Part shown: positions 1 to 64,000 of the stretch, one piece after another
How the letters are laid out: the number at the start of each line of letters is the position of its first letter
How positions within the stretch are numbered: the stretch's first letter is position 1
IMG/VR virus record: IMGVR_UViG_3300025133_009608
Location: 1-64,000 of that record
Length of the DNA: 64,000 nucleotides
Strand: one strand, 5' to 3'
Notes under the pieces: model-generated
What the model was told of the DNA's origin: nothing
What the model saw: the letters and a program-made list of their open reading frames with translations, nothing else
Database searches by the model: none
Made by a program: the position numbers and the translations under genes

Positions 1-496
1 CGGAGAGGAACATGTGAGTTGCGAAATCTGACGTGACTTCGGTATTAAATACTTCATAAAAAGACTTTGCGGTATCAAAGGTTCCGCCGAATGCCTTTTC
101 AAGATCCCACATCCCTCCTTCGAGTTCGCGGATTGGCTTCGAAAACGAGTCTAATGTGTTTATATATCCCTGTGCCGCCTCTGAGGCGATTCTTGTTGCC
201 GAGCCGAGAGCATTAACAACGTTCTTTACAAGACCGAGCGGGGCAGAAGCAGCACCGCCGAGGAGTGGAACCGCATTTATAATCGATTCCATCTGCCCGG
301 TTAAATCTGCTATGCTTTTTGCCGTGCCAGCAAGGCCATCAGTCAGAAGGCCGAGACCATTACCCGTCTCGATACCGGCCCTAGATAGGGATTCCAAGCT
401 CTGCGACAGTGTCTTTACGGCAGTAGTGGTCCTTGTCGCCGAAGCGCCCATGCCATCGATTACTTCGCCTGTAGTGGTCCCGCTTCCATCGGCCAT
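1..496 (-). CDS. Probable tape measure protein, N-terminal part (partial, not in ORF track)
   Basis: ATG at 496. The frame is open to the window edge by hand translation (MADGSGTTTGEVIDGMGASATRTTTAVKTLSQSLESLSRAG...). It is A/G/S/T-rich and helical, and directly follows the tube and chaperone genes. Confidence 0.6.
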   Translation of the reverse strand, partial: MADGSGTTTGEVIDGMGASATRTTTAVKTLSQSLESLSRAGIETGNGLGLLTDGLAGTAKSIADLTGQMESIINAVPLLGGAASAPLGLVKNVVNALGSATRIASEAAQGYINTLDSFSKPIRELEGGMWDLEKAFGGTFDTAKSFYEVFNTEVTSDFATHMFLS

Positions 497-498
497 AA

Positions 499-951
499 TT
501 AAATATCATCCTTTATTGCACTTAATAATCCAGAGATATCCCCCGGAAGAGAGGCCCCCCTTCCGGAGCGAACGCTCCTGTCATCATTTGCTTTTAAATT
601 AGTATTTTTATACTTATCCTTTATCGCGGCAATAAGATCACGATCAAATAATTCTCCATCTTCAATTCTTTGCTCGAACTCAGAATCAGAATCAAATCGG
701 CCATCCTCCATTGATTCGCGGCGTTCGCGAATTTCCTTGACTGCCTCACTATTCCAAAATGAGGCCAGATACTCAACCATGCTTAATTCGTCTTTTCTTT
801 TTTCTGAGCGATCTTCATTTAAGCTGGCTGCATACCACAGTCTTTGGGCTCGATTCATATTCCTGAATCTTTCGTCATCAACGGTGCACTGCCATATTTT
901 GCACAAATTCCAGCGGAGCCAACTATCTGACCCCTCTGTTATTTTTTTATT
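499..951 (-). CDS. Tail assembly chaperone, T-like frameshift extension
   Basis: ORF 499..906 has only a TTG start. Its frame is open up to 951 (TGA at 952-954) and is the -1 frame of the A7 run ending the upstream gene. Confidence 0.65.
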   Translation of the reverse strand, partial: NKKITEGSDSWLRWNLCKIWQCTVDDERFRNMNRAQRLWYAASLNEDRSEKRKDELSMVEYLASFWNSEAVKEIRERRESMEDGRFDSDSEFEQRIEDGELFDRDLIAAIKDKYKNTNLKANDDRSVRSGRGASLPGDISGLLSAIKDDI

Positions 952-1430
952 TCATCGATCCCGAAGTCACTATTTGATCTAACGACAATTTTTTCGTATT
1001 CTTGATATAATTTATCAACCAAAATTGACTGCCATCCTGAAATGACCTCATTTCTTATATCGTATACATCCAGATCCTCATCTCCGTCATATAGATCCTC
1101 CAATGGTGCCCCATTTACAGATTGGATCGCCCTTGATAATACTATTGGCTTAATCTCAGTAACACGACTTGTTCCATCTGCGGTAATAATCTCAGCGTAG
1201 ATATCCTTACTCTCCGTAGAGGTAAGGGTCGCCAAAGAAAATGTATATCCAGATATTACAACATCGCTCTGAAGCCTTCCGAGGAAGACGAGATCTTTTA
1301 GATCGCTAATTTTGGAAGAATCGGACTCTTCTGATACCGGCTCTAGAGTTTCTGAGCTGGCTTCTGAATTGTCCTGAGATTTTCTTGACTTAGAGCTTCC
1401 TCGCCCCACGGTCCCTGTTCGTCTTGGCAT
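939..1430 (-). CDS. Tail assembly chaperone (G-like)
   Basis: Lies between the tail tube and tape measure genes, has a good RBS (TAGGAGG), and ends ATA AAA AAA TAA. Confidence 0.65.
   Translation of the reverse strand: MPRRTGTVGRGSSKSRKSQDNSEASSETLEPVSEESDSSKISDLKDLVFLGRLQSDVVISGYTFSLATLTSTESKDIYAEIITADGTSRVTEIKPIVLSRAIQSVNGAPLEDLYDGDEDLDVYDIRNEVISGWQSILVDKLYQEYEKIVVRSNSDFGIDEIKK
942..948 (-). other. -1 ribosomal frameshift slippery heptamer A AAA AAA
   Basis: In-frame X XXY YYZ heptamer just before the stop. A -1 slip reads ...IKKITEGSDSWLRWNLCKIWQC into ORF 499..906. Confidence 0.65.
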
Positions 1431-1488
1431 GTTGCCTCCTAATAGGTAAATTCCAATATATATTCTACTGCTTAAGCTTCTTAATTAC

Positions 1489-1518
1489 AAAAAAAATGCC
1501 ACCTTTTTAGGTGGCATT
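1489..1518 (-). terminator. Intrinsic terminator after tail tube gene
   Basis: 10-bp stem AATGCCACCT/AGGTGGCATT with a 4-nt loop, followed by a T8 tract on the minus strand. Confidence 0.85.
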
Positions 1519-1540
1519 AATTTGCAGGTTATCTAAGCCC

Positions 1541-2164
1541 TTATGAGTCAGAAAATGCTGCTTCAAAAATTCCGTTATAGTCCAGGGATCCCCTGCGACC
1601 ATCAATTCCTGCATCTGCATTCATCTCTACATCATCCTTATCTGCATTAACCTGTCGGAGTCCCTCAATTGGGCCAGAGCGACCGACGGCATCATCTGCA
1701 CGTGCGGTAGACATGTACTCTGCGGATACCTGGGCATCCTCTGTGATTACATAATCTGTAGCGTTATAGGCCTTTCCAAGTGAAGTAAACCAACAATTAT
1801 GGTATGTAGTTACAATCCAGTCAGAATCATTTGAGCTAGAAAACTTATCTATTACAACGATATCAAATGGAATTCTTTGTGCTGCGATATTTCTAAATCC
1901 TCTAGAAAAGGCCTCAGTAAGAGAAAGTCCATCGAATACGATTCTATTTAGTGTCAAAGAAATCTTTGTCTGTGATTGCGGAACTATTTCAATAAATCCG
2001 TCTGTACCAACCTCTCCAATCTCTTTCGCAGCTCTCGTCTGACTCTCCTTGAATGATTGGACAGCACCAACCGGTGTGCCATTTACAAGAATAGCAATCT
2101 GGGTCGATAAGCCTGTTCTGGTTTTGGAATCTAAAATACTTCCAGTGTTTGGGTAATCTGCCAT
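1541..2164 (-). CDS. Tail tube protein
   Basis: 207 aa, immediately downstream of the sheath gene. Beta-rich tube-like pattern (ILVNGTPVGAVQSF...ISLTLNRIVFDG...YHNCWFTS). Confidence 0.75.
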   Translation of the reverse strand: MADYPNTGSILDSKTRTGLSTQIAILVNGTPVGAVQSFKESQTRAAKEIGEVGTDGFIEIVPQSQTKISLTLNRIVFDGLSLTEAFSRGFRNIAAQRIPFDIVVIDKFSSSNDSDWIVTTYHNCWFTSLGKAYNATDYVITEDAQVSAEYMSTARADDAVGRSGPIEGLRQVNADKDDVEMNADAGIDGRRGSLDYNGIFEAAFSDS

Positions 2165-2177
2165 TATAATCTCCTAA

Positions 2178-5100
2178 TTATAGAACCCCAACCTCTATGT
2201 CGATAAAGACATAGTTGATTGGATAGGCGGGGGTAAATCTCAAGAATACGTTAATCTGCCTAGGATCAACTTTATCTCTTTCTATTGAGACATCTTGGTA
2301 ACTAGAGACAAGCCCCTGACTGATAAGAGCCGCCATTACTCCTCTAACTCTTGCTCCAACTAGAACATTTGTATTTTCATCCTGAACCTTTCCGAGAAAG
2401 CCCTTTAGGGACTGGCGAAGCGTCTGCTTCACTCTATCTCGAATAAACATTACAGAGATCTCTTCGTCCTCTACAAAGCCCGTTCCGGAGGTTGTACGGC
2501 CAGCGAGAATCTTTCCACCGCCAGTAGCCGGAGTAACAACTGTTGCTCCAACATTTCCTAACGCATTTGCAGTAACCTCTCTGAGCATCTTATCTCTAAG
2601 GATTGAGAATCCAGAAAGAGTCTTATATGTCAGCGGAATAGCAACGTTCTGAGTTGCCGACAGGCGCCCAGCGGCAGCTGCCGCCATGTAAAATCCATGA
2701 ACCATAGTATTGGTTCCATTTATATTACGAACAACCTCGTCGGGCCAAAAATACACTGCGCGATTACTGGTATAATTATCATTAAGCTTATAGTTTACAA
2801 GGTCCTCGGTATTCCCATCGAGAATCTCCTCTGGATCATCCCCCTGTATTCCTTCGATAATTCCAATATCTTCTACTGCAACCTCTTCTTGTCCAATTAG
2901 TGCGGCAGAAGTGACCCCTCTCTGGGCTCCTATCAGTGCCATCCGCTCTTTTCTATTTGCAATAGTGCTCATATTTTCGCAATGATTAACAGTTGCTCGA
3001 AAAATTGAAGACATTGATTGCCTCGGAAGAGGAACTACAATCTGGGCGTCGTGAGCCTCGAGAATCTCAAGTGCATCAAACCAATTTGAATCAAAATAAT
3101 CTGCATCATTTTCATCAATATATGACACCCTAATTCCATCTCCTTTTTGCAGAATTCCGCTTTCTACCAGATCACTGTGCAAAAGAATGGCGGCATCAAC
3201 GTTTGTTGTATCTTCGGGATTTCTCACGAAGAACTGGACATCGACGAACGTCTCCATGCCGAGGTCCATGTCGCCGACACTAACGTATACCTTTCCGTCA
3301 TCTGAGACCGAGCTTATAGTAAGAACGGTAGAGGCGCCTTCATCGGCGATATCATCCTCAGATGAAAATACAGTACCTGCCTCACTTTCCATGCTCGTAA
3401 CTACAATCTCCGAGCCTACATGATCAGCGTCGAAATCAAACTCCAGCGTCTTAAAGTATATCGCAGGAACTCCTGTTGCCGAATCTACACCAAGTTCTCC
3501 GTTAATTCCATCTCCAAGAATGTCGAATCCAGTATTTACAATAGTATATGAAAAAGCATAATCAGAATTTCCTATAAAATCTAACTGCATAACTTCGGAT
3601 TCAAGCTGAGAATTATAGAAACCAACTTTATTTGGAAACAATTGCGTCTCTTTTCCGTCTCTTATAATGAATATATTCACAGAAGAATCTGCATCTGGCT
3701 TTCCAGCCCGAAGCCCCGATACCGGAAGAGGAATGTTCAGCATGAGATCATCAACCTCACAGTCCGCCGCAGCACACCCAGAGAACCCGCCGGTCCCATT
3801 GGCGTCAACTTCTTCGAGAAGAGTTACGGACGTTCTTCTGGGAACAGGTGGCTTGCATTGAATCGCCAAAACTCCAGGAGCTCCATTTTCAAACGCCATC
3901 TGAGCGCCCAGAGCCAAAGTATTGTCTGCGCCAGGAGCGCCATGCTTCGTCTGCAGATCGTTTGCACTAGTAAAAAATTCAGGATCATTAAGATCTGTTT
4001 CTGCAATATATTTTGCAATCAACTGATCGCCGGTACTTAGAACTCTTGAGTCAACATCAACATAGAAGCGGTCGCCGACCTCGAACGGGACGGTTCCTTC
4101 TTGAATTCCCATAACTAAAACACCGTTTGTCTCCAGCATATGAAAATCTTTGCCGCTCTCAGCGAGGCCATCGGCATCGCCCTCAGCCCCTGGAAATCCA
4201 GAATCCTCGTCGTCTATTGCATGGACTCTGAGCCTTCGAGATGAAGTGACTTTCGATACTCGGTATAGGCCGGCAGCATCATCCCCGCAGAGTGCCACGA
4301 TCTTTCCCTCATCCGCGCTAGAAAATGAGCCCTCGCTAACTGGAGCGCCCGTGACATCATCGTGAGATACTGTGGGGTCATCAATTAAAAGGTTTGAAGC
4401 TCTAATTTCCCAGTTGGAAATGGTCTCATCGCCAGCGGAGGCAATCGAAAAGCTATCCGTTTCAAGAGTTATGGTTGTTTCATTATCTTCGGAAGAATAT
4501 TCTATATCTTCAATTTCAACCCCGACGTATCCGTCAACGCAAAATGTATCGCCGACGATGGCCTGGCCGTGAGTTACAAGATCCCCAGAAAGAATAAAGG
4601 TATCCGTTGTTGTCGCAGAGCTATCATCAGCCGCGAGAGTCGCAACTCCCGAACCGTGCATAACCGCAGAAGCAACAATTACACCATCCAAACACGGCTC
4701 TGCGCTTCCGGATATCGCACCAGCACTGCTTGTATAGTAAGAACTATGAAACAAATGTGGGGCACCAGAATCATCTAGAATTTGCCCAGAAACGGCACCA
4801 GACAGTGTGAAAACTGCCATTCCAGGAATTGGATCTCCCGTTGAATCTCTAGTGACACTTACGCACTTTGCAGTCCAACGCTCAGATGGAGTGTTTCCAT
4901 CTTTAATCGCCAGAATGTTATCAACAGTACTGCAGACGCCCTCTACGATTATCCCGTTGCCAGTATTGCCGGCTCCGGCTGAAAATCCAGATCCGCCCTG
5001 GTCGCCTATTGATGCGGTCTGAAGCTCGATAACTCCAGTCTCAGTATCTATTCTGTAGTCAAACTTGGAGTCGAAACTATTAGAATCAATTTCATCCTGC

Positions 5101-5390
5101 TGTCCGAACAGAAGCGAGCCGTTCAAGCGGACCTCTGTTCTTCCGCTTACTATCGGATAATTCCTAAGTCGAAAAAACCTTCCCTCTCCAGAGCCTGTTG
5201 GGCTCGCGGCTTTACTTCCATCATTTCCCTCACCGTTTGCAGATGAAACGAGAACCTCCTCTCGAAGCCCCTCTCCCAGGATTGAGACGAGTCTAAGGCC
5301 ACCCGGAAGGGATACTCCCTTAGAAACGACGCGATCTCTGGCGAAAGTGCCGGGCTGAATGTAACCTGATATTCCTGGTATGTTAGCCAT
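2178..5390 (-). CDS. Contractile tail sheath protein with large inserted domains
   Basis: N-terminus MANIPGISGYIQPGTF. The C-terminal sheath domain (AAAAAGRLS...LTYKTLSGF...EISVMFIRD...INVFLRFTPAYPINYVFIDIEV) is typical of sheath proteins. Confidence 0.85.
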   Translation of the reverse strand: MANIPGISGYIQPGTFARDRVVSKGVSLPGGLRLVSILGEGLREEVLVSSANGEGNDGSKAASPTGSGEGRFFRLRNYPIVSGRTEVRLNGSLLFGQQDEIDSNSFDSKFDYRIDTETGVIELQTASIGDQGGSGFSAGAGNTGNGIIVEGVCSTVDNILAIKDGNTPSERWTAKCVSVTRDSTGDPIPGMAVFTLSGAVSGQILDDSGAPHLFHSSYYTSSAGAISGSAEPCLDGVIVASAVMHGSGVATLAADDSSATTTDTFILSGDLVTHGQAIVGDTFCVDGYVGVEIEDIEYSSEDNETTITLETDSFSIASAGDETISNWEIRASNLLIDDPTVSHDDVTGAPVSEGSFSSADEGKIVALCGDDAAGLYRVSKVTSSRRLRVHAIDDEDSGFPGAEGDADGLAESGKDFHMLETNGVLVMGIQEGTVPFEVGDRFYVDVDSRVLSTGDQLIAKYIAETDLNDPEFFTSANDLQTKHGAPGADNTLALGAQMAFENGAPGVLAIQCKPPVPRRTSVTLLEEVDANGTGGFSGCAAADCEVDDLMLNIPLPVSGLRAGKPDADSSVNIFIIRDGKETQLFPNKVGFYNSQLESEVMQLDFIGNSDYAFSYTIVNTGFDILGDGINGELGVDSATGVPAIYFKTLEFDFDADHVGSEIVVTSMESEAGTVFSSEDDIADEGASTVLTISSVSDDGKVYVSVGDMDLGMETFVDVQFFVRNPEDTTNVDAAILLHSDLVESGILQKGDGIRVSYIDENDADYFDSNWFDALEILEAHDAQIVVPLPRQSMSSIFRATVNHCENMSTIANRKERMALIGAQRGVTSAALIGQEEVAVEDIGIIEGIQGDDPEEILDGNTEDLVNYKLNDNYTSNRAVYFWPDEVVRNINGTNTMVHGFYMAAAAAGRLSATQNVAIPLTYKTLSGFSILRDKMLREVTANALGNVGATVVTPATGGGKILAGRTTSGTGFVEDEEISVMFIRDRVKQTLRQSLKGFLGKVQDENTNVLVGARVRGVMAALISQGLVSSYQDVSIERDKVDPRQINVFLRFTPAYPINYVFIDIEVGVL

Positions 5391-5437
5391 TAAAAATTCC
5401 TCCGAACCTTGCTTTTAATTCCTAAATGAATCACTTA

Positions 5438-5446
5438 TTATTAGTA
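5438..5446 (-). promoter_or_regulatory. Candidate late promoter TACTAATAA upstream of sheath
   Basis: The motif recurs about 10-70 nt upstream of many structural genes (see finding). Confidence 0.5.
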
Positions 5447-5458
5447 GTTTAAAACTTA

Positions 5459-6265
5459 TCACTCTATCTCGGCCATATCTATAATTTCCTTATAGGATTT
5501 GGCCAAAAGATCTGACTCATCTTTAACTCCAGGAATTGGATGCCAAGATGGCTCAAATCTAAATACAATTTTTTCAACAATATTTTCTATGGGGATCTCA
5601 ACTCGCCACTCGGATAAAGTGGAAATTGTTATGTTCTGACTGTATACGTAATCATTAGCATATGGCTCTGCGGATTCTGCACCAATGCTAAGGCCCTTTA
5701 TAAAAAGTCCATTTTCACGAAGCTCATTCCACAAAGAATACTGCAATGCTATGGATGTAATATCTACCAACTCCTCCAACTCACTGTAGCTTTCCGAATG
5801 AATTTGAATGTCAAAAGATAATTCCCACCGACCGTCATAGACCCTATGAGACGGCGTCGATACGGCCCGCCTTGCTCCGTAATCATTTTCAATATAATCT
5901 ACTCTATGTTTGTAGGTCATATTTTGATTAAAAGATATTGGCTTATAAGAACCGCCGCCGGATTTTATTACTATTGCCGGAAAGAACTTTACTTCATAAC
6001 GATACATATCGCTTATAAGTATCTTTGTTGTTTCTTCTGTATCCAAATCCTTCCCGGTCAGGTCTACTGTTAAGGGGAATCCGTACTCATCGTCTCTATA
6101 CGTAAATACAGAATCGGTTCTAAAGATCTTTCTTAGCCCATCAATTACTAGATTCTTTGGGTGTACGATCGCCACCTGCTGGATAACGTCATTGTCGCTA
6201 AAGAAACTAGAATAAACCCTATGATCTGCGTTTGTTCCGCCGGGAAGATTTTGGGCATCAATCAT
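5459..6265 (-). CDS. Putative tail completion / sheath terminator protein
   Basis: Located upstream of the sheath gene. Alpha/beta pattern YEVKFFPAIVI...WELSFDIQIHSES..ELEELVD resembles tail terminators. Confidence 0.5.
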   Translation of the reverse strand: MIDAQNLPGGTNADHRVYSSFFSDNDVIQQVAIVHPKNLVIDGLRKIFRTDSVFTYRDDEYGFPLTVDLTGKDLDTEETTKILISDMYRYEVKFFPAIVIKSGGGSYKPISFNQNMTYKHRVDYIENDYGARRAVSTPSHRVYDGRWELSFDIQIHSESYSELEELVDITSIALQYSLWNELRENGLFIKGLSIGAESAEPYANDYVYSQNITISTLSEWRVEIPIENIVEKIVFRFEPSWHPIPGVKDESDLLAKSYKEIIDMAEIE

Positions 6266-6274
6266 TTTTTATTC

Positions 6275-6634
6275 CTATTTTAACTCTCGAAGATGCGGCG
6301 GCAAATACTTTACATCCTCCACTTTTACGGCTTGTTCGCAAAAGTGTTTTATTTCAGACAAGTATTTGTCCAGGCTGTCTCGATCTCTCAAATCCTCATT
6401 TGAGATAATAATTGTCTTTTTAATTAATAACTCTGCAACTATTGCTCCCGTATTAGCAATATCTTCTTCATTGTGTAATAACGAAGAGGATATTATCTCA
6501 ATCGATGAGTTATCAGAAATAATGTTGACCTCCCTGCTTAGGTCTCTTTTTAGAAAGCTCGTTATCGTCGACATCGACCTCCTAAAAATATCGGACCGGT
6601 TTATTTTTGAGCTTAATATTTTAACTGAAAACAA
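6275..6634 (-). CDS. Hypothetical protein
   Basis: Tightly packed minus-strand ORF in the operon. Confidence 0.6.
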   Translation of the reverse strand: MFSVKILSSKINRSDIFRRSMSTITSFLKRDLSREVNIISDNSSIEIISSSLLHNEEDIANTGAIVAELLIKKTIIISNEDLRDRDSLDKYLSEIKHFCEQAVKVEDVKYLPPHLRELK

Positions 6635-6635
6635 C

Positions 6636-7124
6636 TTATTTTACCTCGTATTCGACTTGCGAATCCTCAAGAACGATTGTGCGATTTATGGGCTTGAACT
6701 TTTTATGCAAATATTCTACCCCATATCTCCCAGAAGGAAGCCTCGCATTCCAGTGGCCATCAATATTTGTCTTTAATGACCTAATAACTTCACTTCCATC
6801 TCCATATATATTAACCACAACATCGGGGATTGGCTGCTTAGATTTATTTACAATATACCCAAATGCCTTAATTTTTCCGACAATCAATGCTTGTACCTCT
6901 TTGGTATTAATATTCTCTTTCACCGGAGACTTTCCGACGGGTATGCCGGCGCTGGGCCTTGCGGACGATTGAGTGGTTGGCCTTATTTTTGATAGCTTAG
7001 AGACTTTGTTGTTTAATAACTTAATATTAGAATCCATAACATCCATTCTCTTTTCAATTCTGGATAACGTTTCTGTTATCTCGTAAATTGCGTCAATTGC
7101 CGACTGTTCTTTCTTTTTAGTCAT
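6636..7124 (-). CDS. Coiled-coil plus carboxypeptidase-regulatory-like beta-sandwich protein
   Basis: N-terminal heptads. C-terminal GYIVNKSKQPIPDVVVNIY...TNIDGHW...LPSGRYGVEY. Confidence 0.6.
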   Translation of the reverse strand: MTKKKEQSAIDAIYEITETLSRIEKRMDVMDSNIKLLNNKVSKLSKIRPTTQSSARPSAGIPVGKSPVKENINTKEVQALIVGKIKAFGYIVNKSKQPIPDVVVNIYGDGSEVIRSLKTNIDGHWNARLPSGRYGVEYLHKKFKPINRTIVLEDSQVEYEVK

Positions 7125-10100
7125 AATACATACTCGATTACATTTGATGTCTCTTGAATCCCGGTTTCATCGTATCCAGTGCCAAGAGTTGTACTATCGA
7201 TAAGAGAATAATCAGAGTGAATAGAACGCACTGAGCAATTTCCTGATATATTAATATTTCTATAATTATTTCCGTTATCCAAGAATATAACCCCAGTTGG
7301 AAGCCCAATTCCGTCAAAGTGGCACTCCGTTACGTGAATATTTTCAAAGTCACCATTATACTCATCGCCAATTCTTATTGGCATTTCATTGGGAACAGAG
7401 TTACCGGCGCTGGTTGGATGCGCAGAGTCAATTGAATAATTAGCCCCAGCAATAAATCGCACACCCCTTATTAGAAAGGAGGCTTTTGACGACTCCTCAT
7501 TGTGCAGCATCACAATAACTGAATCTGCAAGAGTAATCGTATCATCTCTGCCCAAATAAGTGAGATCGGATATTGTCACTCCCCCCTCGATACTATCCCC
7601 CGAAAATGCCCCTATTTCGAATATACTATTTTCAAAATATTTTGCATTAGCAGCGTCTGGGTGATACGAAGAGTGCCTAACTATCATAGTCCCCGGCCCC
7701 GAACCTGACACCTTTATGTCGAAATCCAAATTAATTGTAGCAGAAACATAAAACGTCCCCTCTTTTATCAAAACACTCGGAGCGCTCATTTCCGGAAACA
7801 TCTTAGAAAACTCACGGGAATAATCAACAGCGGCTTTTATATCTGTAAAATGTCCAAACCTTTGGTCATTTGCCACAACAATATCTCCGATAGCCTTATA
7901 ATCCATGTGGTCAATAAATAATCTAAGATCCAAAATACTAGCAGAACTAAGTTGATATTTGGCGATATGGGCAACCGACTGATTGGAAAACGGAGATAAC
8001 CCATTTGTCGTCTCAACTCCAGAGACAAGGCATCCTTCTGCAGAAAATGCTATATAAAAACTACCGGAATGCTCCAATATTAGGTCTTGAGCTCCAAAGA
8101 ACTCATGCCTGATTCCGTTCACAACAGCAACCCCGGGATTTACTTTTGCAGAAAAGGTTCCATCGCCATTATCAACAATCGATTCTAGATTCATTCCCCT
8201 AATTATCCCGCAGCCTCTGAGTTCATTTCTCGGACCCTGGATGTACCTCTCCAGGACTGACTCGCCTATTATTGTATGGTCTACAGTCCCTGTTGATCTT
8301 TTATCTATTAGCGCTGGGACTCCAATATCTTCCGCCAAACCCCCCAGCAATGCCGACCCCGATCTGTGGCCAAGAACCATCCCGAGGTTTGTAGAATAAG
8401 CTCCGCGACACAAATGCAGGACCGATGAAGCCGGCTCTGCAAATCCGGTGAGCTCTACCGCAACCGGAACAGATAGCTCGCCGCTTGCTCGGGTCCAAAC
8501 ATCTATAACCACAAATGACATGCCATCTGCAGATCTTATCTTATACCTGCCAGAGGCTCCCACGAAAACTGGGTCGCTTGTATTGGAATTTGGGTCTGTC
8601 AATGTGACATAAACTGGACCATCAGTAAAGTTTATTGTCGCAACATCTCCGTCGACAATAAACCCTTTAGATGCATCGATAACAACCGCCTCAAACGTCG
8701 ACTCCGACGCCTGTCCGTTAACCAGCATTCTTTTGTCGTAAAATACATCTCCATCCTCTGTGGTAAAAACATCAAATAAAATTGATCCATTTGAACCAAT
8801 TTCGTCAAACTCCATTTCACCGACCGGAGCCGAAGCTCTCATTATTGCAAATGAGGAGTTCTCGTCTAATGAGTCGGCGAACGTATAGTCAGAATGATCC
8901 AGAGCTATAGAATCCGGAAATACATTTTTTATTCGATACGTCCCATTGTCAGAACTATCGATTGCATCATTAATTATTGCCAAATCTCCTGCACGAACTC
9001 CCATCTTGTAAAAGCTTTCGTCTTCAGAGTTCAAATCAACGTTTGACGTTCCCGTTGATAATGACACTGACTCAGAATTTAACTCTATTATTCCACCAAA
9101 CCCGCTCAAAAGATAGCCGTTGATATGATGAGAGTTTCCTGTAGATCCCTCTATTTCTGTATCGACCAAATATTGCAACCCTATTTGTTCGGAACAATCA
9201 TTTGCCGCAGCTTCTTTTATTGTTATTGTTCGATTTTTACCGCCCGAGCGATTTGGAAGAACGTGGGCAATGGCCAGCTCATAGCACCCAAGAGAACGAA
9301 CCTTATATGCCATGACTCCAAGTCGATCACTTACCGCTGCGGAGTTTATCATGTTCACAATAGAATTTATCGTTTGCTGCCCGGTGGCACCGATTACTGG
9401 ATCATAAACGTCGATTTCAACTTCATTCCCATCGATGTCTATGGCTAACATATTTAATAGTTCAGTTATCTCAGAGGGGCGTATTCCGTACGATATTGCG
9501 GTTGCCGAATCTGGATTCGCAACAAAAATATCTGGAGTATTTGTCTTAAGATACCTGGGCCTAACACAGCAGTTCAATGCGTTTTCATTATACGGTCTAT
9601 AGATGTTTCTAGTTATAACCGCAGAAACTCCCGACTTAGAATCGCCCGTGGGACCACCGAATACGGTTACTGACTCAATTTTATCATCAACGTCCTTTGT
9701 GACGTCCGCGATTATATATTCTTTATCATCCTCAGGAAGCAAAGAGTCAAAAAGCGTTAGGGTGTCATACCTTCTTACTCCGTATAAATCCTCTTGAGGC
9801 GTAATAAACATTATCTCTTCGGTCGACTTTTCGGTCGGTCCAGTATAATTTACACTTGCGGCAGAAACAAGAGTAGAGCCAGCGGATGTCCCCTCGTTTG
9901 CGTCATATACAGACCCCGTCCTAATAATTCCATTTGAATTAAAGTTTAAATTAGCATTTCTAATTCCCTTGCTTTCAATTTCAACTAGATCTTCGATGGC
10001 GCCCTGGACGCTATCTGAAAAAATAACATCAGATGTGCCTGTTTTGTCGTAAAAGACCTGCCCGGCAGTGTGCGAATTATTTGTCTCTGATATATTATCT

Positions 10101-10672
10101 CCGGTATAATTTACATGAGAGTTATATATTTTTTCCAAAACCTCCTGCAGAGTACCTGCCTGGAGCGACACACTGGCTGCGGCGCTAGCAACAGTGGCCG
10201 AATCCTTTACGAATACTGCTTGCGCGTAGTGCCTATTTGTTGCGTCTGGGTGAACGTGGGCAGATAAAATAGCCGATAACTCCTCCAGCGCCTGAATGAA
10301 ATTATCAATTCTAGAATCTATTATTGAAATTTGGTCTTCCAAAACTTGTGTTGGAAAGTCTAATCTTAATTTTGATTCAGAAATTGCCGCGACCTTAGAC
10401 ACATCTGAGTTAGTTACTGGGCCCGAAAGAATATTTGCGATATCTAGGGCGGACTTCTTTATGTTGCCCTCTTCATCTAATGCGTTTCCCAATCTTGTGG
10501 CTACAGTATTTCCCGCAGAACCCTGAGGATTAACTCCGAGAGTTTGCTCAATTTGAAAAATGGCAGAGCGGAAAGAGTTTAAAACATCAGAGCCAATTTC
10601 AGTTATGTTATCTCGAATAACTGGAATCTCTACTGAGGTATCTAATTTATTTGGATATTTTGATTTTGACAT
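7121..10672 (-). CDS. Large virion appendage protein with C-terminal pectin-lyase-like beta-helix (tailspike-like)
   Basis: 1183 aa. N-terminus is paralogous to 10676..15442. HFTDIKAAVDY...VLIKEGTFYV...VSGSGPGT is a typical beta-helix cap, followed by strand repeats. Confidence 0.6.
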   Translation of the reverse strand: MSKSKYPNKLDTSVEIPVIRDNITEIGSDVLNSFRSAIFQIEQTLGVNPQGSAGNTVATRLGNALDEEGNIKKSALDIANILSGPVTNSDVSKVAAISESKLRLDFPTQVLEDQISIIDSRIDNFIQALEELSAILSAHVHPDATNRHYAQAVFVKDSATVASAAASVSLQAGTLQEVLEKIYNSHVNYTGDNISETNNSHTAGQVFYDKTGTSDVIFSDSVQGAIEDLVEIESKGIRNANLNFNSNGIIRTGSVYDANEGTSAGSTLVSAASVNYTGPTEKSTEEIMFITPQEDLYGVRRYDTLTLFDSLLPEDDKEYIIADVTKDVDDKIESVTVFGGPTGDSKSGVSAVITRNIYRPYNENALNCCVRPRYLKTNTPDIFVANPDSATAISYGIRPSEITELLNMLAIDIDGNEVEIDVYDPVIGATGQQTINSIVNMINSAAVSDRLGVMAYKVRSLGCYELAIAHVLPNRSGGKNRTITIKEAAANDCSEQIGLQYLVDTEIEGSTGNSHHINGYLLSGFGGIIELNSESVSLSTGTSNVDLNSEDESFYKMGVRAGDLAIINDAIDSSDNGTYRIKNVFPDSIALDHSDYTFADSLDENSSFAIMRASAPVGEMEFDEIGSNGSILFDVFTTEDGDVFYDKRMLVNGQASESTFEAVVIDASKGFIVDGDVATINFTDGPVYVTLTDPNSNTSDPVFVGASGRYKIRSADGMSFVVIDVWTRASGELSVPVAVELTGFAEPASSVLHLCRGAYSTNLGMVLGHRSGSALLGGLAEDIGVPALIDKRSTGTVDHTIIGESVLERYIQGPRNELRGCGIIRGMNLESIVDNGDGTFSAKVNPGVAVVNGIRHEFFGAQDLILEHSGSFYIAFSAEGCLVSGVETTNGLSPFSNQSVAHIAKYQLSSASILDLRLFIDHMDYKAIGDIVVANDQRFGHFTDIKAAVDYSREFSKMFPEMSAPSVLIKEGTFYVSATINLDFDIKVSGSGPGTMIVRHSSYHPDAANAKYFENSIFEIGAFSGDSIEGGVTISDLTYLGRDDTITLADSVIVMLHNEESSKASFLIRGVRFIAGANYSIDSAHPTSAGNSVPNEMPIRIGDEYNGDFENIHVTECHFDGIGLPTGVIFLDNGNNYRNINISGNCSVRSIHSDYSLIDSTTLGTGYDETGIQETSNVIEYVL

Positions 10673-10675
10673 TAC

Positions 10676-13600
10676 CTACTCCCGACCCTTTTTGCTCTTT
10701 CTGTCTTTTCTTTTTGGCTCCAAGATCGGCTTCCCCCTCTCGTCCGTCCAGCTGGCCGCAATAATGTGCGGGTCCTTTCGATCCCCGATGACCATCCATG
10801 AGATTTCATCAGTGCAATCATCTGATTTTGCCACTATTGTTAAGACTCCCATGTTAACGCTACCGCGAACGGGCGTCCAGCCTGACTCGTTTGATGTAAA
10901 GCACTGGACAAAGTCGCACAGCGAGTTAAACGTACCATTCTCCATTCCAAACTCCGCGTCTATATCTATCGATGCAGATCCCATAACTAAATCAACGACT
11001 CCACGATATATCAAATCTGCCCTTGGGCCCTCGATAAAAGAGTGCACGAGATCATGAGTCTCGCTCATTTCAACAAGTGGATGTCGAATCTTAAAGGTGC
11101 CAGACCCCTTGCTCAACACACCTGCGACTTGGAGGTCGTTATCGATATACACGTCCCAGTCGAAGGAAGATTCGTTACCGCCGTTTGTATGGATATCGGC
11201 GCAGTAAATCTCCCCGTCCGCCCTTACGTCGAGGTCAACTGCGAGGTCAGTTACAACCGCCCCTGTTATAGTCAGGTTTTTAACCTCCATAGATTCAATC
11301 TCAGAGCTATTGGCGTAAAGTGTATCGTCGAGATGAATATTTTCTGCCCAGATAGTGTTCGCCTTGCTGACAGAGTCGCTCACAGGCGAATAATCTCCAA
11401 GGTCTATATACCCATCTCCATTGTGGTCATATCCAATTTTAATATTCTCACCGGCCGGTATTCCTTCGTTATCATCCACAAGACTTACTCTTAAGGCTCC
11501 AGATCGTAGGGTCGGAGTCCAAACGTAGTTGGTTGCAAATATTTCACTAGCGATGACCTCCTCCTCGGCCTTTAAAACATAGCACGTTATATTTCCACTG
11601 AGGAGGGAATCTGGACTTTCGCCCCCCCCGACATCCAGAGCTTTAAGGCCGAGATATGACCCAGCTGGATCATTTATCATTATTGATCCTTCAATTATTG
11701 CCCCCGCAAGACTCAGGTCGCCACCGGCGCTCAGGTCGCCACCGATGCTCAGGTGCCGACTGATGCGATCTCCCCACGCGTATTGATCTTCAGGGTCCAT
11801 GGCGCAAAAATCACTTCCATTATTATCCGCATTTATATTTCCAAATATCTGAACGTTATTTCCGGGAGGACACTCATCAAAGCCGAATATGCTACGGGGT
11901 CCGTCCTGGAATATCGCGATATTTCCGGCCCCAGGATAAGCCCCGTCCCCAGAGCCTCTAAACGTATTATTTAAAATATTAATATTCTGACAAAGAGATG
12001 CGTCTGGATCGATTGAAATATATGAATTTAAAAATTGACAACCCTTAATTGATATGTTCCCAAAACAATCTTCAGACGACATCGAGGGATCGAGGTCAAC
12101 TCCCAAAACCCTAATACCACCGCTCTGAGGAGATAAATAACTAGAGTAATCAAATATTATTCCGCTGAATCTTGCTCCCCAATTTATATTATTATTATCG
12201 GAGTCTTTTATTGCCGGGTCTATGACGAAGACTTTTGACAATTTTAATGTAAAATCCGACAGGCTTACAAAGCCGGCCCCTATACCCTGGTGCGCGGCCG
12301 GTGCCGAATCAGAAACTCCAGGGCCCGCAAGAAAGATTGCACCGTGCCTTTCCTGAGAGATTATCTTGTCGGCCTCGGTATCTGAGTATGAATTTGTTAT
12401 ATCCAATACTGTTGACTCTCCCTCTCCGGTAATATTCAGTGGAAAATTTATATAAATACCGTCCCTTGCCACGGAAGGTATAAGATCTGCCGTATCAGCC
12501 CCGACGGCCGGGAGGCCGGTATCTACGCTTACTATGTGCGTCCCCGATTTCAAATGAACCGTCGGAACTCCGGCAAAAGGAAATAAGTCCGAAAATCTCT
12601 TTGCATATTTTATTGCTTTATTTATACTCGAAAAATGCCCCATTCCAGGCTGAGGGCTGACCGTTATTGAGTTAAGAAGCTTCAAATCTAAATCATTTAT
12701 AAATAGCCGCAAGTCATAAGCCGTAGCATCTGGATCGCTCCACTCTATAGAGCCCAAAGCACAAAACTCTCCGGAGTCAAACGGAGAAGCGCACGTTATG
12801 GCGTCAGCTAGGGCGAAAACAACCTCTCCCCATTCATTTATTGCGACAAATATCTTATCGCCGCCTAAAGCTCCGGAATTCTCAATCTCAGTCTTTAAAC
12901 TTATCTTTTCTAAAATCTCAAATCGGGTGCCCTTTACGTAGCAAACTCCGGATGAGATATCAATAACATACTTCCCGCCCTCTATTGCTCCAGAGGCCGC
13001 AGTTGAAAGCTCCACTCCACGAATCACTCCATTGGATCGCATTTCAGAAATTGGAGCCTCAAGCACCTTCGATATCGCGCTACTCCCAAGATCCTTAGCC
13101 CCCGAGAGCCCGCGCTCGACGCGAGAAAATACCCTGGGAGTTGTGCTTCCTGCTCCGGTTATTCTTCCATTCCCACTTTCAACGAGGAGCCTTCCCAGGA
13201 ATAGGTTTTCCTCCATACTTGCTTCGGGCGCTCCAACTATAGAAACCGACGTTGAATCACTTGTTAGCGAATCAATATAGGAATAAAAATCCGAAACATC
13301 GTCTATATATAATCTAATTTTCAAATTAGATATCCCAGAAAAAATATCCTTATATATCCTTTTCCCAATTGACAACCTCTCTATTCTCCCTCCATCCAGG
13401 GAAAATAAAACCGAAGATGTTATCGGGTCTATAGATATCTCCAATTCGGCGTCTTCGCTTAAGTCGCCAGAAAAGTCCGATATAGCAAATCGGGCTCGAT
13501 CGCCCAAGTCATATGGAGCTTCATACACCATTCTTTTTTTGGAAAATATATTTCTATCTTTATCCATAAAAATATCAACCAAGGCATGGGCAGGGTGGGA

Positions 13601-15442
13601 GGATACTTCATCGAATGAGAGCGAGTCGAATGAAACCGAATTCTTATACACTAAAAACTGAGGAGTATTAAGAGTCGATAATTTTGGCTGCCCAGAATCA
13701 GTGATAATCTTTGTCGAAGATATAGAGTCAATTCTATAAGAGCTAGCGCCTGCTGCACTGATAATGTTTATCAAATCATGCTTTGCTAGCTCATCTTTTG
13801 TAAAATCTGCAGTCCTGGTTTCTATGGAGCTCGTCAGGTCGGTGATTACAGGGACTTCACTATTTATTTTTTCTCCCAACCCAGAATAAGCCGAACCCTG
13901 GATGAAGTACTCATTATCAGGCTGCGAGTCAACTTCAACGCCATCTATGTGAGCAAAGCCAACGGAATCAATCCCGTCATCAGTAACTCTTGAGGCTGTT
14001 AGCGTATATGCCGTTGTGGCGTTACTTGGTATATTGTGTACTATGGCAATCTCAGATGACAACCCTTCAACGTCAAGCCTGTATGCTAACGCCGGATGTG
14101 CGCCCTCGGAAAGCTGTTCATTTATTTCACGAATAATTGTATCTATTGTCTGCGCCGGGTCTACAGAGGAATAAAGATCCAGAGTTAATGCGTCACCACT
14201 TTCAAATGTTAGTTTAAAATAGCGATTAGAGTTACTAATCTCGCTCGGCCTACAGCCGGAGGTTACAATAGCTGCAGCTTCTGGGTTTGAAATCTGAATA
14301 ATCCCCGATGACGTTTTGTCTGCAAACTGCACCACTCCCAGTAGTAATCCAGTCTGAATTGATGGTTGATTCTTATTCTTTAAAATCTTGGCCTGATCTC
14401 CAGAAAAGGAATCTGCAACAAGCCTCCCAAACACCTCTACGGACTCCACCTTTTCATCTACAATGGTGGCGCTAGAGATCTGCATGTCCTTGGTCTCGCC
14501 ATCGCCTACCGTAACTCTAACTATATCTGACGCCTCGACCCCGTAAGAGGACATCTCCTGTGGAGAGTCAAAGCTTACCACGGAAGTGTTCCTTGTATCA
14601 TATGTGCTGTACTTTGAATGTGATGCGTCAGAATCGTCTACAGTTGTTCTTCCGTCGTTAATATCAGAAACACTCGTTGATACTATATTTCTGGCGGCAC
14701 CATTTTGATGAAAAATATTTTGATGATCATCCAGTTGGCGGTTGGCCAGATTGATAGTCTCCTCTATTGCCCCCTGAGTATCGTCCGATTGAATATCTCC
14801 AGAGACATTGGCTCGATCAAAAAACACCTGATTTGCAGAATGAGACTTATTCAGAGAGGATATGTCGGAGCCATCATAATTTATATGGGATCCATAAATA
14901 TCTTCAAATACTTCCTGTGCGGTTGCGGACGGCGTAAAATTGGTTGCAACCGACTGGCTTCCGTTTCCTATCTCGTCTACAGTTATCGCCATCGCCCGGT
15001 GCCTATTTGTTGCGTCCAAATGCACATGGGCCGTCAATATTGCGGCAATCTCATCTAGGCGGCCTATATACCGGTCTATCTCTCCAACTAGGGCGAGAAC
15101 TTCCTGCTGAATAAGTCCAGTTGGAAAGTCCAGATTTAATTTGGACTCGGAAATCGCAGCAGCAGAAGAAACATCAGAATTAGATATTGGGCCAGAAACC
15201 AATCCGGCCATACTTAGTGCCTCTTTGGATATGTTTCCATTTCCATCTAACGCTCGATTCAATCTATCTGCTACCGAGTTCCCAACCGCACCCTGCGGAT
15301 TTACTCCCAGAGTTCTTTCTATTTGAAATATCGCGGACCTAAGGCTATTCAGAACGTCTGAGCCCACCTCCACAATATTATCGCGTACGGCCGGTATTTC
15401 AATAGATGAATCTAGTTCACTTGGATACTTTGATTTTGACAT
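10676..15442 (-). CDS. Large virion appendage protein with beta-helix and C-terminal intramolecular-chaperone-like domain
   Basis: 1588 aa. Contains HFSSINKAIKY...VHLKSGTH...ITGEGESTVL. The C-terminal SKGSGTFKIRHP...LVHSFIEGPRADLIYRG...ISWMVIGDRKD is a domain commonly ending phage fibres. Confidence 0.6.
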   Translation of the reverse strand: MSKSKYPSELDSSIEIPAVRDNIVEVGSDVLNSLRSAIFQIERTLGVNPQGAVGNSVADRLNRALDGNGNISKEALSMAGLVSGPISNSDVSSAAAISESKLNLDFPTGLIQQEVLALVGEIDRYIGRLDEIAAILTAHVHLDATNRHRAMAITVDEIGNGSQSVATNFTPSATAQEVFEDIYGSHINYDGSDISSLNKSHSANQVFFDRANVSGDIQSDDTQGAIEETINLANRQLDDHQNIFHQNGAARNIVSTSVSDINDGRTTVDDSDASHSKYSTYDTRNTSVVSFDSPQEMSSYGVEASDIVRVTVGDGETKDMQISSATIVDEKVESVEVFGRLVADSFSGDQAKILKNKNQPSIQTGLLLGVVQFADKTSSGIIQISNPEAAAIVTSGCRPSEISNSNRYFKLTFESGDALTLDLYSSVDPAQTIDTIIREINEQLSEGAHPALAYRLDVEGLSSEIAIVHNIPSNATTAYTLTASRVTDDGIDSVGFAHIDGVEVDSQPDNEYFIQGSAYSGLGEKINSEVPVITDLTSSIETRTADFTKDELAKHDLINIISAAGASSYRIDSISSTKIITDSGQPKLSTLNTPQFLVYKNSVSFDSLSFDEVSSHPAHALVDIFMDKDRNIFSKKRMVYEAPYDLGDRARFAISDFSGDLSEDAELEISIDPITSSVLFSLDGGRIERLSIGKRIYKDIFSGISNLKIRLYIDDVSDFYSYIDSLTSDSTSVSIVGAPEASMEENLFLGRLLVESGNGRITGAGSTTPRVFSRVERGLSGAKDLGSSAISKVLEAPISEMRSNGVIRGVELSTAASGAIEGGKYVIDISSGVCYVKGTRFEILEKISLKTEIENSGALGGDKIFVAINEWGEVVFALADAITCASPFDSGEFCALGSIEWSDPDATAYDLRLFINDLDLKLLNSITVSPQPGMGHFSSINKAIKYAKRFSDLFPFAGVPTVHLKSGTHIVSVDTGLPAVGADTADLIPSVARDGIYINFPLNITGEGESTVLDITNSYSDTEADKIISQERHGAIFLAGPGVSDSAPAAHQGIGAGFVSLSDFTLKLSKVFVIDPAIKDSDNNNINWGARFSGIIFDYSSYLSPQSGGIRVLGVDLDPSMSSEDCFGNISIKGCQFLNSYISIDPDASLCQNINILNNTFRGSGDGAYPGAGNIAIFQDGPRSIFGFDECPPGNNVQIFGNINADNNGSDFCAMDPEDQYAWGDRISRHLSIGGDLSAGGDLSLAGAIIEGSIMINDPAGSYLGLKALDVGGGESPDSLLSGNITCYVLKAEEEVIASEIFATNYVWTPTLRSGALRVSLVDDNEGIPAGENIKIGYDHNGDGYIDLGDYSPVSDSVSKANTIWAENIHLDDTLYANSSEIESMEVKNLTITGAVVTDLAVDLDVRADGEIYCADIHTNGGNESSFDWDVYIDNDLQVAGVLSKGSGTFKIRHPLVEMSETHDLVHSFIEGPRADLIYRGVVDLVMGSASIDIDAEFGMENGTFNSLCDFVQCFTSNESGWTPVRGSVNMGVLTIVAKSDDCTDEISWMVIGDRKDPHIIAASWTDERGKPILEPKRKDRKSKKGRE

Positions 15443-15500
15443 TTAACTTCCCTAAATAACTACAACCTAGTAGAAAAAATTAGCATTAAAATCAACAATT

Positions 15501-15908
15501 TTAATTAGCAATAGAGTCCGCAATCATAAAAGACCCGTAAGACATACCCATCCCGAGAACGAAGAATCCAGCATTTTCCCATGTGTTAAATCTATTTCGA
15601 CGATTGTACCGATCGATAAGATTCTGGTGCGTATTTGTAAGCTCTATATAATATGAGAGCTGCTCTCTCGTGCTATCCATATTTATTCTATATAGGTCTA
15701 TCTGCTGTGTTCTTATCGCATCCAGGGCGATATATTGCTCCAACTCTTTTTCTTTTATCTCTAACTCTTCGATTCTGCCCAAAAGTCCAGTGGCTTCTTC
15801 TATGGTAAAAACATAAGATTCTACCTCTAGAGTCGTTCCTGCCGGCATAACATCTCCGGCGTTTGCAGCGGAGATAGACAAAATAAATATAAAAATAGCC
15901 CTAAGCAT
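15501..15908 (-). CDS. Exported protein: signal peptide, coiled coil, C-terminal hydrophobic segment (spanin-like?)
   Basis: MLRAIFIFILSISAANA signal with no lipobox Cys. C-terminal AGFFVLGMGMSYGSFMIA. Confidence 0.5.
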   Translation of the reverse strand: MLRAIFIFILSISAANAGDVMPAGTTLEVESYVFTIEEATGLLGRIEELEIKEKELEQYIALDAIRTQQIDLYRINMDSTREQLSYYIELTNTHQNLIDRYNRRNRFNTWENAGFFVLGMGMSYGSFMIADSIAN

Positions 15909-16101
15909 CGATTTCTATCCGGTTATCCTCTTCCGTGTATTCTACGAAATCTGGATTTACATGCGCTTTTAAATCATTTATATTTATAAGCAGATACTCA
16001 GTTCTATTTGCGGCGGACTTATCAATTGCAGAATTTAGCAAATCCTCCATTCCCTTTGTCATTCCACTTTCTTCTTTTAGTTTTAATAATTTTTCGTACA
16101 T
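15901..16101 (-). CDS. Small hypothetical protein
   Basis: Start abuts the upstream stop; overlaps the downstream start. Confidence 0.5.
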   Translation of the reverse strand: MYEKLLKLKEESGMTKGMEDLLNSAIDKSAANRTEYLLININDLKAHVNPDFVEYTEEDNRIEIDA

Positions 16102-16461
16102 TTAAAATCCCCTATCGTCAAAGAACTCGTCCAGCTCCTCGTTAGAAATATCTTTTTTCGGCTCTATCGCATCTAGAGCTTCGAGTTGCTTTCTGATTTC
16201 AGACTCTCTTTCTTCTAGAGTTCTTATTTTACTCTCATTGAGATTAATATCTTTTTGTTTTTGCTCAATCTTTATTTCGGTCCTTACTTTTTCAAGCTCT
16301 AGTTCTAGTATTTTTCTTGAATTTGAGCTATTCCGAAAAATAAAAACCGCCACAAAGCCTACAACTCCGATTATTGCGGCGACTATAAGCTTTACTTTCG
16401 CAGACAATGAGCAAACAGCCTCCCAAGCGAGCGAAAAAAATCCGCTATCATCCTTGCTCAT
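16102..16461 (-). CDS. Putative i-spanin (Rz-like): one TM plus coiled coil
   Basis: TM LIVAAIIGVVGFVAVFIF followed by a long E/K heptad region; follows the holin-like gene. Confidence 0.5.
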   Translation of the reverse strand: MSKDDSGFFSLAWEAVCSLSAKVKLIVAAIIGVVGFVAVFIFRNSSNSRKILELELEKVRTEIKIEQKQKDINLNESKIRTLEERESEIRKQLEALDAIEPKKDISNEELDEFFDDRGF

Positions 16462-16723
16462 CTTGGCCCTCTTTCGCCTTCGGCGGCGCTTCGTCTTCTT
16501 CGTATTTTTTATCTGTCCATCTCCTGGTCACATATGCCGAAAATGTTGCCGCCAAGTAGGCTGTCATCGTCGCGGCCTCCATTGGCTGAAAGCTGATGTC
16601 AAAATCAGAATAAGCAATTCTTCCAAATGTGGCTAATAAAATATTAAACGTAACCACTCCAAATGCTATTAGCGCGAATGTTAGCATTGCATCTTTTTTT
16701 CCACTTGTGTTCTTAACCCACAT
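16448..16723 (-). CDS. Putative holin (2 TM)
   Basis: 91 aa with two hydrophobic segments and a charged C-terminal tail. Confidence 0.5.
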   Translation of the reverse strand: MWVKNTSGKKDAMLTFALIAFGVVTFNILLATFGRIAYSDFDISFQPMEAATMTAYLAATFSAYVTRRWTDKKYEEDEAPPKAKEGQDEQG

Positions 16724-16734
16724 ATCTTTCCTCC

Positions 16735-18729
16735 TTATGCGTTGAATGAAAACGGAAATTGATACCCAACATCTGTTTTATCCAGTCTTTTTAATTTAAG
16801 CTTTTGCCGCGTAAAGTGACGATAAAATAACTTATCCTTTGTAACGTCCAATACTTCATAGATATATTCTATATCGTCATTAAAATCGAACCTAACGATC
16901 AAATCTCTATCGCGGACTGCTGGGGCCGGAAGCGTCCAGCACTGTGGCTCGTACGACTGCTCTAGATGAGCATGGGCGCCGAGCTTAAGATCTTCGGTTG
17001 TATCTCCGAACATAACCATTAGGCGGCGATCCTCTCTTCTCCTATTCTCAAACTGATCAAACCCTCCTACATATCCGGTCCCATAGCACAACTTGCATCC
17101 CTTTGTTTTTGGATGATTTCTTCTGGAGGTCGAGCAGCTACAGGTCGCCCCCTCCCACATTCTCCGAAGAAGAATTACCGGCTCTCCGGTCTGGTCGAGC
17201 AGCACCTCCTCTCTATTTAGCATTCTATCAAATATGTTCATCCCCCTCATGCCGTTGAACTCTCCGCCCAAGTAGCTTCCGCAGTCTGAATTATTTTTGC
17301 CCTGAAGAATATTCTGAGGAATTGCCTGATGATATCCGCAAAAATCAAATCCTTGAAAGAATTTTTGATCATTATCCGTATAGTCCGTAACAACCAGTCC
17401 AACGTTATCCACCTCTCTTCCGCTGAGAACTCCCTCATAATGTGGAGTTGCCATGACGATAACCGTATTACTGTCCTGACAGGCCAAAAACATCTTTACA
17501 GAGTCCCCGCTCAGGTATATGCCGGGACTCGTCCCGTTCAGCCCCCGACCTCCGGTTGGCACCAAAAATGAAGTAGCAGTTTTGGCTGTATATTTTATGA
17601 CCTCTGAGGAGTTTATAATCAAATTACCACTGGACGGATATCCATCTGTGGAGTCAACATTTATAATTGTATCATCTTCAACAGTTAGCTCTGATATGAC
17701 TACCTGCGCAGGAATCAGATAAAGCCCATCTGCTGCAACCTCCATCTCCTCCAGGAGCAGCGTCCCCCTAAAGGCCTCTAGAGCTCTAACCGCGAAGCTC
17801 TGAGTTAAGCCGGGAGTGAATCCCGCAACAGTTGCGGAGCTAACTGTAGATGCTGCAATATATTTTGGAGCAGAATCAAAAATTTCAAGTCTAGAACTAT
17901 TTTGATATATTAACGCAAAACTATCGCCACGATAGGACCTAGAAATTGGCTTGTACCACTCTAACTCCATCTCTGTCCCCTTTCCTGTGCAAGAAGCCTT
18001 CTTTATTCCCTGATCCCTTCCAACAAAGGAAACCTGCGGAAATACAGATGGCAATATCGCAGATGGTAAGGCAATCGAAAAATCAACCTTTCCTATTTTC
18101 TTATTACCAGAGAGATCCTGAACCGAGTAGCCAAGAACGTAGCTCCCCGACCTAAGCGACTCTTTCGGCTCTATTCGTATTGACACACCATTTGTTATTT
18201 TTCTAATTTCGGAAAGCTCCCCGTCGAATTGGGCCTCGAACTCCCCTCCCTTCATCACGTCTAATTTGTTTAAAAATATGTTTACAGAAGACTCATCTAC
18301 ATCATCGATTGTATCTGAAAATTGCAAAAACAATACCTGATCTGATTTTAAGATATCTCCAGACTTTGGAGATGAAATCTCTAGCATTGGCTCTGCACGT
18401 ACGGTTCTGAATAGATAGGATGTATTAAAAAATTTTCCGTTCAGATCCTGGACCTGAACCTGAACCTTGATCGCCTCTCCTGTTTTAAATTCTTCCTCAG
18501 GGTGGATTACTATTTCTACATTTTCACCATCAAACAGTATATCGGAGTGGCCAGCGTCAAACCCGTCTTTAAATTCGAGCTGATCGACCGCCAGCTTTCC
18601 GGAAATAATCACTGCGATCGAAGATGTGTCAATTCCACTTCCATCGTCAACTATCGTTAACTCTATTAGTGAATCTAAATCTACAAGCTTCTCGCCCTCT
18701 GCTGGCGACTGCCCCGCTATAGACAACAT
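16735..18729 (-). CDS. Neck/head-closure protein with N-terminal Ig-like repeats
   Basis: Two Ig-like repeats and an FN3-like segment. C-terminal GEPVILLRR...CSC...CKLCYGTGYVGGF...WTLPAPAVRDRDLIV resembles Cys-containing neck proteins of large myoviruses. Confidence 0.55.
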   Translation of the reverse strand: MLSIAGQSPAEGEKLVDLDSLIELTIVDDGSGIDTSSIAVIISGKLAVDQLEFKDGFDAGHSDILFDGENVEIVIHPEEEFKTGEAIKVQVQVQDLNGKFFNTSYLFRTVRAEPMLEISSPKSGDILKSDQVLFLQFSDTIDDVDESSVNIFLNKLDVMKGGEFEAQFDGELSEIRKITNGVSIRIEPKESLRSGSYVLGYSVQDLSGNKKIGKVDFSIALPSAILPSVFPQVSFVGRDQGIKKASCTGKGTEMELEWYKPISRSYRGDSFALIYQNSSRLEIFDSAPKYIAASTVSSATVAGFTPGLTQSFAVRALEAFRGTLLLEEMEVAADGLYLIPAQVVISELTVEDDTIINVDSTDGYPSSGNLIINSSEVIKYTAKTATSFLVPTGGRGLNGTSPGIYLSGDSVKMFLACQDSNTVIVMATPHYEGVLSGREVDNVGLVVTDYTDNDQKFFQGFDFCGYHQAIPQNILQGKNNSDCGSYLGGEFNGMRGMNIFDRMLNREEVLLDQTGEPVILLRRMWEGATCSCSTSRRNHPKTKGCKLCYGTGYVGGFDQFENRRREDRRLMVMFGDTTEDLKLGAHAHLEQSYEPQCWTLPAPAVRDRDLIVRFDFNDDIEYIYEVLDVTKDKLFYRHFTRQKLKLKRLDKTDVGYQFPFSFNA

Positions 18730-18762
18730 CTTACCTCCCGTTCCTCAAAAAGAGGCTTTCTA

Positions 18763-19224
18763 TTAATAGATATCTTGATCCCAATCTGCCGATAACACTC
18801 CGGATATATTTAGGGCCAAAAGATATCTGTAATCTAAATTGTCTACCGTTCTATACTGACTTATCTGATCTCCAGAAATCGCATATACTTTATCCCCACT
18901 TTCAAAATAGCCAAACCCCTGACACCCTGGGGACTCTCCTGCAATCTGGTGATAATTTATTCTCGGAACAACTATCGAGTCTATGGCTTTGTTTAAAAAC
19001 AAATGCACTGCCTTTTTTATTTTTAATGCATCCTTCCCAAGATAGAATAGATCTGATTCTTCTAGATCATCCACAGATATATCTTCTATATTAAGATTCA
19101 ATTGAGAGTTAATAACCAAAGAATCTTCAACGGAAATCATCGAGATGAGGGTTCGCATTTTTATAATAGACGAAATTGTTACTGAGCCTGGTAGCTCTAC
19201 AATTATATATCTAAAATTTGCCAA
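18763..19224 (-). CDS. Hypothetical protein
   Basis: Co-oriented ORF (TTG start). Confidence 0.5.
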   Translation of the reverse strand: MANFRYIIVELPGSVTISSIIKMRTLISMISVEDSLVINSQLNLNIEDISVDDLEESDLFYLGKDALKIKKAVHLFLNKAIDSIVVPRINYHQIAGESPGCQGFGYFESGDKVYAISGDQISQYRTVDNLDYRYLLALNISGVLSADWDQDIY

Positions 19225-19263
19225 CCGTAACCGCTCCTACTATATGGGCGATTATTAGCTGTG

Positions 19264-19755
19264 CTAATCTGTCAATTCTCTAAGTTCTTCCTCTTTTTTC
19301 TCGCGGTCACCTTTGGGATAATCATGATGATCCATCAGATCTTCGATATACTCTGTCATTTCCGCATCTGTTTTTGACACAGAGTCAAACTCTATTTGTC
19401 GCTGGAATGCTGCAACTTCTGATTCTTTGTCTAAGTAATTATCAGCACTATCGTCTATATTCGATCCCTCAGAAATGTGCTGCATTACATGTACCATTTC
19501 ATGGATCACGTACCTCATCATGATGTCAAAATCTTTGTCGATCAAAAGAGGGTTTAGCCTTATTGAGCCGGATACCGTCTTTGCCGTTACGTCCATATCC
19601 TCAAACTCAATCGGGACGGCAGTCAATATGTCAAGACTCTCTTTTGCCTCTTTGCAAATATCTTTTGCTATTTCATCTACCAAGAGAGATGCTCGAATTT
19701 CAATTAGAGCATCCATTTTTCTTTTAAGCGTAAAGTTCTTTCTGTTATTGCTCAT
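19264..19755 (-). CDS. Zinc metallopeptidase-like protein
   Basis: HEMVH motif with a downstream E (ESEVAAF). Confidence 0.65.
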   Translation of the reverse strand: MSNNRKNFTLKRKMDALIEIRASLLVDEIAKDICKEAKESLDILTAVPIEFEDMDVTAKTVSGSIRLNPLLIDKDFDIMMRYVIHEMVHVMQHISEGSNIDDSADNYLDKESEVAAFQRQIEFDSVSKTDAEMTEYIEDLMDHHDYPKGDREKKEEELRELTD

Positions 19756-19972
19756 CTTCCCTGGTCCCCTCTGAGAATAATGTCTCTAAATCCTCGTGTT
19801 CCCTTTTTACTGCTAATTTTGCCAAATATGAGCTCTGATTTAGCATTGAGACTCTTTCTTCTGCTTTTTTAATAAGATTCTCCAATCCCAAAAGCTCAAA
19901 TTGAATCTCATCGAAGTCCCGTGGAGACCTAAATCCGCAATATTCCATGCGACAATCATCCGGCTTTCTCAT
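19745..19972 (-). CDS. Small hypothetical protein
   Basis: RBS GGAGG, and it overlaps the next start. Confidence 0.5.
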   Translation of the reverse strand: MRKPDDCRMEYCGFRSPRDFDEIQFELLGLENLIKKAEERVSMLNQSSYLAKLAVKREHEDLETLFSEGTREDEQ

Positions 19973-20029
19973 TCTGCGCCTCCCCTCTTGTGTTGTTATT
20001 TTACTACATTAATGTTAAATTATTTATCT

Positions 20030-21733
20030 TTAAATATTTGGAAGAACCCTATTGATAGCCACGGCCCCATAACTATAGCCGCCGAGATACTGAGACTGCA
20101 CCCATGAAGAGCCATTATCAGATGACCTAAAGATTCTATCGTCAGTAACTGCTATCCATATTCCGTCGTCATAGGCAACAAACGACGGGTCATTAGATAT
20201 ATTTCCTGAGCCAATATTTCCGTTTTGAACCCAAGTTGCCCCATTGTCCGTACTTGTATGATTCCAGCCGTAGCTGCTACCAACGGCAACCCATGTATTA
20301 TTTCCTCCATACTGGAAGTCCGAGGTCCAGGAAAGCTGGTCAACCGGGGCTATGGGCGTCCAATTGTTACTATCCAGATCTCCGGCCTGACACCGGAATC
20401 CGCCGCCAAGGCCAGTGAATACGATCCAGACGTCGTTCCCATACTGAACCTGCTTTCTATATTGCCGGCCCTCATAGCCTATTGGAATTGTATATGACAG
20501 CACCCACGTTGCGCCATCATCTATTGATTTAAAAATAGTATGAGAGTTTCCATCGTGGGAAACTGCAACCCAACTCCCAGCCCCATCAGTTGATAGCGAC
20601 TTATCTCCGATCGTAAGATTCGGCCCCGGAGGGCTGTACCCGGAAGTATCAATGAGAGTGTTTCCGCCATCTATAGATCTATCTATTCCTCCATCTCCAA
20701 TAAATACCCAAACGCCATTCCCATACTTAACGTCATTTGCGCCATTCGGATTTCCTGACCCCAAATATTCAATTTCAGACCAACTATTGATATCAGTGGG
20801 GTCAGAACTTCTAACGACCTCTCTTATGGACGAAGAATTATCGGGCTCTCTTGTGATGATCCATAAGTCATTATCACCCTCATCCTTTCCAAGTGCTATA
20901 CCCGTTATTTTCCCCTGATGCAGGGGACTGGGAATAGTATAGTTCGACCAAGAGGCTCCATCAGTAGCGTAAGAGATTTTGCCATAATGAGCTGCCGCGA
21001 CCCATAGCGGCGAATGAGACGATAAGTCTACCCAATTGCTCAACTCAGTGGTTTCCGCATTCTCACCAGACGCTCTTCCCGCGATCCACCTTCCAGTAGA
21101 TGCGTCAAAGTCGATATTGAATACCTGAGAGCTTCTAAGGCTAGCCGAAATATCTCCATCTTGCTTTGACACTCCCCAAGAAGAGGATGCTGCGGCAAGA
21201 GTTGTTCCTCCGGCTATGTCTCTGATGACAAACATAGTTCCCTGATCGGCTCCCAACGCAATATCTATGACGGCAGAGCCGGCACCAGCATCGAGACGCT
21301 CAGTTTCTGCTCCGCCGGCAGATGGGAAAGTATAGACCTTGCTGCCGGAGCTAACAATTCTATGATCATTCCCATTCCCACGAGAGACTCGGTTTACCTT
21401 ATCTCCATTTGGGTCTGTAAACATTAGAGTGAAGCCTGACGCAACGGCATTTGGAGCAACAAGCACCTCATATACCTTGCCTGCGGAGGTTCCCACAAGA
21501 AGCTTCCCATCTTCTACATAATCTAATGCAGTTGGAACTCCATCAATCCCTGTTGCGACTGAGTCATATGCAATATATGAATTCCAATCTTCCAATGCTG
21601 ATGACATGTATATCTTCGTGGTTTCTCCGTCTTTCTTTAGAAAGCAACACGAATATCCGCCTGCGGAATCTGTTCCGGCCTCAAACTCTGCTATGCTGCT
21701 AAGCTGCCCCTCGAATGTCCAGTCTCTACTCAT
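20030..21733 (-). CDS. BNR/Asp-box beta-propeller protein, paralog A
   Basis: SxDxGxTW boxes (KSIDDGATW, TSTDNGATW, RSSDNGSSW). The first ~246 aa are identical to paralog B. Confidence 0.75.
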   Translation of the reverse strand: MSRDWTFEGQLSSIAEFEAGTDSAGGYSCCFLKKDGETTKIYMSSALEDWNSYIAYDSVATGIDGVPTALDYVEDGKLLVGTSAGKVYEVLVAPNAVASGFTLMFTDPNGDKVNRVSRGNGNDHRIVSSGSKVYTFPSAGGAETERLDAGAGSAVIDIALGADQGTMFVIRDIAGGTTLAAASSSWGVSKQDGDISASLRSSQVFNIDFDASTGRWIAGRASGENAETTELSNWVDLSSHSPLWVAAAHYGKISYATDGASWSNYTIPSPLHQGKITGIALGKDEGDNDLWIITREPDNSSSIREVVRSSDPTDINSWSEIEYLGSGNPNGANDVKYGNGVWVFIGDGGIDRSIDGGNTLIDTSGYSPPGPNLTIGDKSLSTDGAGSWVAVSHDGNSHTIFKSIDDGATWVLSYTIPIGYEGRQYRKQVQYGNDVWIVFTGLGGGFRCQAGDLDSNNWTPIAPVDQLSWTSDFQYGGNNTWVAVGSSYGWNHTSTDNGATWVQNGNIGSGNISNDPSFVAYDDGIWIAVTDDRIFRSSDNGSSWVQSQYLGGYSYGAVAINRVLPNI

Positions 21734-21779
21734 GTTTTTTCCTAAATGAATATAGTATATCGTTATTAATTAGTATTAA
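20995..21779. repeat. 785-bp direct repeat, copy 1
   Basis: Matches 24610..25413 at a constant offset of 3615 nt up to a 19-bp tandem insertion in copy 2. Confidence 0.9.
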
Positions 21780-22350
21780 CTTTACGCAATTCTTCTGACC
21801 GCCTAATGTATTCGAAGCTCCCCACCCCAGATGACCCGGAACCCCCACTTTCCCACTCTGCGTTCATAATATGATAACTCGAGGCAGAGTGCAGCCAGCC
21901 AAGTGCATGACCAATTTCGTGCTCCAACACCCTCGGCCTTCTTATGTGCCGGTTCTGCATATATATTTTTGCATAGGCCATGGATCTTGTCCCCGTTGTT
22001 ACCGCGCACATTGTGCCGGCTATCTTTGAGAAGTCAAACCCACTCTCTGGCTCCATGATTAATATCTCTCCATCCTGCGGAACTCCCAGGCATGATGGCG
22101 ATGTATCATCAACTATGATATTCCCGAACCGATAACCAAGCCTCTCCCAATATCCTGTAGCCCGACGAACATCGACAGGCCGAACGGCTGAAGTATTACA
22201 TATTCTTATATCCGGCGGAGCCTCCCAGTAAAACTCCAGCTCCGGCCTGCCGTCAAATACTGTTCTTGAAAACTCAGCGGGGCGAGCGGGGAAGAAAAAT
22301 CCAGAAATAATTGGAATTTGAAGCAATAATATTAAAAACCCGACTCTCAT
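21766..22350 (-). CDS. Secreted matrixin-like (M10/metzincin) metalloprotease
   Basis: HEIGHALGWLH plus Met-turn HIMN; hydrophobic N-terminal signal. Confidence 0.8.
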   Translation of the reverse strand: MRVGFLILLLQIPIISGFFFPARPAEFSRTVFDGRPELEFYWEAPPDIRICNTSAVRPVDVRRATGYWERLGYRFGNIIVDDTSPSCLGVPQDGEILIMEPESGFDFSKIAGTMCAVTTGTRSMAYAKIYMQNRHIRRPRVLEHEIGHALGWLHSASSYHIMNAEWESGGSGSSGVGSFEYIRRSEELRKVNTN

Positions 22351-22377
22351 GCTCTAAGCTGCAATATTAGTCAATAA

Positions 22378-23286
22378 CTAAATAATCTTTCTCTGCCTGA
22401 GGTGCCTCATTCTCAATACAGCGGGACTTCCAGAGGACATATTTGTATATGTTCCAAAACTCTGAGGGCCAGGGCGGATAGAGTTTTTCATAAACTTCAA
22501 CCTCTCCCTGTACGATGTCATCCAATTTTGATACTGAGCCTGCAAAAAATCCCCAAGAGCAGGAGGCTGATACGATAGACCTCCGTCGGATATGGTAAAA
22601 TCTCTCCCCTTTTCAATTAAGGCCTGTGATGCCAGAGATACAACTAGCGCTCCCTCGACTATCGCATGTGAGAATGTTTTATATATAATCTCATCGCCAA
22701 ACGTGTACGATGTAAAAAATGGAGTCATATTAAACTCGGACAGCGCCTGACAGAGAAATGTCGCAAGAATCTCGTCGGAGAATACGTTGCAATCTTCCAT
22801 AATCATATCTCCATAACCATCCGTCATGAAGGACCCATAATCATCTCTTTTCGGCTTCTTGCCTCCGGATCGGGTCCTGGCTTTTAAATATTTGAGCAAA
22901 ACATTCAATCCAACTAATTCGGACTCTGAAAAATCGAACTCAACCTCATCGCCGAGGGTTACCGAGCCGGCAACTGCGGATGAATCATCAGTTACTAAAA
23001 ATTTAAACTCATTAGAAAGAGTGGCCTCATCTACAGTGGCGGTCCACACATCTGTCCAGAGCCCTTTGTCTGCCGCGCTGTCTACATCATAGGAATAAAC
23101 ATAAAGCCCAGTGTCCTCTCTAGAAACGCCGGTCGACGTAGAGGCCACTATTATATTCCCATCCGGATCTACTATCTTTATCTCAGGAGTTGAATCTGCA
23201 TCCATTTCTAAGCCATCTGGGCCGTAATATTGAATGCTTAATTCTACTTCTTCGTCTCGAATTGCTTTATTTCTGTTATTTGCCAT
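22378..23286 (-). CDS. Head-tail adaptor/connector with N-terminal Ig-like domain
   Basis: Ig-like N-terminus (EDTGLYVYSYDV). Helical C-terminal half ...EKGRDFTISDGGLSYQPP...YRERLKFMK; position among neck genes. Confidence 0.5.
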   Translation of the reverse strand: MANNRNKAIRDEEVELSIQYYGPDGLEMDADSTPEIKIVDPDGNIIVASTSTGVSREDTGLYVYSYDVDSAADKGLWTDVWTATVDEATLSNEFKFLVTDDSSAVAGSVTLGDEVEFDFSESELVGLNVLLKYLKARTRSGGKKPKRDDYGSFMTDGYGDMIMEDCNVFSDEILATFLCQALSEFNMTPFFTSYTFGDEIIYKTFSHAIVEGALVVSLASQALIEKGRDFTISDGGLSYQPPALGDFLQAQYQNWMTSYRERLKFMKNSIRPGPQSFGTYTNMSSGSPAVLRMRHLRQRKII

Positions 23287-23627
23287 TATCTCGACTCCGC
23301 TCTCGGGACGGTCTTTGAGCAGCCAGAAGAGCTATTTGCTGCAGATTTGACCGTAAAGTTTTCAATAGAAACATACGTCTCCCCGTCTAACTCTACTGAA
23401 ATTATAACTATATAATCCCCAACTGCCTTGGGAGAATATCTATACTCATAAGTGCCGAGGCCTGCGTCAACCTCAATCATGGGGTCCGGGAAGCCAGAAT
23501 CCGCCACACCACTTGGGCCAACTACCTTTTCAATCATTGGTGAGGATGTCGATATCGCAACCCCGCCATCTGTTATCTGAAACGGGATTCTTACCGTTGA
23601 GCCGAGATTATAACTTCCTGATGCCAT
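23286..23627 (-). CDS. Small Ig-like protein
   Basis: GTYEYRYSPKAVGDYIVII pattern, similar to the N-terminus of the downstream gene. Confidence 0.55.
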   Translation of the reverse strand: MASGSYNLGSTVRIPFQITDGGVAISTSSPMIEKVVGPSGVADSGFPDPMIEVDAGLGTYEYRYSPKAVGDYIVIISVELDGETYVSIENFTVKSAANSSSGCSKTVPRAESR

Positions 23628-23668
23628 TAGAGCCCCTGCCTCCAGTTAAATAACTAATATTAATATGC

Positions 23669-25348
23669 CTAAAACGGCTTGACTTTGTTGAACTCGACGG
23701 AGTGAAATGCTCTATTTGGATCCGAGTCATGAACGGAGGTCCACGTGGCACCAAGATCCGTTGATTTTGAGATATTGCCTGTCTTAGACACTGCCACAAT
23801 TGTTGAAACACCATCACTAGCTAATGAATATGCGATGTCGGTACCCCCGCCAACAGTTACAATATCTGAAACCTGTGTCCAGGATGAAGCATTGTTCGTT
23901 GACTTGAAAACATCTCGGCCGTCGCCAGATGCAAACCACGTGCTGCCTGTATGATGGCATAAACTATTGCATCGCTGGTTAGGTGTGAAATTGTCCGACC
24001 ATGAGGAGTCGTCTCTGGCGTTGTCGCTTGTAATATTTGATGCTTGTGCGACGTATATGGCATTAGTATAATATGTTGCGACCCAGAAACCATTTGCATA
24101 CTCTATTCCATGAACTTCATCACTGAATGGTATTGTTTTCTTCCAAGTAATTCCATCGTCCCAAGATTTCCATATACCGTCTGATCGCGTGCCCTGCATC
24201 CAGAAGCCGGCGCCATCTGTGGCGATGCATGTTGCTTCTGTCCCTGCATTCATTGTATGCTGCGTCCAGGTTGCTCCGTAATCGGTCGACCTCATAACTC
24301 CATTACCCGGATAGTTTCCTATGATGGCTGTTCCGTTCGCGCCATACTCAATGGCCTTTGATCTATGATCACCGGACATATTTATCATTGTCCACGAGTT
24401 TATGCCGGCAGTGGGGTCTGCGGAATACATAAATTCGCTTGGGGTTGTGTTGCTAGTCGAAGTCCACCTTGAAGCATACCACCGATCTCCGCCATTGGCA
24501 TCTTTTCCATATGACAAATCATAATAATCGTTAGTAGTGCCGGCAGGAGTTTGGTAGTTTGTCCAGGTCGACGCGTCAGTAGACGTCGCGACTGTCCCGT
24601 TAGTCCCTACCGCGACCCATAGCGGCGAATGAGACGATAAGTCTACCCAATTGCTCAACTCAGTGGTTTCCGCATTCTCACCAGACGCTCTTCCCGCGAT
24701 CCACCTTCCAGTAGATGCGTCAAAGTCGATATTGAATACCTGAGAGCTTCTAAGGCTAGCCGAAATATCTCCATCTTGCTTTGACACTCCCCAAGAAGAG
24801 GATGCTGCGGCAAGAGTTGTTCCTCCGGCTATGTCTCTGATGACAAACATAGTTCCCTGATCGGCTCCCAACGCAATATCTATGACGGCAGAGCCGGCAC
24901 CAGCATCGAGACGCTCAGTTTCTGCTCCGCCGGCAGATGGGAAAGTATAGACCTTGCTGCCGGAGCTAACAATTCTATGATCATTCCCATTCCCACGAGA
25001 GACTCGGTTTACCTTATCTCCATTTGGGTCTGTAAACATTAGAGTGAAGCCTGACGCAACGGCATTTGGAGCAACAAGCACCTCATATACCTTGCCTGCG
25101 GAGGTTCCCACAAGAAGCTTCCCATCTTCTACATAATCTAATGCAGTTGGAACTCCATCAATCCCTGTTGCGACTGAGTCATATGCAATATATGAATTCC
25201 AATCTTCCAATGCTGATGACATGTATATCTTCGTGGTTTCTCCGTCTTTCTTTAGAAAGCAACACGAATATCCGCCTGCGGAATCTGTTCCGGCCTCAAA
25301 CTCTGCTATGCTGCTAAGCTGCCCCTCGAATGTCCAGTCTCTACTCAT
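23669..25348 (-). CDS. BNR/Asp-box beta-propeller protein, paralog B
   Basis: RSTDYGATW, KSWDDGITW, KSTDLGATW. Identical 5' half to paralog A. Confidence 0.75.
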   Translation of the reverse strand: MSRDWTFEGQLSSIAEFEAGTDSAGGYSCCFLKKDGETTKIYMSSALEDWNSYIAYDSVATGIDGVPTALDYVEDGKLLVGTSAGKVYEVLVAPNAVASGFTLMFTDPNGDKVNRVSRGNGNDHRIVSSGSKVYTFPSAGGAETERLDAGAGSAVIDIALGADQGTMFVIRDIAGGTTLAAASSSWGVSKQDGDISASLRSSQVFNIDFDASTGRWIAGRASGENAETTELSNWVDLSSHSPLWVAVGTNGTVATSTDASTWTNYQTPAGTTNDYYDLSYGKDANGGDRWYASRWTSTSNTTPSEFMYSADPTAGINSWTMINMSGDHRSKAIEYGANGTAIIGNYPGNGVMRSTDYGATWTQHTMNAGTEATCIATDGAGFWMQGTRSDGIWKSWDDGITWKKTIPFSDEVHGIEYANGFWVATYYTNAIYVAQASNITSDNARDDSSWSDNFTPNQRCNSLCHHTGSTWFASGDGRDVFKSTNNASSWTQVSDIVTVGGGTDIAYSLASDGVSTIVAVSKTGNISKSTDLGATWTSVHDSDPNRAFHSVEFNKVKPF

Positions 25349-25413
25349 GTTTTTTCCTAAATGAATATAGTATATCTAAATGAATATAGTATATCGTTAT
25401 TAATTAGTATTAA
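24610..25413. repeat. Direct repeat, copy 2 (contains a 19-bp tandem duplication at 25357..25394)
   Basis: Direct comparison with 20995..21779. Confidence 0.9.
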
Positions 25414-26542
25414 TTTTACTGATTATTGCCAATGCACTATAAACTTCGGCCTCATAGGCTGTATAATTATTTGGATTATCAACACTATGTTTCCAAATAA
25501 ACTTTTTTGATTTTTCCTCGTATTCTTCTATATTTGCATCATGCTCTTTGACCGCCCTGAGCAGCGCATTAGCTCCGGCATCAGCATCAAAATCTGGATA
25601 AAAGTATCCAACGCCCTCGTCCCTCAGGAATTCTGAATTATGTACGAATGGATGTCCAAGATATAATGCATCAAGATATAAATAATTCAATCCATTCTCC
25701 CACTGGTGCGACAAAACAATATCAGTATACTTGCTAGAAAACATTGGGAACGAAAACCTGCCCTCAAATGAGACTATCCCGGCCCTCGTCGGTGACATTT
25801 TATTTGCCAATATTTTAAACTTCTTTAGCTCCCTAACGCTTGATGTATTTGTTATATATATTTCTTTTATTTGATCTTTCGCTCTAGGATATGCATTGTG
25901 CAATATTATCATTGGAATAATAGACATTTTTACAATATTTAAATTTGGCTCAAATACAGAAATTCTCTTATCTTTTCCGGGAGCATACCTTTTGATCGGC
26001 CTATTTTGGGAGCCAAAATATGAATCCACAAATAACGAGCTCCAAATATGAGGCATAACTATAAAGTTATTACAATTATAATCATACTTTAAAAAGCTCT
26101 TGCAAGTCTTAACGTGCTGTGGTGTGGTCCAGATGGCGTCGAAAAAAATCCCAGCGGCATTGCTCGTATACAACTCTCGCTTTACCATGGCTTCGATATT
26201 AAATACATATTTATTGCCCATTTCATACTTTACCAGCGCGCCGCCATTCGCCCGGACCTTTGTTGCAAATGATATTGATATTTGAACCAAAACCTCAATC
26301 AATACGTCGATCTTCCCTTCATATTTTTTTGCTTGCCGAACTCTATCCGCAGGAACACCATATTTTTCCCAATTACCCCTTATCGGCTCGGAGTTTTCTT
26401 CGGAAATAAAAAATACGTCGAATTCTGGAATTTTGCTTAATGTATTATATAAAAATATAGCATTTTGCCCTGCACCATTTGAAAACAGCGATTCATTAAG
26501 AGATATTTCATTTATAGTTAAAGCTATTTTAATTTTTTTCAC
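25400..26542 (-). CDS. DUF2827-family putative glycosyltransferase
   Basis: SLFSNGAGQNAIFL, FEPNLNIVKMSIIP, FEGRF, VLSHQWENGLNYLYLDALYLGHPFVHNS. Confidence 0.75.
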   Translation of the reverse strand: MKKIKIALTINEISLNESLFSNGAGQNAIFLYNTLSKIPEFDVFFISEENSEPIRGNWEKYGVPADRVRQAKKYEGKIDVLIEVLVQISISFATKVRANGGALVKYEMGNKYVFNIEAMVKRELYTSNAAGIFFDAIWTTPQHVKTCKSFLKYDYNCNNFIVMPHIWSSLFVDSYFGSQNRPIKRYAPGKDKRISVFEPNLNIVKMSIIPMIILHNAYPRAKDQIKEIYITNTSSVRELKKFKILANKMSPTRAGIVSFEGRFSFPMFSSKYTDIVLSHQWENGLNYLYLDALYLGHPFVHNSEFLRDEGVGYFYPDFDADAGANALLRAVKEHDANIEEYEEKSKKFIWKHSVDNPNNYTAYEAEVYSALAIISKINTN

Positions 26543-26543
26543 T

Positions 26544-27623
26544 TTAGAAGTGCCTTTGAATAAATGACTCTAATAATTGGGCATACCCATCTATATTCTT
26601 TTTATTATCTGGGCTAAAATCATATATTTTTTCAGCGTCCCTTTCCATCATTTCTTTGTAATTATCCGGATGGCTGCTGACAGCCTCTTTTAGCTTTTCC
26701 GCTCCCATTCCAATATTTATATCATTATAATAATATCCATGATCTTCAAAAGATTTACTATTGTGAATGAATGGAATGCCGAGATACATGGCCTCTAATT
26801 GGAGGTAATTTAATTCATTATAAAATTGATGGGATATAATAGAGCCAAACATGCGCTTTCGAAGCATGTGTGCAAGGGTCCACCTTCCCTCGAATGACAT
26901 CTCGCCTGCCGTCACTATATTTAGCATTTTCGCAAATTCTGCAAACCCATTATTATCCTTTAGCTTTTCTCCGCCGAGGACGTATGCCGAGATACCCTTG
27001 GAGTACTTATTGTAATAATCTTCACAAATTAGCATTGGAGCATGGCACATCTTAACAAAGTAGAGGTTGCTCTCCAAGATCCCCACGTGCTCGATGTTCC
27101 AGGATGGATCATATTTCAAATCTTTCTGCATTAGTGACTCCGGCGGCTGCCATACATATGGAGCTATCTCTATATTTGTCTTCCTCATTGTCCGCAGCGC
27201 TTCTCGCGAGTGCTCAAAATGTGGGCTTATCCAGGTCTCATGATGGCGCGCCCGAAAAAACGCAGGAGCTTCTGGCTTGTATATTGTTAAGGCAGAATTT
27301 ATAAGGAAATTATTTCCATATTCTATAACTATAATTTTCCCGCCCGATTTCTCAAATATATTACTTCCATTTACCGACAATGAGTGAGCGACTTCGATTA
27401 TGATATCAAAATCACCTATTGTCTCAGTAGTTAGAAGTTCGATCTCATTTTCTCCTAATTTTTTTCCACCAATCTTTGTCGACTCAGAAACTAAGATTAT
27501 ATCAAATCCAGCTTTTTTTAATATATCAAATAATGTTAAAACATTCTGAGATATTCCACTTGCAAATAGTCTCCCATTATCTTTTGTTGTTATTCCTATT
27601 TTAGTATTTTTTGATATATTCAT
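26544..27623 (-). CDS. DUF2827-family putative glycosyltransferase (second paralog)
   Basis: LFASGISQN, LESNLYFVKMCHAP, FEGRW, IISHQFYNELNYLQLEAMYLGIPFIHNS. Confidence 0.75.
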   Translation of the reverse strand: MNISKNTKIGITTKDNGRLFASGISQNVLTLFDILKKAGFDIILVSESTKIGGKKLGENEIELLTTETIGDFDIIIEVAHSLSVNGSNIFEKSGGKIIVIEYGNNFLINSALTIYKPEAPAFFRARHHETWISPHFEHSREALRTMRKTNIEIAPYVWQPPESLMQKDLKYDPSWNIEHVGILESNLYFVKMCHAPMLICEDYYNKYSKGISAYVLGGEKLKDNNGFAEFAKMLNIVTAGEMSFEGRWTLAHMLRKRMFGSIISHQFYNELNYLQLEAMYLGIPFIHNSKSFEDHGYYYNDINIGMGAEKLKEAVSSHPDNYKEMMERDAEKIYDFSPDNKKNIDGYAQLLESFIQRHF

Positions 27624-27955
27624 TTTGCTACATACTCTATTGATATAATTGTGTGTGCCTCTGTAAATGTAGAGAATGGGTCGGCAGCGTAATCTCCCAG
27701 AAACACAACATTATTTGTTCCAAGCTCATCGTAATCTATTCCGATCGTCATATATAGGCCATTTAGAAAAAGGCTTGTAGTCTTTGGCTTAAAATCCACA
27801 GAGGTTCTGTACAAGTATTTTCCGTCCTCCACTTGCTCTGTTAAATTTTCAGACACAATAGTTGACCCAGCGCCTTGATATGATCTAACATCATCCCCAT
27901 ACTCTGAATCGGATGGTATCGTCTTTTTTCTGAATAGAGTGAGTGATGACATCAA
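27620..27955 (-). CDS. Small fibre-associated beta domain protein
   Basis: SLFLNGLYMTIGIDY motif resembles the C-terminal VFRNGILQ...GDY domain of the nearby fibre. Confidence 0.5.
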   Translation of the reverse strand: MMSSLTLFRKKTIPSDSEYGDDVRSYQGAGSTIVSENLTEQVEDGKYLYRTSVDFKPKTTSLFLNGLYMTIGIDYDELGTNNVVFLGDYAADPFSTFTEAHTIISIEYVAK

Positions 27956-28263
27956 ATATCCTTTAGCGCAGACAACAATATGTCTGTTGCGCTTCTGAGG
28001 TTTTTACCGTATTTCTTTCTTTGATCTTTTTGGGCAAACTTGTCGTCGCCGTCTATATAATTTTCCATAAAAAATTTAAACATTTTATGTGTATATTTTT
28101 TCTTTCTTTTTATCTCTAGTGTTTTCTCAGAATAAGCTTTAGACTTCTTTGTTCTTCGGAACTCTTCCGCCAGGCTTTCAATGGTTGAGTCATACCTTAT
28201 GCTGGCGGCCTCGACCGCTCGCTCCATACAGATGTCTCGCTTATCTTTAATGTAAATAGCCAC
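27952..28263 (-). CDS. Hypothetical basic protein
   Basis: Tightly packed co-oriented ORF. Confidence 0.5.
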   Translation of the reverse strand: MAIYIKDKRDICMERAVEAASIRYDSTIESLAEEFRRTKKSKAYSEKTLEIKRKKKYTHKMFKFFMENYIDGDDKFAQKDQRKKYGKNLRSATDILLSALKDI

Positions 28264-28265
28264 GA

Positions 28266-28550
28266 CTACTCTCCCTGGGACTTGTATGCCTCAAGAAGAT
28301 GATCTAGGCCTTCCATTATCTCATCTATAACATCTCCGCGATATCTCATATCGCTTCTTTTCTCAATAGTCTCGAGCCACCCGGAAAACTCTCCGGAGAT
28401 GGATGTTTCGATTACCTCTTTCATGCAGTCGAGATACCCTCTAGTATATTCATCTTCCTCTCGAACTGATTCTCTAACTTCTTTTATGCTCTTAACGAAC
28501 GCTTCGAAGTGTTCGTTTACCTTGTCTATAGAACTCATAAGCCCCTCCAT
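28266..28550 (-). CDS. Hypothetical protein
   Basis: Tightly packed co-oriented ORF. Confidence 0.5.
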   Translation of the reverse strand: MEGLMSSIDKVNEHFEAFVKSIKEVRESVREEDEYTRGYLDCMKEVIETSISGEFSGWLETIEKRSDMRYRGDVIDEIMEGLDHLLEAYKSQGE

Positions 28551-28568
28551 ATTCGATGACTAAAAAAT

Positions 28569-28602
28569 AATATAAAGGAGGGGGAGGAAACCCTCCCCCT
28601 CC
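28569..28602 (-). terminator. Intrinsic terminator after fibre gene
   Basis: 11-bp stem GGAGGGGGAGG/CCTCCCCCTCC (28577-28602), then a T-rich tract on the minus strand. Confidence 0.85.
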
Positions 28603-28642
28603 AGGTTGGCCTGACTATAAAATAGCCCTACCTATGGAAGAA

Positions 28643-30721
28643 TTAACCCCACATTACAACGTAGTTCTCAACTGAATCTTCTAACTCTTCATCAAAGCGG
28701 ACGCGTCCAGTCGCGGCAACAACGTAGTCACCAGGATTCGCCACAAAGTTGAAGGCAGCAGCGGCTGCGTTATCGGCAAGCATACCTGCATTGGCATCTG
28801 TTTGGAGAATACCATTTCGGAATACACGAAGTTTTCCATAGAAATAGTTTCCATTAGCACCACCGAGATCAGTTCCAAGTCCTGCAATGTCGAACTCATC
28901 TTCGTCGGCACCATTTGGCCCTCCGTACACTGGAGCTCTCATCTCGTTCTTGGCGACCAAAGCGTCCATGTCACCCATGCGAATGTTCATAGAACTCTCA
29001 TCGTCATTGTGAACCTGAACAATGGATGCATCAGCAGAATCTCTAACTGACTCTTCAAGACTCAGACGAGTAGTGATAGAAAGATCACCAGAAGCGCGAT
29101 CGGTCTCTTCATTACCCAGACGAGTAGTAAGAGAAAGATCACCAGAGACTCTATTTGAAATCTCAGCGGTATCAACTGCAGCTAGAGAAACATCAGCAGA
29201 AGACCTGACTGACTCTTCCATACTCAGACGAGTAGTAAGAGAAAGATCACCAGAGACTCTATTTGAAATCTCAGCGGTATCAACTGCAGCTAGAGAAACA
29301 TCAGCAGAATCTCTAATTGACTCTTCGATACTCAGACGAGTAGTAAGAGAAAGATCACCAGAGACTCTATTTGAAACCTCATCGGTAAGGCCGCTCCCGG
29401 CGGCTGCAGCTAGAGAAGCATCAGCAGAAGACCTGACTGACTCTTCCATGCTCAGACGAGTAGTAAGAGAAAGATCACCAGAGACTCTATTTGAAATCTC
29501 AGCGGTATCAACTGCAGCTAGAGAAACATCAGCAGAAGACCTGACTGACTCTTCCATACTCAGACGAGTGGTAAGAGAAAGATCACCAGAGGTTCTCTCT
29601 GAAGCCTCGACGCTAACAAGTCCAGTGATTTCAGCGAGGTCTGCAATAATAACAAATCCCTTATCCTGGCCGGCCCAGCCGTTATAGTCATAGTTTCCAA
29701 CTCCAAGCCCAGTCATATATACGTACTGGTCCTTCTCCGCCTGAACGAAGTAGGCATCGCCTATGGACGCAGTCAAGTCAGCATTAACAGCCGCAATAGC
29801 AGCAGCTTGGTCGGCGACTGACGCCTTCCATTGGATACCAGAAGTAGTAGCGGTTTCCAGAGCAACAACACGTACCTGTAATGAGGCGTCCCCAGAGGAT
29901 CTATTCGACTCCTCACCGGAGATGCGAGTGCTCATAGAAATCTCATCGGCATTGTGAATCTGAACAATGGATGCATCAGCAGAATCTCTAACTGACTCTT
30001 CAAGACTCAGACGAGTAGTAAGAGAAAGATCACCAGAGGCTCTATTTGAAATCTCAGCGGTATCAACTGCAGCTAGAGAAACATCAGCAGAAGACCTGAC
30101 TGACTCTTCCATACTCAGACGAGTAGTAAGAGAAAGATCACCAGAGACTCTATTTGAAATCTCAGCGGTATCAACTGCAGCTAGAGAAACATCAGCAGAA
30201 TCTCTAATTGACTCTTCGATACTCAGACGAGTAGTAAGAGAAAGATCACCAGAGACTCTATTTGAAACCTCATCGGTAAGGCCGCTCCCGGCGGCTGCAG
30301 CTAGAGAGGCATCAGCAGAAGACCTGACTGACTCTTCCATGCTCAGACGAGTAGTAAGAGAAAGATCACCAGAGACTCTATTTGAAATCTCAGCGGTATC
30401 AACTGCAGCTAGAGAAACATCAGCAGAAGCGCTAACTGACTCTTCCATACTCAGACGAGCAGTAAGAGAAAGATCACCAGAGACTCTATTTGAAATCTCA
30501 GCGGTATCAACTGCAGCTAGAGAAACATCAGCAGAAGACCTGACTGACTCTTCCATACTCAGACGAGTAGTAAGAGAGCCATCGCCAGAATCAGCGTGTA
30601 GAATAGCGATGTCGATAGCCGGCTGAGCGGAAATCGCACCAGTGGATCCATCCTCTTGGAAGTGAGCGACTTTAAGCAAGGCTTGCTTAAAGACTATTTT
30701 TGTTTGTTTTGATATAGCCAT
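28643..30721 (-). CDS. Repeat-rich coiled-coil fibre protein (head or tail fibre)
   Basis: About 12 units of SGDLSLTTRLSMEESVRSSADVSLAAVDTAEISNRV in two arrays, separated by a globular WKASV domain. Likely start is the ATG at 30721 (MAISKQ) after AAGGA; the ORF track extends to 30760. Confidence 0.7.
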   Translation of the reverse strand: MAISKQTKIVFKQALLKVAHFQEDGSTGAISAQPAIDIAILHADSGDGSLTTRLSMEESVRSSADVSLAAVDTAEISNRVSGDLSLTARLSMEESVSASADVSLAAVDTAEISNRVSGDLSLTTRLSMEESVRSSADASLAAAAGSGLTDEVSNRVSGDLSLTTRLSIEESIRDSADVSLAAVDTAEISNRVSGDLSLTTRLSMEESVRSSADVSLAAVDTAEISNRASGDLSLTTRLSLEESVRDSADASIVQIHNADEISMSTRISGEESNRSSGDASLQVRVVALETATTSGIQWKASVADQAAAIAAVNADLTASIGDAYFVQAEKDQYVYMTGLGVGNYDYNGWAGQDKGFVIIADLAEITGLVSVEASERTSGDLSLTTRLSMEESVRSSADVSLAAVDTAEISNRVSGDLSLTTRLSMEESVRSSADASLAAAAGSGLTDEVSNRVSGDLSLTTRLSIEESIRDSADVSLAAVDTAEISNRVSGDLSLTTRLSMEESVRSSADVSLAAVDTAEISNRVSGDLSLTTRLGNEETDRASGDLSITTRLSLEESVRDSADASIVQVHNDDESSMNIRMGDMDALVAKNEMRAPVYGGPNGADEDEFDIAGLGTDLGGANGNYFYGKLRVFRNGILQTDANAGMLADNAAAAAFNFVANPGDYVVAATGRVRFDEELEDSVENYVVMWG
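29022..29590. repeat. Coding tandem repeat array (108/120-bp units), C-terminal array
   Basis: Repeated ctcagacgagtagtaagagaaagatcaccagag unit. Confidence 0.9.
29967..30590. repeat. Coding tandem repeat array (108/120-bp units), N-terminal array
   Basis: Same unit and the same order of variants as 29022..29590. Confidence 0.9.
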
Positions 30722-30939
30722 AATATTTTTATCCTTTTTTATTATGTTTAAAACCCACAAAGCCGTCTCGGCCTTATGGGTACTTAATTTAAACGGAACT
30801 TACTTTAAATATAAAATCTACAAATTTAAATTTGCAGCATATTATGTCTTTTCATTTTATTAATTAATATATAAAATGACTTATTAAATTTTATTTTGCA
30901 TCATCCTATTGATTATTATTATTTTAATCATCCTTGTGA

Positions 30940-31581
30940 TTACAACACATTTTCAACATAGTAATTAAACACGATTTCTTTCTCGGCATCCCCGGCAAGG
31001 GCCCAGGTCCATGGGTATGAGTTCTTCATAGCAGAAACCTCTTTAAGCACCTTATTACAGGACTCTTCCATCCCGGCAATCTGCTGGTCTGAAACCTCTC
31101 CCATATCTATATTTAGCTCGATTGCTATCTTGGCCATGTCATACCAATTTAAATCATTTGCCGCATCATTGGCAATAGATGCCAGATGCATATATCTTTC
31201 TTTCTTTTTTGCATCCTCCATAAACTCTAGTTTATCTGGATGAACTATTGTCATTATCTTCTTATAGACCCTCTTAAAGTCGGCGGGGAGCTCCGGCCTT
31301 GGGGGAAGCTCCTCTTCGCAGGACTCGGCAGCCTCCTGGGCGGCCGCTTCGGCGGCTGCCTCTTGAGCCTCTAGCTCCAAGAAGGCTCCTATCTCTGCGG
31401 AGCAATCTGTTATTGGATTGCTTTTTCTTTTCTTTTTTAAGCTATTTAATTCTTTTGAGAACTCGGCGCTATAGGCGCCAAAGAGATCCTGAGTCTCCTC
31501 CAGCTCCGCGGCCAAATATTCTGCCTTCAAGAATAGCTTCTTAAGTCTCTTGGAGTTATCTACTGACACTTTGTTCCTCAA
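30940..31581 (-). CDS. J-domain-like (DnaJ/HscB-type) co-chaperone
   Basis: FKRVYKKIMTIVHPDKL: helix II plus HPD motif. Confidence 0.65.
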   Translation of the reverse strand: MRNKVSVDNSKRLKKLFLKAEYLAAELEETQDLFGAYSAEFSKELNSLKKKRKSNPITDCSAEIGAFLELEAQEAAAEAAAQEAAESCEEELPPRPELPADFKRVYKKIMTIVHPDKLEFMEDAKKKERYMHLASIANDAANDLNWYDMAKIAIELNIDMGEVSDQQIAGMEESCNKVLKEVSAMKNSYPWTWALAGDAEKEIVFNYYVENVL

Positions 31582-31643
31582 TAATAGTTTAGATGCACTA
31601 ATTTATATTAACGCATGAAGTTTAACAAAACTTTATAACTATA

Positions 31644-31865
31644 TTATCGTGAATAAAGTAACTTTTTTAACGCTCGGACCTGATTGTCGTACTGAGAAAA
31701 CTCACTACTGAAAAAGTTTAAAGATAATTCTTTTGCTTTTCCCTCTGGGTCTTTCATTACGAACTCAAAGCGGCCCGAGTCCTCTCTCTTCGCAGATACA
31801 AGCTCAAGGCCCTTCATTGTGAGAAAGGCTGCTAGCGCAAGATCTGATGTTATATAATTTTCCAT
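31644..31865 (-). CDS. DUF5659-like small DNA-binding protein
   Basis: YITSDLALAAFL..KG.....FEF pattern. Confidence 0.55.
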   Translation of the reverse strand: MENYITSDLALAAFLTMKGLELVSAKREDSGRFEFVMKDPEGKAKELSLNFFSSEFSQYDNQVRALKKLLYSR

Positions 31866-31946
31866 TTTAATTCCTAATTATAGCCTTGAATGAGTTCTTA
31901 ATGTGTCTCACAAGTAATAGAGAACGCCTTACGGCACAGATCCTCT

Positions 31947-32429
31947 CTACTCCTTCGGCCGATGCGATGAGCACAGGGTTCCACTCTTTGGAGCCTGACG
32001 CTTACACTGAATGCCGTCATTTTTTATATGATGACATCTAACAAAACTTGTAGCCTTTCTCTCCAATGCCTTATCCGCATCTTCCATTTCAATCATTCCG
32101 ACTGGAATGATCGCCCGATAGTCTTCTTCCATTTCGATAAATGATTCCAACATATTAGGCTCTTCTAGGTCCATAATAATAAATGGCTCGCTGGCCGATG
32201 AATCTCCCAGTCCAGCGGCAGCAAACTGCTCGCCGGCCGGCTTTAGTTCAGATAACTCATCTTCATAATCAAAAAATGATTCAAACTTTTCGAAATGATC
32301 GTCTTCTTCTTGGACTATAGACTTATTAGTTTCTCGCCGAGAAAGATTTACGGCAGAAACTCTATCGGTTAAATCTGTGGCTTCCACAAATTTTAATCTC
32401 AATTTTAGTTGGTCTGGGGTCAAAAGCAA
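31947..32429 (-). CDS. Acidic protein with C-terminal C3H zinc finger
   Basis: CHHIKNDGIQCKRQAPKSGTLCSSH. Confidence 0.55.
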   Translation of the reverse strand: MLLTPDQLKLRLKFVEATDLTDRVSAVNLSRRETNKSIVQEEDDHFEKFESFFDYEDELSELKPAGEQFAAAGLGDSSASEPFIIMDLEEPNMLESFIEMEEDYRAIIPVGMIEMEDADKALERKATSFVRCHHIKNDGIQCKRQAPKSGTLCSSHRPKE

Positions 32430-32473
32430 CCCTCCTTGCTATTATATCTTTTTATTAGCAACAAAAGATTGCA

Positions 32474-32511
32474 TACAATCATGATTGTACCATGCGAGCA
32501 TTGAGAATCAA
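32474..32511 (-). promoter_or_regulatory. Sigma70-like promoter with overlapping 16-bp palindrome
   Basis: TTGATT-N16-TACAAT with a TGn extended -10; perfect palindrome TACAATCATGATTGTA at 32474..32489. Confidence 0.45.
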
Positions 32512-32550
32512 TAAATTAAATTTAGTAATGTTTTTAACACATATTCAAAA

Positions 32551-33873
32551 TTAAGCGTTCTTTCTAATGCGGTCAAGCCCTCCCATGTAGGGTTGTAGAA
32601 CTTTTGGTACTAACACACTGCCGTCCGCCTGTTGATAGTTCTCCAAGATAGCGACTAATGTTCGACCTACGGCTAAACCTGAGCCGTTGATGGTATGACA
32701 GAACTGTAGTTTTTTCTTAGAACCATCATCTGATTCTGGGCGATACCTTATATTCATGCGCCTAGCCTGAAAGTCTCCGAACATTGAGCAGCTCGAAATC
32801 TCACGGTAGGCGTTCTGCCCAGGTAGCCAGACCTCTAAATCGTAGCAAAGGCTCGCGCTAAATCCGACATCTCCGCCACACAGCCTAACTACTCGGTAGT
32901 GTAGGCCGAGGGCCTGTAACAGCCCCTCTGCGTGGGAGGTGAGCAGCTCATGCTCATCCTTTGCTCGCTCAGGTGTAGTTACTCGTACCATCTCTACCTT
33001 ATGAAATTGGTGCTGGCGAATAAGACCACGGGCGTCCTTTCCGTAGGCGCCGGCCTCCGACCTAAAACATGGAGTAAAACAGGCCCATGCCTTTGGTAGC
33101 TCCTCTTCTTTAACGATTTCCCCTCGGAGAAGGTTGGTAACGGGTACCTCTGCGGTGGGAATTAAGAAAGCATCTTGTCCATTCATCTGGCCCGCGAGCT
33201 TGAAGGCTTCATCTTCAAATTTTGGCAACTGTCCCGTGCCTTCCATTGTCGTGCGCCAAACAACATAGGGAACCATCACCTCGTTGTAGCCATTCTTATC
33301 TGTATGGGTGTCCATAAAGAAGTTTATAAGGGCGCGCTCCATTCGAGCAGCAGCTCGGTGAAGAACAGCAAATCTAGCCCCCGAAATCTTGGCCGAGGCT
33401 TCTTGGTCCAATATTCCTAGCTTTGTAGCCAAGACGTCGTGAGCCATTGGCTCGAAATCCATCTCCGGCTTTGAGCCCCATTGTCGTACCTCTACATTGT
33501 CGTCTTCTGCGGCGCCTGCCGGGACGTCTTCGTGAAGTAGGTTTGGTAGCTTCATTAATAACATTAGCCGCTCTGCTTCGACTATGCTTAGCTCGTTTTC
33601 TGCAGCTACTGTACGGTCAGATTCCAGCTTAACCTTGTCTCTTAGCCTCTTTGCTCCGTCGGCATTGCTTGCTTTTATCATTTCTCCTATTTGAGACGAT
33701 AACCTATTCTTTGCAGCCCTAGAAGCTTCAACTATTAAAATAAGATCTCTTCGCCTGTTAGAGAGAGAATTTATTTTCCCCGGAATATTGAGAGCTTCCC
33801 TGTCCGCGTTTCGACGGGACAGGGTTTCTATTATGAAATCTTCATTCTCAGCTATAAACTTTGCGTCTAACAT
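32551..33873 (-). CDS. serS: Seryl-tRNA synthetase (bacterial type)
   Basis: N-terminal coiled-coil arm, GTGQLPKF, LIPTAEVP, CFRSEAG...RGLIRQHQFHKVE, YREISSCS..GDFQARR, HTINGSGLAVGRTLVAILENYQ. Confidence 0.97.
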   Translation of the reverse strand: MLDAKFIAENEDFIIETLSRRNADREALNIPGKINSLSNRRRDLILIVEASRAAKNRLSSQIGEMIKASNADGAKRLRDKVKLESDRTVAAENELSIVEAERLMLLMKLPNLLHEDVPAGAAEDDNVEVRQWGSKPEMDFEPMAHDVLATKLGILDQEASAKISGARFAVLHRAAARMERALINFFMDTHTDKNGYNEVMVPYVVWRTTMEGTGQLPKFEDEAFKLAGQMNGQDAFLIPTAEVPVTNLLRGEIVKEEELPKAWACFTPCFRSEAGAYGKDARGLIRQHQFHKVEMVRVTTPERAKDEHELLTSHAEGLLQALGLHYRVVRLCGGDVGFSASLCYDLEVWLPGQNAYREISSCSMFGDFQARRMNIRYRPESDDGSKKKLQFCHTINGSGLAVGRTLVAILENYQQADGSVLVPKVLQPYMGGLDRIRKNA

Positions 33874-33939
33874 TTTTACCTTTTATATAAAATATTATAA
33901 TATAATTAAATTATTACTATGGCAATATCAACGATTTGC

Positions 33940-33972
33940 AAAAAGAGCCCCAGAAGTTTCCCTCTGGGGCTC
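33940..33972 (-). terminator. Intrinsic terminator after major capsid gene
   Basis: 10-bp stem GAGCCCCAGA/TCTGGGGCTC plus T5. Confidence 0.85.
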
Positions 33973-34005
33973 AAAGTGCTATAAATAGCTATTGTTACTG
34001 ACTAA

Positions 34006-35028
34006 TTATGCAGAAACAAGGCCGGTAGCAACACCACGTGGGTTGACGATACCGCAACCAACGATCTCAGAGATAACCCAACCAAGCTTAAGCTGCTTGG
34101 GCTCATCGGCGGGAAGCACCTCAATGTCCTGACGGACAGGCATCACGCCAACAAACTCTGGATCGGCGCAAGCAAATGCGCGACCAGCAGGAACAACCTT
34201 CGAAACAACAATGTCAGCACCGAAGATGTGACCGTAAAGGCCAGTCTGAAGAAGCTCACGCTGAGTTACAGGATCGACCTGAGAAGCACCAGCGCCACCA
34301 GCAGACTCCCAATTGAGCATATCAGTGAATTCGTTAATGTTCATGAAGTACTTGCTAGTAACAAGGTCCCAGCGATCGATTTGACGCTTAAGATTCAGCA
34401 TTCCCTGCTTGGAAAGCTCATCGGTAGTGGTTCCGTTATCAAGGGTTTGAGAAGCATTCTCGCCACCGAGGTTCGAATCACCAGCAAACTCAAGAGCAGA
34501 AAATACGTTAGCATCCTCTTGCGCCTGAATCTCTTGGCGGGCCTTTTGCTGAGCACGATCGATTACATTGAATCGACGACGCTTAACTTCGGCAATACGT
34601 ACCGTTGGGTTTGAAACAATTTCAAACTCAGGGATAGTTACTCTGTCGCCAAATACGCGTGACTCAGGAGCAGAGCCGTTGCTAGAAACAACAACAGCTG
34701 CTACGTCGATATCACGATCGTATACGGGAAGAGCGCCCTGTGGAAGAGGATCGACAACGAGCGCCTTGCGGGAAACTCCTTGATAATCCAGGTTGCGACG
34801 AATTGGGTTAGCCATAGCTTGGCCCAAAGCGATTTTGCCTTCCTGAGTCATAAGCGCCTGCTTAATCATCTCGTCCTTCTGGCCGTCATTCAGGCTCGCA
34901 GCAGTTGCGTGAGCCGAGCTTGATGGCTGAAGGTCTTCAATGATAGAAGCATACTTTACGATTTCAGAGAGAGCCTCTTGGACTCCGGAGGCGTTAATTT
35001 CACCATTTGTATTAAATAAGTTTGACAT
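34006..35028 (-). CDS. Major capsid protein (HK97 fold)
   Basis: 340 aa with strong codon bias and a terminator downstream. IRRNLDYQGVSRKALVVDPLPQG...NPTVRIAEV...IDRAQQKARQEIQAQED...GIVNPRGVA; downstream of the protease/scaffold. Confidence 0.85.
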   Translation of the reverse strand: MSNLFNTNGEINASGVQEALSEIVKYASIIEDLQPSSSAHATAASLNDGQKDEMIKQALMTQEGKIALGQAMANPIRRNLDYQGVSRKALVVDPLPQGALPVYDRDIDVAAVVVSSNGSAPESRVFGDRVTIPEFEIVSNPTVRIAEVKRRRFNVIDRAQQKARQEIQAQEDANVFSALEFAGDSNLGGENASQTLDNGTTTDELSKQGMLNLKRQIDRWDLVTSKYFMNINEFTDMLNWESAGGAGASQVDPVTQRELLQTGLYGHIFGADIVVSKVVPAGRAFACADPEFVGVMPVRQDIEVLPADEPKQLKLGWVISEIVGCGIVNPRGVATGLVSA

Positions 35029-35038
35029 TTTTTCCTCC

Positions 35039-35701
35039 TTATGCCTGTGCGTTGCCAGTGTAGAATACCGCTTGGTACTCCGTCACTGCCGCGCCGCCAA
35101 CGGCGACCGATGAAGTTGAAACAAGTGACGTATCTGCCATTGCCCCGATGTAAATACCAAGAACAGCGGATGTTCCGGCGGAGTCTGTAGTCAATAGACC
35201 GATGCCTGTTACTGTTACGCCATCTGCCTCAACGTGGGCAGCACCATCAGCAGACTCCAGTGGATCATTGACGCCCGCAGCGGCCAGCGTATCAGACTGA
35301 CTAGTTACGCCGTAAAGACCAGCCTGAGCCCAGACAGTTACCTTGCCTGAAGCACGATCAGTCTCGGGACCGAGAACAACAGCGCCACTAACAGTAGTTG
35401 CGCGACCAGCATTTGAGCCAATAAGTTGACCAAAAAGCGTGCCATAGTCACCAGCATCACCTTCATCGGCGAGGCCGCCAAGGCTTGCGGCAGTTCGGCC
35501 TGCGCGAGCAAAGTTTACGAGTCCAGCAGAATCAGTTAGTGCTTCGACATCGGCAGCATAACCTTCTGCACCGACAGCAGCTTCCGCCTTTAATTCGACA
35601 TACTCGCCACCCACAAGGGCACCGGCATCGCCGTCGTCAAGGTCAAACATCCCGAGAGGACGAAGACCTGGATTTAATAGTTTAAGAGCCATTTTTACCA
35701 T
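35039..35701 (-). CDS. Capsid decoration/cement protein
   Basis: Immediately upstream of MCP, G/A-rich beta protein, with the same codon bias as MCP. Confidence 0.55.
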   Translation of the reverse strand: MVKMALKLLNPGLRPLGMFDLDDGDAGALVGGEYVELKAEAAVGAEGYAADVEALTDSAGLVNFARAGRTAASLGGLADEGDAGDYGTLFGQLIGSNAGRATTVSGAVVLGPETDRASGKVTVWAQAGLYGVTSQSDTLAAAGVNDPLESADGAAHVEADGVTVTGIGLLTTDSAGTSAVLGIYIGAMADTSLVSTSSVAVGGAAVTEYQAVFYTGNAQA

Positions 35702-35796
35702 CTCCTTATAATATTGATAGTATATAATTTTCTTTTATTTTATTAAGAGAAATCCAACCATTGGATTGCCTTAATTAACTTAACATTTCCGGCTGA

Positions 35797-38235
35797 CTAC
35801 TTTTTGATTAATGACTTGTTTTGCAACCAAGCATAATTCGCTCTGTAGTTTCCAGTAGGAGTACTCATTGCCACTCCATGAGATTGACGCTTCTGTTCTA
35901 ATCCATTCTCCACAAGTCCGCCGCGACCAATTGCGTCAGAAACAACAATTGCCTTTGGATGTGCATCATGAATTAAATCTTCTCCGGTCTCATCGTGAAG
36001 CATGTAGTGCTCCTTATAGTCAGCCTTTCTTTTTTCTAGGCCCTCATCACACAAGCTGCTAAGCCCTGCATAATAAGCTTTCATATACTTATCATCACTA
36101 TTCTGACCCAATAAGGCGTCCTTATAATAAGATTTTGTACAATCGTCAGCAATTTTACTTAAATTGCCTTCATTATCCACATTATTTATGGAATTCTTTT
36201 TTGTCTCTTCAGTTGCGATTAGCGCAAACTTCTTGAGCTCATTAATTCTTTTGTTCATTCCAAACACTCCTCCTATGGAACCGTCACTCTGTGAGTCCGG
36301 AGAGGGGCCGCGTGGAGCCGCGCCATCTGAGGGTGCAGATGGTGGTGCTATCATTTGGTTTCTCATCCTTCTCTCTGCGGCTTGCTCTCGAGTATTGCTT
36401 CGTCTTCCTCCGAATCCGTGAAAAAGTCCAGATCCTGGAGCTCCACCTTCACGAGCCGCGTCATAAAAGCTACGCAACCCTCTATCTTCAATTAATTGAT
36501 TTCCAATTGACCGACTTCTAAATGCGCCCGTCGTCAAGAGGGCGTGTGCTGCGCGATTTGCCGCATACTGAATAAGGTGCGAGTCTGGAACTTCCTGAAG
36601 CCTTGCATCCGCTCGAAGCCTTGCAAGTTCAGATGTATATATCGCTCGACCGACCGCCTCATCTAAAGATAGTGCCAGCTCTGGCCCTGCAAGCCTGATG
36701 TCTCCGGCATTTCTTATGTGCTCTGTCCTTATCTCGGTTGGAATATTTACGAAACGAACCCCATATCCATCGAATACTACCGGCTCCTGAAACTCCACCT
36801 TTACCGGCGGAGTTCTCGTTTCAAAGCCTGGAGAAAATACTCTATTTGGATCATAATTCCTAGTAGTCCTGGCTCCGGAGCCGGCCTGTCCGGACATCAT
36901 TCTGCTCAACCAGCCTTCGAGCTCATTGCCCGCGCCCTCAAGGCAATCACGGAGAGATAAAATCGCCGCCGATGCGTGGAGCCAAGTATTCATATCAGTG
37001 GTGCTTGCCTCCAAATCATTTCCGTTAGTTTCGATATATGAAGCTAGCTGATTTACTGTACCATTCAGAGCGAGCGCCGTAGCAACGGCAGACTCCGAGT
37101 TAGCACCAGTTATGGCCTCGGGATTCATGGATCCAAGTCCTATAATCTCATCCAAACCCTCTCTATTTCCAATAATATCAGATACCATTCTATCAAATTC
37201 CGTCTGATATGCAGGATCGGCAAACCCCACCGAAGATATCTTATCTATAGTATCATCTACGCTACTAGCGCAGCTAGAATATCTTGATCCTATTGATGAC
37301 CACATCCCTGGGGGCCATGTTGGACGCTCTTGTGCTCCGGGGCCATCGGGGGCGAAAAACCCCTTGACCCAGCGGACAAGGCTGCTTCCTAAATATATAT
37401 AAGCTCCTGCCAGTATCGCGGTGTAAAGCGCTCCTCGCATAACAATGCCTCCGACCGACGCCCCTATGCCCCTTCTTGCTGCACCTCCGGCTCGACCGGC
37501 GCTCTGCAGTCCTTCCAGGCGCCCAGTTAAGCGGGCTATCTCTGCAGCATCCTCTGCTCTATCGGCAGCCCTGAGCTCGTCCAATCTGCGCGTTACATCC
37601 GCCAATTCATCGCTATGCCTTGCTCCAAGTTCAGCCAATTCATCGCCGTGCCGAAGCGCAGCCTCAGCCTCAGCCGCTGCGGCCCTGGGACCCCTAAGCA
37701 GCCCATCCATAACCTCGTCTGCATTTCCTGTGACCCCGGCGTCTTGAAGCGCGGCCCGAATCATCCTGGGGTCTATATCCCCTCCAGTATGAGCCTGTCT
37801 CGCTAACAAGTTTAGTGTGAAATTTTCTGCTTGACCTGGGGATCGAAATGAACGCACCAAATCCAGTCTACCTATCCCCGAACGCTCCAGGAGAACCAAG
37901 GCCTCGGCCGGAGAGCTAAAATTCAGCGCCGTGGACAACTTTCTTGATGCAGCAGCGCCATGCCTTACTATTCCGGCACCGGCCGGAGAAAAATAATCCG
38001 TCAAAAAGCCAGAGCCAGAAGTCCAAGTGCGGGCCTGAGCTGTACCGGGGCGCCCCACAGTAATTGTAGCCCTAGGAGATGGAGTTACGCGATCAGTACC
38101 CCTTAGGACCTCGGCAAGCTCATCGATTGTGGTTAATCTCCCGGCTTCTTTTTTTATTTCACGGCGAGATGCAAACTTCTCCATGGAGGCAATGAAATTA
38201 TTAAATACATCAGATTTTTCAGAACTATTTATCAT
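35797..38235 (-). CDS. Large putative internal head/ejection protein
   Basis: G/A/R-rich core with one hydrophobic segment, flanked by KKEAG and KKFAL/KIAD motifs. Confidence 0.45.
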   Translation of the reverse strand: MINSSEKSDVFNNFIASMEKFASRREIKKEAGRLTTIDELAEVLRGTDRVTPSPRATITVGRPGTAQARTWTSGSGFLTDYFSPAGAGIVRHGAAASRKLSTALNFSSPAEALVLLERSGIGRLDLVRSFRSPGQAENFTLNLLARQAHTGGDIDPRMIRAALQDAGVTGNADEVMDGLLRGPRAAAAEAEAALRHGDELAELGARHSDELADVTRRLDELRAADRAEDAAEIARLTGRLEGLQSAGRAGGAARRGIGASVGGIVMRGALYTAILAGAYIYLGSSLVRWVKGFFAPDGPGAQERPTWPPGMWSSIGSRYSSCASSVDDTIDKISSVGFADPAYQTEFDRMVSDIIGNREGLDEIIGLGSMNPEAITGANSESAVATALALNGTVNQLASYIETNGNDLEASTTDMNTWLHASAAILSLRDCLEGAGNELEGWLSRMMSGQAGSGARTTRNYDPNRVFSPGFETRTPPVKVEFQEPVVFDGYGVRFVNIPTEIRTEHIRNAGDIRLAGPELALSLDEAVGRAIYTSELARLRADARLQEVPDSHLIQYAANRAAHALLTTGAFRSRSIGNQLIEDRGLRSFYDAAREGGAPGSGLFHGFGGRRSNTREQAAERRMRNQMIAPPSAPSDGAAPRGPSPDSQSDGSIGGVFGMNKRINELKKFALIATEETKKNSINNVDNEGNLSKIADDCTKSYYKDALLGQNSDDKYMKAYYAGLSSLCDEGLEKRKADYKEHYMLHDETGEDLIHDAHPKAIVVSDAIGRGGLVENGLEQKRQSHGVAMSTPTGNYRANYAWLQNKSLIKK

Positions 38236-38237
38236 TA

Positions 38238-38669
38238 CTATCCCTCCAGGATTTCATCAATTGTTCTTTCAATCTTGTAAGCCAGAATGACGTCTCCGCT
38301 ATCTATAGCTTTCTTGATCATTCCGCGAAGATCTTTTATTACAGCCTCTTTGGTATCTTCTGATTCTTCTTCAGAGATCTCTTCGAAGTCCTCTTCGGCA
38401 TCTTCTGCCAAATTAAGCTTGCCAATTTCATTCCCAAGCTCAGAAACAGACTTGGCAGCCAAGTCTGCAGACTTGGCAGCCTCATCGGCTCCAGACTTAA
38501 TATCTGAAAGCTCTTTATTTTCCGCCATCTTTTTCTGTAGGATCTCTAGCCTATGAATATTGGAGATTACCGCCTTCTCCATCTCTCGCATTACCTCACT
38601 ATCGTTATAGTGAGCGCGATCTTCTTTGCTCCATGTCCTAGACATATTCAAATCTCCGTTAAATATCAT
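38238..38669 (-). CDS. Acidic head-module protein
   Basis: Helical E/K-rich ORF in the head operon. Confidence 0.55.
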   Translation of the reverse strand: MIFNGDLNMSRTWSKEDRAHYNDSEVMREMEKAVISNIHRLEILQKKMAENKELSDIKSGADEAAKSADLAAKSVSELGNEIGKLNLAEDAEEDFEEISEEESEDTKEAVIKDLRGMIKKAIDSGDVILAYKIERTIDEILEG

Positions 38670-38713
38670 AATATTAGAATAAATTAGTAGTTTTAATAAC
38701 TAACTTTATTTGC

Positions 38714-39406
38714 TTATAAAAGCATAAACTCCAAAGTGCCAATAGCTGCACTTGGGGGCCCGGTACACAATGCGACTCCTGGGTGATTCGCAGTTGGCTG
38801 TTTTGATGTTAATTTCCCATCCAATCCAACATATAGTGTTGCATTCAATGGATACATTTGAGTGGTGTCAAATTGGTCTGTGGCATAAATTCCACGTTGA
38901 TAATGAATCGTTATTCTTCCGGTTCCAATCGTAGTGTCGTCGCCAGGGCGTCCTGCGACTCGATAAATATAATTGGTTATCATCCTAAAGCTATCATTCT
39001 GTCCGTCGCCGCTTGAATCATAATTTAATTCAGTACCGGCGGGCACGGTAACTACGCCATTTACATTATTTAAAATAACTGACAATGTTGAAGTAAAGCT
39101 GCTCTCGATTAAGTTTGGGAACTCCAGCACCCCAGTCAGGTCTTCTGTTGACACTCTTTTCCCATCTGAGTTTATTTCAGACGAAGCCACACTTACAATT
39201 ACTATTTCATCAATTTGGGTTTTTGTAAATGCCGTAGTTCTAACGTCATCTATAATTCCAAGAGGGGCCGTACCATCACTAACACTAGCAACAGAATCGT
39301 TCCCTATTAGCCCGAGCTGAGCAAACATTCCCGGCTCAAATTCAGCGGTTGGATCAACTGCCAAACTCATCGGCATTGCATTACCTGCATGAATAAGCTT
39401 TAACAA
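38714..39406 (-). CDS. Second capsid decoration-like protein
   Basis: N-terminus MLKLIHAG..P...VDP resembles MALKLLNPGLRP of 35039..35701. C-terminal YPLNATLYVGLDGKLTS. Confidence 0.5.
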   Translation of the reverse strand: MLKLIHAGNAMPMSLAVDPTAEFEPGMFAQLGLIGNDSVASVSDGTAPLGIIDDVRTTAFTKTQIDEIVIVSVASSEINSDGKRVSTEDLTGVLEFPNLIESSFTSTLSVILNNVNGVVTVPAGTELNYDSSGDGQNDSFRMITNYIYRVAGRPGDDTTIGTGRITIHYQRGIYATDQFDTTQMYPLNATLYVGLDGKLTSKQPTANHPGVALCTGPPSAAIGTLEFMLL

Positions 39407-39487
39407 ACCATTTACTCCATAAAATAATAAACAAAAAGAGGAGGGATTTTTACCTCCCTCCCCTTATCTTACTATTAGTAAAAACTT

Positions 39488-39991
39488 TTAGTTGCTAACA
39501 ATGTTAGAAATTGTAGCCCTTACCATGTCTCCTGCGAAAGTATCTCCGTCTCTATCAAAATCTCCTGCGAGTTTTTCCAGATTACCGACCAACGAGCCTC
39601 TCTCTGCTGCTTCCTTCTTAATATCATCGCTAATACTAATTGCGGTTGCCTCAACCATATCTGCAGCAAACCCCTCGCCCTTAAGGCGAAGACTTGCGGC
39701 AATCTTCCCAAGGCCCGTCATAATCTGCATGTCTCTACTTGCAAAGGCTTCGACTTCCTTGTCAATTGCCGCTGCCACCGGGTCGGCGGCTGGGGCGTTC
39801 TGGTCTACGAGAAAGTCTTCGGCCTTTTCTTCTACTTCTGCTGCGAGATTGTCTAATACAGATTCGGAATCAGAGTCAGAAGCGAAATCACTTTCTGCCT
39901 TTGCAATTGCCTCTTTCCGGAGTCCAGGAGCCTCGGTGAGCCTTATAAACTCACCGAGGATGGAATTTCCATTTCTTTTCAGACTGATCAT
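39488..39991 (-). CDS. Head-module protein with two LxK[IL]AxxLxxxG helical-hairpin motifs
   Basis: LGKIAASLRLKGEGFAADMV and LEKLAGDFDRDGDTFAGDMV. Confidence 0.55.
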   Translation of the reverse strand: MISLKRNGNSILGEFIRLTEAPGLRKEAIAKAESDFASDSDSESVLDNLAAEVEEKAEDFLVDQNAPAADPVAAAIDKEVEAFASRDMQIMTGLGKIAASLRLKGEGFAADMVEATAISISDDIKKEAAERGSLVGNLEKLAGDFDRDGDTFAGDMVRATISNIVSN

Positions 39992-39994
39992 GGG

Positions 39995-42900
39995 TTACTC
40001 CCAGAGCGAAGAAAGGGAGGTTGCGGTCATTCGACCCTCGGATGGGGCGGCATCAGTTTCAACTCCAACATTTACACCACCAAGATCTGAAGCAATCTTT
40101 GTAGTGTGAACTGCTCGTGCATTAGCAATGCTTCGCTTAAAGGCTTCAAATGCCTTTCCGTCAAATGACATAATCTCATCCACTTGATTGTCCAAGGCAA
40201 CCTTTGACATGGGAAGAAGGCCCTTGCGCTGCATTTCCATGCCTACATCATAGGCCCTTCTAAGCATTACTCGGTATTCCTCTCTGCCTTCATCTGCCTT
40301 CTTCTCGGCAAAGCTTTCGCTTAGTTTTGCTTTAATTACTGACGCAGAATCCGACCCAGAAGCTTCTTTAGTAGCATCGGCAGCAGAAGCAGAGACCTCT
40401 ACTGAAGCCTCTATTGCTTCCGTGGCAACCGTCGAGACGGGAGCCTCGGCAGTGGCCGACCTGAGAAGGTCCGCTCTACGTGCGGCACGAGCCTCTAGCA
40501 CTTTACGATCGGCATTTCTAAGAATGCCCTCACGACGCTGACGACGAAGACTCATTGCATCCTTTACCAGAGCATCAACCTCGCTAGAGGCTTCGGTCTC
40601 GATAGGTACCGGAAGATCTGACTCAAGAACGTCATTAACCATGGACTCATCCAGTGGGTCTTCTACGCAATTAAGGGGATCTTCTGCGCAATTAAGGGGA
40701 TCTTCTACATATCCGATTTCTTCTCCTGCGCATGGTTCTGCGGTCTTTGTCATTGCTCTCGCAACTCTGATAAGAGCCTTGGCCTCACCGGTTACCTCGT
40801 CGCAATCTTTTACGGCCGCGGATGCGAGCTTAGTAAAGTGACCGCGCTGTTCAGCAGACAACTTAGACAGGTTGTCATAAGTCTCGGCGACCATCGATAT
40901 TTCATCAGCAGACTCGTCGAGCTGACTATGCGCCGTCTTGAGTTGGCGCACAATTTCAGCAGCCAAAGAAAGCGTCTCCTCTGCGTCTCCGCCGGCGTCT
41001 CCTCCGGGCATGATGTTTACGTCAACATCGGCAACACGATCGTCGGCCAGTTGGTCTGCAAGGTCACGAACCTCTGAGATTAGGCCTTCCATTTCGGCAA
41101 GCCTATTATCAATAGCCTCACCTGGAGGGACCTCTTCTTCTGCGAGTGACTCTTCCATAGGGGCCTCGTCCATAGGTGGAAGCTCCGGCATTCCGCCGGC
41201 CTCCATCGATGGAGCTTCAGCAAGCTCTGCGCCCATCGGCGGAAGCTCTGGCATCGGAGCCGCACCAACATCCTGCGCACCCTTAAGGAGGCCGCGCACA
41301 TGCTCGAGGCCGCTGGCGCGAATTTGCTTACAGACTTCTTGACCATACTCTCTACTTGCAAGCCACTTCCACTGGCCATCAAGCTCTTCGCCAAATATCT
41401 CTCCAGCAGTTGCTGTAATTACATTATCATCGCCAGAAAATACGCTAAACTCAGAATTCTCGCGATCAACGCTTCCATCCGAAGCCTTTTTCACGGAAAG
41501 CTTTGTCTTTAGTCCTGGGCCAGTATATGCCGCACGACTAAGCTTGCCCTTAACCTCTGCGTCACCGGGGTGCATACCATCTGCCCCACCCATGCTGCCA
41601 GTCTGCTGCATTTGCTTGTCCTGGTTGTCTCTAATGCTTTTCTGTGCCGCACCCTCATCCTTGTAGGTTCCGGTTGGCTCTACGCCTTCCGATCCGCCCT
41701 GATGATAGGCCGTGCGACGAATTCTGCGCTCTTCGAGCTCTGCACGACTAAGCTTGCCCTTAACCTCTGCGTCACCGGGGTGCATACCATCTGCCCCACC
41801 CATGCTGCCAGTCTGCTGCATTTGCTTGTCCTGGTTGTCTCTAATGCTTTTCTGTGCCGCACCCTCATCCTTGTAGGTTCCGGTTGGCTCTACACCGTCC
41901 GCGCCGCCTTGGTGATAAGCAACACGACGACGCATCTCTGCTCTCTTGCGTAATCTTGACTCGTTCATAATTTCCTCCATTATTGAATTTATTGAAATGT
42001 CATCTACATAATCTCCAAGCCCGTTATTATCACTCGCGAATGCGACTGACGGTTCACTCAACCCAGGAGGTGGGACTGGAATAACCCCTCCTGCGTCGTT
42101 TTCAAAATCTGGCGCCTCTCCAGTGTCGCTGCCAAACATGGTTGGCGTCGGAAGATCTGGAGTTGGCAATGCGGCCGGCTCACCGGACACAGTTGTATTC
42201 TCTGCCAGAGAAGTCTCTGGAAGGTTTGTGTTTAAAATATTTTTTAGCTTATCGATTGCAGCTTTAACCTCTGGGGAGTCGGAATTTCCATACTCCTCTA
42301 TGGTCCTTACAATTGCTGATATCTTTGAGGCATCTGCAATCTCGGATGATGACAGATTAGAAGTCTGCTCTGCAACTTCAAGAGCAACCGCAGAAGGCTC
42401 TTCCGCCTCCTTCACTAGGCCATTATTCCCAAGAAAGCTTTTTACAATGCTCTCTCTTCTGGTTAGCGAGCATCCGTCAGGACCACACGCAGTCTTCATT
42501 ATTCCATTCAAATGCTCGGCCTGTTGGACAGATAGCCTCCCAAGCATCGCGTCAACATCTTCAACGCCATGGGATATAAACTCATTTCTATAGTCTCTTA
42601 GTGAGGCAACCACCTTTAGCAGTACTGCTCCCGGCTCGGCCGGAGTTACTACAAGGCTATATTCAATCGGCTTTAATCCGACATTCACCTCTCCGTAGGC
42701 AGTGTGATTCGTAACGTGCGGGCAGTAATCACTCTGAACTTGTGCTCGATTCCCACAGTCAGTGCATATCGACGTCTCGACGGCGGTGCCCATGGACCCG
42801 TACCGAACCATGCCAGTCTCTACCTTTCTTGCCAGGTCTGGGTAATTGACCTTGTCTAAGGCACACAGGCCAACAACTTGCTTGAACTTTTCGTCGTAGT

Positions 42901-43321
42901 GAGTATCCAAAATAATTCCACGAATTCCGTCCACAGAGCTTGATTCGTGATCACGACATAGCGGCATTCCAACCCACTTAGTGGTTGCCTTCTTTAGTTC
43001 GCTCTCTGGAAATAGATCGCCATTATTATTTTTATGCGGATCCACGTTTCCATGCCACTTCCAATCTTCATCATAAAAGCCCCAAGCATCCTCTCCGCTT
43101 GCGAGCTTCTTTGGAAGCCCGTTCTCTCCGAGAATCGCCGACTCAGCAGCCTTTAAGAATATAATTGAAAAGTATAGAAAATCGTCCGACTTGGGAGCAA
43201 TAGATCTTATATCATTTGCAAGCTTTGTCATGCGGTCTACCAAAACTTTATTTGCCAAAATTTCTTTGGTAGAAACGGACTTAATCACAGTCCCGGACGA
43301 ATAGCTAACTTTCTTAATCAT
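39995..43321 (-). CDS. Prohead protease (HK97/assemblin fold) fused to long scaffold
   Basis: NNNGDLFPESEL, LCRDH (His), YGSMG (Ser), CTDCG..CPH zinc site, EYSLVVTPAEPGA; acidic coiled-coil C-terminal region. Confidence 0.75.
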   Translation of the reverse strand: MIKKVSYSSGTVIKSVSTKEILANKVLVDRMTKLANDIRSIAPKSDDFLYFSIIFLKAAESAILGENGLPKKLASGEDAWGFYDEDWKWHGNVDPHKNNNGDLFPESELKKATTKWVGMPLCRDHESSSVDGIRGIILDTHYDEKFKQVVGLCALDKVNYPDLARKVETGMVRYGSMGTAVETSICTDCGNRAQVQSDYCPHVTNHTAYGEVNVGLKPIEYSLVVTPAEPGAVLLKVVASLRDYRNEFISHGVEDVDAMLGRLSVQQAEHLNGIMKTACGPDGCSLTRRESIVKSFLGNNGLVKEAEEPSAVALEVAEQTSNLSSSEIADASKISAIVRTIEEYGNSDSPEVKAAIDKLKNILNTNLPETSLAENTTVSGEPAALPTPDLPTPTMFGSDTGEAPDFENDAGGVIPVPPPGLSEPSVAFASDNNGLGDYVDDISINSIMEEIMNESRLRKRAEMRRRVAYHQGGADGVEPTGTYKDEGAAQKSIRDNQDKQMQQTGSMGGADGMHPGDAEVKGKLSRAELEERRIRRTAYHQGGSEGVEPTGTYKDEGAAQKSIRDNQDKQMQQTGSMGGADGMHPGDAEVKGKLSRAAYTGPGLKTKLSVKKASDGSVDRENSEFSVFSGDDNVITATAGEIFGEELDGQWKWLASREYGQEVCKQIRASGLEHVRGLLKGAQDVGAAPMPELPPMGAELAEAPSMEAGGMPELPPMDEAPMEESLAEEEVPPGEAIDNRLAEMEGLISEVRDLADQLADDRVADVDVNIMPGGDAGGDAEETLSLAAEIVRQLKTAHSQLDESADEISMVAETYDNLSKLSAEQRGHFTKLASAAVKDCDEVTGEAKALIRVARAMTKTAEPCAGEEIGYVEDPLNCAEDPLNCVEDPLDESMVNDVLESDLPVPIETEASSEVDALVKDAMSLRRQRREGILRNADRKVLEARAARRADLLRSATAEAPVSTVATEAIEASVEVSASAADATKEASGSDSASVIKAKLSESFAEKKADEGREEYRVMLRRAYDVGMEMQRKGLLPMSKVALDNQVDEIMSFDGKAFEAFKRSIANARAVHTTKIASDLGGVNVGVETDAAPSEGRMTATSLSSLWE
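40656..40708. repeat. 21-bp coding tandem repeat (EDPLNC x2.5)
   Basis: ggatcttct[ag]cgcaattaagg repeated. Confidence 0.8.
41532..41893. repeat. 210-bp-period coding duplication in scaffold region
   Basis: 41532..41683 is identical to 41742..41893. Confidence 0.9.
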
Positions 43322-43446
43322 TTAATAAATCCAAACCATTACAGACTCTACGGTCAAAAACCTCAATATTGAGGCTCGCAGTATATTTTAGTAATGAATA
43401 TTAGTCACAAAATCAATTTGTGTAGTTTTTTTATACATTACTTCTG

Positions 43447-43629
43447 CTATTTTTCATCTTCAGTCTTTTTTGTTTCAGATTCATCAGAAATCTGATCTTT
43501 GAGCGCCTTGATTCGGCGATCATCGGAGTCGGCGTCCATATATACAACCCCGTCCTCTCTTTTTTCTTCTTTCTTCTTGCTATTTTTTACAAAAAGCTTC
43601 TTTGTTTTGTCGCCAAACTTAATAAACAT
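43447..43629 (-). CDS. Small charged protein
   Basis: Co-oriented ORF between the DUF192 fusion and the protease. Confidence 0.45.
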   Translation of the reverse strand: MFIKFGDKTKKLFVKNSKKKEEKREDGVVYMDADSDDRRIKALKDQISDESETKKTEDEK

Positions 43630-43638
43630 TTGCCTATT

Positions 43639-45843
43639 TTACTCCGAAAGAATCAAAACACCCAAAATATTTGAGTTTATATATTTTCTCATTCTTTCAA
43701 TTGTCATTTTCAAATCTTCTCCGATTTTTTCAGACGAAGCGGTTGCATCAGAAAGCTCAGGAATAAATGTGGGTGTGCTTATTTTGTCGATTAGAGAAAA
43801 TACATTCTTTACGCTATCGGAAAATAATTTTGATGATCCGGCTAGGTTATGTACAATTTCAGAAGTAGTAGAAATATCCTTGATCTCATTCATAACCTTT
43901 ATTCCATCTCTAAGATCGATTAGCATCTTTTTTACTTTCCTAGAAACCCTCTTCGTAGACTGATTATATTGGCCCTTGCTATTTGCAATCAACGAATCAT
44001 TCCCCTGAACCTTTTCATATTCAGAAAGATTTTTACCTAGATTTTCTGATATCTCTACACATAGTTTTTCTGCTTTTTCAAAAAACTTATCCGCGTCTCT
44101 AGCCCGGGCCTTGGTTGTATTTGGAACCGGAACTCCAGCCCTCTTGGATAATGAATTAAATTTTATATTTTTTGTTAAATACTTCTGACTTGCAGCTGAA
44201 ACTATATGATCATCAGTGAACCCAGAAGGAATCATCATTACCTCCACTATGCTCTTTTGACTCAAAGTGGGTAGTTCTGTTTTTACCTTTGCGTGAATCA
44301 TTGAAGATAAAGCATTTTTATCTACATCCAAAACAGATGTTGCGATAACAACTCGCTCGCCGCGATCCAATGCCTTGCCGATCTTATTTATAATTGGGGA
44401 TGAGCTTAAAAAGTTATCTAAACTCTTTCCTCTGCCGACCGCTATGGCCATGTTTTTTCCGGACAGCTCCCAGAATCCTTGTCGTATTGCCGCTGACGTG
44501 GAAATTCGATACCCGTAACCTTCCCCCTTGCTTCCAGCGAAAGCATTATTATCTATATCTAAAAATACAGATTCATCGTCTATTCCTACCGGATTTCTTG
44601 GAAACATTCTTACTGTAGAGCTAGGCGACGACAACTCCTTATCTATATCAAATATAGCCACCGCAACCTTTGGGGCAGATGCTGGGGTCATTAGCTTATA
44701 TATGTCCATGTTGTTTGATTTTTTATTTATAGAAACAAGGTTGCCAGACCCCATCTTTACTATAGACCCAGCTGATTCGGATTCTTTAACCATAATAGTC
44801 CCAAGCCCCTGACGCTCAGCAACCCTGTATGCAATCGTCTCGGGCGCAGACAGCGCAGAGTTAAGAAATACAGAGTCACCTGGAGAGAACCCAGCCTCAG
44901 ATGATACTCCGCCATTTATCTCAAGAACAGTCTTTACTCTTGGGCATGAAAACAAATCCAAAGATCCTGGTTGAATATTTTTTGAAATCTTTACTACCCG
45001 GTCGTCCTCGTCGATAAATAGGATGTCTATCGGAAATCCGACCGTTCCCATGTGGTATGTTACATCCGATGGATTATCATACTTAAATAACAATCCAGAA
45101 TTACTTCCCAGCGCTCTATACGACTGAAGCCCGACGGCCTGCTCCTTGGCAGAAACAAGGGTTTTGCACAAAAAGCCAACGCTTGTCCCGTTGCTAGTAA
45201 TTACTCGAGCAATAGTTTGCGGATCTCTATCTTCTTTTTTCACCAAGGATCGGGTTCCTGCGCTCTTTATTATTTTGAATCCAACCGAATCTAAAAGTGA
45301 TGCATTCTTGCTATTAACAACCCCGAACGATCCGCTGGACAATTGGGAGTGTACATTTCTCAGGGCTGACTTGAGATCCTTTTCGCTCTTGAACTTGTTC
45401 GCTATAAGAAATCCATCAAATTTGGTATTAAAATTTATAAATCTAATATCACCGCGATAAGCTTTTGCCTCTTTTGTGCTCACTGCCGTATTAGAAAGGA
45501 TTGTAATTCCAAATTTTTTCGATGCAAGCTTCTTGCTCTTGCTTACTTGCTCTCCAACGGAGAGTACCGACCCCTCCTCGATTATATCGGCCATATCATC
45601 ACTTAAACTTATAAACTCCTCTAAATCTTCTGTATTTTCGTCTACACGCATAGACATTCCTCCGGAATAAGTCTGAGGAGTGCTTGGGTTGAGCTCGTCG
45701 CCACCTGACACTCCGGCTGATTCATGCCTTCCTCCCGTCATAGACAACGAGTCATACCCGCTTGTTCCTTGTGCTATTCCAGTGACCTCATCGTCAAATG
45801 ATTGATCATGAAAGTCTATAACTGGGTATGCTACTTTTCTCAC
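43639..45843 (-). CDS. Multidomain protein: degenerate SAM-methyltransferase-like segment, DUF192, C-terminal helical bundle
   Basis: DUF192: EQAVGLQ...SGLLFKY...YHMGTVGFPIDILFID...VLEINGG. Confidence 0.65.
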   Translation of the reverse strand: MRKVAYPVIDFHDQSFDDEVTGIAQGTSGYDSLSMTGGRHESAGVSGGDELNPSTPQTYSGGMSMRVDENTEDLEEFISLSDDMADIIEEGSVLSVGEQVSKSKKLASKKFGITILSNTAVSTKEAKAYRGDIRFINFNTKFDGFLIANKFKSEKDLKSALRNVHSQLSSGSFGVVNSKNASLLDSVGFKIIKSAGTRSLVKKEDRDPQTIARVITSNGTSVGFLCKTLVSAKEQAVGLQSYRALGSNSGLLFKYDNPSDVTYHMGTVGFPIDILFIDEDDRVVKISKNIQPGSLDLFSCPRVKTVLEINGGVSSEAGFSPGDSVFLNSALSAPETIAYRVAERQGLGTIMVKESESAGSIVKMGSGNLVSINKKSNNMDIYKLMTPASAPKVAVAIFDIDKELSSPSSTVRMFPRNPVGIDDESVFLDIDNNAFAGSKGEGYGYRISTSAAIRQGFWELSGKNMAIAVGRGKSLDNFLSSSPIINKIGKALDRGERVVIATSVLDVDKNALSSMIHAKVKTELPTLSQKSIVEVMMIPSGFTDDHIVSAASQKYLTKNIKFNSLSKRAGVPVPNTTKARARDADKFFEKAEKLCVEISENLGKNLSEYEKVQGNDSLIANSKGQYNQSTKRVSRKVKKMLIDLRDGIKVMNEIKDISTTSEIVHNLAGSSKLFSDSVKNVFSLIDKISTPTFIPELSDATASSEKIGEDLKMTIERMRKYINSNILGVLILSE

Positions 45844-45860
45844 TTTGCCCTCCAGGCATT

Positions 45861-46727
45861 CTAAAGTCTTTTTATTAATTCTCTTAAAACTATATTTATA
45901 AAATATGGATCTCTTCCATTTAAAACATTCTTCACCAACCCGAGAGCTGCGCCGATCGCCGCACCCCCTGGCGTATTTTTATTTGAAATCTCGAGTGTAT
46001 TAAACTCCTCCAAGTGCTTTGACAGGCTCGAATATGAGCCCTGTCTCTTTGCAAAAGAGATCCTACTGATCATTATTTTCATTATCTTGTAGAGCTCTTC
46101 GGAGACATACACGGGGTCTGATTCTAATAATTGAGCACTTTTTTCTATCGGGCCAACTTCGAGCGCCTCATTTATTTTCCCAATCGCCCTTTGATATGCG
46201 ACCCTCTCTGCGGCCTTCTGGTCTCCGCTTGCGCGATACTCTATAACCATAGAGCGACTATAAGTTCTGACTGCCGCTAGAATAACCTGATTAGCCCCAA
46301 TTATATCTGACTTCGCGAGCCTCACTAGTGCATCTTTAAATAAATTTGAATAATCTAAATTACTCTGTTCTGAAACCTTTCTTATTACAAGCTCCGCAAA
46401 GTCAACTAATCTTGAGTCTTTTTTGAAAAAGCTATCGTCTAAATCATCTGCCATATCCGTCAGTATGCCAATTAGATCTTCATAATTCATCCTGCTTCTT
46501 CTGGTCGGCTTCATATCAAAGAGTGGAAACTCTAGCTCATCCGCCTTAAACGTCGGAGGCAGGGTACTCTCTCCCGGAGATACAAACCCTCTTCCGACAC
46601 CTACGCCTCCGTCGCCATCCATATCTCCTGACATCCCCTCTTCTGCTCGATGAGGCGTAATTAGGCATCCCTTTTCTTTTTTTACAACCTTGATTGCAGG
46701 AGAAGATCTGTAAGATATTTTTCTCAT
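45861..46727 (-). CDS. Head-module hypothetical protein
   Basis: Operon position; KISY and KSAQ motifs. Confidence 0.6.
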   Translation of the reverse strand: MRKISYRSSPAIKVVKKEKGCLITPHRAEEGMSGDMDGDGGVGVGRGFVSPGESTLPPTFKADELEFPLFDMKPTRRSRMNYEDLIGILTDMADDLDDSFFKKDSRLVDFAELVIRKVSEQSNLDYSNLFKDALVRLAKSDIIGANQVILAAVRTYSRSMVIEYRASGDQKAAERVAYQRAIGKINEALEVGPIEKSAQLLESDPVYVSEELYKIMKIMISRISFAKRQGSYSSLSKHLEEFNTLEISNKNTPGGAAIGAALGLVKNVLNGRDPYFINIVLRELIKRL

Positions 46728-48097
46728 TTCTTTCGCCCAAACCCTTTCGACATAACTCTATCTGCCAGGCTTCTTCCTTTCCACTTTTTTGGCCGAAAAG
46801 GCTTTCCACCTGCTCCTCTAATCTTGCCGCCGCCAGCGACAAGCTGTGCGGCAGTAAACGTTACGGCCTTCCCGTCACTTCCAATTGTCTCATATAACGG
46901 AGTGGTTGCAGACCCAGAAGATAGTTTTATTAATTTTTCATATAAAAGGTTTTTCGCCAAAACATTTCTCTGTCCGCCTTCTGTTCTTACCTTTAATAGG
47001 GCAGTCCCTCCGGCCGGCGGCATCGTATCCTTTAGCGACATAACATCAATCGCAATCCTAAGCAAAAGTGTTTCGTCCGGGGATATGCTGGTGGACGCAG
47101 TAAATAATCTCTCAATATTTGTGGAAGTAGACCTTAATACTGTCTCATTTATCGTAACCGTATTACTTCGAATGAATTCATAAAAAACATCTTGAGCCTC
47201 AAGGGCGTTTCCCGCAACAACATCAGAAACTCTAATTTCAATAACCACAGCCAGCGGGTCCCCCGCGGAAAGAGCATCAGTATCAATATCCACTCCTCCG
47301 GACATTAATAATGCCGCATATGAACTCACCGGATCGGGGTAAATTTTAATAATTACAGCCCCAGCGAGTGCGGACGTGTCTCCGGCGACTGGCGCGGAAG
47401 CATCATTACCTATCTGGCGTGGTTTTTCAATCTCGCCGGGGGAGATCGAAGATGGGGCTGAGCTCCCCATTTTCGCCATTGCCTCTCCGAGCGTTGCCCA
47501 TCCGATTATTGCAGAATACAACTCTCGGCTCATACCGTCGCCTGAAACGCCAGTAACAGTGGACCATTTTTGATTAAATATAGGAATGACTCTACTCTTG
47601 AAAAAGGCGATCCTATCGCTACTCGCATAATATTCATCTTCAAGAATTTTTGTTTCATTATCTCCCGGCTCAAGCTCTTCTATGCTTCCAAACCCAGGAA
47701 GAAGACGGTTTAGAATTTTAGTTTTTTCATCTGCATTTTTTATTTTACTTATCTCCGAAACAACCCGTGTAAATGGCAGAAGCTTGGACTTAACCTTTGA
47801 AATTGACGCGTTAAGCCTTCCGAATGATAGCCGAAAAGCACCCTCTATATTGTCCTGCTTATCTATCCCGTGCGCTAACATATCAAAAAGGCCTCGGAAT
47901 CTAAACCCAATCCCAGAAGAAAACTCAGAATTTCCATCTGAAATTCCATCCGCAATGCTCCTTGACGCAATTGCAAGCCGCTCGTCCAGAGCGCTGATGG
48001 CACTCTCGCTAAACTCCGCCTCTACATCCGAAGTCTCTACATCCGAAGTGGGCGTTGGCGGGTCTGTTTGCGCCTCTTTTTTTATGTAACTCAACAT
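46724..48097 (-). CDS. Head-module hypothetical protein
   Basis: Begins MLSYIKKEAQ; operon position. Confidence 0.6.
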   Translation of the reverse strand: MLSYIKKEAQTDPPTPTSDVETSDVEAEFSESAISALDERLAIASRSIADGISDGNSEFSSGIGFRFRGLFDMLAHGIDKQDNIEGAFRLSFGRLNASISKVKSKLLPFTRVVSEISKIKNADEKTKILNRLLPGFGSIEELEPGDNETKILEDEYYASSDRIAFFKSRVIPIFNQKWSTVTGVSGDGMSRELYSAIIGWATLGEAMAKMGSSAPSSISPGEIEKPRQIGNDASAPVAGDTSALAGAVIIKIYPDPVSSYAALLMSGGVDIDTDALSAGDPLAVVIEIRVSDVVAGNALEAQDVFYEFIRSNTVTINETVLRSTSTNIERLFTASTSISPDETLLLRIAIDVMSLKDTMPPAGGTALLKVRTEGGQRNVLAKNLLYEKLIKLSSGSATTPLYETIGSDGKAVTFTAAQLVAGGGKIRGAGGKPFRPKKWKGRSLADRVMSKGFGRKK

Positions 48098-48121
48098 GGT
48101 TTCTCCTCGATGTAACTCGCA

Positions 48122-48130
48122 TTATTAGTA
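48122..48130 (-). promoter_or_regulatory. Candidate late promoter TACTAATAA
   Basis: Perfect motif 25 nt upstream of the 48097 start. Confidence 0.5.
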
Positions 48131-48138
48131 TGTCAGGC

Positions 48139-49836
48139 CTACATCTCAGGAAGGCCACCGCCCATGTCTGGTGGGCCGCCCATATCTGGCACTGGGCCGC
48201 CGCCAGGAGGCACCCCGGGAAGATCACCGCCGGCGCCGCCGGCGGACTCCATGTCAGTCGGCTCTGGGATGCTTTTTTCTGGATCAATATTTAACAACTC
48301 AGAAAGCCTCATTCCGCCAAGAATCTGCTGCTCCTTTGTAAACACCGCCTCGTCTATTACTTCTTCTCTTAATCTTTTTCTCTCTTCCTCATACGAGAGG
48401 CCGAGGCTTCTATGTAGCGTTTGCAGCGAAACCTGCTTGTTTCCAACGAATTGTCCAATTTGTTGTATATAATCAGCCATATCATATAAATTCATATGAT
48501 TAAAATCAATTGACGGAACTTGAAGCTTCTTTTCTCCATCTTCATATTCAAAAAAATCTTGAATTTCACAGATTGGAGCAAAAACCTTTCTCTCCAGCCA
48601 TTTCTTCATCATGTTTCTAAATATATCATATCTCTGACGCAAAACCTCCAATCCAACGGATGAGCTTGCATACGATGCAGATTCCTGATCTATCAAAGCC
48701 TTCGGCGTCATAAGTCCTGCATATAGATTATTTGTAATAAGCTCTATATCTCCGGCAATATCAAGAGTTTGCCCTGAAAACCCCACGCGCTCAATGGTTA
48801 CGCCGCCGTGGGTTACAATTTTAAAATCCTTATCGTACTGGGCTTCTTCTAGGACATTTTTGAACGCCTCTATGTCCGCCTGCGTGGGCCTGTACTCTCC
48901 CTCCCCTCCGAGCTTTACAAGTGTTAGTGGATTCACCATGCCGTCAGCCTGAGCGAACTTACACTCCCTTAGTTTGTCGTAATGCATAAGGTCTTTATAT
49001 ACAGACACTATTATGGACGTACCGCGCACATCATACGGAGAGCTAAGCAGCTTTAGGTGAGATACATTGAAATCATCTAATGGAATATTCTGCCCACGGC
49101 GGACATGTTGCATGATATGCTTTGGAATGTACTTTCTCATGGCAACATCTGACGGGGCAGTTGAGTTTACAATCCTCTGCAGTGTTGCATCCGGACGGAG
49201 AGAGATCATAGTCTGATCCCCAATCACGGATTTCTTCACGTGAATATAATCGGGATTAAGAATCGAAATCCTATTCCAAGTGCCCGTGCCATCATCTAGC
49301 TCGGCATACGGGAATACCTCTCCGTTCTTCCAGAATTCTAGTGCCGCACCATAAACTACGGAATATAAATCAATCTTTTCTGCCATTTCCATGAAGAATT
49401 GCTGAACTCGCTTATTCTTGCATGTGATATTTATCTTGCTAATTGGATACGATGCATGAAGATTTATTGCGTTTCTAACGATTGGATGAGTGTCATAAAA
49501 CACTCGATTCCAAGCGTTCATAGTTACCCGATCGCGGGGCAAGTTTAGGTTCGCAAGCTGAAACAATGGAGAATAAATCTCAGGAGCCATCCTGTCGGAA
49601 GAGCTTGTTGTGCCTGGACCTGCCATTGGAGATGCAATAGAGCCGGTTTTCAAAATATCCAAGCTCTTCTTTTTAAAAGAAGGACTATTCACAACTGCGC
49701 TAAACGATGCGCTAGTCTCACGCTCATTCGCCTCAACGTTATCTATTGCACTAGATATTTGAGCACGACGTACTCCAGAAACGGACTCTGCAGCTGTCTT
49801 TGAAATTGGACCCGGGGGCCTAGATGTTCTTCTCAT
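48139..49836 (-). CDS. Portal protein
   Basis: Directly after TerL. HPIVRNAINLHASYP...EFWKNGEVFPY...ILNPDYI...RGTSII...VLRQRY...WLERKVFAPI is a portal pattern. Confidence 0.85.
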   Translation of the reverse strand: MRRTSRPPGPISKTAAESVSGVRRAQISSAIDNVEANERETSASFSAVVNSPSFKKKSLDILKTGSIASPMAGPGTTSSSDRMAPEIYSPLFQLANLNLPRDRVTMNAWNRVFYDTHPIVRNAINLHASYPISKINITCKNKRVQQFFMEMAEKIDLYSVVYGAALEFWKNGEVFPYAELDDGTGTWNRISILNPDYIHVKKSVIGDQTMISLRPDATLQRIVNSTAPSDVAMRKYIPKHIMQHVRRGQNIPLDDFNVSHLKLLSSPYDVRGTSIIVSVYKDLMHYDKLRECKFAQADGMVNPLTLVKLGGEGEYRPTQADIEAFKNVLEEAQYDKDFKIVTHGGVTIERVGFSGQTLDIAGDIELITNNLYAGLMTPKALIDQESASYASSSVGLEVLRQRYDIFRNMMKKWLERKVFAPICEIQDFFEYEDGEKKLQVPSIDFNHMNLYDMADYIQQIGQFVGNKQVSLQTLHRSLGLSYEEERKRLREEVIDEAVFTKEQQILGGMRLSELLNIDPEKSIPEPTDMESAGGAGGDLPGVPPGGGPVPDMGGPPDMGGGLPEM

Positions 49837-49845
49837 TTTTGCTTC

Positions 49846-51627
49846 CTAAAATCTTTTAGTAACCCTTGCCAGGGTTGGCATGGGCATCGAAATTTGTTTT
49901 TCCGTTCCAGGCTTAACAGAAAAGCCTTTTGTCGTATCAAATTTATACGCAATGTATGCGTAAATAAGCGCCATCAATCCGTCATTTGGGGTAGTTCCTT
50001 TTTTAAATGTCTTTATCGGCTGGCCGCCGGTCGTCCTAATCCCAGACTCCATAGACGTACAGTGGTCTATTAGCCACTCTAGATATTCATAGCTCTTCCA
50101 TGGAAATCTAATCTTCCCCTTTCGAAACAGGTCAAACACTTCCTCGATTAATAAGTCTTTATTATAAGATATAATTAGCTCATCCGGCCTATATTTTATT
50201 GGTTTTATTAGACTTCCGCTTCCCTGCGCTCCTATAAATTTATCTCCGTACTTCATCTGCAGATCCCCAACAACATCTTGGCCAAAAAACCAATCCGATA
50301 CTCCACGTTGAACTCCAAATCTGCGATACATTTCATTTATAGTTTCTTTTTTATAATTAAAGTCTGTTCTTTTTAATTTATGAGCATGCTCAACCAGCAA
50401 GGTTCCATCTGGCTGTGCCGACAGCACTACCACGCACGAGTACGACTGGCCGCCCAGAGAGTCCTTGGAGTCGGCCTTGCCGCCCCAGTCTACACCCAAA
50501 TAAGTTGACTTTGCCCTTCCGTCAATCTTCTTTGAAAAATACCTATCCGGGTCGCGGCACTTCTCATAAATTTCCGCCTTTGTTAATGGCATTCCGGCAC
50601 CGGAATAAAACTCTCCAATTACTTCATTATTCCAAATCCTTTCTGTTTGAGTTGGGTTATTTTCAGGCATTAAATTTTCAATATTCTCTTTTGTAAAATA
50701 AGGAATATAAAGCTGATTAATATGAAATCCGACAAACTTGCTTTCAGACTCCGGCTTCGACGCCACCCACTTGCCGCGATCTAACGCTTCAATTTTCTTC
50801 TGCTCGGTTCCGCATAGCGGGCACTTTATCGTATAACCATGCAGCCAAATTTTCTTCCATCTATCATCATTCGGAAGATAAAATGGGTATGTTTCATTAC
50901 AATTTTTACACCCAAGGTGGTAATACCTCTGATCTGAAATGTCCCACATCGCTGCAAAGTGAGAATTTCGAGACTTTGGGGTTCCAAAGTAAACCTGAAC
51001 ACCTTGAGCGGTTTGTCCATATTTAGCAGCAGTTAAAATCTTTGTCGCATTGCTTACGGCGTGGCCGACGGCATCCTGAACCTCATCGATAAACATTACG
51101 TCGGCCGTCATACCACGAATCCTATCGCCATCGGCGCCGAGAGAGTCGACCCACAGGGTTCCGGTATTAAACTGCTTCATTGTCAAGTTATCAACAGCAT
51201 TGGTACTATCTAACTTATTTTGATTTATAAAATCATCTTTTGCCGTTCGAATTAGAGTCTCCAGCTTATCTTGAGTAAACTTCTTTACCTGAGCCAGGGC
51301 CGGGAACAAGTGTACGACCCTAATTGGCGGTGTCGTAAATAGTCCGCTATTTGTAAAGTAAAGATCAAGAGCTCCAGCCATCATTGTAGCGCCAACCTGC
51401 CGGCCCTTCTTTATAACTACTGGCTTGCCCGTCTTCTGCGTGGCCTGAAGCGCAATATATCTATATATATCGCTCATAAATCTCCAGCCGTTGTCGGAGA
51501 TTGAAAACTCCATTCCGTCCAGAGTTAGCTTATCTTTAACGAAGCATGTCGGATCAAGATCTAAAAAGCTAGATCTTAACTGCTGAAATATCTCTTCTTC
51601 TTTCTTTTTTCTCTTTTCTTGGGACAT
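49846..51627 (-). CDS. terL: Terminase large subunit
   Basis: IKKGRQVGAT (Walker A), FIDEVQD (Walker B), GTPK coupling motif, CKNC/CPLC zinc ribbon, GVDWG nuclease motif. Confidence 0.92.
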   Translation of the reverse strand: MSQEKRKKKEEEIFQQLRSSFLDLDPTCFVKDKLTLDGMEFSISDNGWRFMSDIYRYIALQATQKTGKPVVIKKGRQVGATMMAGALDLYFTNSGLFTTPPIRVVHLFPALAQVKKFTQDKLETLIRTAKDDFINQNKLDSTNAVDNLTMKQFNTGTLWVDSLGADGDRIRGMTADVMFIDEVQDAVGHAVSNATKILTAAKYGQTAQGVQVYFGTPKSRNSHFAAMWDISDQRYYHLGCKNCNETYPFYLPNDDRWKKIWLHGYTIKCPLCGTEQKKIEALDRGKWVASKPESESKFVGFHINQLYIPYFTKENIENLMPENNPTQTERIWNNEVIGEFYSGAGMPLTKAEIYEKCRDPDRYFSKKIDGRAKSTYLGVDWGGKADSKDSLGGQSYSCVVVLSAQPDGTLLVEHAHKLKRTDFNYKKETINEMYRRFGVQRGVSDWFFGQDVVGDLQMKYGDKFIGAQGSGSLIKPIKYRPDELIISYNKDLLIEEVFDLFRKGKIRFPWKSYEYLEWLIDHCTSMESGIRTTGGQPIKTFKKGTTPNDGLMALIYAYIAYKFDTTKGFSVKPGTEKQISMPMPTLARVTKRF

Positions 51628-51648
51628 GCATTATTCTAAAATCTAAAT

Positions 51649-52266
51649 TTAACGAGCGCCGTCGTGGCTCATGAATTCGGGAACAGTATCAGTTGGAGAT
51701 TCATTTAAATCCAAACCACTTGTTGGAGTATACATTACTGACTCTGGAGCTCCAGAGTGCTTTGCAACCTCCTTCTCGATGAATCCGAGAATTTTATCTG
51801 GATCTATCTTTGATTCTACTATATTCCACTCTAATCCTGGGGCTAATCTGCAATTTCTTAAGATTGCGGCAGGAGAAAGCTCCTGCCTGTCCTTGGCAAT
51901 CGCTCGAATGTAATCGAGAATCTGGTCTATCAGCCTTAGGGTTTCTTCATCTCCGGCTCTGGGATTCGACGAATCACAGGATTTGCACTTGCCGCCACCG
52001 GCGGATTCATTACAACAGGTCGCCCCACATGCCGCCTCTTTTATATTATTTGAATCTTTATCAACTCCTTTAATCAGGTCATATCCAACTCGAGTTCGAA
52101 TATCTGCCATCTTCTCTTCAATTGTTTTCGGCTCGTTTCTCTGCTTAAACACAGATTTGAGACTAGAAAGAAAATCGGCATTCTTCTCGAAGGAGCCTGC
52201 AAAATCATTCAACCAATCGACTGTGGTTGAATATTCTTCTGTAATGTTTTGTCTTTTTATTTTCAT
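51649..52266 (-). CDS. Head-module hypothetical protein
   Basis: Operon position; EKNAD and KEAA motifs. Confidence 0.6.
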   Translation of the reverse strand: MKIKRQNITEEYSTTVDWLNDFAGSFEKNADFLSSLKSVFKQRNEPKTIEEKMADIRTRVGYDLIKGVDKDSNNIKEAACGATCCNESAGGGKCKSCDSSNPRAGDEETLRLIDQILDYIRAIAKDRQELSPAAILRNCRLAPGLEWNIVESKIDPDKILGFIEKEVAKHSGAPESVMYTPTSGLDLNESPTDTVPEFMSHDGAR

Positions 52267-52389
52267 AATATCTTATCCATCTCGCTATTAACGTTGTTAA
52301 TTTGTATCACTTTCAAACTGTTCCTTATAGCGCCTTTGGCCGCATTATTATCGGACTCATCCGTAACTTATATGATAATTATTACTAGA

Positions 52390-52588
52390 TTATCTTACGG
52401 TACTTTCCATCAAGTCCCTGACGGAGTCGACATTAAACCCCTTCTTTGTCCTTGAGATTAGCTCATATATTATACCAGAAAGTATATGCTCTTTTGTAAA
52501 ACACTGAGTTAAGCCGTCCGCTATGATCGGCTCATCGGTCGTGAGCGTTGCTCGCTTATTATCTATATGCGATGTGATCTAATCTCAT
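52390..52588 (-). pseudogene. Probable internally deleted VOC/glyoxalase-like gene remnant
   Basis: RBS GGAG, then ATG gives MRLDHIAYR* (a VOC-like start). Another frame gives ...TTDEPIIADGLTQCFTKEHILSGIIYELISRTKKGFNVDSVRDLMESTVR*, resembling a VOC/HPPD-like C-terminus. Confidence 0.4.
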
Positions 52589-52663
52589 TATATGCTCCAA
52601 ACACCAAGGTCCGCCGAGGCTGTACTTGTCGAGCCTGATTGCTTTTCCCGAATCTATTACTCT

Positions 52664-52906
52664 CTATTTTATTTCATCAACAGACTTGTCCATCTCGTCG
52701 TCGAAATCCACTCTTAACCTTATCATCGGGTTAAACTTTGCCTTACGCCGATCGAGAAGGAGGGCCCCCTGAGGCCTAACGAGCTCTCCCTGTATATCGA
52801 TTGCTTCAAAGTCAATTTCAGTTTTATCTTTATATATCACCTTTGGCTCGGGCACCGGATCGTCGGCTAATGCAGGAAGAGATAGCGCTAAGAGCAAATA
52901 AATCAC
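52664..52906 (-). CDS. Secreted CglF/GltF-like (adventurous gliding motility) small protein
   Basis: Signal peptide plus KTEIDFEAIDIQGELVRPQG.LLLDRRK..F.PMIRLR.DF..EM.KSVD, matching the remembered CglF consensus. Confidence 0.65.
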   Translation of the reverse strand: MIYLLLALSLPALADDPVPEPKVIYKDKTEIDFEAIDIQGELVRPQGALLLDRRKAKFNPMIRLRVDFDDEMDKSVDEIK

Positions 52907-53389
52907 TTATTCCCCTTTCGTAAGATCTGGAACTATACGAATATACGTAGCCCTGTGATTCAGCGCTCCGCCGGGAGGCGGAGCGGTATCATGTAATACG
53001 CTTAGCGGCAGTGAGTTTAGCTCGTGAATTTTCCATCCAGTCGGCAAGCTATCAGTCACGATCCTTCTCGTAAATGAATCCTTATCCTCCCCTCCCAAGG
53101 CCGAGATTCCCTCTGCGTGATATCCAAATATAATCACTGGCGCACGACCAACATTGGACTTTCTATATCCCAACCTGGCCCTATAGTGACGAGCCTGCTC
53201 GTCGCTCGTATGCGGGGCGGATAAATTAATTTTGCTAGATACCGATCCTATCGCGGCGAGTACTTCGCTTCTTCTTTGCTCGAGAAGGTTTGGATTCATA
53301 GATGCTATAACCGCATCCAAAGCATCAGCCTCTTTTACAAAGCCCCTGCCATCTAACGAGTTTGCAATTTTAATCAGATCCCTAATCAC
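52907..53389 (-). CDS. Head-module protein with LIKIANSLDxxG leader
   Basis: MIRDLIKIANSLDGRGFVKEADALD. Confidence 0.55.
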   Translation of the reverse strand: MIRDLIKIANSLDGRGFVKEADALDAVIASMNPNLLEQRRSEVLAAIGSVSSKINLSAPHTSDEQARHYRARLGYRKSNVGRAPVIIFGYHAEGISALGGEDKDSFTRRIVTDSLPTGWKIHELNSLPLSVLHDTAPPPGGALNHRATYIRIVPDLTKGE

Positions 53390-53681
53390 CCGCTTCTCCG
53401 CGAAACAATGGGGATGTTGATGTGAACCCCTGAATTCCCCTAAGAGATGGATTCAAATCCGCCCCAGACTCTATCGCTGCTACGGCCCTGGCCACATATT
53501 CTAAGAGAGTGTGAACTGACTTTATTTGCCCAGAAGTAGGTCGACCCTCTTCTAGCGCCTGCGCCGCAAGCAGGCCAACTGACCGAGCTAGAGCTACAGC
53601 GTCTGAGCTTACAGTGGCATTTTTTATTAAATTATAATTTCTTTTTGATGCTATCTTTTTCATTTTAAAATCCTTATGCAA
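53382..53681 (-). CDS. Head-module small protein
   Basis: MKKIAS and LIKNAT motifs. Confidence 0.5.
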   Translation of the reverse strand: MHKDFKMKKIASKRNYNLIKNATVSSDAVALARSVGLLAAQALEEGRPTSGQIKSVHTLLEYVARAVAAIESGADLNPSLRGIQGFTSTSPLFRGEAGD

Positions 53682-54690
53682 AGTAATTCTTTATAAAGTC
53701 AACGCCGCGATTATTGGTATCTTTTTCTTTTGAATCACCAGGCCCGTATGTTCCTCGATCTTTAAATATATGATATCCGCTGTCTGCAACAACTTGCATG
53801 ATCGACAGCTCTTCGCGAGGTGTGATGTCATATTTCTTATTAAGAAATCCATAAACCTCTTCCATATCATTCCCTGCTGAAACATGAGCATTTATCATAA
53901 TTCCAGAAATTGCACGCTCAAAAGCGGTCACTGCAATCACCATATTGTTTGGAGTAGATGCCTCTTTTGTTAGCTCGGAGTATTCAACTTCGGCACCGGA
54001 ACGGGAAATCCACGCTGGTACAACATTTTCCTCTGCATCTTTTGAAATAACGATATCTTCGGTTGCATTTTTCTTATGAGAGTCTTTAAATTTCTTTTTT
54101 AACTTTCCTAGGTGATTTTTTAAAACCATTATATCTTTCATTACATTAAGCCTAACATCTTCGAGAACCGACAGGTCAATGGAGTTATCCGAGTCATCCC
54201 TTACTGCTCTCGACATCTCCGAATTCAGCTTGTCCAAGAAGCTTACTGCTCTTTCGCAACCACTTATGGATTCGCCATCATGCTGCGGGATGTTTGCAGG
54301 ATATATCTGATAAACATAATCCATAAACTTTGACAAATCTCCGTCATTTGCATAATCAGTTTCTACTTCCTCTTCAGAATCTGCGTCTGACTTGGACACA
54401 AAGCTTCCAGGAAGAAGCTCCTCTCCGTGGTCTTCATCCATACCCTCCAGATCCTCTTCTATGTATTCTAGAGTTTCCTGCATATCATCGATTCCACCTT
54501 CACCCTCGATAAACTCTTCGACGTACTCGTGAACGCTTACATCTGACTCTGGTGACTCAAGCTCTTCCTCGAAGAAAACACCTTCATCGTCAACAAATGA
54601 TTCAATATATGAGTCGCTGGAGTTATCCATGAAGCTGGGTGAAGCCTTTCGGCTGATTTTTTTATTAGACATTATAATTCTCCTATCCAA
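53674..54690 (-). CDS. Acidic head-module protein
   Basis: Highly acidic N-terminal half; SRKAS, KKNAT, TKEAS. Confidence 0.6.
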   Translation of the reverse strand: MDRRIIMSNKKISRKASPSFMDNSSDSYIESFVDDEGVFFEEELESPESDVSVHEYVEEFIEGEGGIDDMQETLEYIEEDLEGMDEDHGEELLPGSFVSKSDADSEEEVETDYANDGDLSKFMDYVYQIYPANIPQHDGESISGCERAVSFLDKLNSEMSRAVRDDSDNSIDLSVLEDVRLNVMKDIMVLKNHLGKLKKKFKDSHKKNATEDIVISKDAEENVVPAWISRSGAEVEYSELTKEASTPNNMVIAVTAFERAISGIMINAHVSAGNDMEEVYGFLNKKYDITPREELSIMQVVADSGYHIFKDRGTYGPGDSKEKDTNNRGVDFIKNYFA

Positions 54691-55093
54691 TTAGACTGTA
54701 TAGTCCATAGTATACGTTTCTACTCTCATTATTATCAGAATAATATTCCATTGGGTACCCATATCCGGCCTCTGGTTGATTCCCAACAAATGTGTGAGGA
54801 TATAGTGGGCTGCCCTGAAGCCCAACATTCCCTGCCGGACGGCTTCCTTTTGCTCTATCAAACTTACAATCTACGGTGCCGGAATCAGGAAGTATCATAT
54901 CTGCAAATGGGCATCTCTCTTCGGACCCGCAGGATATAAGCACGTCAAGATTGTCACTCATTGCACTATCTCTTTCTTCTTTTGACATTTCGTCATCCAA
55001 AACTATTAACATCGAAGCGGCAGAACCAATAGATTCACACCCAGAGCAAACTGGAAGTCCGAATGGACACAATTTTGTCTTACCCCTAATCAT
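54683..55093 (-). CDS. Cys-rich hypothetical protein
   Basis: CPFGLPVCSGC, CPFAD, CKF. Confidence 0.6.
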   Translation of the reverse strand: MIRGKTKLCPFGLPVCSGCESIGSAASMLIVLDDEMSKEERDSAMSDNLDVLISCGSEERCPFADMILPDSGTVDCKFDRAKGSRPAGNVGLQGSPLYPHTFVGNQPEAGYGYPMEYYSDNNESRNVYYGLYSLIG

Positions 55094-55165
55094 TATTTAG
55101 CACATTCTCCGTAACTATTTGTTGAATTAATAGTAGATTGATTTTCAAAGATTCAGCCGCCGTGG

Positions 55166-55948
55166 TTATGCGAGTCCGGATACCCGATCAATCTCTTTAA
55201 AATATTTATCCAGCATTCTTCCTTTTATCAAGTACTCCTTAAACGCTCCCGTGAGAGGAACAGTGGATGTTAGCCCTAGTTTGTCCAAAATATATAATGT
55301 TTTTTCAGAGTCTATATTCATAGACTCTCCTATTGCCGATGTTATATAAGACTGCTTTATTCCAATCATCTTCGGGCGGCCGAACAGGGCGAGGTTATCT
55401 AATACGAAAGATATTATTTTTTCATCGATCTCAAATCCATATCTCACCGCCAAATTTACTGCGCGATAAACTCTTCTTGGGTCATCCATAAGGGTTACCT
55501 CTGGTGGCATTACCGTCCTTACTACTTTGTTTTCAATATCTTTTTTGCCCATTTCGGTTGGGTCCTCGATATCATCACTATCGAGCGGCTTATGAAGCGT
55601 ATTCATTGTAAAATCTCTGCTATAAACCTCAAGCAAATCTTCACCCCTTGAAAACTCAGCGGCATCTTTGGAAATAAAATTTGATGAAAAATCTAATATA
55701 TATTTATCCATATATATTGACGAATGCCCGTCGGAAAACACTTTGAATCCAACGCCAAGGGAGTCAGCCATTAGCACTGCTAGCCTAATTATGTCTGGAC
55801 TATTCGTAGTTAAGTCGACATCTTTTGTTATAATCGGATCTACGCCGAGATAAATATCTCTTGGGATGCCTCCAACTATCTTTGGCGTACTTATCATATA
55901 TCTTTTCGATATATCCAAAATTTCCGCCAGGGCGTTATCTAGAAGCAT
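55166..55948 (-). CDS. CCA-adding enzyme / poly(A) polymerase family nucleotidyltransferase (head and neck domains only)
   Basis: VGGIPRD, DVD, SRDFTMN, DDPRRVYRAV. Confidence 0.9.
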   Translation of the reverse strand: MLLDNALAEILDISKRYMISTPKIVGGIPRDIYLGVDPIITKDVDLTTNSPDIIRLAVLMADSLGVGFKVFSDGHSSIYMDKYILDFSSNFISKDAAEFSRGEDLLEVYSRDFTMNTLHKPLDSDDIEDPTEMGKKDIENKVVRTVMPPEVTLMDDPRRVYRAVNLAVRYGFEIDEKIISFVLDNLALFGRPKMIGIKQSYITSAIGESMNIDSEKTLYILDKLGLTSTVPLTGAFKEYLIKGRMLDKYFKEIDRVSGLA

Positions 55949-55958
55949 GGCCTAAATC

Positions 55959-57596
55959 CTAGATTTCTTCTGTCTGTACTGGGGCAGCCTCGCCAGCTGG
56001 GAGGTCGGGAGCTGCAGGCTCCAGCTCCGGCGAAGCCTCTTCTTGTGAAGGCTCCCCTTGCGGAGTCGTATCACCGCTTTTTGCGCCCGGCAGTCCCGCC
56101 TGGGCATCTATGAGTCCCTTGGCGGTGGCCAGTTGTCCCATCATCTTTGTGACTCGAGTTAGAGCATAAGAATACCCATCAATTAATTTACTCTGAGACT
56201 CTGCTAGTTCCGGAAACATTGCGGCGATTCCAAGTCGATCTAACATTATATCAAACTCTGCCAATAATCTAATAATTCTTCTATCTGCAAGCATTCCCGC
56301 AACATCGTCGAGCTTTGAAGCTGCATCTGTAAGGCCTATCTCTCCAACCAGGCCTTCATACTCTCCCTCTTTCGCCCCGGGAATGGGGGTTATCTTCTCC
56401 AGGCCGACCGGCTCCACCTCGTTTGGACCAGGCAGCCCAAGTTCTTTTGCTTTAATTTCAGCATCTGAATCTGGAGAATCTGGCAACGAAGCTGGGCCGT
56501 CTGGCTCCGATTGTGCCGGAACCGGCGGAGGCACTGGCTGCGGAGTCGGGGAGGTTTGAGCGGGAGGATCAGCATCTGGAACTTCTTGTGCAATTTTCAC
56601 AAGAACATCAGAACCGGCCTTGTGTCCGTTCTTTCTTAGAATATTTGCAGTCTGATATGCCAAATCTGACGCGGTACGGGGAGATAGCCCAACAACCTTG
56701 ACGCTCATGTTCATTAGGGCCTCAGATAGGTGCTTGTAGGCATCTGGGTCAATTTCCTCTGATCTTATTAATTTATCAATTCTTCTGATCGCTGAGTGCA
56801 AGCGAAGCTTCCAGTTTCTAAAATTCCTGCCCTTCTCTTCGTCGGCCTCAGCACTGCGAACTGCGCCCGAGAAGTCACGACCCGCGAGGTGTGATGCTCC
56901 GACGTCATCATAATTTCCCGCCCCGAGAACTCCGGACATGTATACTGATTTTTTCTCTATTTTGTTGCTTTCTGATGCCATTTTATACCTCTCGTGATCT
57001 CCATCATTATAATACTTAAACCATCTTTTAAACTTGATATCTTCCTCTTTCTCTTTATTTAAAAAATTACTATAATAATCAACGGCAGCAGTTCTCGTCA
57101 TGTTCCCCGAAGATGTTGACTTCTGAATTTCATAAACAAGATCGATCCATTTATTTACATCAAACTGCGCCTCATAAACATCCGGGTTAACGGAAGACAT
57201 ATTTGGATATGCAAGTTTCTTTATCTTAGAGAGACTGGCCTTTGCCTTTACTATATTAAAATAAACATCATTTTCAGTTTTCATAGGGATTCCTCCAGAA
57301 ATTGCACGAGAAATAACAGATAAATCGATTTCACCAACTAGTTTTTTCATATGCCGCCTAAGCACTATATACTTTCTCGCTCGCTCCTCAGAATTTACTC
57401 CAGCCGTTGTCATCATCTTTGCGCTTTCAAGGGCATAAGATGCAAATCCATCTTTGCGGTCTGCTGATATATTTTTAATCTTATTATAAAAAAACTGATT
57501 AATATCCCCAGAAATGAAGGCCCTTTTTATAACGTAATCCATTGAATCTTTCATTTCTTTCTCATATCTCTTATCTTTGAAATTGCAGAAATCCAC
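55959..57596 (-). CDS. Head-module hypothetical protein
   Basis: KKLAY and VKIAQ motifs with P/E-rich linkers. Confidence 0.6.
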   Translation of the reverse strand: MDFCNFKDKRYEKEMKDSMDYVIKRAFISGDINQFFYNKIKNISADRKDGFASYALESAKMMTTAGVNSEERARKYIVLRRHMKKLVGEIDLSVISRAISGGIPMKTENDVYFNIVKAKASLSKIKKLAYPNMSSVNPDVYEAQFDVNKWIDLVYEIQKSTSSGNMTRTAAVDYYSNFLNKEKEEDIKFKRWFKYYNDGDHERYKMASESNKIEKKSVYMSGVLGAGNYDDVGASHLAGRDFSGAVRSAEADEEKGRNFRNWKLRLHSAIRRIDKLIRSEEIDPDAYKHLSEALMNMSVKVVGLSPRTASDLAYQTANILRKNGHKAGSDVLVKIAQEVPDADPPAQTSPTPQPVPPPVPAQSEPDGPASLPDSPDSDAEIKAKELGLPGPNEVEPVGLEKITPIPGAKEGEYEGLVGEIGLTDAASKLDDVAGMLADRRIIRLLAEFDIMLDRLGIAAMFPELAESQSKLIDGYSYALTRVTKMMGQLATAKGLIDAQAGLPGAKSGDTTPQGEPSQEEASPELEPAAPDLPAGEAAPVQTEEI

Positions 57597-57802
57597 TCTG
57601 ACTTATCATTTAGTGTTCTTCCCATTATTCTTGTTTTTATCTTCTCTTCTATAAAATCAAGGTAGGCCAATGCATTTGCATCAGATATTTCCTGCTCGCC
57701 CTCGACACCGTGGTCTTTTAGCCACTTTTTAAAAGATATGATGCTATTTAGATTCTTAATCCTTAATATTGAATACCCTTTTTCTTCAAAATCAAGTGAC
57801 AT
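57551..57802 (-). CDS. Small hypothetical protein
   Basis: Start overlaps the upstream stop. Confidence 0.4.
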   Translation of the reverse strand: MSLDFEEKGYSILRIKNLNSIISFKKWLKDHGVEGEQEISDANALAYLDFIEEKIKTRIMGRTLNDKSEWISAISKIRDMRKK

Positions 57803-58493
57803 CTATTACTCTCAAGTCTGAATTGTTATCAGAAATCATATTCATTCTTCGAGTTCTCTCTCCAACCCTCTCTATGAAAACTGGGATTAATTCTGGGCTC
57901 ATTTCTGACAAAACGTCTAACACAGAGTCTTTTAATATAGATGCATGATCATTTATAACACTAATATTAACATTATGTTCGATCTTTGTATCAGCAACTC
58001 CTTCGATATACTTCTTCCAGTCTTGCATAATTCCCTTCATCGTATTTATATACTCCAAAAAGATCTTATCGTCTCGGAATCCGCCTCCGTTGCTTAAAAT
58101 ATTATAGTAATATTCAATTCTAGAATTTATTAGCTTGTCCATCTCTAAGAGGCGGCGAGTAACATCCAACTCTGCCGAGGCTATCTCTGTTATTTTTTCC
58201 TGATATGCCGATGAATTTTCAATTATCATTCTTGCTTCGGCATCTGTCGCCTCTCGATCGACCTCTGATCTTCTGTTCTTTATTTCCTCCAGTACTTCGC
58301 CTTTTATATCAAGATGTCCAGAGCGAAACTTCTGAAGGGTCATATAAGAAACGTGCAGGCGCTTGGTTCTAGGATATTTCTTTTTCAGCCATCTCTCAAT
58401 CTCTTTTACGGAGTCTCCCGCCAAGAGTCTAGAGATAATCTCCTCTTTGTTTGGGTGTCTTAATACTTTGCTCATTTGCCTCTCCCAAACCAT
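57792..58493 (-). CDS. HTH protein, candidate terminase small subunit
   Basis: N-terminal HTH-like (LLAGDSVKEIERWL...VSYMTLQKF), helical middle and C-terminal TKIEHNVNISV strand. Confidence 0.4.
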   Translation of the reverse strand: MVWERQMSKVLRHPNKEEIISRLLAGDSVKEIERWLKKKYPRTKRLHVSYMTLQKFRSGHLDIKGEVLEEIKNRRSEVDREATDAEARMIIENSSAYQEKITEIASAELDVTRRLLEMDKLINSRIEYYYNILSNGGGFRDDKIFLEYINTMKGIMQDWKKYIEGVADTKIEHNVNISVINDHASILKDSVLDVLSEMSPELIPVFIERVGERTRRMNMISDNNSDLRVIDVT

Positions 58494-58530
58494 GCCACTC
58501 GAAGGAACACGCTATTATTGGTCCGTACGG

Positions 58531-59244
58531 TTACGGCATAACCTCTGAGGAGTAGGAGTCCTCTGCGGTCTCAAGTGCGGCCTCGTCATCGGATAAAACA
58601 ATAAGACCCGCAGGACTGCCGTCCCTAGTCCATAAGAAAGCTTTTGCGGCAAAGCTTTCTTTATCAATCTTAATTGTTACACTATGAATTCCGTCGGCAG
58701 GCCGCGGCTCTGATGCTGAAAATATATTACCAGGACTATGCCCAGCCTCTTCCATTTTTAACTCTGCGGACCCATGAAGATAATGAATTGGCCATATGTA
58801 TTCGAGGCCCACATCATCGCTCCTGGGCCCGATGATGATATCATCGCTAACTGATACCTCATCGCTCTCGCCTATACTATGTAGATCCGCCTCCTCTAAC
58901 TGTGGACCATCCTCTAGAACTCTTACTATCTCAGAGATGAGCATTGGCGATTCTCTTAAGATATCTGAGACATCTTTTATCATCCCACCCCTTCCCTGCT
59001 CGTCTCGTGCAAGAAATGGGGCTCCAGCCACAATATAGCCAGCAAGTTGCTCGGAAAGCTCCGCCGTCACGTCGTCTTCGCTCTCTGCGTTTTCCGCCCC
59101 ACGGCTCTCATCCGACTGCTCGTCGGCCTCTCCGAATGGATCAAACTTCATGGCGGCCTTTATCATGGTGTCGACATCATCGGATAAATCGGTACGACCC
59201 AATCTATCTAGCTTATCCGCAAGCCTTATCAAGTCGTTGACCAT
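58531..59244 (-). CDS. Head-module protein with LIRLADKLDxxG leader
   Basis: MVNDLIRLADKLDRLGRTDLSDDVDTMIKAAM. Confidence 0.55.
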   Translation of the reverse strand: MVNDLIRLADKLDRLGRTDLSDDVDTMIKAAMKFDPFGEADEQSDESRGAENAESEDDVTAELSEQLAGYIVAGAPFLARDEQGRGGMIKDVSDILRESPMLISEIVRVLEDGPQLEEADLHSIGESDEVSVSDDIIIGPRSDDVGLEYIWPIHYLHGSAELKMEEAGHSPGNIFSASEPRPADGIHSVTIKIDKESFAAKAFLWTRDGSPAGLIVLSDDEAALETAEDSYSSEVMP

Positions 59245-59792
59245 TATTTGGCTCCTATGATCTCAATCAGCCTTGAGACGTCTGAACCCGAAACCCTCTT
59301 TAAGGCTCTCTTTACAATAGCGGCATCATATGATGCCATTGTCATCATCTGAGACTGCAGAGAGGCGCTTCCGGCGGGGAAGTCTACTCCGCTATCTGTC
59401 TTAAACCCCTCATTGTAATCATAAATCTTATTTGTATAAGGATCCTTATATACTCCGTCAGAAACTCTTTGAGCCTGAACCCCAACGTGATCAGGAGAAT
59501 ATCTCGTCGACAAGTGTGGGGCTACATGCTCCGTTGGGACATAAGAGTCCTCATGCTCTGGGCCTACGTTGTATAGCGGTCGCTCGGCAGTCTCTCCTCC
59601 GCGCTGCGAAAGATACCTCTCTCTAGTCGCATACTCTGTTACTCCAGACTGAAAGTGCTGAAAGATGCCATGCTGGTCCGCTGCAGATTCCTTTTTGAGT
59701 TCCGGCATAATTGCGGACAACTTTAGCATTCTATTTTTTCTGCTAGAATCCGACATAGAAAACAAAATCTTGCTTAAATTATCATTAATCAT
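59244..59792 (-). CDS. Head-module hypothetical protein
   Basis: Operon position. Confidence 0.6.
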   Translation of the reverse strand: MINDNLSKILFSMSDSSRKNRMLKLSAIMPELKKESAADQHGIFQHFQSGVTEYATRERYLSQRGGETAERPLYNVGPEHEDSYVPTEHVAPHLSTRYSPDHVGVQAQRVSDGVYKDPYTNKIYDYNEGFKTDSGVDFPAGSASLQSQMMTMASYDAAIVKRALKRVSGSDVSRLIEIIGAK

Positions 59793-59800
59793 TTTAACCC

Positions 59801-61357
59801 CTACGTTATGGATATTTTTGAAGAAGAGATTAAAGCACCCGGCCCGAATGCATCGTCTGAGGCCACGGTTCTATGGGTTGGGATCATTCTTCCTTTCTCA
59901 TCAAAGCTTATTTTGCTCATGGGGAGCCCAAGCCTGGGAGAGTAAAGCTCAACAGATGTTGGAAGGACGATTAGCTCGCCATTATCTTTTGCCCTGCTAA
60001 TTAGCTGGTCTCTTTCGGTGTTCTTTGAGGCGTGCTTTAGTAGCTTCGTAAAGCGATCTAACGCAGCAAGATACTGTCCTCCCTCAAATCTTGAGCCAAT
60101 AGACGCAAGGGCATCTTCCGCGGCCCGATAGTCCCCATTAGATGCTCCAGATGCCATAATTCCCATTAGCTCGTCGTAGGATGCCTTTGACATCTCATTG
60201 GTCTGACGAGAAATTCGATCAATCTGGTCTGAAGTGGCGGTTCCGACTATCTCGCCTATTGAGGCGCTGGTCATCGGGTACGTTTCGTCTCCCATGGCGA
60301 ACTTGCTCGGAATTACCGGTCGGCCATTTGGCATATCAACGGGAACGAGGATGGATTTTCTCCCCAGCGAGGTGGGGATGCTCGCCTTTAGGACTAGCGT
60401 TTTTGAATTTGACGATGCAACGTTTATCTGCGGATTCGTCACGCCAAGGCCGCGAAGCTCTCCGGCTAACACTCCGGTTGCGAGCCGGACCTGGCTAACA
60501 GTGAAGCTAGATGCCGCCGCCACCAGATCACTCTCAAGATCAGCATACTTCTCGAGCGATGCGGGGACTACTACCATTTCTGCAGAAAAATCATCAACGC
60601 GGCGCTCTGCGGCATACCGCCCCTGAGATGCTGCCTTTTTAATTGTTTGATTTTCCTTCATATGAACATAAAGAGATTCTTTTGTCATCTCTACAACGTC
60701 CGTCCCCTGAATGAAGTGCTTTGGAATAGAGGGAATTCCATTAGAGATCTGTACTGGCACAGAAAGTGATACTTGGGTATGATCCGATGTATCAAATGAT
60801 GCATTACAAAGTATAAAGTGTTCATTTGTTCTTACTGTCGAAACAGACGCGGGGATGTGACCCATTGAAGTCAGTTGAATCTTCACGAACTTCTCAGCCT
60901 TCTTCATCAGGCTGTTTCCGTGAGCCGATACTGGCCCCGAAGCCTCAAGGGAAAACACGCCGGACAGCTCTTTTGACAGAGCGGAATCTTCAAATATTGG
61001 ATCGGCTGAGTTTTCGTCCATCGCCCGTGAGGCCGATGCGCCGGTAGTGCCGCCGCTATCAATGACAGAATTAACGGGCAGAAGATCATTTAGATTCTGG
61101 CGAAAAGCAGTCTTTCCTCCGGAGAATCCATATAAGTGATTGTAAAAATCACCAATCTGAGCCTGAGTTATGAATCGGTCTTTTGCTCCATGTGAGCGAA
61201 CAACATCTTTCATTGAGCCAATTAGTACGTCTCTTGGATTTAAAGATGCCGCCTTTTCTAGGCGGTCGAGGACATACTCTGTCGTATACCTTTTTCCATT
61301 AGTCATCTTATCCAAGGCTTTTCTTGCCTCTAAAATAATTTTTGTAATCTCTTTCAT
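59801..61357 (-). CDS. Head-module protein with two internal repeated domains
   Basis: VSLSVPVQISNGIPSIPKHF and KSILVPVDMPNGRPVIPSKF. Confidence 0.6.
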   Translation of the reverse strand: MKEITKIILEARKALDKMTNGKRYTTEYVLDRLEKAASLNPRDVLIGSMKDVVRSHGAKDRFITQAQIGDFYNHLYGFSGGKTAFRQNLNDLLPVNSVIDSGGTTGASASRAMDENSADPIFEDSALSKELSGVFSLEASGPVSAHGNSLMKKAEKFVKIQLTSMGHIPASVSTVRTNEHFILCNASFDTSDHTQVSLSVPVQISNGIPSIPKHFIQGTDVVEMTKESLYVHMKENQTIKKAASQGRYAAERRVDDFSAEMVVVPASLEKYADLESDLVAAASSFTVSQVRLATGVLAGELRGLGVTNPQINVASSNSKTLVLKASIPTSLGRKSILVPVDMPNGRPVIPSKFAMGDETYPMTSASIGEIVGTATSDQIDRISRQTNEMSKASYDELMGIMASGASNGDYRAAEDALASIGSRFEGGQYLAALDRFTKLLKHASKNTERDQLISRAKDNGELIVLPTSVELYSPRLGLPMSKISFDEKGRMIPTHRTVASDDAFGPGALISSSKISIT

Positions 61358-61370
61358 AATGATTTATTTC

Positions 61371-61877
61371 CTATTTAATAAAGCTTTTAACTTCTGGAAA
61401 GACAGAGCTCAAAGCCTCAATCTTAGCCGATGGTTGACTTGAAATAACTTCTCTAACAAAATCGGAGTCCGACGTCATCCTGCCCAGAAGCGCCGACTTG
61501 AACGTCATAATATCATCCGAAGAGAACCCGAACTCATCGGATGCAAATCTACAAATTGGAACCTGCTTATAAGAGAGGGTCACATTCGACCCCTCATAAT
61601 CTCCAATTGCGGTCCAATCTCCGCTGCCCCTTTCTGAGGACTGAGGGATAGACGCTCTTACTAAGTACTGGTCGTCTCCGGACGACTCGACCTTCCACAG
61701 TCCGTCATAATGGTCGCCATATACTTTCACCATATCAAAGGCTACTTTTCTAAATTTAACGTCATCTGTGACTAATATTTTATTTTTATCGGAAACATCT
61801 TTACTTGTTGTTTTAAAGAAATCTACCAAAGTTTCGTCCAGTGTTGGCATGCCTAGCTCTCCCTGCTTCAAAATCAC
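61371..61877 (-). CDS. Hypothetical protein
   Basis: First gene after a TCTATTAA motif. Confidence 0.6.
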   Translation of the reverse strand: MILKQGELGMPTLDETLVDFFKTTSKDVSDKNKILVTDDVKFRKVAFDMVKVYGDHYDGLWKVESSGDDQYLVRASIPQSSERGSGDWTAIGDYEGSNVTLSYKQVPICRFASDEFGFSSDDIMTFKSALLGRMTSDSDFVREVISSQPSAKIEALSSVFPEVKSFIK

Positions 61878-61947
61878 TAATTATTAATAGAAACATTCCT
61901 CCAAGAATAACAAGGACATTTCCAACTAATCGGAAAAATTAATATAT

Positions 61948-62382
61948 CTAATCTTCTTCTTTTTTTATTTGATCAATTTTATTTAATATTTCAGAGACAC
62001 GCGGCTCGGTAGCGCAAATCTTTTTTAATTTCTTTACGATGCCGCCGTATCTCTTTTTATTATTCTTATAATCAATATTACCATGCATTGCCTTGTGAAC
62101 CGCAGATTGTGTTATTCCAAGATGCTTTGCAATTTCATTTTGAGTCTTTCCCATTAGCCTCATAAATAATATCTTCTTCTGATGCTCGGTTAGCATGTCT
62201 CCGTTAACAATTTCATAAATAATCTCTAGAAGCTCATCTCTTAGCTCCGAAATTCTCCCGTCGAAAGAGTTTCCAGTTAGGACGCTAGATATTCCTCGCT
62301 CTTGGGAGAAATTATTTAACTTCCCTTGATCAAAGGATATTTCTACAATTTTATATTGATATGAGCTACTTTTTGAGGCCAT
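61948..62382 (-). CDS. Sigma-70 region 4 / LuxR-type HTH protein
   Basis: LTEHQKKILFMRLMGKTQNEIAKHLGITQSAVHKAM. Confidence 0.7.
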   Translation of the reverse strand: MASKSSSYQYKIVEISFDQGKLNNFSQERGISSVLTGNSFDGRISELRDELLEIIYEIVNGDMLTEHQKKILFMRLMGKTQNEIAKHLGITQSAVHKAMHGNIDYKNNKKRYGGIVKKLKKICATEPRVSEILNKIDQIKKEED

Positions 62383-62386
62383 CTAG

Positions 62387-63130
62387 TTACCACTCATCCG
62401 GCATAATTTGATTGAAGTTTTCGAAAAAATCTTCTTTTCCATTTTTTCTAAAAAATTCATCTACGTCCTTATAGGGCTTTGGAGTCTCAAGAGATCTCAG
62501 CTTTATACCGCGATTAATAAATTTCTTATAAATTCTTTTTACAGATTCCTTCCCCGCATCATCTGAGTCAAGCAGGAATGTCATTTTATCAGTATACCTT
62601 GCAAGTCTTAAAAAATGCTTTTTAGAAAATGCAGTACCACAAATTGCAACAGAATTATAAATTCCAACTTTAGTCAAACTTATTTGGTCAAAATAACCTT
62701 CTACAATATATACGTTTTTTCTTTTTAAAATATGATTTTTTGATTGCCCTAATCCATAAAGTATATTTGCCTTCTTGTAAGACGAGTTTTTATACTTTGG
62801 AATTCCGATTCCCCTTCTGGAGTATTCATCCAAAAGAGTCCTTCCACTAATTCCTACGACCTCGCCGTATTCATTCTCAATTGGAAACGTTAAATAAAAG
62901 TAATCCGAGAACTGGCTGCGGCCCAGTCCATCTAGGATATTCGCTCGCAATAATGATTCCTCCGAAACAAATTGCTTTAGTTTGGAGGGGTTTTGTGGAA
63001 AAAATCCGATACCATATCTATCTATAATCTCATCCGATAAAAGCCTGTCCTCTCTTAGGTAGGACAGGCACTCTTTTGAGTTTTTAAGATTGGATTTACA
63101 AATATCAGATAAAATTTGCATATCGGTCAT
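62387..63130 (-). CDS. dnaG: DNA primase catalytic core (TOPRIM), no zinc-binding domain
   Basis: FPIENEYGEVVGISGR, KYKNS, LYGL, IVEGYFD, AICGTAF, DSDDAG, KDVDE. Confidence 0.88.
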   Translation of the reverse strand: MTDMQILSDICKSNLKNSKECLSYLREDRLLSDEIIDRYGIGFFPQNPSKLKQFVSEESLLRANILDGLGRSQFSDYFYLTFPIENEYGEVVGISGRTLLDEYSRRGIGIPKYKNSSYKKANILYGLGQSKNHILKRKNVYIVEGYFDQISLTKVGIYNSVAICGTAFSKKHFLRLARYTDKMTFLLDSDDAGKESVKRIYKKFINRGIKLRSLETPKPYKDVDEFFRKNGKEDFFENFNQIMPDEW

Positions 63131-63133
63131 AAC

Positions 63134-63487
63134 TTAATTCTGCTCTATCTTTAGTTGACTCGTACTCTCTATTGCGCAAACCATATGCTTTGTAATATTT
63201 ATCTTGCACCCCTTTCCCGAGTTCGGACACTGAGCCCCAACCACCATTCCCGATACAACTGATGCTTCAACATCTTTATGGCAGGTTTCGCATGGAAACA
63301 TAAAGGCTTTTCTATTCTTGGAGCGAAGCACATCCCCATTCTTCTTCATAGAAAGCTTCGAATAGGACGATACGTTCACAACCTCCTCTCCGCACTCGTT
63401 GCACATCGCCTTGTTTTCATCAACATCCAACGACACGTCTGTTGTTCCTCCATTTAACTTACATCCTATATTGCATCTTACAATCAT
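63134..63487 (-). CDS. Cys-rich zinc-ribbon protein
   Basis: CNIGC, CNEC, CETCH, CPNSGKGC. Confidence 0.6.
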   Translation of the reverse strand: MIVRCNIGCKLNGGTTDVSLDVDENKAMCNECGEEVVNVSSYSKLSMKKNGDVLRSKNRKAFMFPCETCHKDVEASVVSGMVVGAQCPNSGKGCKINITKHMVCAIESTSQLKIEQN

Positions 63488-64000
63488 TTATTGCCCCATA
63501 GCCATAATTAGCGGATTTTCTTCTATCTCAGCATCATCGGGGGTGTTATCAGCCGCTGGCGCCGGGCCTCCTCCGAGGTATATTTCTCTTATTTTCTCTT
63601 GGGTTGAATTCATAAAAGGTTTATTTTTAGAAAACGACTCCAAGGCGGCGTCTCTTCCTCTGATTTTTTCTCCATCTATCATATAGTTTTGCGTATTTGG
63701 CCTTTCAATCAAGTCATACTTTAGGGCCAATCCAAATATCTCCTCCTCTATATTAACCACTCCCTTTAGGTACTCAACGAAATATTCTGCTTTTTGGAAT
63801 GGCTTTCCGACTTTATTTTTCTCAACCTTTGCTCGAACTCTGTGCCCAATTCTTGCATCATTCTTATCTTTAATAAGATTATCGGCACCAAACATTGGAG
63901 CCATATTGATCATAAGACTACAGGCATGCTTGAGCGCCTTGCCTCCCGGGCTAGTTGCCGGGTCTCCAAAGTGCTGTCCGAGATTTACTCTTACCTGGTT
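63488..64000 (-). CDS. recA: RecA/UvsX recombinase, C-terminal part (partial)
   Basis: Open to the window edge: NQVRVNLGQHFGDPATSPGGKALKHACS, then VEKNKVGKPFQKAE. Confidence 0.9.
   Translation of the reverse strand, partial: NQVRVNLGQHFGDPATSPGGKALKHACSLMINMAPMFGADNLIKDKNDARIGHRVRAKVEKNKVGKPFQKAEYFVEYLKGVVNIEEEIFGLALKYDLIERPNTQNYMIDGEKIRGRDAALESFSKNKPFMNSTQEKIREIYLGGGPAPAADNTPDDAEIEENPLIMAMGQ

What the first reader, a model, noticed from the sequence alone, without database searches (positions are those of the whole stretch)
20030..25413. Constant-N / variable-C paralog pair from a 785-bp exact duplication
Seen: 20995..21779 equals 24610..25413, covering promoter motif, RBS, the last codons of the upstream genes (both end NTN*) and ~246 codons. 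Identity stops abruptly at LSSHSPLWVA, after which the two BNR propeller domains are only distantly similar. Zero drift implies a very recent event or ongoing gene conversion. The repeats are direct and flank the adaptor gene, so excision should be lethal. Inference: a shared virion-docking module displaying alternative glycan-binding propellers, possibly swapped by RecA-type recombination.
Basis: partly seen in the sequence, partly recalled or inferred. Interest (0 to 1): 0.65.

Follow-up and report, generated by a model that had tools for sequence, protein, structure and literature searches.

The report
Gene-converted twin-propeller paralogs in jumbo phage
Two old, diverged copies of a two-propeller surface-protein gene in a marine jumbo phage have had their first 0.8 kb (promoter region plus the whole first propeller) made identical by recent recombination between the copies, an ordinary but unusually clean case of gene conversion that ends exactly at a module junction.

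Summary
The repeat is real. 20995-21761 equals 24610-25376 exactly (767 nt). Copy 2 then carries a 19-nt tandem duplication, and identity continues to 21779/25413, so the copies are 785 and 804 nt. Independent assemblies and unitig graphs from three runs show a two-in/two-out repeat at about twice the flanking depth.

It is not a fresh duplication. A related phage has the same two genes in the same places, diverged along their whole length (N halves 47%, C halves 36% identical). In the window the upstream gene's N half is of the downstream type. The shared upstream-gene tail and intergenic region are native to the upstream locus. So there were at least two conversion events, in opposite directions.

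Both halves are beta-propellers. The N module (residues 1 to about 236) folds alone and elsewhere sits at the C-terminal end of giant LamG-rich phage structural proteins. The C module begins at PLWVA, where stand-alone homologues in other phages begin. The break therefore lies four residues inside the C module, on its most conserved motif.

The "virion-docking" and "adaptor" labels are unverified. One contig shows the deletion product, but this may be an assembler shortcut. This is a new member of a known kind, of moderate interest.

The parts
20995..21785 (-). Repeat copy 1, at the downstream locus. It is exact over 20995-21779 and has one mismatch at 21780 before similarity ends at 21785. 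It covers the last 6 codons of P0003, the intergenic region with the AGGA ribosome-binding site, and codons 1-246 of P0001.
24610..25419 (-). Repeat copy 2, at the upstream locus. It has the same content plus one extra 19-nt unit. It covers the last 6 codons of P0006 (DUF2827), the intergenic region, and codons 1-246 of P0002.
25357..25394 (-). A 19-nt tandem duplication (two units) in the leader of copy 2. It is the only difference between the two repeat copies.
20030..21733 (-). P0001, the downstream two-propeller gene (567 aa). It is the ortholog of P0007 in the related phage: 75% identical in the N part and 61% in the C part.
23669..25348 (-). P0002, the upstream two-propeller gene (559 aa). 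Its C module is of the 'up' type (44% identical to the relative's upstream gene, 62% to the stand-alone P0013). Its N module is of the 'down' type.
21026..21733 (-). Coding region of the N propeller (residues 1 to about 236) in P0001. The identical region in P0002 is 24641-25348.
   Evidence: Model from alignment A2 has pLDDT 92.7 and pTM 0.87. Fold matches are generic beta-propellers, Z 15-18. Homologues end at query residue about 235.
20996..21016 (-). Junction motif H-S-P-L-W-V-A (residues 240-246), the last identical codons. The copy-2 equivalent is 24611-24631. It forms the first strand of the C propeller and is the most conserved patch of that family.
   Evidence: (W244 and V245 invariant)
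20033..21007 (-). Asp-box (BNR-type) C propeller of P0001, 'down' type.
23672..24622 (-). Asp-box (BNR-type) C propeller of P0002, 'up' type. It is related to stand-alone propeller genes of other phages.
21766..22350 (-). P0003, 194 aa, with a hydrophobic N terminus and an HExxHxxGxxH matrixin-like motif. Its last codons were overwritten by the repeat.
22378..23286 (-). P0004, 302 aa. This is a core gene of the clade, with more than 300 protein clusters at 60-95% identity and the same length. Its function is unknown and the 'adaptor' label is unverified.
23286..23627 (-). P0005, 113 aa. It is conserved next to P0004 in 11 of 15 related loci.
25400..26542 (-). P0006, a DUF2827 protein. Its native 3' end (…NTN*) and trailing intergenic DNA supplied the 5' tip of the repeat.
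63488..64000 (-). 3' part of a RecA-family recombinase gene. The 397-aa open frame runs on beyond the window.

Best explanation
P0001 and P0002 are ancient paralogs. Each encodes a small N-terminal beta-propeller fused to an Asp-box (BNR-type) C-terminal propeller. They sit on either side of a conserved core gene pair in the structural region of a 317-kb marine jumbo phage.

In this lineage, homologous recombination between the two copies (non-reciprocal gene conversion) made the 5' 0.79 kb identical. At least two events of opposite polarity are required:
- The N-propeller coding part of the downstream gene replaced that of the upstream gene.
- The tail of the upstream neighbour gene plus the leader, native to the upstream locus, was copied in front of the downstream gene. 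In doing so it rewrote the last codons of P0003.

The simplest order is an older down-to-up event followed by a recent up-to-down event spanning the whole tract. That order accounts for the complete identity.

The tract ends at the conserved junction motif HSPLWVA on one side. On the other side it ends at a short ACTAAT-like microhomology at the end of the upstream genes. The only change since then is a 19-nt slippage duplication in one leader.

The consequence, which is inferred, is that both genes now share one leader and one N propeller while keeping different C propellers.

The likely role, inferred and not shown, is a virion-surface adhesin or fibre accessory protein with two ligand-binding propellers.
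For: The repeat is real:
- It is present with 100% identity in contigs from several independent samples (L005, L015-L020).
- Logan unitigs in three runs break exactly at the four repeat edges. The repeat unitig has about twice the depth of its neighbours: 66.8 against 32-36, 19.6 against 10-14, and 9.4 against 4.8-6.2. The loop depth is close to the flank depth. The tool warns that contig depth is not a copy number.

The pair is old and was once diverged:
- The related phage (L006-L008) has the same gene order. Its two paralogs are 46.9% (N) and 36.1% (C) identical, while flanking proteins are 71-95% identical to the window's.

Polarity of the events:
- The window's N module is 74.8% identical to the relative's downstream N and 52.7% to its upstream N, consistently from codon 16 to 240.
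- The relative's DUF2827 gene also ends ...NTN* followed by the same 17 nt, whereas its P0003 ortholog ends ...STNISN*.

The break lies at a module boundary:
- Stand-alone homologues start their homology at L243.
- N-module homologues end at about residue 235.
- The N module alone folds with pLDDT 92.7, with residues 242-246 disordered.
- The full model matches tandem double-propeller proteins.

A recombinase is available: a RecA-family gene is present in the genome.

A fibre or adhesin context is suggested:
- Stand-alone C propellers directly follow genes that hit tail-fibre PHROGs.
- The N propeller ends a 1596-aa LamG protein between neck and sheath genes of a T4-like phage.
- The window pair lies between the major head protein and the tail sheath.
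Against: - Only one relative with the same synteny was found, so polarity rests on a single outgroup.
- The 'up-like' signal in the first 20 codons is weak: 77% against 68% nucleotide identity over 60 nt.
- No raw or long reads were available, so physical linkage across each 767-nt copy rests on assemblies and unitig depth.
- P0002's C module is closer to the stand-alone gene P0013 (62%) than to the relative's upstream gene (44%). Horizontal replacement has therefore also acted at this locus and could be part of the same history.
- Nothing here shows that the proteins are in the virion or what they bind. Pfam and PHROGs give no significant hit for P0001, and only a weak unknown-function hit for P0002.
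Confidence: 0.8

Rival explanations
1. Module grafting rather than conversion of an old N part. The upstream gene was rebuilt when a foreign stand-alone propeller gene (P0013-like) entered at the HSPLWVA motif. In the same or a linked event it was joined to a copy of the downstream gene's 5' part.
For: - The P0002 C module groups with stand-alone P0013 at 100/100 support and 62% identity, against only 44% to the relative's upstream gene.
- The relative's upstream C module is nested among stand-alone genes, including one in a T4-like phage. This module clearly moves between phages at this junction.
Against: - Gene position, length (559 against 560 aa) and the native upstream leader are conserved with the relative. 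The locus was therefore occupied throughout.
- At 62% identity, P0013 is not a recent donor, while the N identity is 100%. The two changes are not obviously simultaneous.
- This model still needs a copy of the downstream N part, which is a conversion step.
Confidence: 0.1
2. Assembly artefact. Two strains or alleles were stitched into one contig, or a repeat was wrongly resolved, so that the two loci do not really share an identical N part in one genome.
For: - The 767-nt repeat is longer than short reads.
- One contig from another sample (L004) joins the repeat differently, in the deletion form.
- No raw reads could be laid.
Against: - All four junctions are seen in several independent assemblies and three runs.
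- The repeat unitig has about twice the flank depth, and the loop has flank-level depth.
- k141 contigs carry 141 to 767 nt of the repeat joined to each unique side.
- No alternative N sequence for the upstream locus exists in any searched collection.
- The two-locus layout is confirmed without any repeat in the relative.
Confidence: 0.03
3. A functional recombination switch. The direct repeats are kept identical because recombination between them regularly makes a 3,615-bp deletion variant that lacks P0002's C part, P0005, P0004 and P0003, or makes amplified variants, as a population-level strategy.
For: - Contig L004 (13,095 bp, 100% identical to the window on both sides) has exactly the deletion junction, including the copy-2 leader.
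- Two MEGAHIT contigs of 3,756 bp (3,615 + 141) behave as cycles of the repeat unit.
- The phage has a RecA-family gene.
Against: - The same sample also holds the loop genes on a separate contig (L019). That is what an assembler that skips a loop would produce.
- Loop depth is not lower than flank depth in the three runs.
- The deleted segment holds P0004, a core gene conserved in all related loci.
- Cycle contigs are the expected graph artefact of any direct repeat.
Confidence: 0.05

Closest known systems
Concerted evolution of paralogs by gene conversion (for example the bacterial tufA/tufB pair and rRNA operons; cited from my own knowledge)
   Same: Two paralogs in one genome are identical over a sharply bounded tract, synonymous sites and non-coding leader included. 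The same pair is diverged in a relative. Gene trees of the converted and unconverted parts disagree. A RecA-family recombinase is present.
   Different: Only the 5' module is homogenised. The tract is a mosaic of both loci and overran the 3' end of an unrelated neighbour gene. The host is a virus, and the two copies flank essential-looking genes as direct repeats.
Modular phage receptor-binding proteins with a shared N-terminal part and exchangeable C-terminal domains (T-even long tail fibres, multi-tailspike phages such as CBA120 or K1-5 types; cited from my own knowledge)
   Same: Two genes in the structural region share an N part and carry different C-terminal binding-type domains. The exchange point lies at a conserved junction motif. 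The C module is horizontally mobile between unrelated phages.
   Different: There is no fibre or spike fold, meaning no beta-helix, coiled coil or triple beta-spiral. Both parts are propellers. No homology to known anchor domains was found. The shared N module is a C-terminal tip domain in other proteins. Virion attachment was not shown.
Tandem double beta-propeller proteins of the Asp-box/BNR kind (GH74 xyloglucanases, Sortilin-Vps10, PSII_BNR/Ycf48-like)
   Same: The full-length model's best Foldseek matches are GH74 two-propeller enzymes (E about 1e-15). The C module has four Asp-boxes. Homologues carry faint PF14870, PF15902, PF13088 and PF02012 hits.
   Different: TM-scores are low (about 0.3) and identity is 10-14%. 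The N propeller has no Asp-boxes and is much smaller, at about 236 aa. Pfam gives no significant hit for P0001 or P0002 themselves. No catalytic residues were examined.
Programmed tail-fibre variation systems: invertible segments (Mu Gin, P1 Cin) and diversity-generating retroelements
   Same: They also produce alternative C-terminal binding ends on a constant N part.
   Different: The repeats here are direct and 767 nt long. There are no inverted repeats, no serine invertase, no reverse transcriptase and no adenine-specific mismatches, since the copies are identical.

Membership tests
Gene conversion / concerted evolution between paralogs | Paralogs are identical within the genome but diverged from each other in a related genome | tested here: met
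   The window pair is 100% identical over 246 codons. The related phage's pair is 46.9% identical over the same part.
Gene conversion / concerted evolution between paralogs | Abrupt tract borders, with identity at synonymous and non-coding sites | tested here: met
   Nucleotide identity goes from 100% to 40-50% within a few codons. The leader and the neighbouring gene's tail are included.
Gene conversion / concerted evolution between paralogs | Phylogenetic incongruence between the converted and unconverted parts | tested here: met
   The N part of P0002 is 'down'-type (75% against 53%), while its C part is 'up'-type.
Gene conversion / concerted evolution between paralogs | Both copies are physically present in one molecule | tested here: inconclusive
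   This is supported by a 316-kb contig, independent contigs and twofold unitig depth. No read spans a whole copy.
Asp-box (BNR) beta-propeller | Repeated S-x-D-x-G-x-T-W motifs | tested here: met
   There are four per C module and none in the N module.
Asp-box (BNR) beta-propeller | Propeller fold | tested here: met
   The AlphaFold model has pLDDT 78. Its best matches are GH74, LRP6 and BT4673 double propellers.
Asp-box (BNR) beta-propeller | Pfam BNR, Sortilin-Vps10 or PSII_BNR score above the curated cut-off | tested here: not met
   There are no Pfam hits at E of 0.01 or better for P0001 or P0002. Only faint precomputed hits exist in homologues.
Phage receptor-binding / tail-fibre protein with an N-terminal virion anchor | Homology to a known fibre, spike or anchor family | tested here: not met
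   PHROGs gives none for P0001 and a weak unknown-function family for P0002. tblastn against 50,697 phage records finds no match.
Phage receptor-binding / tail-fibre protein with an N-terminal virion anchor | Encoded in the tail or structural module, next to fibre genes | tested here: inconclusive
   The pair lies between the major head protein and the tail sheath. Stand-alone C-module homologues follow tail-fibre-like genes in other phages. No fibre gene was recognised next to the window pair.
Phage receptor-binding / tail-fibre protein with an N-terminal virion anchor | The N part binds the virion and the C part binds the host surface | not testable with these tools
   This needs virion proteomics, cryo-EM or binding assays. 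The N module's usual C-terminal position in other proteins argues for caution.
Head-tail adaptor (claimed for the 302-aa gene between the repeats) | Sequence or profile similarity to a known adaptor or neck family | tested here: not met
   Pfam gives none. The PHROGs hits are unknown-function families. PDB searches by sequence and by profile give nothing. The protein atlas returns only 'hypothetical protein' clusters.
Invertible-segment or DGR tail-fibre diversification | Inverted repeats plus an invertase, or a template/variable repeat pair plus a reverse transcriptase | tested here: not met
   There are no inverted repeats, no Resolvase and no RVT_1.

The most novel reading that the evidence does not exclude
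The identity may be maintained rather than accidental. Repeated bidirectional conversion would keep one leader and one N propeller on two adhesins whose C propellers are drawn from a horizontally mobile pool. Both would then be made at the same time and level and compete for the same partner, giving mixed virions with two specificities. The same repeats would continually shed a defined 3.6-kb deletion variant, the L004 form. This would be a recombination-driven, module-level bet-hedging device in a jumbo phage that needs no dedicated invertase or retroelement.
Probability: 0.1. Interest if true: 0.6.

Novelty: new member of a known kind. Interest (0 to 1): 0.35.

Why it matters
This is a clean natural example of how phage surface-protein genes are edited module by module. 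A related genome preserves the 'before' state. The tract borders can be read to the base: a conserved junction motif on one side and a microhomology inside a neighbour gene on the other. The same junction is also the point where the C propeller is exchanged between very different marine phages, including T4-like and jumbo types.

It also defines two uncharacterised, portable propeller modules of marine phages and gives their boundaries. That is useful for annotation and for choosing constructs for binding or structural work.

It does not reveal a new mechanism.

Tried and rejected
Searches that gave nothing useful:
- Megablast and tblastn of the region and of P0001 against 50,697 phage records found no match. 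The same was true for P0004.
- A scan of viral contigs with the N module found no relatives.
- Pfam gave nothing for P0001, P0002, P0004 or P0005.
- PDB sequence searches for P0001 and P0004, and a profile of the P0004 family, gave nothing.
- The atlas search of P0004 returned only unnamed viral clusters.
- Pfam on the variable genes flanking the core pair in relatives was uninformative.
- One literature search found no directly relevant paper.

- The sigma-70 promoter scan found no site in the shared leader, and counts were no higher than in shuffles.
- The leader motif is not a recurrent genome-wide motif.
- The genes preceding stand-alone propellers (279 and 414 aa) are not homologous to the N module. 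The idea of a 'split' version of the same protein was therefore dropped.

Mechanisms rejected:
- DGR and invertible-segment mechanisms.

Leads that turned out to be artefacts:
- The two mismatches in loop contig L019 looked like a strain marker. They lie 11-12 nt from the contig end, at a branch with another phage's homologue.
- P0054, which looked like a stand-alone N module, is cut by its contig end.

Not attempted:
- No complex prediction was run, because no binding claim is made.

Full report
**Where the window lies**

The window is the first 64 kb of a 316,664-bp IMG/VR virus record, which is linear and estimated 94% complete. Its GC content is 43%, and almost all genes in the window are on the minus strand. 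The major head protein (34006-35028) is 51% identical to gp27 of Bacillus phage G. A tail sheath lies at 2178-5390. This is therefore a marine jumbo myovirus distantly related to phage G. The runs holding it are marine metagenomes.

**Checking the observation**

- A base-by-base comparison shows that 20995-21761 equals 24610-25376 exactly, which is 767 nt at an offset of 3615.
- Copy 2 then has a 19-nt tandem duplication (25357-25375 and 25376-25394).
- Identity resumes after it: 21762-21779 equals 25396-25413. One mismatch and five more matches follow, to 21785/25419.
- This is the longest repeat in the genome.
- It covers codons 1-246 of P0001 (20030-21733, 567 aa) and of P0002 (23669-25348, 559 aa), the AGGA ribosome-binding site, the leader, and the last codons of the two unrelated upstream genes. 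Those genes are P0003, ending KVNTN*, and P0006, ending KINTN*.
- After ...HSPLWVA the proteins are 29.6% identical, and the DNA is 40-50% identical.

**Whether the repeat is an assembly artefact**

- P0001 and the genes between the copies are found on contigs from several other samples and assemblers. All are 100% identical to the window inside the repeat.
- Two MEGAHIT contigs are 3,756 bp long, which is 3,615 + 141. That is what a direct repeat gives at k = 141.
- I laid Logan contigs of three runs on 20000-25500. The unitigs break exactly at the four repeat edges, with 30-nt overlaps.
- The repeat unitig has about twice the depth of its neighbours: 66.8 against 32-36, 19.6 against 10-14, and 9.4 against 4.8-6.2. 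The 2.8-kb loop between the copies has the same depth as the outer flanks.
- The tool warns that contig depth is not a copy number, so I treat this as supportive rather than conclusive. No raw or long reads were available.

**What made the repeat**

The word search found P0007, which is 67% identical to P0001. Its contigs L006-L008, from three samples, show a related phage with the same order: DUF2827, DUF2827, a 560-aa gene, 114, 302 and 195-aa genes, then a 564-aa gene. Flanking proteins are 71-95% identical to the window's.

In that phage the two paralogs are diverged throughout, with N parts 46.9% and C parts 36.1% identical. The pair is therefore old, and the window's identity is secondary.

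The evidence on direction is as follows:
- The window's N part is 74.8% identical to the relative's downstream gene and 52.7% to its upstream gene. This holds in every 30-residue window from about residue 16 to 240. The downstream gene's N part therefore overwrote the upstream gene's.
- The 5' tip tells the opposite story. The relative's DUF2827 gene also ends ...NTN* and is followed by the same 17 nt. The relative's ortholog of P0003 ends ...STNISN*, followed by unrelated DNA.
- Homology between P0003 and its ortholog stops at ...TTGCG, exactly where similarity to the P0006 tail begins.
- The first 20 codons are also slightly closer to the 'up' type, at 77% against 68% nucleotide identity. 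This signal is weak.

The repeat is therefore a mosaic of both loci, and at least two conversion events with opposite polarity are needed. The simplest order is an older down-to-up event followed by a recent up-to-down event that spanned the whole 0.79 kb. That order would explain why nothing but one slippage indel distinguishes the copies.

A RecA-family gene lies at the edge of the window.

**Whether the break is at a domain boundary**

Three lines of evidence agree.

1. *Stand-alone C-module homologues.* A search with P0002 residues 240-559 found many stand-alone proteins of 334-361 aa. Their homology begins at L243 of P0002, which is residue 44 of P0013, at 62% identity. They carry their own N-peptide of about 20-40 residues, followed by H-S/D-P-L-W-V-A.

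2. *N-module homologues.* An exhaustive search with residues 1-250 found 38 representatives. In most, the match ends at query residue about 235 and lies at the extreme C terminus of proteins of 800-2083 aa. These proteins are rich in Laminin_G_3 and Ig-like domains. One sits between gp13-like neck genes and the sheath of a T4-like phage.

3. *Structure models.*
   - The full-length AlphaFold model (pLDDT 78) is all-beta. Its best matches are tandem double-propeller proteins such as GH74, LRP6 and BT4673.
   - The N module alone, modelled with 34 homologues, gives pLDDT 92.7 and pTM 0.87, with residues 242-246 disordered. It matches generic beta-propellers with Z of 15-18, including a five-bladed fragment.

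So the N module is residues 1 to about 236, the linker is 237-242, and the C module begins at 243. The identity ends at 246/247, which is four residues into the C module. That point lies on the most conserved patch of the family: W244 and V245 are invariant in 24 sequences. The recombination resolved in the last stretch where donor and recipient were still alike.

**The C module is mobile**

- In a maximum-likelihood tree, the 'down' C modules of the window and the relative group with P0008, a full-length homologue from a third phage that sits next to RecA and exonuclease genes.
- The window's 'up' C module groups with the stand-alone P0013 at 100/100 support.
- The relative's 'up' C module is nested among stand-alone genes.
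- One of those stand-alone genes, P0021, is a lone gene in a T4-like phage with Portal_T4 and Terminase_6N.
- Stand-alone propellers in two jumbo-phage contigs directly follow genes that hit tail-fibre PHROGs, with start and stop codons overlapping.

**The genes between the copies**

- P0004 (302 aa) belongs to a very large and tightly conserved family: more than 300 clusters at 60-95% identity, nearly all exactly 302 aa long, on contigs of up to 380 kb.
- In 15 related viral loci P0004 is present, and in 11 of them P0005 is seen beside it. None has the two-propeller genes in the flanking positions, which hold different genes in different phages.
- The propeller genes therefore occupy variable slots on either side of a core pair.
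- I could not attach any function to P0004. 'Adaptor' remains a guess, although loss of a core gene is plausibly harmful.
- One 13,095-bp contig from another sample (L004) has exactly the recombination product: P0006, the copy-2 leader, the repeat, then the P0001 C part. It is 100% identical to the window on both sides.
- The same sample also holds the loop genes on a separate contig (L019), and loop depth is not reduced in the runs laid. I therefore regard L004 as more likely an assembler skipping a loop than a common natural variant. It cannot be excluded.

**Function**

Nothing here shows what the proteins do. My best inference is that they are virion-surface adhesin-like proteins with two binding-type propellers. 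This rests on three observations:
- the pair's position between head and sheath genes;
- the fibre-gene neighbourhood of C-module homologues;
- the tip position of N-module homologues in giant structural proteins.

**Other mechanisms considered**

Invertible segments and diversity-generating retroelements are excluded. There are no inverted repeats, no invertase, no reverse transcriptase and no adenine-biased differences.

**Verdict**

This is a real, well-bounded and recent gene-conversion tract between ancient paralogs, ending on a module junction that also serves horizontal module exchange. It is a new member of a known kind and of moderate interest.

Noticed in passing
window 1-700 and genome 315962-316664 (outside the window): The two ends of the 316.7-kb record are direct repeats of about 700 nt at only 88% identity. 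This could be a terminal repeat assembled from two strains, or a paralogous gene at both ends. The record is classed as linear.
   Followed up: no
window 28643-30760 (-): A 705-aa protein with a Bactofilin-domain hit, built from many tandem copies of a unit of about 108 nt at 85-97% identity. Contigs in other samples break inside it (L004 starts there). Relatives have 776-814-aa versions.
   Followed up: partly
window 25400-26542 and 26544-27623 (-): Two adjacent DUF2827 genes (380 and 359 aa; E of 4e-93 and 2e-62) lie in the structural region of the phage. They are conserved in the related phage but absent from more distant relatives.
   Followed up: partly
window 21766-22350 (-): P0003 is a 194-aa protein with a hydrophobic N terminus and an HEIGHALGWLH zinc-metallopeptidase motif. 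Its Peptidase_M10 hit is weak and below the cut-off. It is only 71% conserved with the relative, and its C-terminal tail was rewritten by the conversion tract.
   Followed up: partly
window 32551-33873 (-): A full-length seryl-tRNA synthetase gene (tRNA-synt_2b plus Seryl_tRNA_N) lies next to the major head protein gene.
   Followed up: no
window 23676-23720: In run X1, a low-depth contig (885 nt, depth 5.3 against 36) shares only the last 15 codons or so of P0002, with two mismatches, and then diverges. It probably comes from another phage's propeller gene with the conserved ...NKVKPF end. Contig L019 ends at the same branch.
   Followed up: partly
L021-L026 and L035 (other phages): The full-length homologue P0008 and the stand-alone propeller P0016 are each followed by a gene of the same unknown family, phrog_36119 (E about 1e-42), in two different phages. 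This may be a partner gene. No such gene follows the window's copies.
   Followed up: no
L027, L028, L036 (other phages): Marine jumbo and T4-like phage contigs that carry these propeller modules also carry a PrkA, DUF444 and SpoVR gene trio next to them.
   Followed up: no
genome 90768-91365 (outside the window): An exact 307-nt tandem repeat. There are also several 50-90-nt repeats at 180-191 kb.
   Followed up: no
window 22378-23627 (-): P0005 (113 aa) and the first 110 residues or so of P0004 look alike by eye: both are beta-rich with Y-x-Y-x-Y-type strands, and P0004 gives weak immunoglobulin-fold hits. They may be duplicated Ig-like domains.
   Followed up: no

Follow-up and report, generated by a model that had tools for sequence, protein, structure and literature searches.

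A hydrophobic-x-Lys-x-Ala motif enriched in the head proteins of an uncultured marine jumbo phage: a putative capsid-maturation cleavage and targeting signal

The head-maturation proteases of tailed phages recognize short sequence motifs. The T4 protease gp21 cuts at L/I-x-E, after the Glu, and those of phiKZ, 201phi2-1, and SPN3US (gp175/gp245) cut at S/A/G-x-E, likewise after the Glu; these motifs are read at alternate positions, serve to remove N-terminal propeptides (which carry multiple sites) from capsid, portal, and many internal proteins and to destroy core or scaffold proteins, and can be used to predict the substrates (PMC10052503, PMC5694885). The HK97 protease gp4 is a small stand-alone enzyme for which no defined multi-residue consensus is known to us, and the gp5 sequence at its established maturation site reads T-F-N-K103 followed by S-L, without any Ala requirement. 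Herpesvirus assemblins cut after Ala, usually before Ser, have no Lys requirement at P3, act on only two types of site (R and M), and are fused to a scaffold that they cleave. Short terminal capsid-targeting tags are also known, such as the capsid-targeting sequence (CTS) of the T4 internal proteins, which ends at a protease site, the C-terminal coat-binding helix-turn-helix of the P22 scaffold, and the encapsulin cargo-loading peptides.

Here we analyzed a window of 64,000 nucleotides (positions 1 to 64,000 of the IMG/VR record IMGVR_UViG_3300025133_009608), in which a sequence-only reading had drawn attention to a pervasive [ILMFV]-x-[KR]-x-A motif (written Phi-x-K-x-A below) in the head module at positions 34006-61357. 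This observation was confirmed. All of the 27 example strings listed in that reading are present in minus-strand open reading frames (ORFs) of this region, where the broad motif occurs 68 times in 24 of 26 ORFs and the strict form [ILM]xKxA 42 times, in agreement with the figure of about 40 obtained by eye. Within-protein shuffles gave an expectation of only 23.4 +/- 4.7, and shuffling within blocks of 10, 20, or 40 residues gave about 24. The enrichment persists when the 1108-aa protein is left out (52 vs. 20.3 expected) and is present in both sub-blocks (45 vs. 15.4 at 34006-51627 and 23 vs. 7.9 at 51649-61357), whereas the rest of the window is at chance (23 vs. 22.7). In the tail-side block 1-33873 (20 vs. 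21.1), the motif, which had been described as scarce in tail and replication genes, is at chance and not depleted, the window containing too few replication genes for these to be judged.

The signal is specific to one order and one spacing of the residues. Of the six orders and 16 spacings of the same residue classes, only this one stands out clearly: the five other orders gave 13-31 instances and the other spacings 14-29, apart from Phi-K-x-A (48) and Phi-x-K-A (37). In an unbiased scan of 8000 gapped triples of the form a.b.c, L.K.A, M.K.A, and I.K.A ranked first, second, and fourth. The three positions are coupled, since Ala follows [ILM]xK 42 times vs. 13.6 expected. The possibility that the enrichment is a mere by-product of the composition or secondary structure of helix-rich, Lys/Ala/Leu-rich head and scaffold proteins is very unlikely: although the head proteins have somewhat more Ala and Lys than the rest of the window and [ILMFV]...A is mildly enriched (240 vs. 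205), composition-preserving shuffles do not account for the counts, acidic and S/G/E variants of the motif are not enriched, and the position and conservation data presented below also argue against it. Synonymous codon use at the motif positions matches the background, so that the signal is at the protein level, and no paralogy was detectable among the head proteins, which are therefore unrelated, as had been proposed. The motif is found in the first 40 residues of 15 of the 26 proteins, as compared with 2.6 expected, which confirms the N-terminal bias. The preference claimed for the edges of acidic or Pro-rich linkers was not confirmed, as the flanking composition was 0.49 vs. 0.475, a non-significant difference. 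One instance, MVKMA at the start of 35039-35701, is probably an artefact of start-codon choice, because most of the orthologs begin at the second Met.

The enrichment was found in all 27 related metagenomic loci, with z = 2.1 in the shortest locus and 5-11.5 in the other 26, and in 135 family representatives less than 50% identical to each other (832 vs. 245, including 596 vs. 184 in the divergent C-terminal parts). Many individual sites persist in orthologs only 33-45% identical, while the x positions vary (Table 1). The motif Ala is conserved at 0.72 vs. 0.43 for other Ala residues (p = 1.5e-5), whereas the x positions are no more conserved than the background. Conservation alone does not prove that an instance is a site, however, since some conserved instances are located in folded cores or in non-head proteins (FLKAA in the first strand of the protease fold, aa 85 of the major capsid protein (MCP), TerL aa 125, and aa 173 of a primase-like protein). 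Several Arg variants lie in conserved folded cores (MCP aa 85, portal aa 119, and TerL aa 125), and not every instance is likely to be a site.

Table 1. Positions in the 64,000-nucleotide window of the proteins and sites carrying the Phi-x-K-x-A motif.
Positions	Strand	Feature	Motifs and their retention	Basis
39995..43321	-	1108-aa protease-scaffold fusion; protease domain (about aa 60-240) at 42602-43144; C-terminal ~800 aa helical and charged	16 instances, 12 of them in the C-terminal ~800 aa, predicted to chop it into pieces of 155 aa or less	PHROG head maturation protease; alignments; AF2 model and Foldseek; motif positions and conservation in 20-34 homologs
42947..42949	-	Codon of His125, candidate catalytic His	Invariant in 71 family members	Alignments
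42794..42796	-	Codon of Ser176 (G-S-M-G), candidate nucleophile	Invariant	Alignments; hhalign places it on Ser114 of HK97 gp4, but at low probability
42404..42418	-	Low-confidence linker just after the protease domain; candidate self-release site	LVKEA (aa 302-306); orthologs keep Phi-x-K-x-[A/S]	Alignments; homolog comparison; AF2 model
43217..43231	-	N-terminal pro-region of the protease	MTKLA (aa 31-35), retained in 97% of homologs, matched by GLVKTA in phage G gp19	Homolog comparison
34006..35028	-	Major capsid protein (340 aa); motifs predict a short N-terminal propeptide; homologous phage G MCP aligns only from aa 44	IVKYA at aa 23-27 (34948-34962), 100% conserved; MIKQA at aa 54-58 (34855-34869), 88% conserved	Homolog comparison
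35797..38235	-	812-aa protein of unknown function; low predicted-structure confidence; candidate core or internal protein	7 motifs, two of them at aa 18-31	Motif positions; structure prediction
39488..39991	-	167-aa scaffold-like protein directly downstream of the protease gene; two copies of the 30-aa module, at aa 94-122 (39626-39712) and at the extreme C-terminus, aa 137-167 (39491-39583)	Four motifs (aa 24, 94, 124, 138), retained in 58-100% of orthologs about 39% identical overall	Homolog comparison; module search
43639..45843	-	734-aa protein with a DUF192 domain	LSKRA at aa 565-569 (44137-44151), kept in 90% of orthologs only about 33% identical overall	Homolog comparison
46724..48097	-	457-aa protein	IKKEA at aa 5-9 (48071-48085), followed by a Pro/Thr-rich stretch	Motif positions
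48139..49836	-	Portal protein; phage G portal has MAKQA at aa 16	ISKTA at aa 11-15 (49792-49806), kept in 76% of orthologs, with 3 more as A->S/G	Homolog comparison
51649..52266	-	205-aa protein next to TerL	FEKNA at aa 26-30 (52177-52191), kept in 74-88% of orthologs about 37-41% identical overall	Homolog comparison
52907..53389	-	160-aa orphan protein; N-terminal 30-aa module (aa 3-33, 53291-53383); candidate packaged cargo	LIKIA and FVKEA in the module	Module search
53382..53681	-	99-aa orphan protein	Two N-terminal motifs (MKKIA at aa 7, LIKNA at aa 18)	Motif positions
53674..54690	-	338-aa protein	LTKEA at aa 240-244 (53959-53973), kept in 100% of 38 orthologs with varying x positions; N-terminal ISRKA kept as Phi-x-K-x-[A/S] in about 79%	Homolog comparison
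55959..57596	-	545-aa protein	IKKLA at aa 125 (57210-57224) and LVKIA at aa 332 (56589-56603), each kept in 95% of 43 orthologs about 42% identical overall	Homolog comparison
58531..59244	-	237-aa orphan protein; N-terminal module (aa 3-33, 59146-59238); hypervariable slot where relatives encode other module-bearing proteins	LIRLA and MIKAA in the module	Homolog comparison; module search
59244..59792	-	182-aa protein	IVKRA at aa 159 (59304-59318), kept in 94% of orthologs	Homolog comparison
59801..61357	-	518-aa protein	5 motifs; LLKHA at aa 439 kept as LLKH[A/S] in 97% of orthologs	Homolog comparison
61371..61877	-	168-aa protein just outside the 34006-61357 region	FRKVA at aa 42 (61740-61754), kept in 100% of 34 orthologs	Homolog comparison

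The 1108-aa protein carries at its N-terminus a prohead-protease domain of the HK97/assemblin fold, with a zinc-ribbon insert, followed by the motif-studded tail. It matched the PHROG "head maturation protease" at E = 1.5e-11, and an AF2 model (pLDDT 83) had herpesvirus assemblins (4v07, 1o6e, and 1nkk) and T4 gp21 as its best matches in the PDB and phage G gp19 and COG3740 prohead proteases as its best matches in the BFVD. The TM-scores of the PDB matches are modest, however (0.28-0.44), the sequence identity with the assemblins is only 8-13%, the Ser176 region aligns only weakly with the Ser114 region of HK97 gp4, and the domain gave no Pfam hit, including S78. The protease is closer to the HK97/COG3740 type than to T4 gp21, and differs from HK97 gp4 in its fusion to a tail of ~800 aa, whereas fusion to a scaffold and a strict Ala determinant recall the assemblins, although these do not cut at dozens of sites. 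As compared with the T4 and phiKZ codes, the motif spans five residues, and its key residues are Lys and Ala and not Glu. The T4-like [LI]xE and phiKZ-like [SAG]xE motifs are not enriched here, and the specificity would indeed be different, as had been proposed.

The closest cultured relative is the Bacillus/Lysinibacillus phage G, the MCP (gp27) of which is 51% identical and the protease domain (in gp19) about 39% identical. Its head genes show a weaker version of the enrichment (27 vs. 13.4, 7 of these instances being in gp19), and gp19 keeps the N-terminal site, but gp19 is a 300-aa stand-alone protease, the MCP lacks the first ~43 residues, and the 30-aa module described below was not found in the first 45 kb of phage G. 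In the more distant mycobacteriophage Catera, the enrichment is weak (23 vs. 13.3).

A conserved terminal module of about 30 aa (consensus KDLIKLANHLDRKGLTKEADLVDATIKKISKE), which is helix-turn-helix-like and is built from two or three motif units, was identified on at least about 15 unrelated proteins, including the products of orphan small genes. A total of 149 copies were counted in 103 proteins across 19 cargo clusters, at N-termini (18), at C-termini (57), or internally (74). Like the T4 CTS, the P22 scaffold helix-turn-helix, and the encapsulin peptides, it is a short conserved terminal peptide shared by otherwise unrelated, fast-evolving small proteins encoded in variable slots near head genes, but it is longer, occurs at either terminus and in tandem, and consists of repeats of the putative cleavage motif; the resemblance is one of arrangement, no sequence similarity being claimed. 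It lends independent support to the idea of a packaging code, and the module is a likely capsid-targeting tag, although this function is only inferred.

The existence of this module also raises the possibility, which we consider unlikely but which is not excluded, that the motif is a binding signal and not a cleavage site, i.e., the conserved start of a short helix docking on the inner capsid surface or on the scaffold, in a pure packaging or assembly code like those of the P22 scaffold or the encapsulin cargo peptides, in which case the isolated 5-mers would be degenerate copies of that helix. In the module, the motif lies in predicted helices, often just after G, N, or D as at a helix N-cap, several instances fall in predicted helices of the AF2 model, and the flanks are not enriched in linker-type residues; stable helices are poor protease substrates. 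On the other hand, the conserved positions alternate (i, i+2, i+4) with free residues between them, which is the signature of recognition in an extended strand and not of one helix face, and most of the instances lack the extended module pattern. The density of motifs in the protease's own tail and the double or triple sites at N-termini fit degradation and trimming better than docking, and the A->S tolerance and the exclusion of P, D, N, G, and A at the position after Phi resemble protease subsite rules. It is very doubtful whether the motif might be recognized by another enzyme acting on the Lys, such as a lysine-modifying or cross-linking activity: Lys is the central, most enriched residue in a fixed context, and HK97-type capsids use Lys in isopeptide cross-links, but no candidate modifying enzyme was seen among the head-module proteins scanned, and the N-terminal and multi-site distribution and the density in scaffold-like proteins match proteolysis.

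The sequence-only reading had inferred that the protease cleaves after K-x-A, thus processing a large set of capsid-packaged cargo proteins, and this interpretation was partly supported. The motif (Phi = L, I, M > F, V; K > R; A >> S) behaves as a selected short linear motif confined to head-module proteins, biased to N-termini and densest in the tail of the protease and in the neighbouring 167-aa scaffold-like protein, which is the pattern known for the T4 and phiKZ/SPN3US protease sites. The cut after Ala is not established, since a register in which it follows Lys (Phi = P3, K = P1, with Ala at P2') is equally defensible. This tentative variant is in line with the maturation site of HK97 gp5, cut by a protease of the same family, with the hydrophobic P3 also used by T4, with the K/R interchange typical of a basic S1 pocket, and with the fact that Phi-x-K without Ala is still slightly enriched (161 vs. 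139) whereas K-x-A without Phi is not (28 vs. 34). However, Ala is the position whose conservation departs most from its background, being replaced almost only by Ser, which suits a small S1 pocket as in the assemblins, and the conservation of the leader module ends at K-x-A-[G/S].

The most likely explanation, to which we assign a probability of roughly 0.6, is that Phi-x-K-x-A is the substrate motif of the phage's own prohead serine protease. In this view, the protease would enter the procapsid as a fusion with a long helical scaffold-like tail and, once activated, would bind extended peptide segments in which alternate side chains (Phi, K, A) face the enzyme. It would then trim short N-terminal propeptides from the MCP, the portal, and a set of internal proteins, cut itself and the neighbouring scaffold or core proteins at many sites so that the fragments can leave, and detach or fragment the 30-aa module. 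The enrichment, its specificity and N-terminal bias, the conservation of the sites, the protease fold with its invariant His and Ser, and the existence and distribution of the module are shown by the present analysis, whereas the cleavage of the motif, the involvement of this protease, and the targeting of proteins into the capsid by the module are inferred from sequence and predicted structure alone, in the absence of proteomic or biochemical data on this uncultured phage. If this reading is correct, the head module would use a prohead-protease cleavage code differing from the Glu sites of T4 and phiKZ, and the motif would be a predictor of capsid-packaged proteins.

The viral contig IMGVR_UViG_3300025133_009608, the first 64,000 positions of which form the window, is 316,664 bp long. 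All the genes in the window lie on the minus strand, and the PHROG profile assignments are included in the table below. No phage record in GenBank is similar at the DNA level. At the protein level, the nearest cultured relative is Bacillus/Lysinibacillus phage G, in which the major capsid protein (MCP) gp27 is 51% identical from residue 44 on and the protease gp19 is about 39% identical, while cluster C mycobacteriophages, Burkholderia phage BcepSaruman and others are more distant relatives.

Features of the window and their coordinates (all genes on the minus strand)
Feature	Positions	Length	Observations
Tail sheath and baseplate-like proteins	1-19 kb		PHROG assignments
Two adjacent giant paralogs	7121-10672 and 10676-15442	1183 and 1588 aa	Unknown function; 33% identical over about 980 aa; both carry a strict motif at residue 71 (IKKSA / ISKEA)
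Two further paralog pairs in the tail-side block	20030-21733 / 23669-25348 and 25400-26542 / 26544-27623		57% and 29% identical
Repeat protein	28643-30760	705 aa	Largely tandem ~42-aa repeats (…SNRVSGDLSLTTRLSMEESVRSSADVSLAAVDTAEI…); double motif at the N-terminus (VFKQALLKVA, aa 23-32)
Protein directly next to the MCP gene	32551-33873	440 aa	Histidyl-tRNA-synthetase-like region (phrog_16140)
Motif-rich head region	34006-61357		26 ORFs
MCP	34006-35028		PHROG assignment
Protein next to the protease gene	39488-39991	167 aa	Two copies of the ~30-aa module, one of them at the very C-terminus
Protein with a head-maturation-protease segment	39995-43321	1108 aa	PHROG phrog_18299 'head maturation protease', E = 1.5e-11
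Zinc-ribbon-like insert of the 1108-aa protein	42700-42770	aa about 186-203	Invariant C186, C189 and C200 (C-x-x-C, then a third Cys ten residues on)
Head-module protein	43639-45843	734 aa	DUF192 domain (aa 231-325, E = 5e-20) and a coiled-coil stretch
Portal	48139-49836		PHROG assignment
Large terminase (TerL)	49846-51627		PHROG assignment
Orphan protein	52907-53389	160 aa	Module at the N-terminus
tRNA-nucleotidyltransferase-like gene	55166-55948		Inside the motif-rich block, upstream of the terminase
Orphan protein	58531-59244	237 aa	Module at the N-terminus
Primase-like protein	62387-63130		PHROG assignment

The sequence-only reading had described a pervasive [ILMFV]-x-[KR]-x-A motif in the head module, and this observation holds. 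In a non-overlapping set of minus-strand ORFs (63 ORFs, 96% coverage), in which every instance of the motif was listed, all the examples cited in that reading were found. The 26 ORFs of the head region carry 68 instances, against 23.4 +/- 4.7 expected from within-protein shuffles, whereas the other 37 ORFs carry 23 against 22.7 expected. The Lys-only form [ILMFV]-x-K-x-A occurs 48 times against 12.3, and the stricter form [ILM]-x-K-x-A occurs 42 times against 8.1 across the two sub-blocks of the region. Both halves of the region are enriched, and the tail side is at chance. The enrichment is not due to the 1108-aa protein alone, since 52 instances against 20.3 remain when it is removed, nor is it inflated by paralogs, since no BLAST paralogy was detected among the head proteins. 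A DNA-level repeat or codon artefact was also ruled out, since codon use at synonymous positions is similar to the background, which places the signal in the protein.

The possibility that amino acid composition or helix periodicity might account for the motif was rejected on the basis of these shuffles, of shuffles within blocks of 10-40 residues, which leave the expectation at about 24, and of controls on order and spacing. The five other orders of the same three residue classes give 13-31 instances and other spacings give 14-29, apart from Phi-K-x-A (48) and Phi-x-K-A (37), where Phi is the hydrophobic residue; these exceptions reflect a hydrophobic preference at the second position and some slack. 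Variants with an acidic instead of a basic residue, or with S, G or E instead of A, are not enriched. In an unbiased scan of all 8000 a.b.c triples, L.K.A, M.K.A and I.K.A rank 1, 2 and 4 in the head set and are absent from the top of the other set, where the top-ranked triples (R.S.D, E.S.R) are caused by the repeats of the 705-aa protein. The three positions are coupled: after [ILM]xK, the residue two positions further on is Ala 42 times (13.6 expected) and never P, Q or H, while KxA not preceded by a hydrophobic residue is not enriched. Fifteen of the 26 proteins carry the motif within their first 40 residues (2.6 expected), often twice in a row. The preference for the edges of acidic or Pro-rich linkers suggested by the sequence-only reading did not reach significance. 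Not all of the 68 instances are likely to be sites: the Arg variants in folded cores (MCP aa 85, portal aa 119, TerL aa 125), FLKAA in the first beta-strand of the predicted protease fold and one probable start-codon artefact should be discounted.

The enrichment was found in every one of the 27 viral contigs encoding a homolog of the 1108-aa protein (40-55% identity), with z = 2.1 in the shortest locus and 5-11.5 in the other 26. A profile search of 1.84 billion cluster representatives with the protease domain yielded 1841 relatives, most of which are 1100-1500 aa long. In 135 of the best 150, which are mutually less than 50% identical, [ILM]xKxA occurs 832 times against 245 expected, including 596 against 184 in their divergent C-terminal parts. 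Some relatives (proteins P0007, P0013, P0073, P0112 and others in this search) are 1400-1660 aa long and carry the protease domain internally (about aa 470-700), with two matched stretches, which suggests N-terminal extensions or duplications in part of the family.

In the alignments of orthologs, many sites are retained while the two x positions change freely. The site at aa 138 of the 167-aa protein is retained in 100% of orthologs having an overall identity of about 39%, that at aa 565 of the 734-aa protein in 90% (about 33% identity), those at aa 125 and aa 332 of the 545-aa protein in 95% each (about 42%), that at aa 240 of the 338-aa protein in 100% (about 50%), that at aa 159 of the 182-aa protein in 94% (about 55%), and that at aa 23 of the MCP in 100% (about 85%). 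Motif alanines are far more conserved than the other alanines of the same proteins (0.72 vs 0.43, p = 1.5e-5), lysines are moderately more conserved (0.77 vs 0.64), and the x positions are not; when the Ala changes, it changes mostly to Ser. Some sites appear at non-homologous positions in variable regions of different lineages. The MCP is 78-89% identical across more than 80 viral contigs (loci L028-L107 of the related set), whereas the neighboring protease-scaffold, scaffold-like and internal proteins are only 30-55% identical, which is an unusually large contrast in evolutionary rate within one module. In phage G, the head genes show a weaker enrichment (27 vs 13.4), with seven instances in the protease gp19 and N-terminal instances in the portal, gp9, gp13 and gp20, and gp19 keeps a site where the window protein has MTKLA. 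In mycobacteriophage Catera, used as a distant test, the signal is marginal (23 vs 13.3).

Residues about 60-240 of the 1108-aa protein form the conserved core of the predicted protease. His125 and Ser176 (in G-S-M-G), the inferred catalytic residues, are invariant in 71 diverse homologs, as are Cys186, Cys189 and Cys200 of the inserted zinc-ribbon-like loop, which lies just after the candidate catalytic Ser and which, to our knowledge, has not been described in prohead proteases, and most positions of the 'PIEYSLVV.PAEPGA' strand. The gene lies between those of the portal and the MCP. Sequence searches gave no Pfam hit even at E <= 10 and no PDB hit, while a PHROG profile matched the protein. 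A hhalign alignment with HK97 gp4, in which Ser176 falls on Ser114, had a low probability and was not significant. An AlphaFold2 model based on 16 close homologs was unusable (pLDDT 51), whereas that built on the 71-sequence alignment is confident (pLDDT 83, and 95-98 in the core). The best PDB neighbors of this model are the pseudorabies, EBV and HCMV proteases and T4 gp21 (E = 6e-4 to 2e-2, probability 0.9-1.0, but TM-scores of only 0.28-0.44), and among the predicted viral structures there are 205 BFVD matches at E <= 1e-3, the best of which are phage G gp19 and many proteins named prohead protease or COG3740. These matches point to the assemblin-like fold of the HK97/T4-type prohead serine proteases. 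The domain is followed by a low-confidence linker holding LVKEA (aa 302-306), where orthologs have Phi-x-K-x-[A/S], and then by an ~800-aa helical, charged tail with 12 further motifs, which resembles the protease-scaffold fusions found in other systems.

When checking the N-terminal sites, we found a conserved ~30-aa module with the consensus KDLIKLANHLDRKGLTKEADLVDATIKKISKE, which in pattern form reads L-x-K-L-A-[NS]-x-L-D-x-x-G, then L-x-K-E-A-[DN]-x-L-D-x-x, then I-K-x-A. An hmmsearch profile built from it detected 149 copies in 103 of the 1675 distinct ORFs from the window and related loci (among them loci L003, L004, L012-L014, L112, L122, L126 and many others): 18 are N-terminal, 57 are at the extreme C-terminus and 74 are internal, the latter often in tandem. 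With the module masked, the 94 carriers having a copy at E <= 1e-3 fall into 19 BLAST clusters, 10 of which are singletons. The same short peptide is present at the N- or C-termini, or in tandem, of otherwise unrelated proteins. Related phages encode different module-bearing small proteins at the two genomic slots occupied in the window by the 160-aa and 237-aa orphan proteins. The 160-aa protein has no full-length homolog other than itself among 5.8 billion proteins, a full-length search with the 167-aa protein returned only unannotated proteins, and ESM Atlas look-ups of the 167-aa protein and of the 812-aa protein of the head region gave no usable lead. The carriers match no Pfam or PHROG family, and no mention of the motif, the module or phage G cleavage sites was found in the literature searched.

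This pattern matches that established in T4 and in phiKZ, 201phi2-1 and SPN3US (PMC10052503, PMC5694885): the motif is short, restricted to the head and read at alternate positions; it is concentrated at the N-termini of capsid, portal and internal proteins, very dense in the tail of the predicted protease itself and in scaffold-like neighbors, and conserved as a linear motif. We therefore take Phi-x-K-x-A to be the site code of the prohead protease of this phage, and the 30-aa module to be a capsid-targeting tag trimmed by the protease. The enrichment, its conservation and the distribution of the module are results of the analysis, whereas the catalytic role of His125 and Ser176, proteolysis of the head proteins, the position of mature termini at the motif and the packaging role of the module are inferred from sequence and from predicted structure. 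The alternation of the conserved positions points to recognition of an extended strand (P5/P3/P1 or P3/P1/P2') and not of one face of a helix, although a binding-only role for the motif, especially inside the module, is not excluded. The sequence-only reading, according to which the protease cuts after K-x-A, is partly supported: the protease and the role of the motif as a code are well supported indirectly, while cleavage itself and the position of the cut are unproven. The Glu-based motifs of T4 and phiKZ are not enriched here ([LI]xE occurs 108 times against 91.8 and [SAG]xE 157 times against 163.9), and although the motif would work like these codes, it does not belong to the Glu-specific group, so that the specificity would be new for a giant-phage head protease.

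Flanking-residue logos, natural protein termini and conditional enrichments did not discriminate between the two possible registers of the cut. Ala at P1 fits the precedent of the assemblins, the replacement of Ala mostly by Ser, and the end of the leader conservation at K-x-A-[G/S]. Lys at P1 fits HK97, whose gp5 is cut after F-N-K103, and the slight enrichment of Phi-x-K without Ala as compared with none in the case of K-x-A without Phi.

A more far-reaching reading, which is tentative and rather less likely than not, is that a large, globally distributed clade of marine jumbo phages related to phage G uses a two-part capsid 'zip code'. In this view, a ~30-aa terminal helix-turn-helix-like tag would load diverse, rapidly turning-over cargo proteins into the procapsid, which may be ejected anti-defence or takeover factors, and a Lys/Ala-specific HK97-family protease would read Phi-x-K-x-A units inside and outside the tag to release the cargo and dismantle the scaffold. 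If this is true, the packaged proteome of uncultured jumbo phages could be read directly from sequence.

Head-maturation proteases with a readable site code have made it possible to define the packaged and ejected proteomes of T4, phiKZ and SPN3US. A code of this kind in the present phages would give a defined specificity to an HK97-type protease, about which little is known, and the 30-aa module, which was an unexpected finding, is a candidate portable tag for loading proteins into large capsids. Given the 1841 cluster representatives of the protease family and the occurrence of the MCP on hundreds of viral contigs, a different and equally sharp code in this abundant, uncultured jumbo-phage clade would allow the same annotation to be made from metagenomes alone, and would flag orphan genes as capsid cargo.

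What the first reader, a model, noticed from the sequence alone, without database searches (positions are those of the whole stretch)
52664..52906. Phage-borne CglF/GltF-like gliding-motility protein
An 80-aa secreted protein matching the remembered consensus of the Myxococcus CglF family, part of the Agl-Glt gliding apparatus of Myxococcota and Bdellovibrionota. It points to such a host. It may modulate motility of infected cells or jam an outer-membrane Glt complex used as receptor.
Basis: partly seen in the sequence, partly recalled or inferred. Interest (0 to 1): 0.6.

Follow-up and report, generated by a model that had tools for sequence, protein, structure and literature searches.

The report
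Phage copy of gliding-machine linker GltF
A 317-kb marine jumbo phage carries its own well-conserved copy of GltF, the small periplasmic protein that links the inner and outer parts of the myxobacterial gliding machine. The same lone gene sits on at least 78 other viral contigs, so it points to marine Myxococcota as hosts and to GltF as the part phages use to take hold of that machine.

Summary
Window 52664..52906 (- strand) is an 80-aa ORF with a short signal peptide. It matches NCBIfam CglF (NF033764) at E 1.3e-13 and 50.8 bits, below the 90-bit equivalog cut-off.

- **Family:** its closest cellular relatives (64-70% identical, marine Myxococcota MAGs) lie between gltE and gltG in a full glt cluster. 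They also score only 55-59 bits. So this is a true GltF/CglF homologue.
- **Phage setting:** the window is part of a 316,664-bp phage with terminase, portal and 7 tRNAs. No other glt gene was found in it.
- **Spread:** stand-alone GltF genes occur on 78 IMG/VR contigs from at least three terminase types, never beside other glt genes.
- **Selection:** phage copies are under strong purifying selection (dN/dS 0.03-0.055) and have taken on phage base composition.
- **Docking:** a complex model places the phage protein between GltC and the TonB-like end of GltG from the closest MAG (0.83; best control 0.44). This is the topology published for Myxococcus xanthus GltF.

Most likely the protein takes the GltF position in the host machine. 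Whether it sustains, retunes or uncouples the machine is untested. I found no earlier report of a phage-borne GltF.

The parts
52664..52906 (-). Coding sequence of the phage GltF/CglF homologue (80 aa plus stop, GTG start)
   Evidence: ORF list and translation. NF033764 E 1.3e-13, 50.8 bits. The 120 listed database relatives are 65-100% identical. dN/dS is 0.055 against the copy in the related phage contig L008.
52912..52915 (-). Shine-Dalgarno-like GGGG, 5 nt before the GTG start. The upstream ORF's TAA stop (52907-52909) abuts the start codon.
   Evidence: Read directly from the sequence.
52865..52906 (-). Residues 1-14: predicted Sec signal peptide. It is short, has no charged n-region, and ends in an Ala-x-Ala-type site.
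   Evidence: Alignment with phage and cellular homologues, all of which have an N-terminal hydrophobic leader ending before an acidic stretch. Not tested with a predictor.
52781..52846 (-). Residues 21-42: conserved extended segment, modelled against the TonB-like C-terminal domain of GltG
   Evidence: Interface residues 21-42 touch GltG 553-587 and 636-653 in the complex model. Invariant columns Y25, T29, I31, D32, F33, G40 and E41. This corresponds to the GltF strand that pairs with the GltG C-terminal domain in the published M. xanthus model (PMC11761067).
52736..52780 (-). Residues 43-57: conserved linker between the two docking segments
   Evidence: Invariant V43, P45, Q46, G47 and R53. 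In the published model GltF also touches GltD along this path. GltD was not included in my model.
52667..52735 (-). Residues 58-80: C-terminal helix, modelled inside the TPR crevice of GltC
   Evidence: The monomer model shows a helix at 60-79 and nothing else ordered. In the complex, residues 58-80 touch GltC 263-419, 488-491 and 560-567, with the lowest expected errors at about 0.6-1.3 A. Among the cellular copies examined, only the marine MAG clade shares the last 14 residues with phage groups A and B, differing at most in the next-to-last residue.
52267..52663 (-). A 397-nt non-coding gap between this gene and the packaging module (205-aa ORF, terminase, portal). The gene is therefore the last one of the upstream unit.
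   Evidence: ORF list and sequence. No Rfam match. The role of the gap is unknown.
48139..51627 (-). Context: portal (48139..49836) and gpA-type large terminase (49846..51627), which establish the phage setting
   Evidence: PHROG 16240 E 1.4e-51 and PHROG 675 E 2.5e-63; Pfam GpA_ATPase.

Best explanation
The gene encodes a phage-made copy of GltF/CglF, the small, largely disordered periplasmic linker of the myxobacterial Agl-Glt (or paralogous Nfs-type) envelope machine. After Sec export and leader removal, about 66 residues remain. This mature protein is expected to take the GltF position in the host machine. Residues 21-42 lie against the TonB-like C-terminal domain of GltG, on the motor side. 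The C-terminal helix (58-80) sits in the TPR crevice of GltC, on the outer-membrane-platform side. The phage thereby controls the supply of the piece that couples motor to surface. Both docking segments and the linker are conserved as tightly in phages as in cells. I therefore judge it most likely (about 0.45) to be a working stand-in that keeps or resets the coupling during infection, much as cyanophage psbA resupplies a labile subunit or prophage P-FimU replaces a pilus part. Uncoupling or exclusion is the main alternative (about 0.3). What is shown: homology, phage setting, stand-alone spread in phages, purifying selection, and nearest cellular kin sitting in glt clusters. What is modelled only: the docking. 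What is inferred: export, host identity and physiological effect.
For: - Homology: NF033764 E 1.3e-13.
- Cellular kin: relatives 64-70% identical lie in the order OM barrel, GltC, GltD, GltE, GltF, GltG, CglE/GltH in marine MAGs.
- Phage setting: terminase, portal, 316.7 kb, 7 tRNAs, and no other glt homologue found.
- Spread: 78 IMG/VR contigs carry a stand-alone copy with no GltC, D, E, G or H within 2.5 kb. They come from different terminase types. Further copies sit on 353-kb, 280-kb (circular) and 179-kb phage-like contigs.
- Selection: dN/dS is 0.03-0.055 between phage copies and 0.036 between cellular copies. GC3 is 0.48 in the phage gene against 0.60-0.85 in cellular ones.
- Tree: phage groups A, B and L020 form one clade (86/89) in a polytomy with the marine MAG copies, apart from the other Myxococcota clade (95/86).
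- Complex model with GltC and the GltG C-terminal domain of the closest MAG: score 0.83 in three runs. The best control scored 0.44 (GltC replaced) and unrelated partners scored 0.00. That mark was reached by 51 of 78 solved complexes and 2 of 108 mismatched pairs. The runs agree in at least 76% of contacts and partner pLDDT is at least 59.
- The contacts match the published M. xanthus model (PMC11761067).
- No solved relative exists, so the pass is not recalled from a structure.
Against: - No experiment and no RNA data: only marine DNA metagenomes hold the stretch.
- The complex test was calibrated on pairs, not three chains. A close relative of the true partner is expected to pass, so the model shows likeness to host GltF, not function.
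- The host is inferred only from the gene's nearest kin. Phage GC (43%) is well below that of the MAGs (52-62%).
- The leader in this phage is unusually short and uncharged.
- It is unresolved whether the MAG machine drives gliding or an Nfs-like surface transport.
- Nothing separates 'sustains' from 'uncouples'. Excess of a two-sided linker could itself uncouple the two partners.
Confidence: 0.62

Rival explanations
1. Dominant-negative uncoupler or superinfection-exclusion factor. The phage protein binds GltG and/or GltC but stops force transmission. This could work through small sequence differences or simply through excess, so that each partner holds its own linker. The outer-membrane platform would be frozen or hidden, gliding would stop, and competing phages that use Glt surface parts or its energy coupling for entry would be shut out.
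For: Small exported phage proteins often serve exclusion, and phage proteins that disable or replace parts of a motility machine used as receptor are known for type IV pili (PMC11436027; PMC12952977). The phage protein is modelled on both partners. Phage copies show recurrent differences from cellular ones, for example Met instead of Leu at residue 61 in 110 of the 120 best database hits.
Against: A blocker would need only one interface. Yet both docking segments and the linker are conserved across phage lineages as tightly as in cells. The phage-specific substitutions are conservative. There is no evidence that any phage uses Glt parts as receptor.
Confidence: 0.27
2. The protein acts on a different TonB- or TolA-like C-terminal domain in a host that has no Glt machine. 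In that case the family in phages has drifted to a new target, and the host is not a myxobacterium.
For: Phage GC content (33-56%, median 39%) is mostly far from the MAGs' 52-62%. Contact with GltG is a strand addition of the kind TonB-like domains accept generally (established knowledge). With GltC replaced, the model still scored 0.44. Group C (T4-like) copies have a diverged C-terminal helix.
Against: In groups A and B the GltC-binding helix is the most conserved part and matches that of the marine MAG clade, differing at most in the next-to-last residue. This is hard to explain without a GltC partner. GltF was reported only from Myxococcales and Bdellovibrionales (PMC3169522), and none of 14 control genomes matched the family.
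Confidence: 0.07
3. Passenger DNA or artefact: a recent accidental capture of host DNA, a chimeric assembly, or a cellular contig mislabelled as viral.
For: The gene sits in a variable stretch between conserved phage genes. The related contig L008 has different neighbours there.
Against: The same region is 100% identical in two independent IMG/VR contigs and is found in three marine runs. The gene is kept while its neighbours vary. dN/dS is 0.055 with synonymous sites near saturation, and base composition matches the phage. 78 viral contigs carry it without any glt neighbour.
Confidence: 0.02

Closest known systems
GltF / CglF of Myxococcus xanthus (MXAN_4868; NCBIfam NF033764)
   Same: About 80-90 aa with a signal peptide and a mostly disordered mature part. 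It is the same profile family (E 1.3e-13). The modelled two-point docking is also the same: a strand on the TonB-like end of GltG and the C-terminal helix in the GltC crevice. In M. xanthus the protein is essential for gliding and localises at focal adhesions (PMC3169522).
   Different: It is encoded by a phage, stands alone, and has no gltE or gltG neighbour. It scores below the 90-bit equivalog cut-off, as do the marine MAG orthologues. Its role in motility is untested.
GltF of marine Myxococcota MAGs (records titled Deltaproteobacteria bacterium UBA796, UBA2957 and SAT32, and Myxococcota bacterium XB_MAG53)
   Same: 64-70% identical over the whole length. The last 14 residues match, differing at most in the next-to-last one, and the start of the mature protein is of the same type. 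This is the nearest cellular branch in the tree.
   Different: The cellular copies lie inside the cluster OM barrel, GltC, D, E, F, G, H and have GC3 of 0.60-0.85. The phage copy has GC3 of 0.48 and a few recurrent substitutions such as Met61.
NfsF, the GltF paralogue of the Nfs spore-coat machine (my own knowledge of Myxococcus genetics)
   Same: A small linker within a contiguous A-to-H gene order. That is also the order seen in the marine MAG cluster.
   Different: I did not test whether the MAG machine, and so the phage protein's target, is of the Glt or the Nfs kind. A weak GltJ-like hit in one MAG left this open.
Prophage P-FimU of Pseudomonas aeruginosa phages (PMC12952977)
   Same: A phage-encoded homologue of a structural part of a host motility machine that is built into the machine in place of the host part.
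   Different: P-FimU is a surface-exposed minor pilin on temperate phages, and its defence role has been demonstrated. GltF is periplasmic, these phages look lytic and very large, and no role has been shown.
Cyanophage psbA-type auxiliary genes (my own knowledge)
   Same: A host-derived gene for one subunit of a large host machine, kept under purifying selection in many unrelated marine phages, and thought to keep the machine running during infection.
   Different: psbA supports energy supply. GltF would support or reset a surface-motility or transport machine, and it is not known whether GltF turns over quickly.

Membership tests
GltF/CglF (NCBIfam NF033764, equivalog model) | Whole-protein score at or above the curated 90-bit cut-off | tested here: not met
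   50.8 bits. The positional orthologues in marine MAG glt clusters also reach only 55-59 bits, so the cut-off excludes this whole marine branch. I therefore file the protein as a homologue in the wider GltF family, not as an NCBIfam equivalog.
GltF/CglF homologous family (wider sense) | Significant full-length profile match and close identity to proteins that sit in the gltF position | tested here: met
   E 1.3e-13 over profile positions 16-88 of 88. It is 64-70% identical to proteins encoded between gltE and gltG. In the class holding the closest MAGs, 170 of 182 genomes have a match.
GltF/CglF homologous family (wider sense) | Small size (about 80-90 aa) with an N-terminal signal peptide and a mostly disordered mature part ending in a helix | tested here: met
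   80 aa with a hydrophobic leader. The monomer model has mean pLDDT 57.5 and only a helix at 60-79, as described for M. xanthus GltF. The signal peptide was judged by eye only.
GltF/CglF homologous family (wider sense) | Gene located in a glt/nfs cluster between gltE and gltG | tested here: not met
   No other glt homologue was found in the 316.7-kb phage, nor within 2.5 kb on any of 78 viral contigs. This is a feature of the cellular locus rather than of the protein, and it is what makes the phage copies distinct.
GltF/CglF homologous family (wider sense) | Contacts with the GltC crevice and the TonB-like C-terminal domain of GltG | tested here: met
   By model only: score 0.83 against a best control of 0.44, a mark reached by 51 of 78 solved complexes and 2 of 108 mismatched pairs. 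The runs agree in at least 76% of contacts and partner pLDDT is at least 59.
GltF/CglF homologous family (wider sense) | Required for gliding, recruited to focal adhesions, and transferable between cells (the Cgl phenotype) | not testable with these tools
   These are genetic and microscopy phenotypes (PMC3169522).

The most novel reading that the evidence does not exclude
Stand-alone gltF may be a signature host-takeover gene of a large, so far unassigned guild of marine large and jumbo phages. That guild covers 78 or more IMG/VR contigs, several terminase types and genomes up to about 350 kb. On this reading they all infect planktonic or particle-attached marine Myxococcota and all take hold of the same single point, the GltC-GltG linker. 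GltF would then be the regulatory weak point of the Agl-Glt/Nfs class of machines. These phages would either keep infected cells gliding or attached, or use the linker to shut out rivals.
Probability: 0.4. Interest if true: 0.75.

Novelty: new variant of a known kind. Interest (0 to 1): 0.62.

Why it matters
- **Host marker.** The gene is a simple sequence marker linking dozens of uncultured marine large phages to marine Myxococcota. A 2026 survey of myxobacterial viruses recovered few viral genomes for several little-sampled Myxococcota classes and mentions no viral Glt gene (bioRxiv 10.64898/2026.09.14.751636).
- **A clue to the machine.** Out of a machine of at least 17 proteins, phages repeatedly picked the 80-aa linker. 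That singles out GltF as the likely control point of force coupling between motor and outer-membrane platform. So far this idea rests only on structural modelling in M. xanthus, with no biochemistry.
- **A wider class of takeover genes.** Phage genes that copy a structural part of a host motility machine are known for type IV pili. This finding would extend them to gliding machinery and to lytic jumbo phages.

Tried and rejected
- **Family libraries:** Pfam, PHROGs and PADLOC gave no match for the protein. Its five immediate unknown neighbours also had no match, and NCBIfam gave them none either.
- **Rfam:** nothing in the whole window.
- **Expression:** only marine DNA metagenomes hold the stretch and no RNA run does. 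I did not use read laying, because DNA contigs would add nothing beyond the two identical independent contigs.
- **Shared backbone among phages:** the window's terminase was not found in five other GltF-bearing virus records. Two of these carry a T4-type terminase. A single phage family is therefore rejected.
- **Single capture:** a one-clade test for all phage copies was not rejected (p-AU 0.44). However, L030 nests with cellular copies at 96/99 support. With only 62 columns the number of captures cannot be settled.
- **Organism behind the 179-kb NCBI contig and the 280/353-kb ENA contigs:** these records are not held.
- **Gliding versus Nfs-type machine in the MAGs:** the GltJ search gave only weak sub-threshold hits.
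- **Monomer fold:** low confidence, so I made no fold search.
- **Terminal repeat:** the genome's first 100 nt recur once near the end, but the match does not extend, so it is not a simple terminal repeat.
- I re-ran it reading the sequence by reference.

Full report
**The observation**

Window 52664..52906 on the - strand is an 80-aa ORF. It starts with GTG directly after the TAA stop of the upstream ORF, and a GGGG run lies 5 nt before the start. Residues 1-14 form a short hydrophobic leader ending at an Ala-x-Ala-type site, followed by an acidic, proline-containing stretch. In homologues the leader is longer and usually has Lys or Arg at position 2. Export is inferred from the sequence only.

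NCBIfam NF033764 (adventurous gliding motility protein CglF) matches at E 1.3e-13 and 50.8 bits over profile positions 16-88 of 88. This is below the curated 90-bit equivalog cut-off. Pfam, PHROGs and PADLOC have nothing.

**The setting is a phage**

- All long ORFs of the window lie on the - strand, and GC is about 43%.
- Downstream of the gene come a 397-nt gap, a 205-aa ORF, a gpA-type large terminase and a portal.
- Upstream there is a CCA-adding enzyme.
- The window is bases 1-64000 of a 316,664-bp IMG/VR virus record rated 94% complete. The record has 7 tRNA genes.
- Searching the whole phage with GltC, GltD, GltE, GltG and CglE from the closest MAG found no other glt homologue.

**Is it really GltF?**

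Four marine MAGs encode proteins 64-70% identical to it. Their records are titled Deltaproteobacteria bacterium UBA796, UBA2957 and SAT32, and Myxococcota bacterium XB_MAG53.

In the most complete of these loci the order is: outer-membrane beta-barrel (TIGR04565), GltC (628 aa), a 1042-aa TPR protein in the gltD position, GltE, the 81-aa homologue, GltG (FHA plus TonB-like C-terminal domain), CglE/GltH, a choice-of-anchor-D protein, then rplC. The other three, shorter loci match over the parts they cover.

These positional orthologues themselves score only 55-59 bits on NF033764. The 90-bit cut-off therefore leaves out the whole marine branch. I file the phage protein as a GltF/CglF homologue, not as an NCBIfam equivalog.

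The family is common in the phylum:
- 253 of 401 sampled genomes of the MAGs' phylum have a match.
- 170 of 182 genomes of their class have a match.
- The five genomes nearest to the phage protein (66-70% identical) are small, at 3.5-4.2 Mb.

**What is known of GltF**

In M. xanthus, gltF (MXAN_4868, listed as 89 aa with a signal peptide) is needed for gliding. A functional GltF fusion localises at focal adhesions. The gene was reported only from Myxococcales and Bdellovibrionales (PMC3169522).

An AlphaFold-based model of the whole machine describes GltF as mostly disordered. Its C-terminal helix sits in a crevice of GltC. A strand pairs with the TonB-like C-terminal domain of GltG, touching GltD on the way. 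GltF thus bridges the outer-membrane platform to the motor-linked part. The authors state there is no biochemical evidence yet (PMC11761067).

**Spread in phages**

The phage copy is not a one-off.

- A first IMG/VR scan found 28 viral loci.
- A second scan, using an alignment as query, found 78.
- None of the 78 has a GltC, D, E, G or H homologue within 2.5 kb. Their GC is 33-56% (median 39%), and contigs reach 288 kb.

Gene maps show several unrelated contexts:

| Group | Members | Context |
|---|---|---|
| A | the window, L006-L008 | jumbo phage with gpA-type terminase |
| B | L009-L019, L021-L025 | a conserved block with a trypsin-like protease, a roughly 800-aa protein and a HAD/PNK-like protein |
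| C | L026-L029, L031-L033 | T4-like, with SbcCD-like nuclease, T4-type terminase and gp20-type portal |
| singletons | L020, L030 | L020 lies near a DnaE-type polymerase |

The window's terminase is not found in five group-B-like or other records. Two of those records carry a Terminase_6N enzyme: one is 203 kb and rated 100% complete, the other is 118 kb.

Three further database hits lie on a 353-kb linear contig, a 280-kb circular contig and a 179-kb contig. All three are densely packed with small unannotated ORFs, as in large phages.

Within group A the stretch between the 338-aa and 205-aa ORFs varies, but GltF is kept.

**Selection and origin**

- Between phage copies dN/dS is 0.03-0.055, with synonymous sites close to saturation. 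Between cellular copies it is 0.036.
- GC3 of the window's gene is 0.48, against 0.60-0.85 in the MAGs. The gene has taken on phage composition, so it is an old resident.
- A 62-column tree puts groups A, B and L020 in one clade (support 86/89). This clade lies in a polytomy with the marine MAG copies. The other Myxococcota form a separate clade (95/86).
- L030 nests with two cellular copies (96/99), which suggests a second capture. Group C sits on a long branch.
- Holding all phage copies together is not rejected (p-AU 0.44).
- Among the cellular copies examined, only the marine MAG clade shares the last 14 residues and the start of the mature protein with groups A and B. The other Myxococcota differ there.

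This is the basis for naming that MAG clade as the likely host lineage. It is an inference from one gene, and phage GC is clearly lower than the MAGs' GC.

**Docking**

I folded three chains together: the mature phage protein (15-80), GltC (22-628) and the GltG C-terminal domain (535-653), the last two from the UBA796 MAG.

- The test returned 'the model supports binding; it does not show it'.
- The score was 0.83 in all three runs. The best control scored 0.44 (GltC replaced by an unrelated protein), and the two unrelated partners scored 0.00.
- That mark was reached by 51 of 78 solved complexes and 2 of 108 mismatched pairs. The calibration used pairs, not three chains.
- The runs agree in at least 76% of contacts, and partner pLDDT is at least 59.
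- Residues 21-42 touch GltG 553-587 and 636-653.
- Residues 58-80 touch GltC 263-419, 488-491 and 560-567, with expected errors near 1 A.

This is the topology published for M. xanthus. No relative of GltF has a solved structure, so the pass is not recalled from one. A close relative of the true partner is expected to pass, though. The result shows that the phage copy still looks like a competent GltF, not what it does. On its own the protein models as disordered apart from a helix at 60-79 (mean pLDDT 57.5).

**Mechanism**

Shown:
- homology
- phage setting
- stand-alone spread in phages
- purifying selection

Modelled only:
- two-point docking on GltC and GltG

Inferred:
- export
- host identity
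- physiological effect

Both docking segments and the linker are conserved as tightly in phages as in cells. A pure blocker would need only one interface. I therefore favour a working stand-in that keeps or resets motor-to-surface coupling while host gene expression is taken over. This is comparable in logic to cyanophage psbA (my own knowledge), and to prophage P-FimU, which replaces a pilus part (PMC12952977).

The main rival is uncoupling or superinfection exclusion. Excess of a two-sided linker could do this without any sequence change. Phage-specific substitutions such as Met61 could also play a part; 110 of the 120 best database hits carry it.

Two less likely readings remain. One is a different TonB-like target in a host without Glt. 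The other is passenger DNA, which the selection and spread data contradict.

It also remains open whether the MAG machine drives gliding or an Nfs-like surface transport. The contiguous gene order is the Nfs-like one (my own knowledge of Myxococcus), and a GltJ search gave only weak hits.

**Novelty**

Searches of the held literature found no report of a phage-borne GltF/CglF. A 2026 preprint on viruses of Myxobacteria recovered few viral genomes for several little-sampled classes and lists no Glt gene among viral auxiliary genes. The protein is a new, phage-borne branch of a known family. The phenomenon is a new variant of a known kind, namely phage copies of host machine parts.

**Limits**

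- No expression data: only marine DNA runs hold the stretch.
- No signal-peptide predictor was available.
- Bdellovibrionota were not searched.
- Host taxonomy below the phylum named in record titles was not disclosed by the tools.
- The tree has few columns.

Noticed in passing
window 53674..54690 (-): A 338-aa ORF whose first 130 or so residues are extremely acidic (long runs of Glu and Asp). It has no match in Pfam, PHROGs, NCBIfam or PADLOC, and it is conserved at 79% identity in the related contig L008. It might be a DNA mimic or a scaffold-like protein.
   Followed up: partly
window 52907..53681 (-) compared with L008:4635-6320: The stretch between the 338-aa ORF and the 205-aa ORF varies between related phages. 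The window has 99-aa and 160-aa ORFs upstream of GltF. L008 lacks the 99-aa ORF, keeps only a 28-residue trace of the 160-aa one, and has three unrelated ORFs downstream of GltF. GltF is the only gene kept whole, so this looks like a hot spot for accessory genes.
   Followed up: partly
window 52267..52663: A 397-nt gap without a convincing ORF lies between GltF and the packaging module, in an otherwise tightly packed genome. There is no Rfam match. It is AT-rich with promoter-like hexamers on the - strand.
   Followed up: partly
window 55166..55948 (-): A phage-encoded CCA-adding enzyme / tRNA nucleotidyltransferase (PHROG 2244, Pfam PolyA_pol head domain). This fits the 7 tRNA genes found elsewhere in the 316.7-kb genome (126-185 kb).
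   Followed up: no
G000:C1 1-100 and 315962-316061: The first 100 nt of the phage record recur exactly once, about 600 nt before its end, and the match does not extend further. It is not a simple terminal repeat. It could be an assembly seam or a real short repeat.
   Followed up: partly
L030:6001-6255 (IMGVR_UViG_3300025133_001424): This viral GltF copy groups with cellular copies from two other Myxococcota genomes (G024, G116) at 96/99 support, rather than with the main phage clade. It is probably an independent capture from a different host lineage.
   Followed up: partly
G265:C98:7818-7946, G450:C50:16880-17053, G385:C5:38326-38505 (cellular genomes): GltF-like segments covering the strand-and-linker part occur inside very long open frames (1170, 1413 and 837 aa) in some Myxococcota. 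The docking motif may also exist fused into larger proteins.
   Followed up: no
window 10676..15442, 7121..10672, 39995..43321, 2178..5390 (-): Four very large ORFs (1588, 1183, 1108 and 1070 aa) in the window were not annotated here. They are probably structural or injected proteins of the jumbo phage.
   Followed up: no
G000:C1:201737-202363 (-), outside the window: A weak match (E 5e-4) to the choice-of-anchor-D / Ig-like protein that follows the glt cluster in the MAGs. It is probably just a shared Ig-like fold in a phage surface protein.
   Followed up: no
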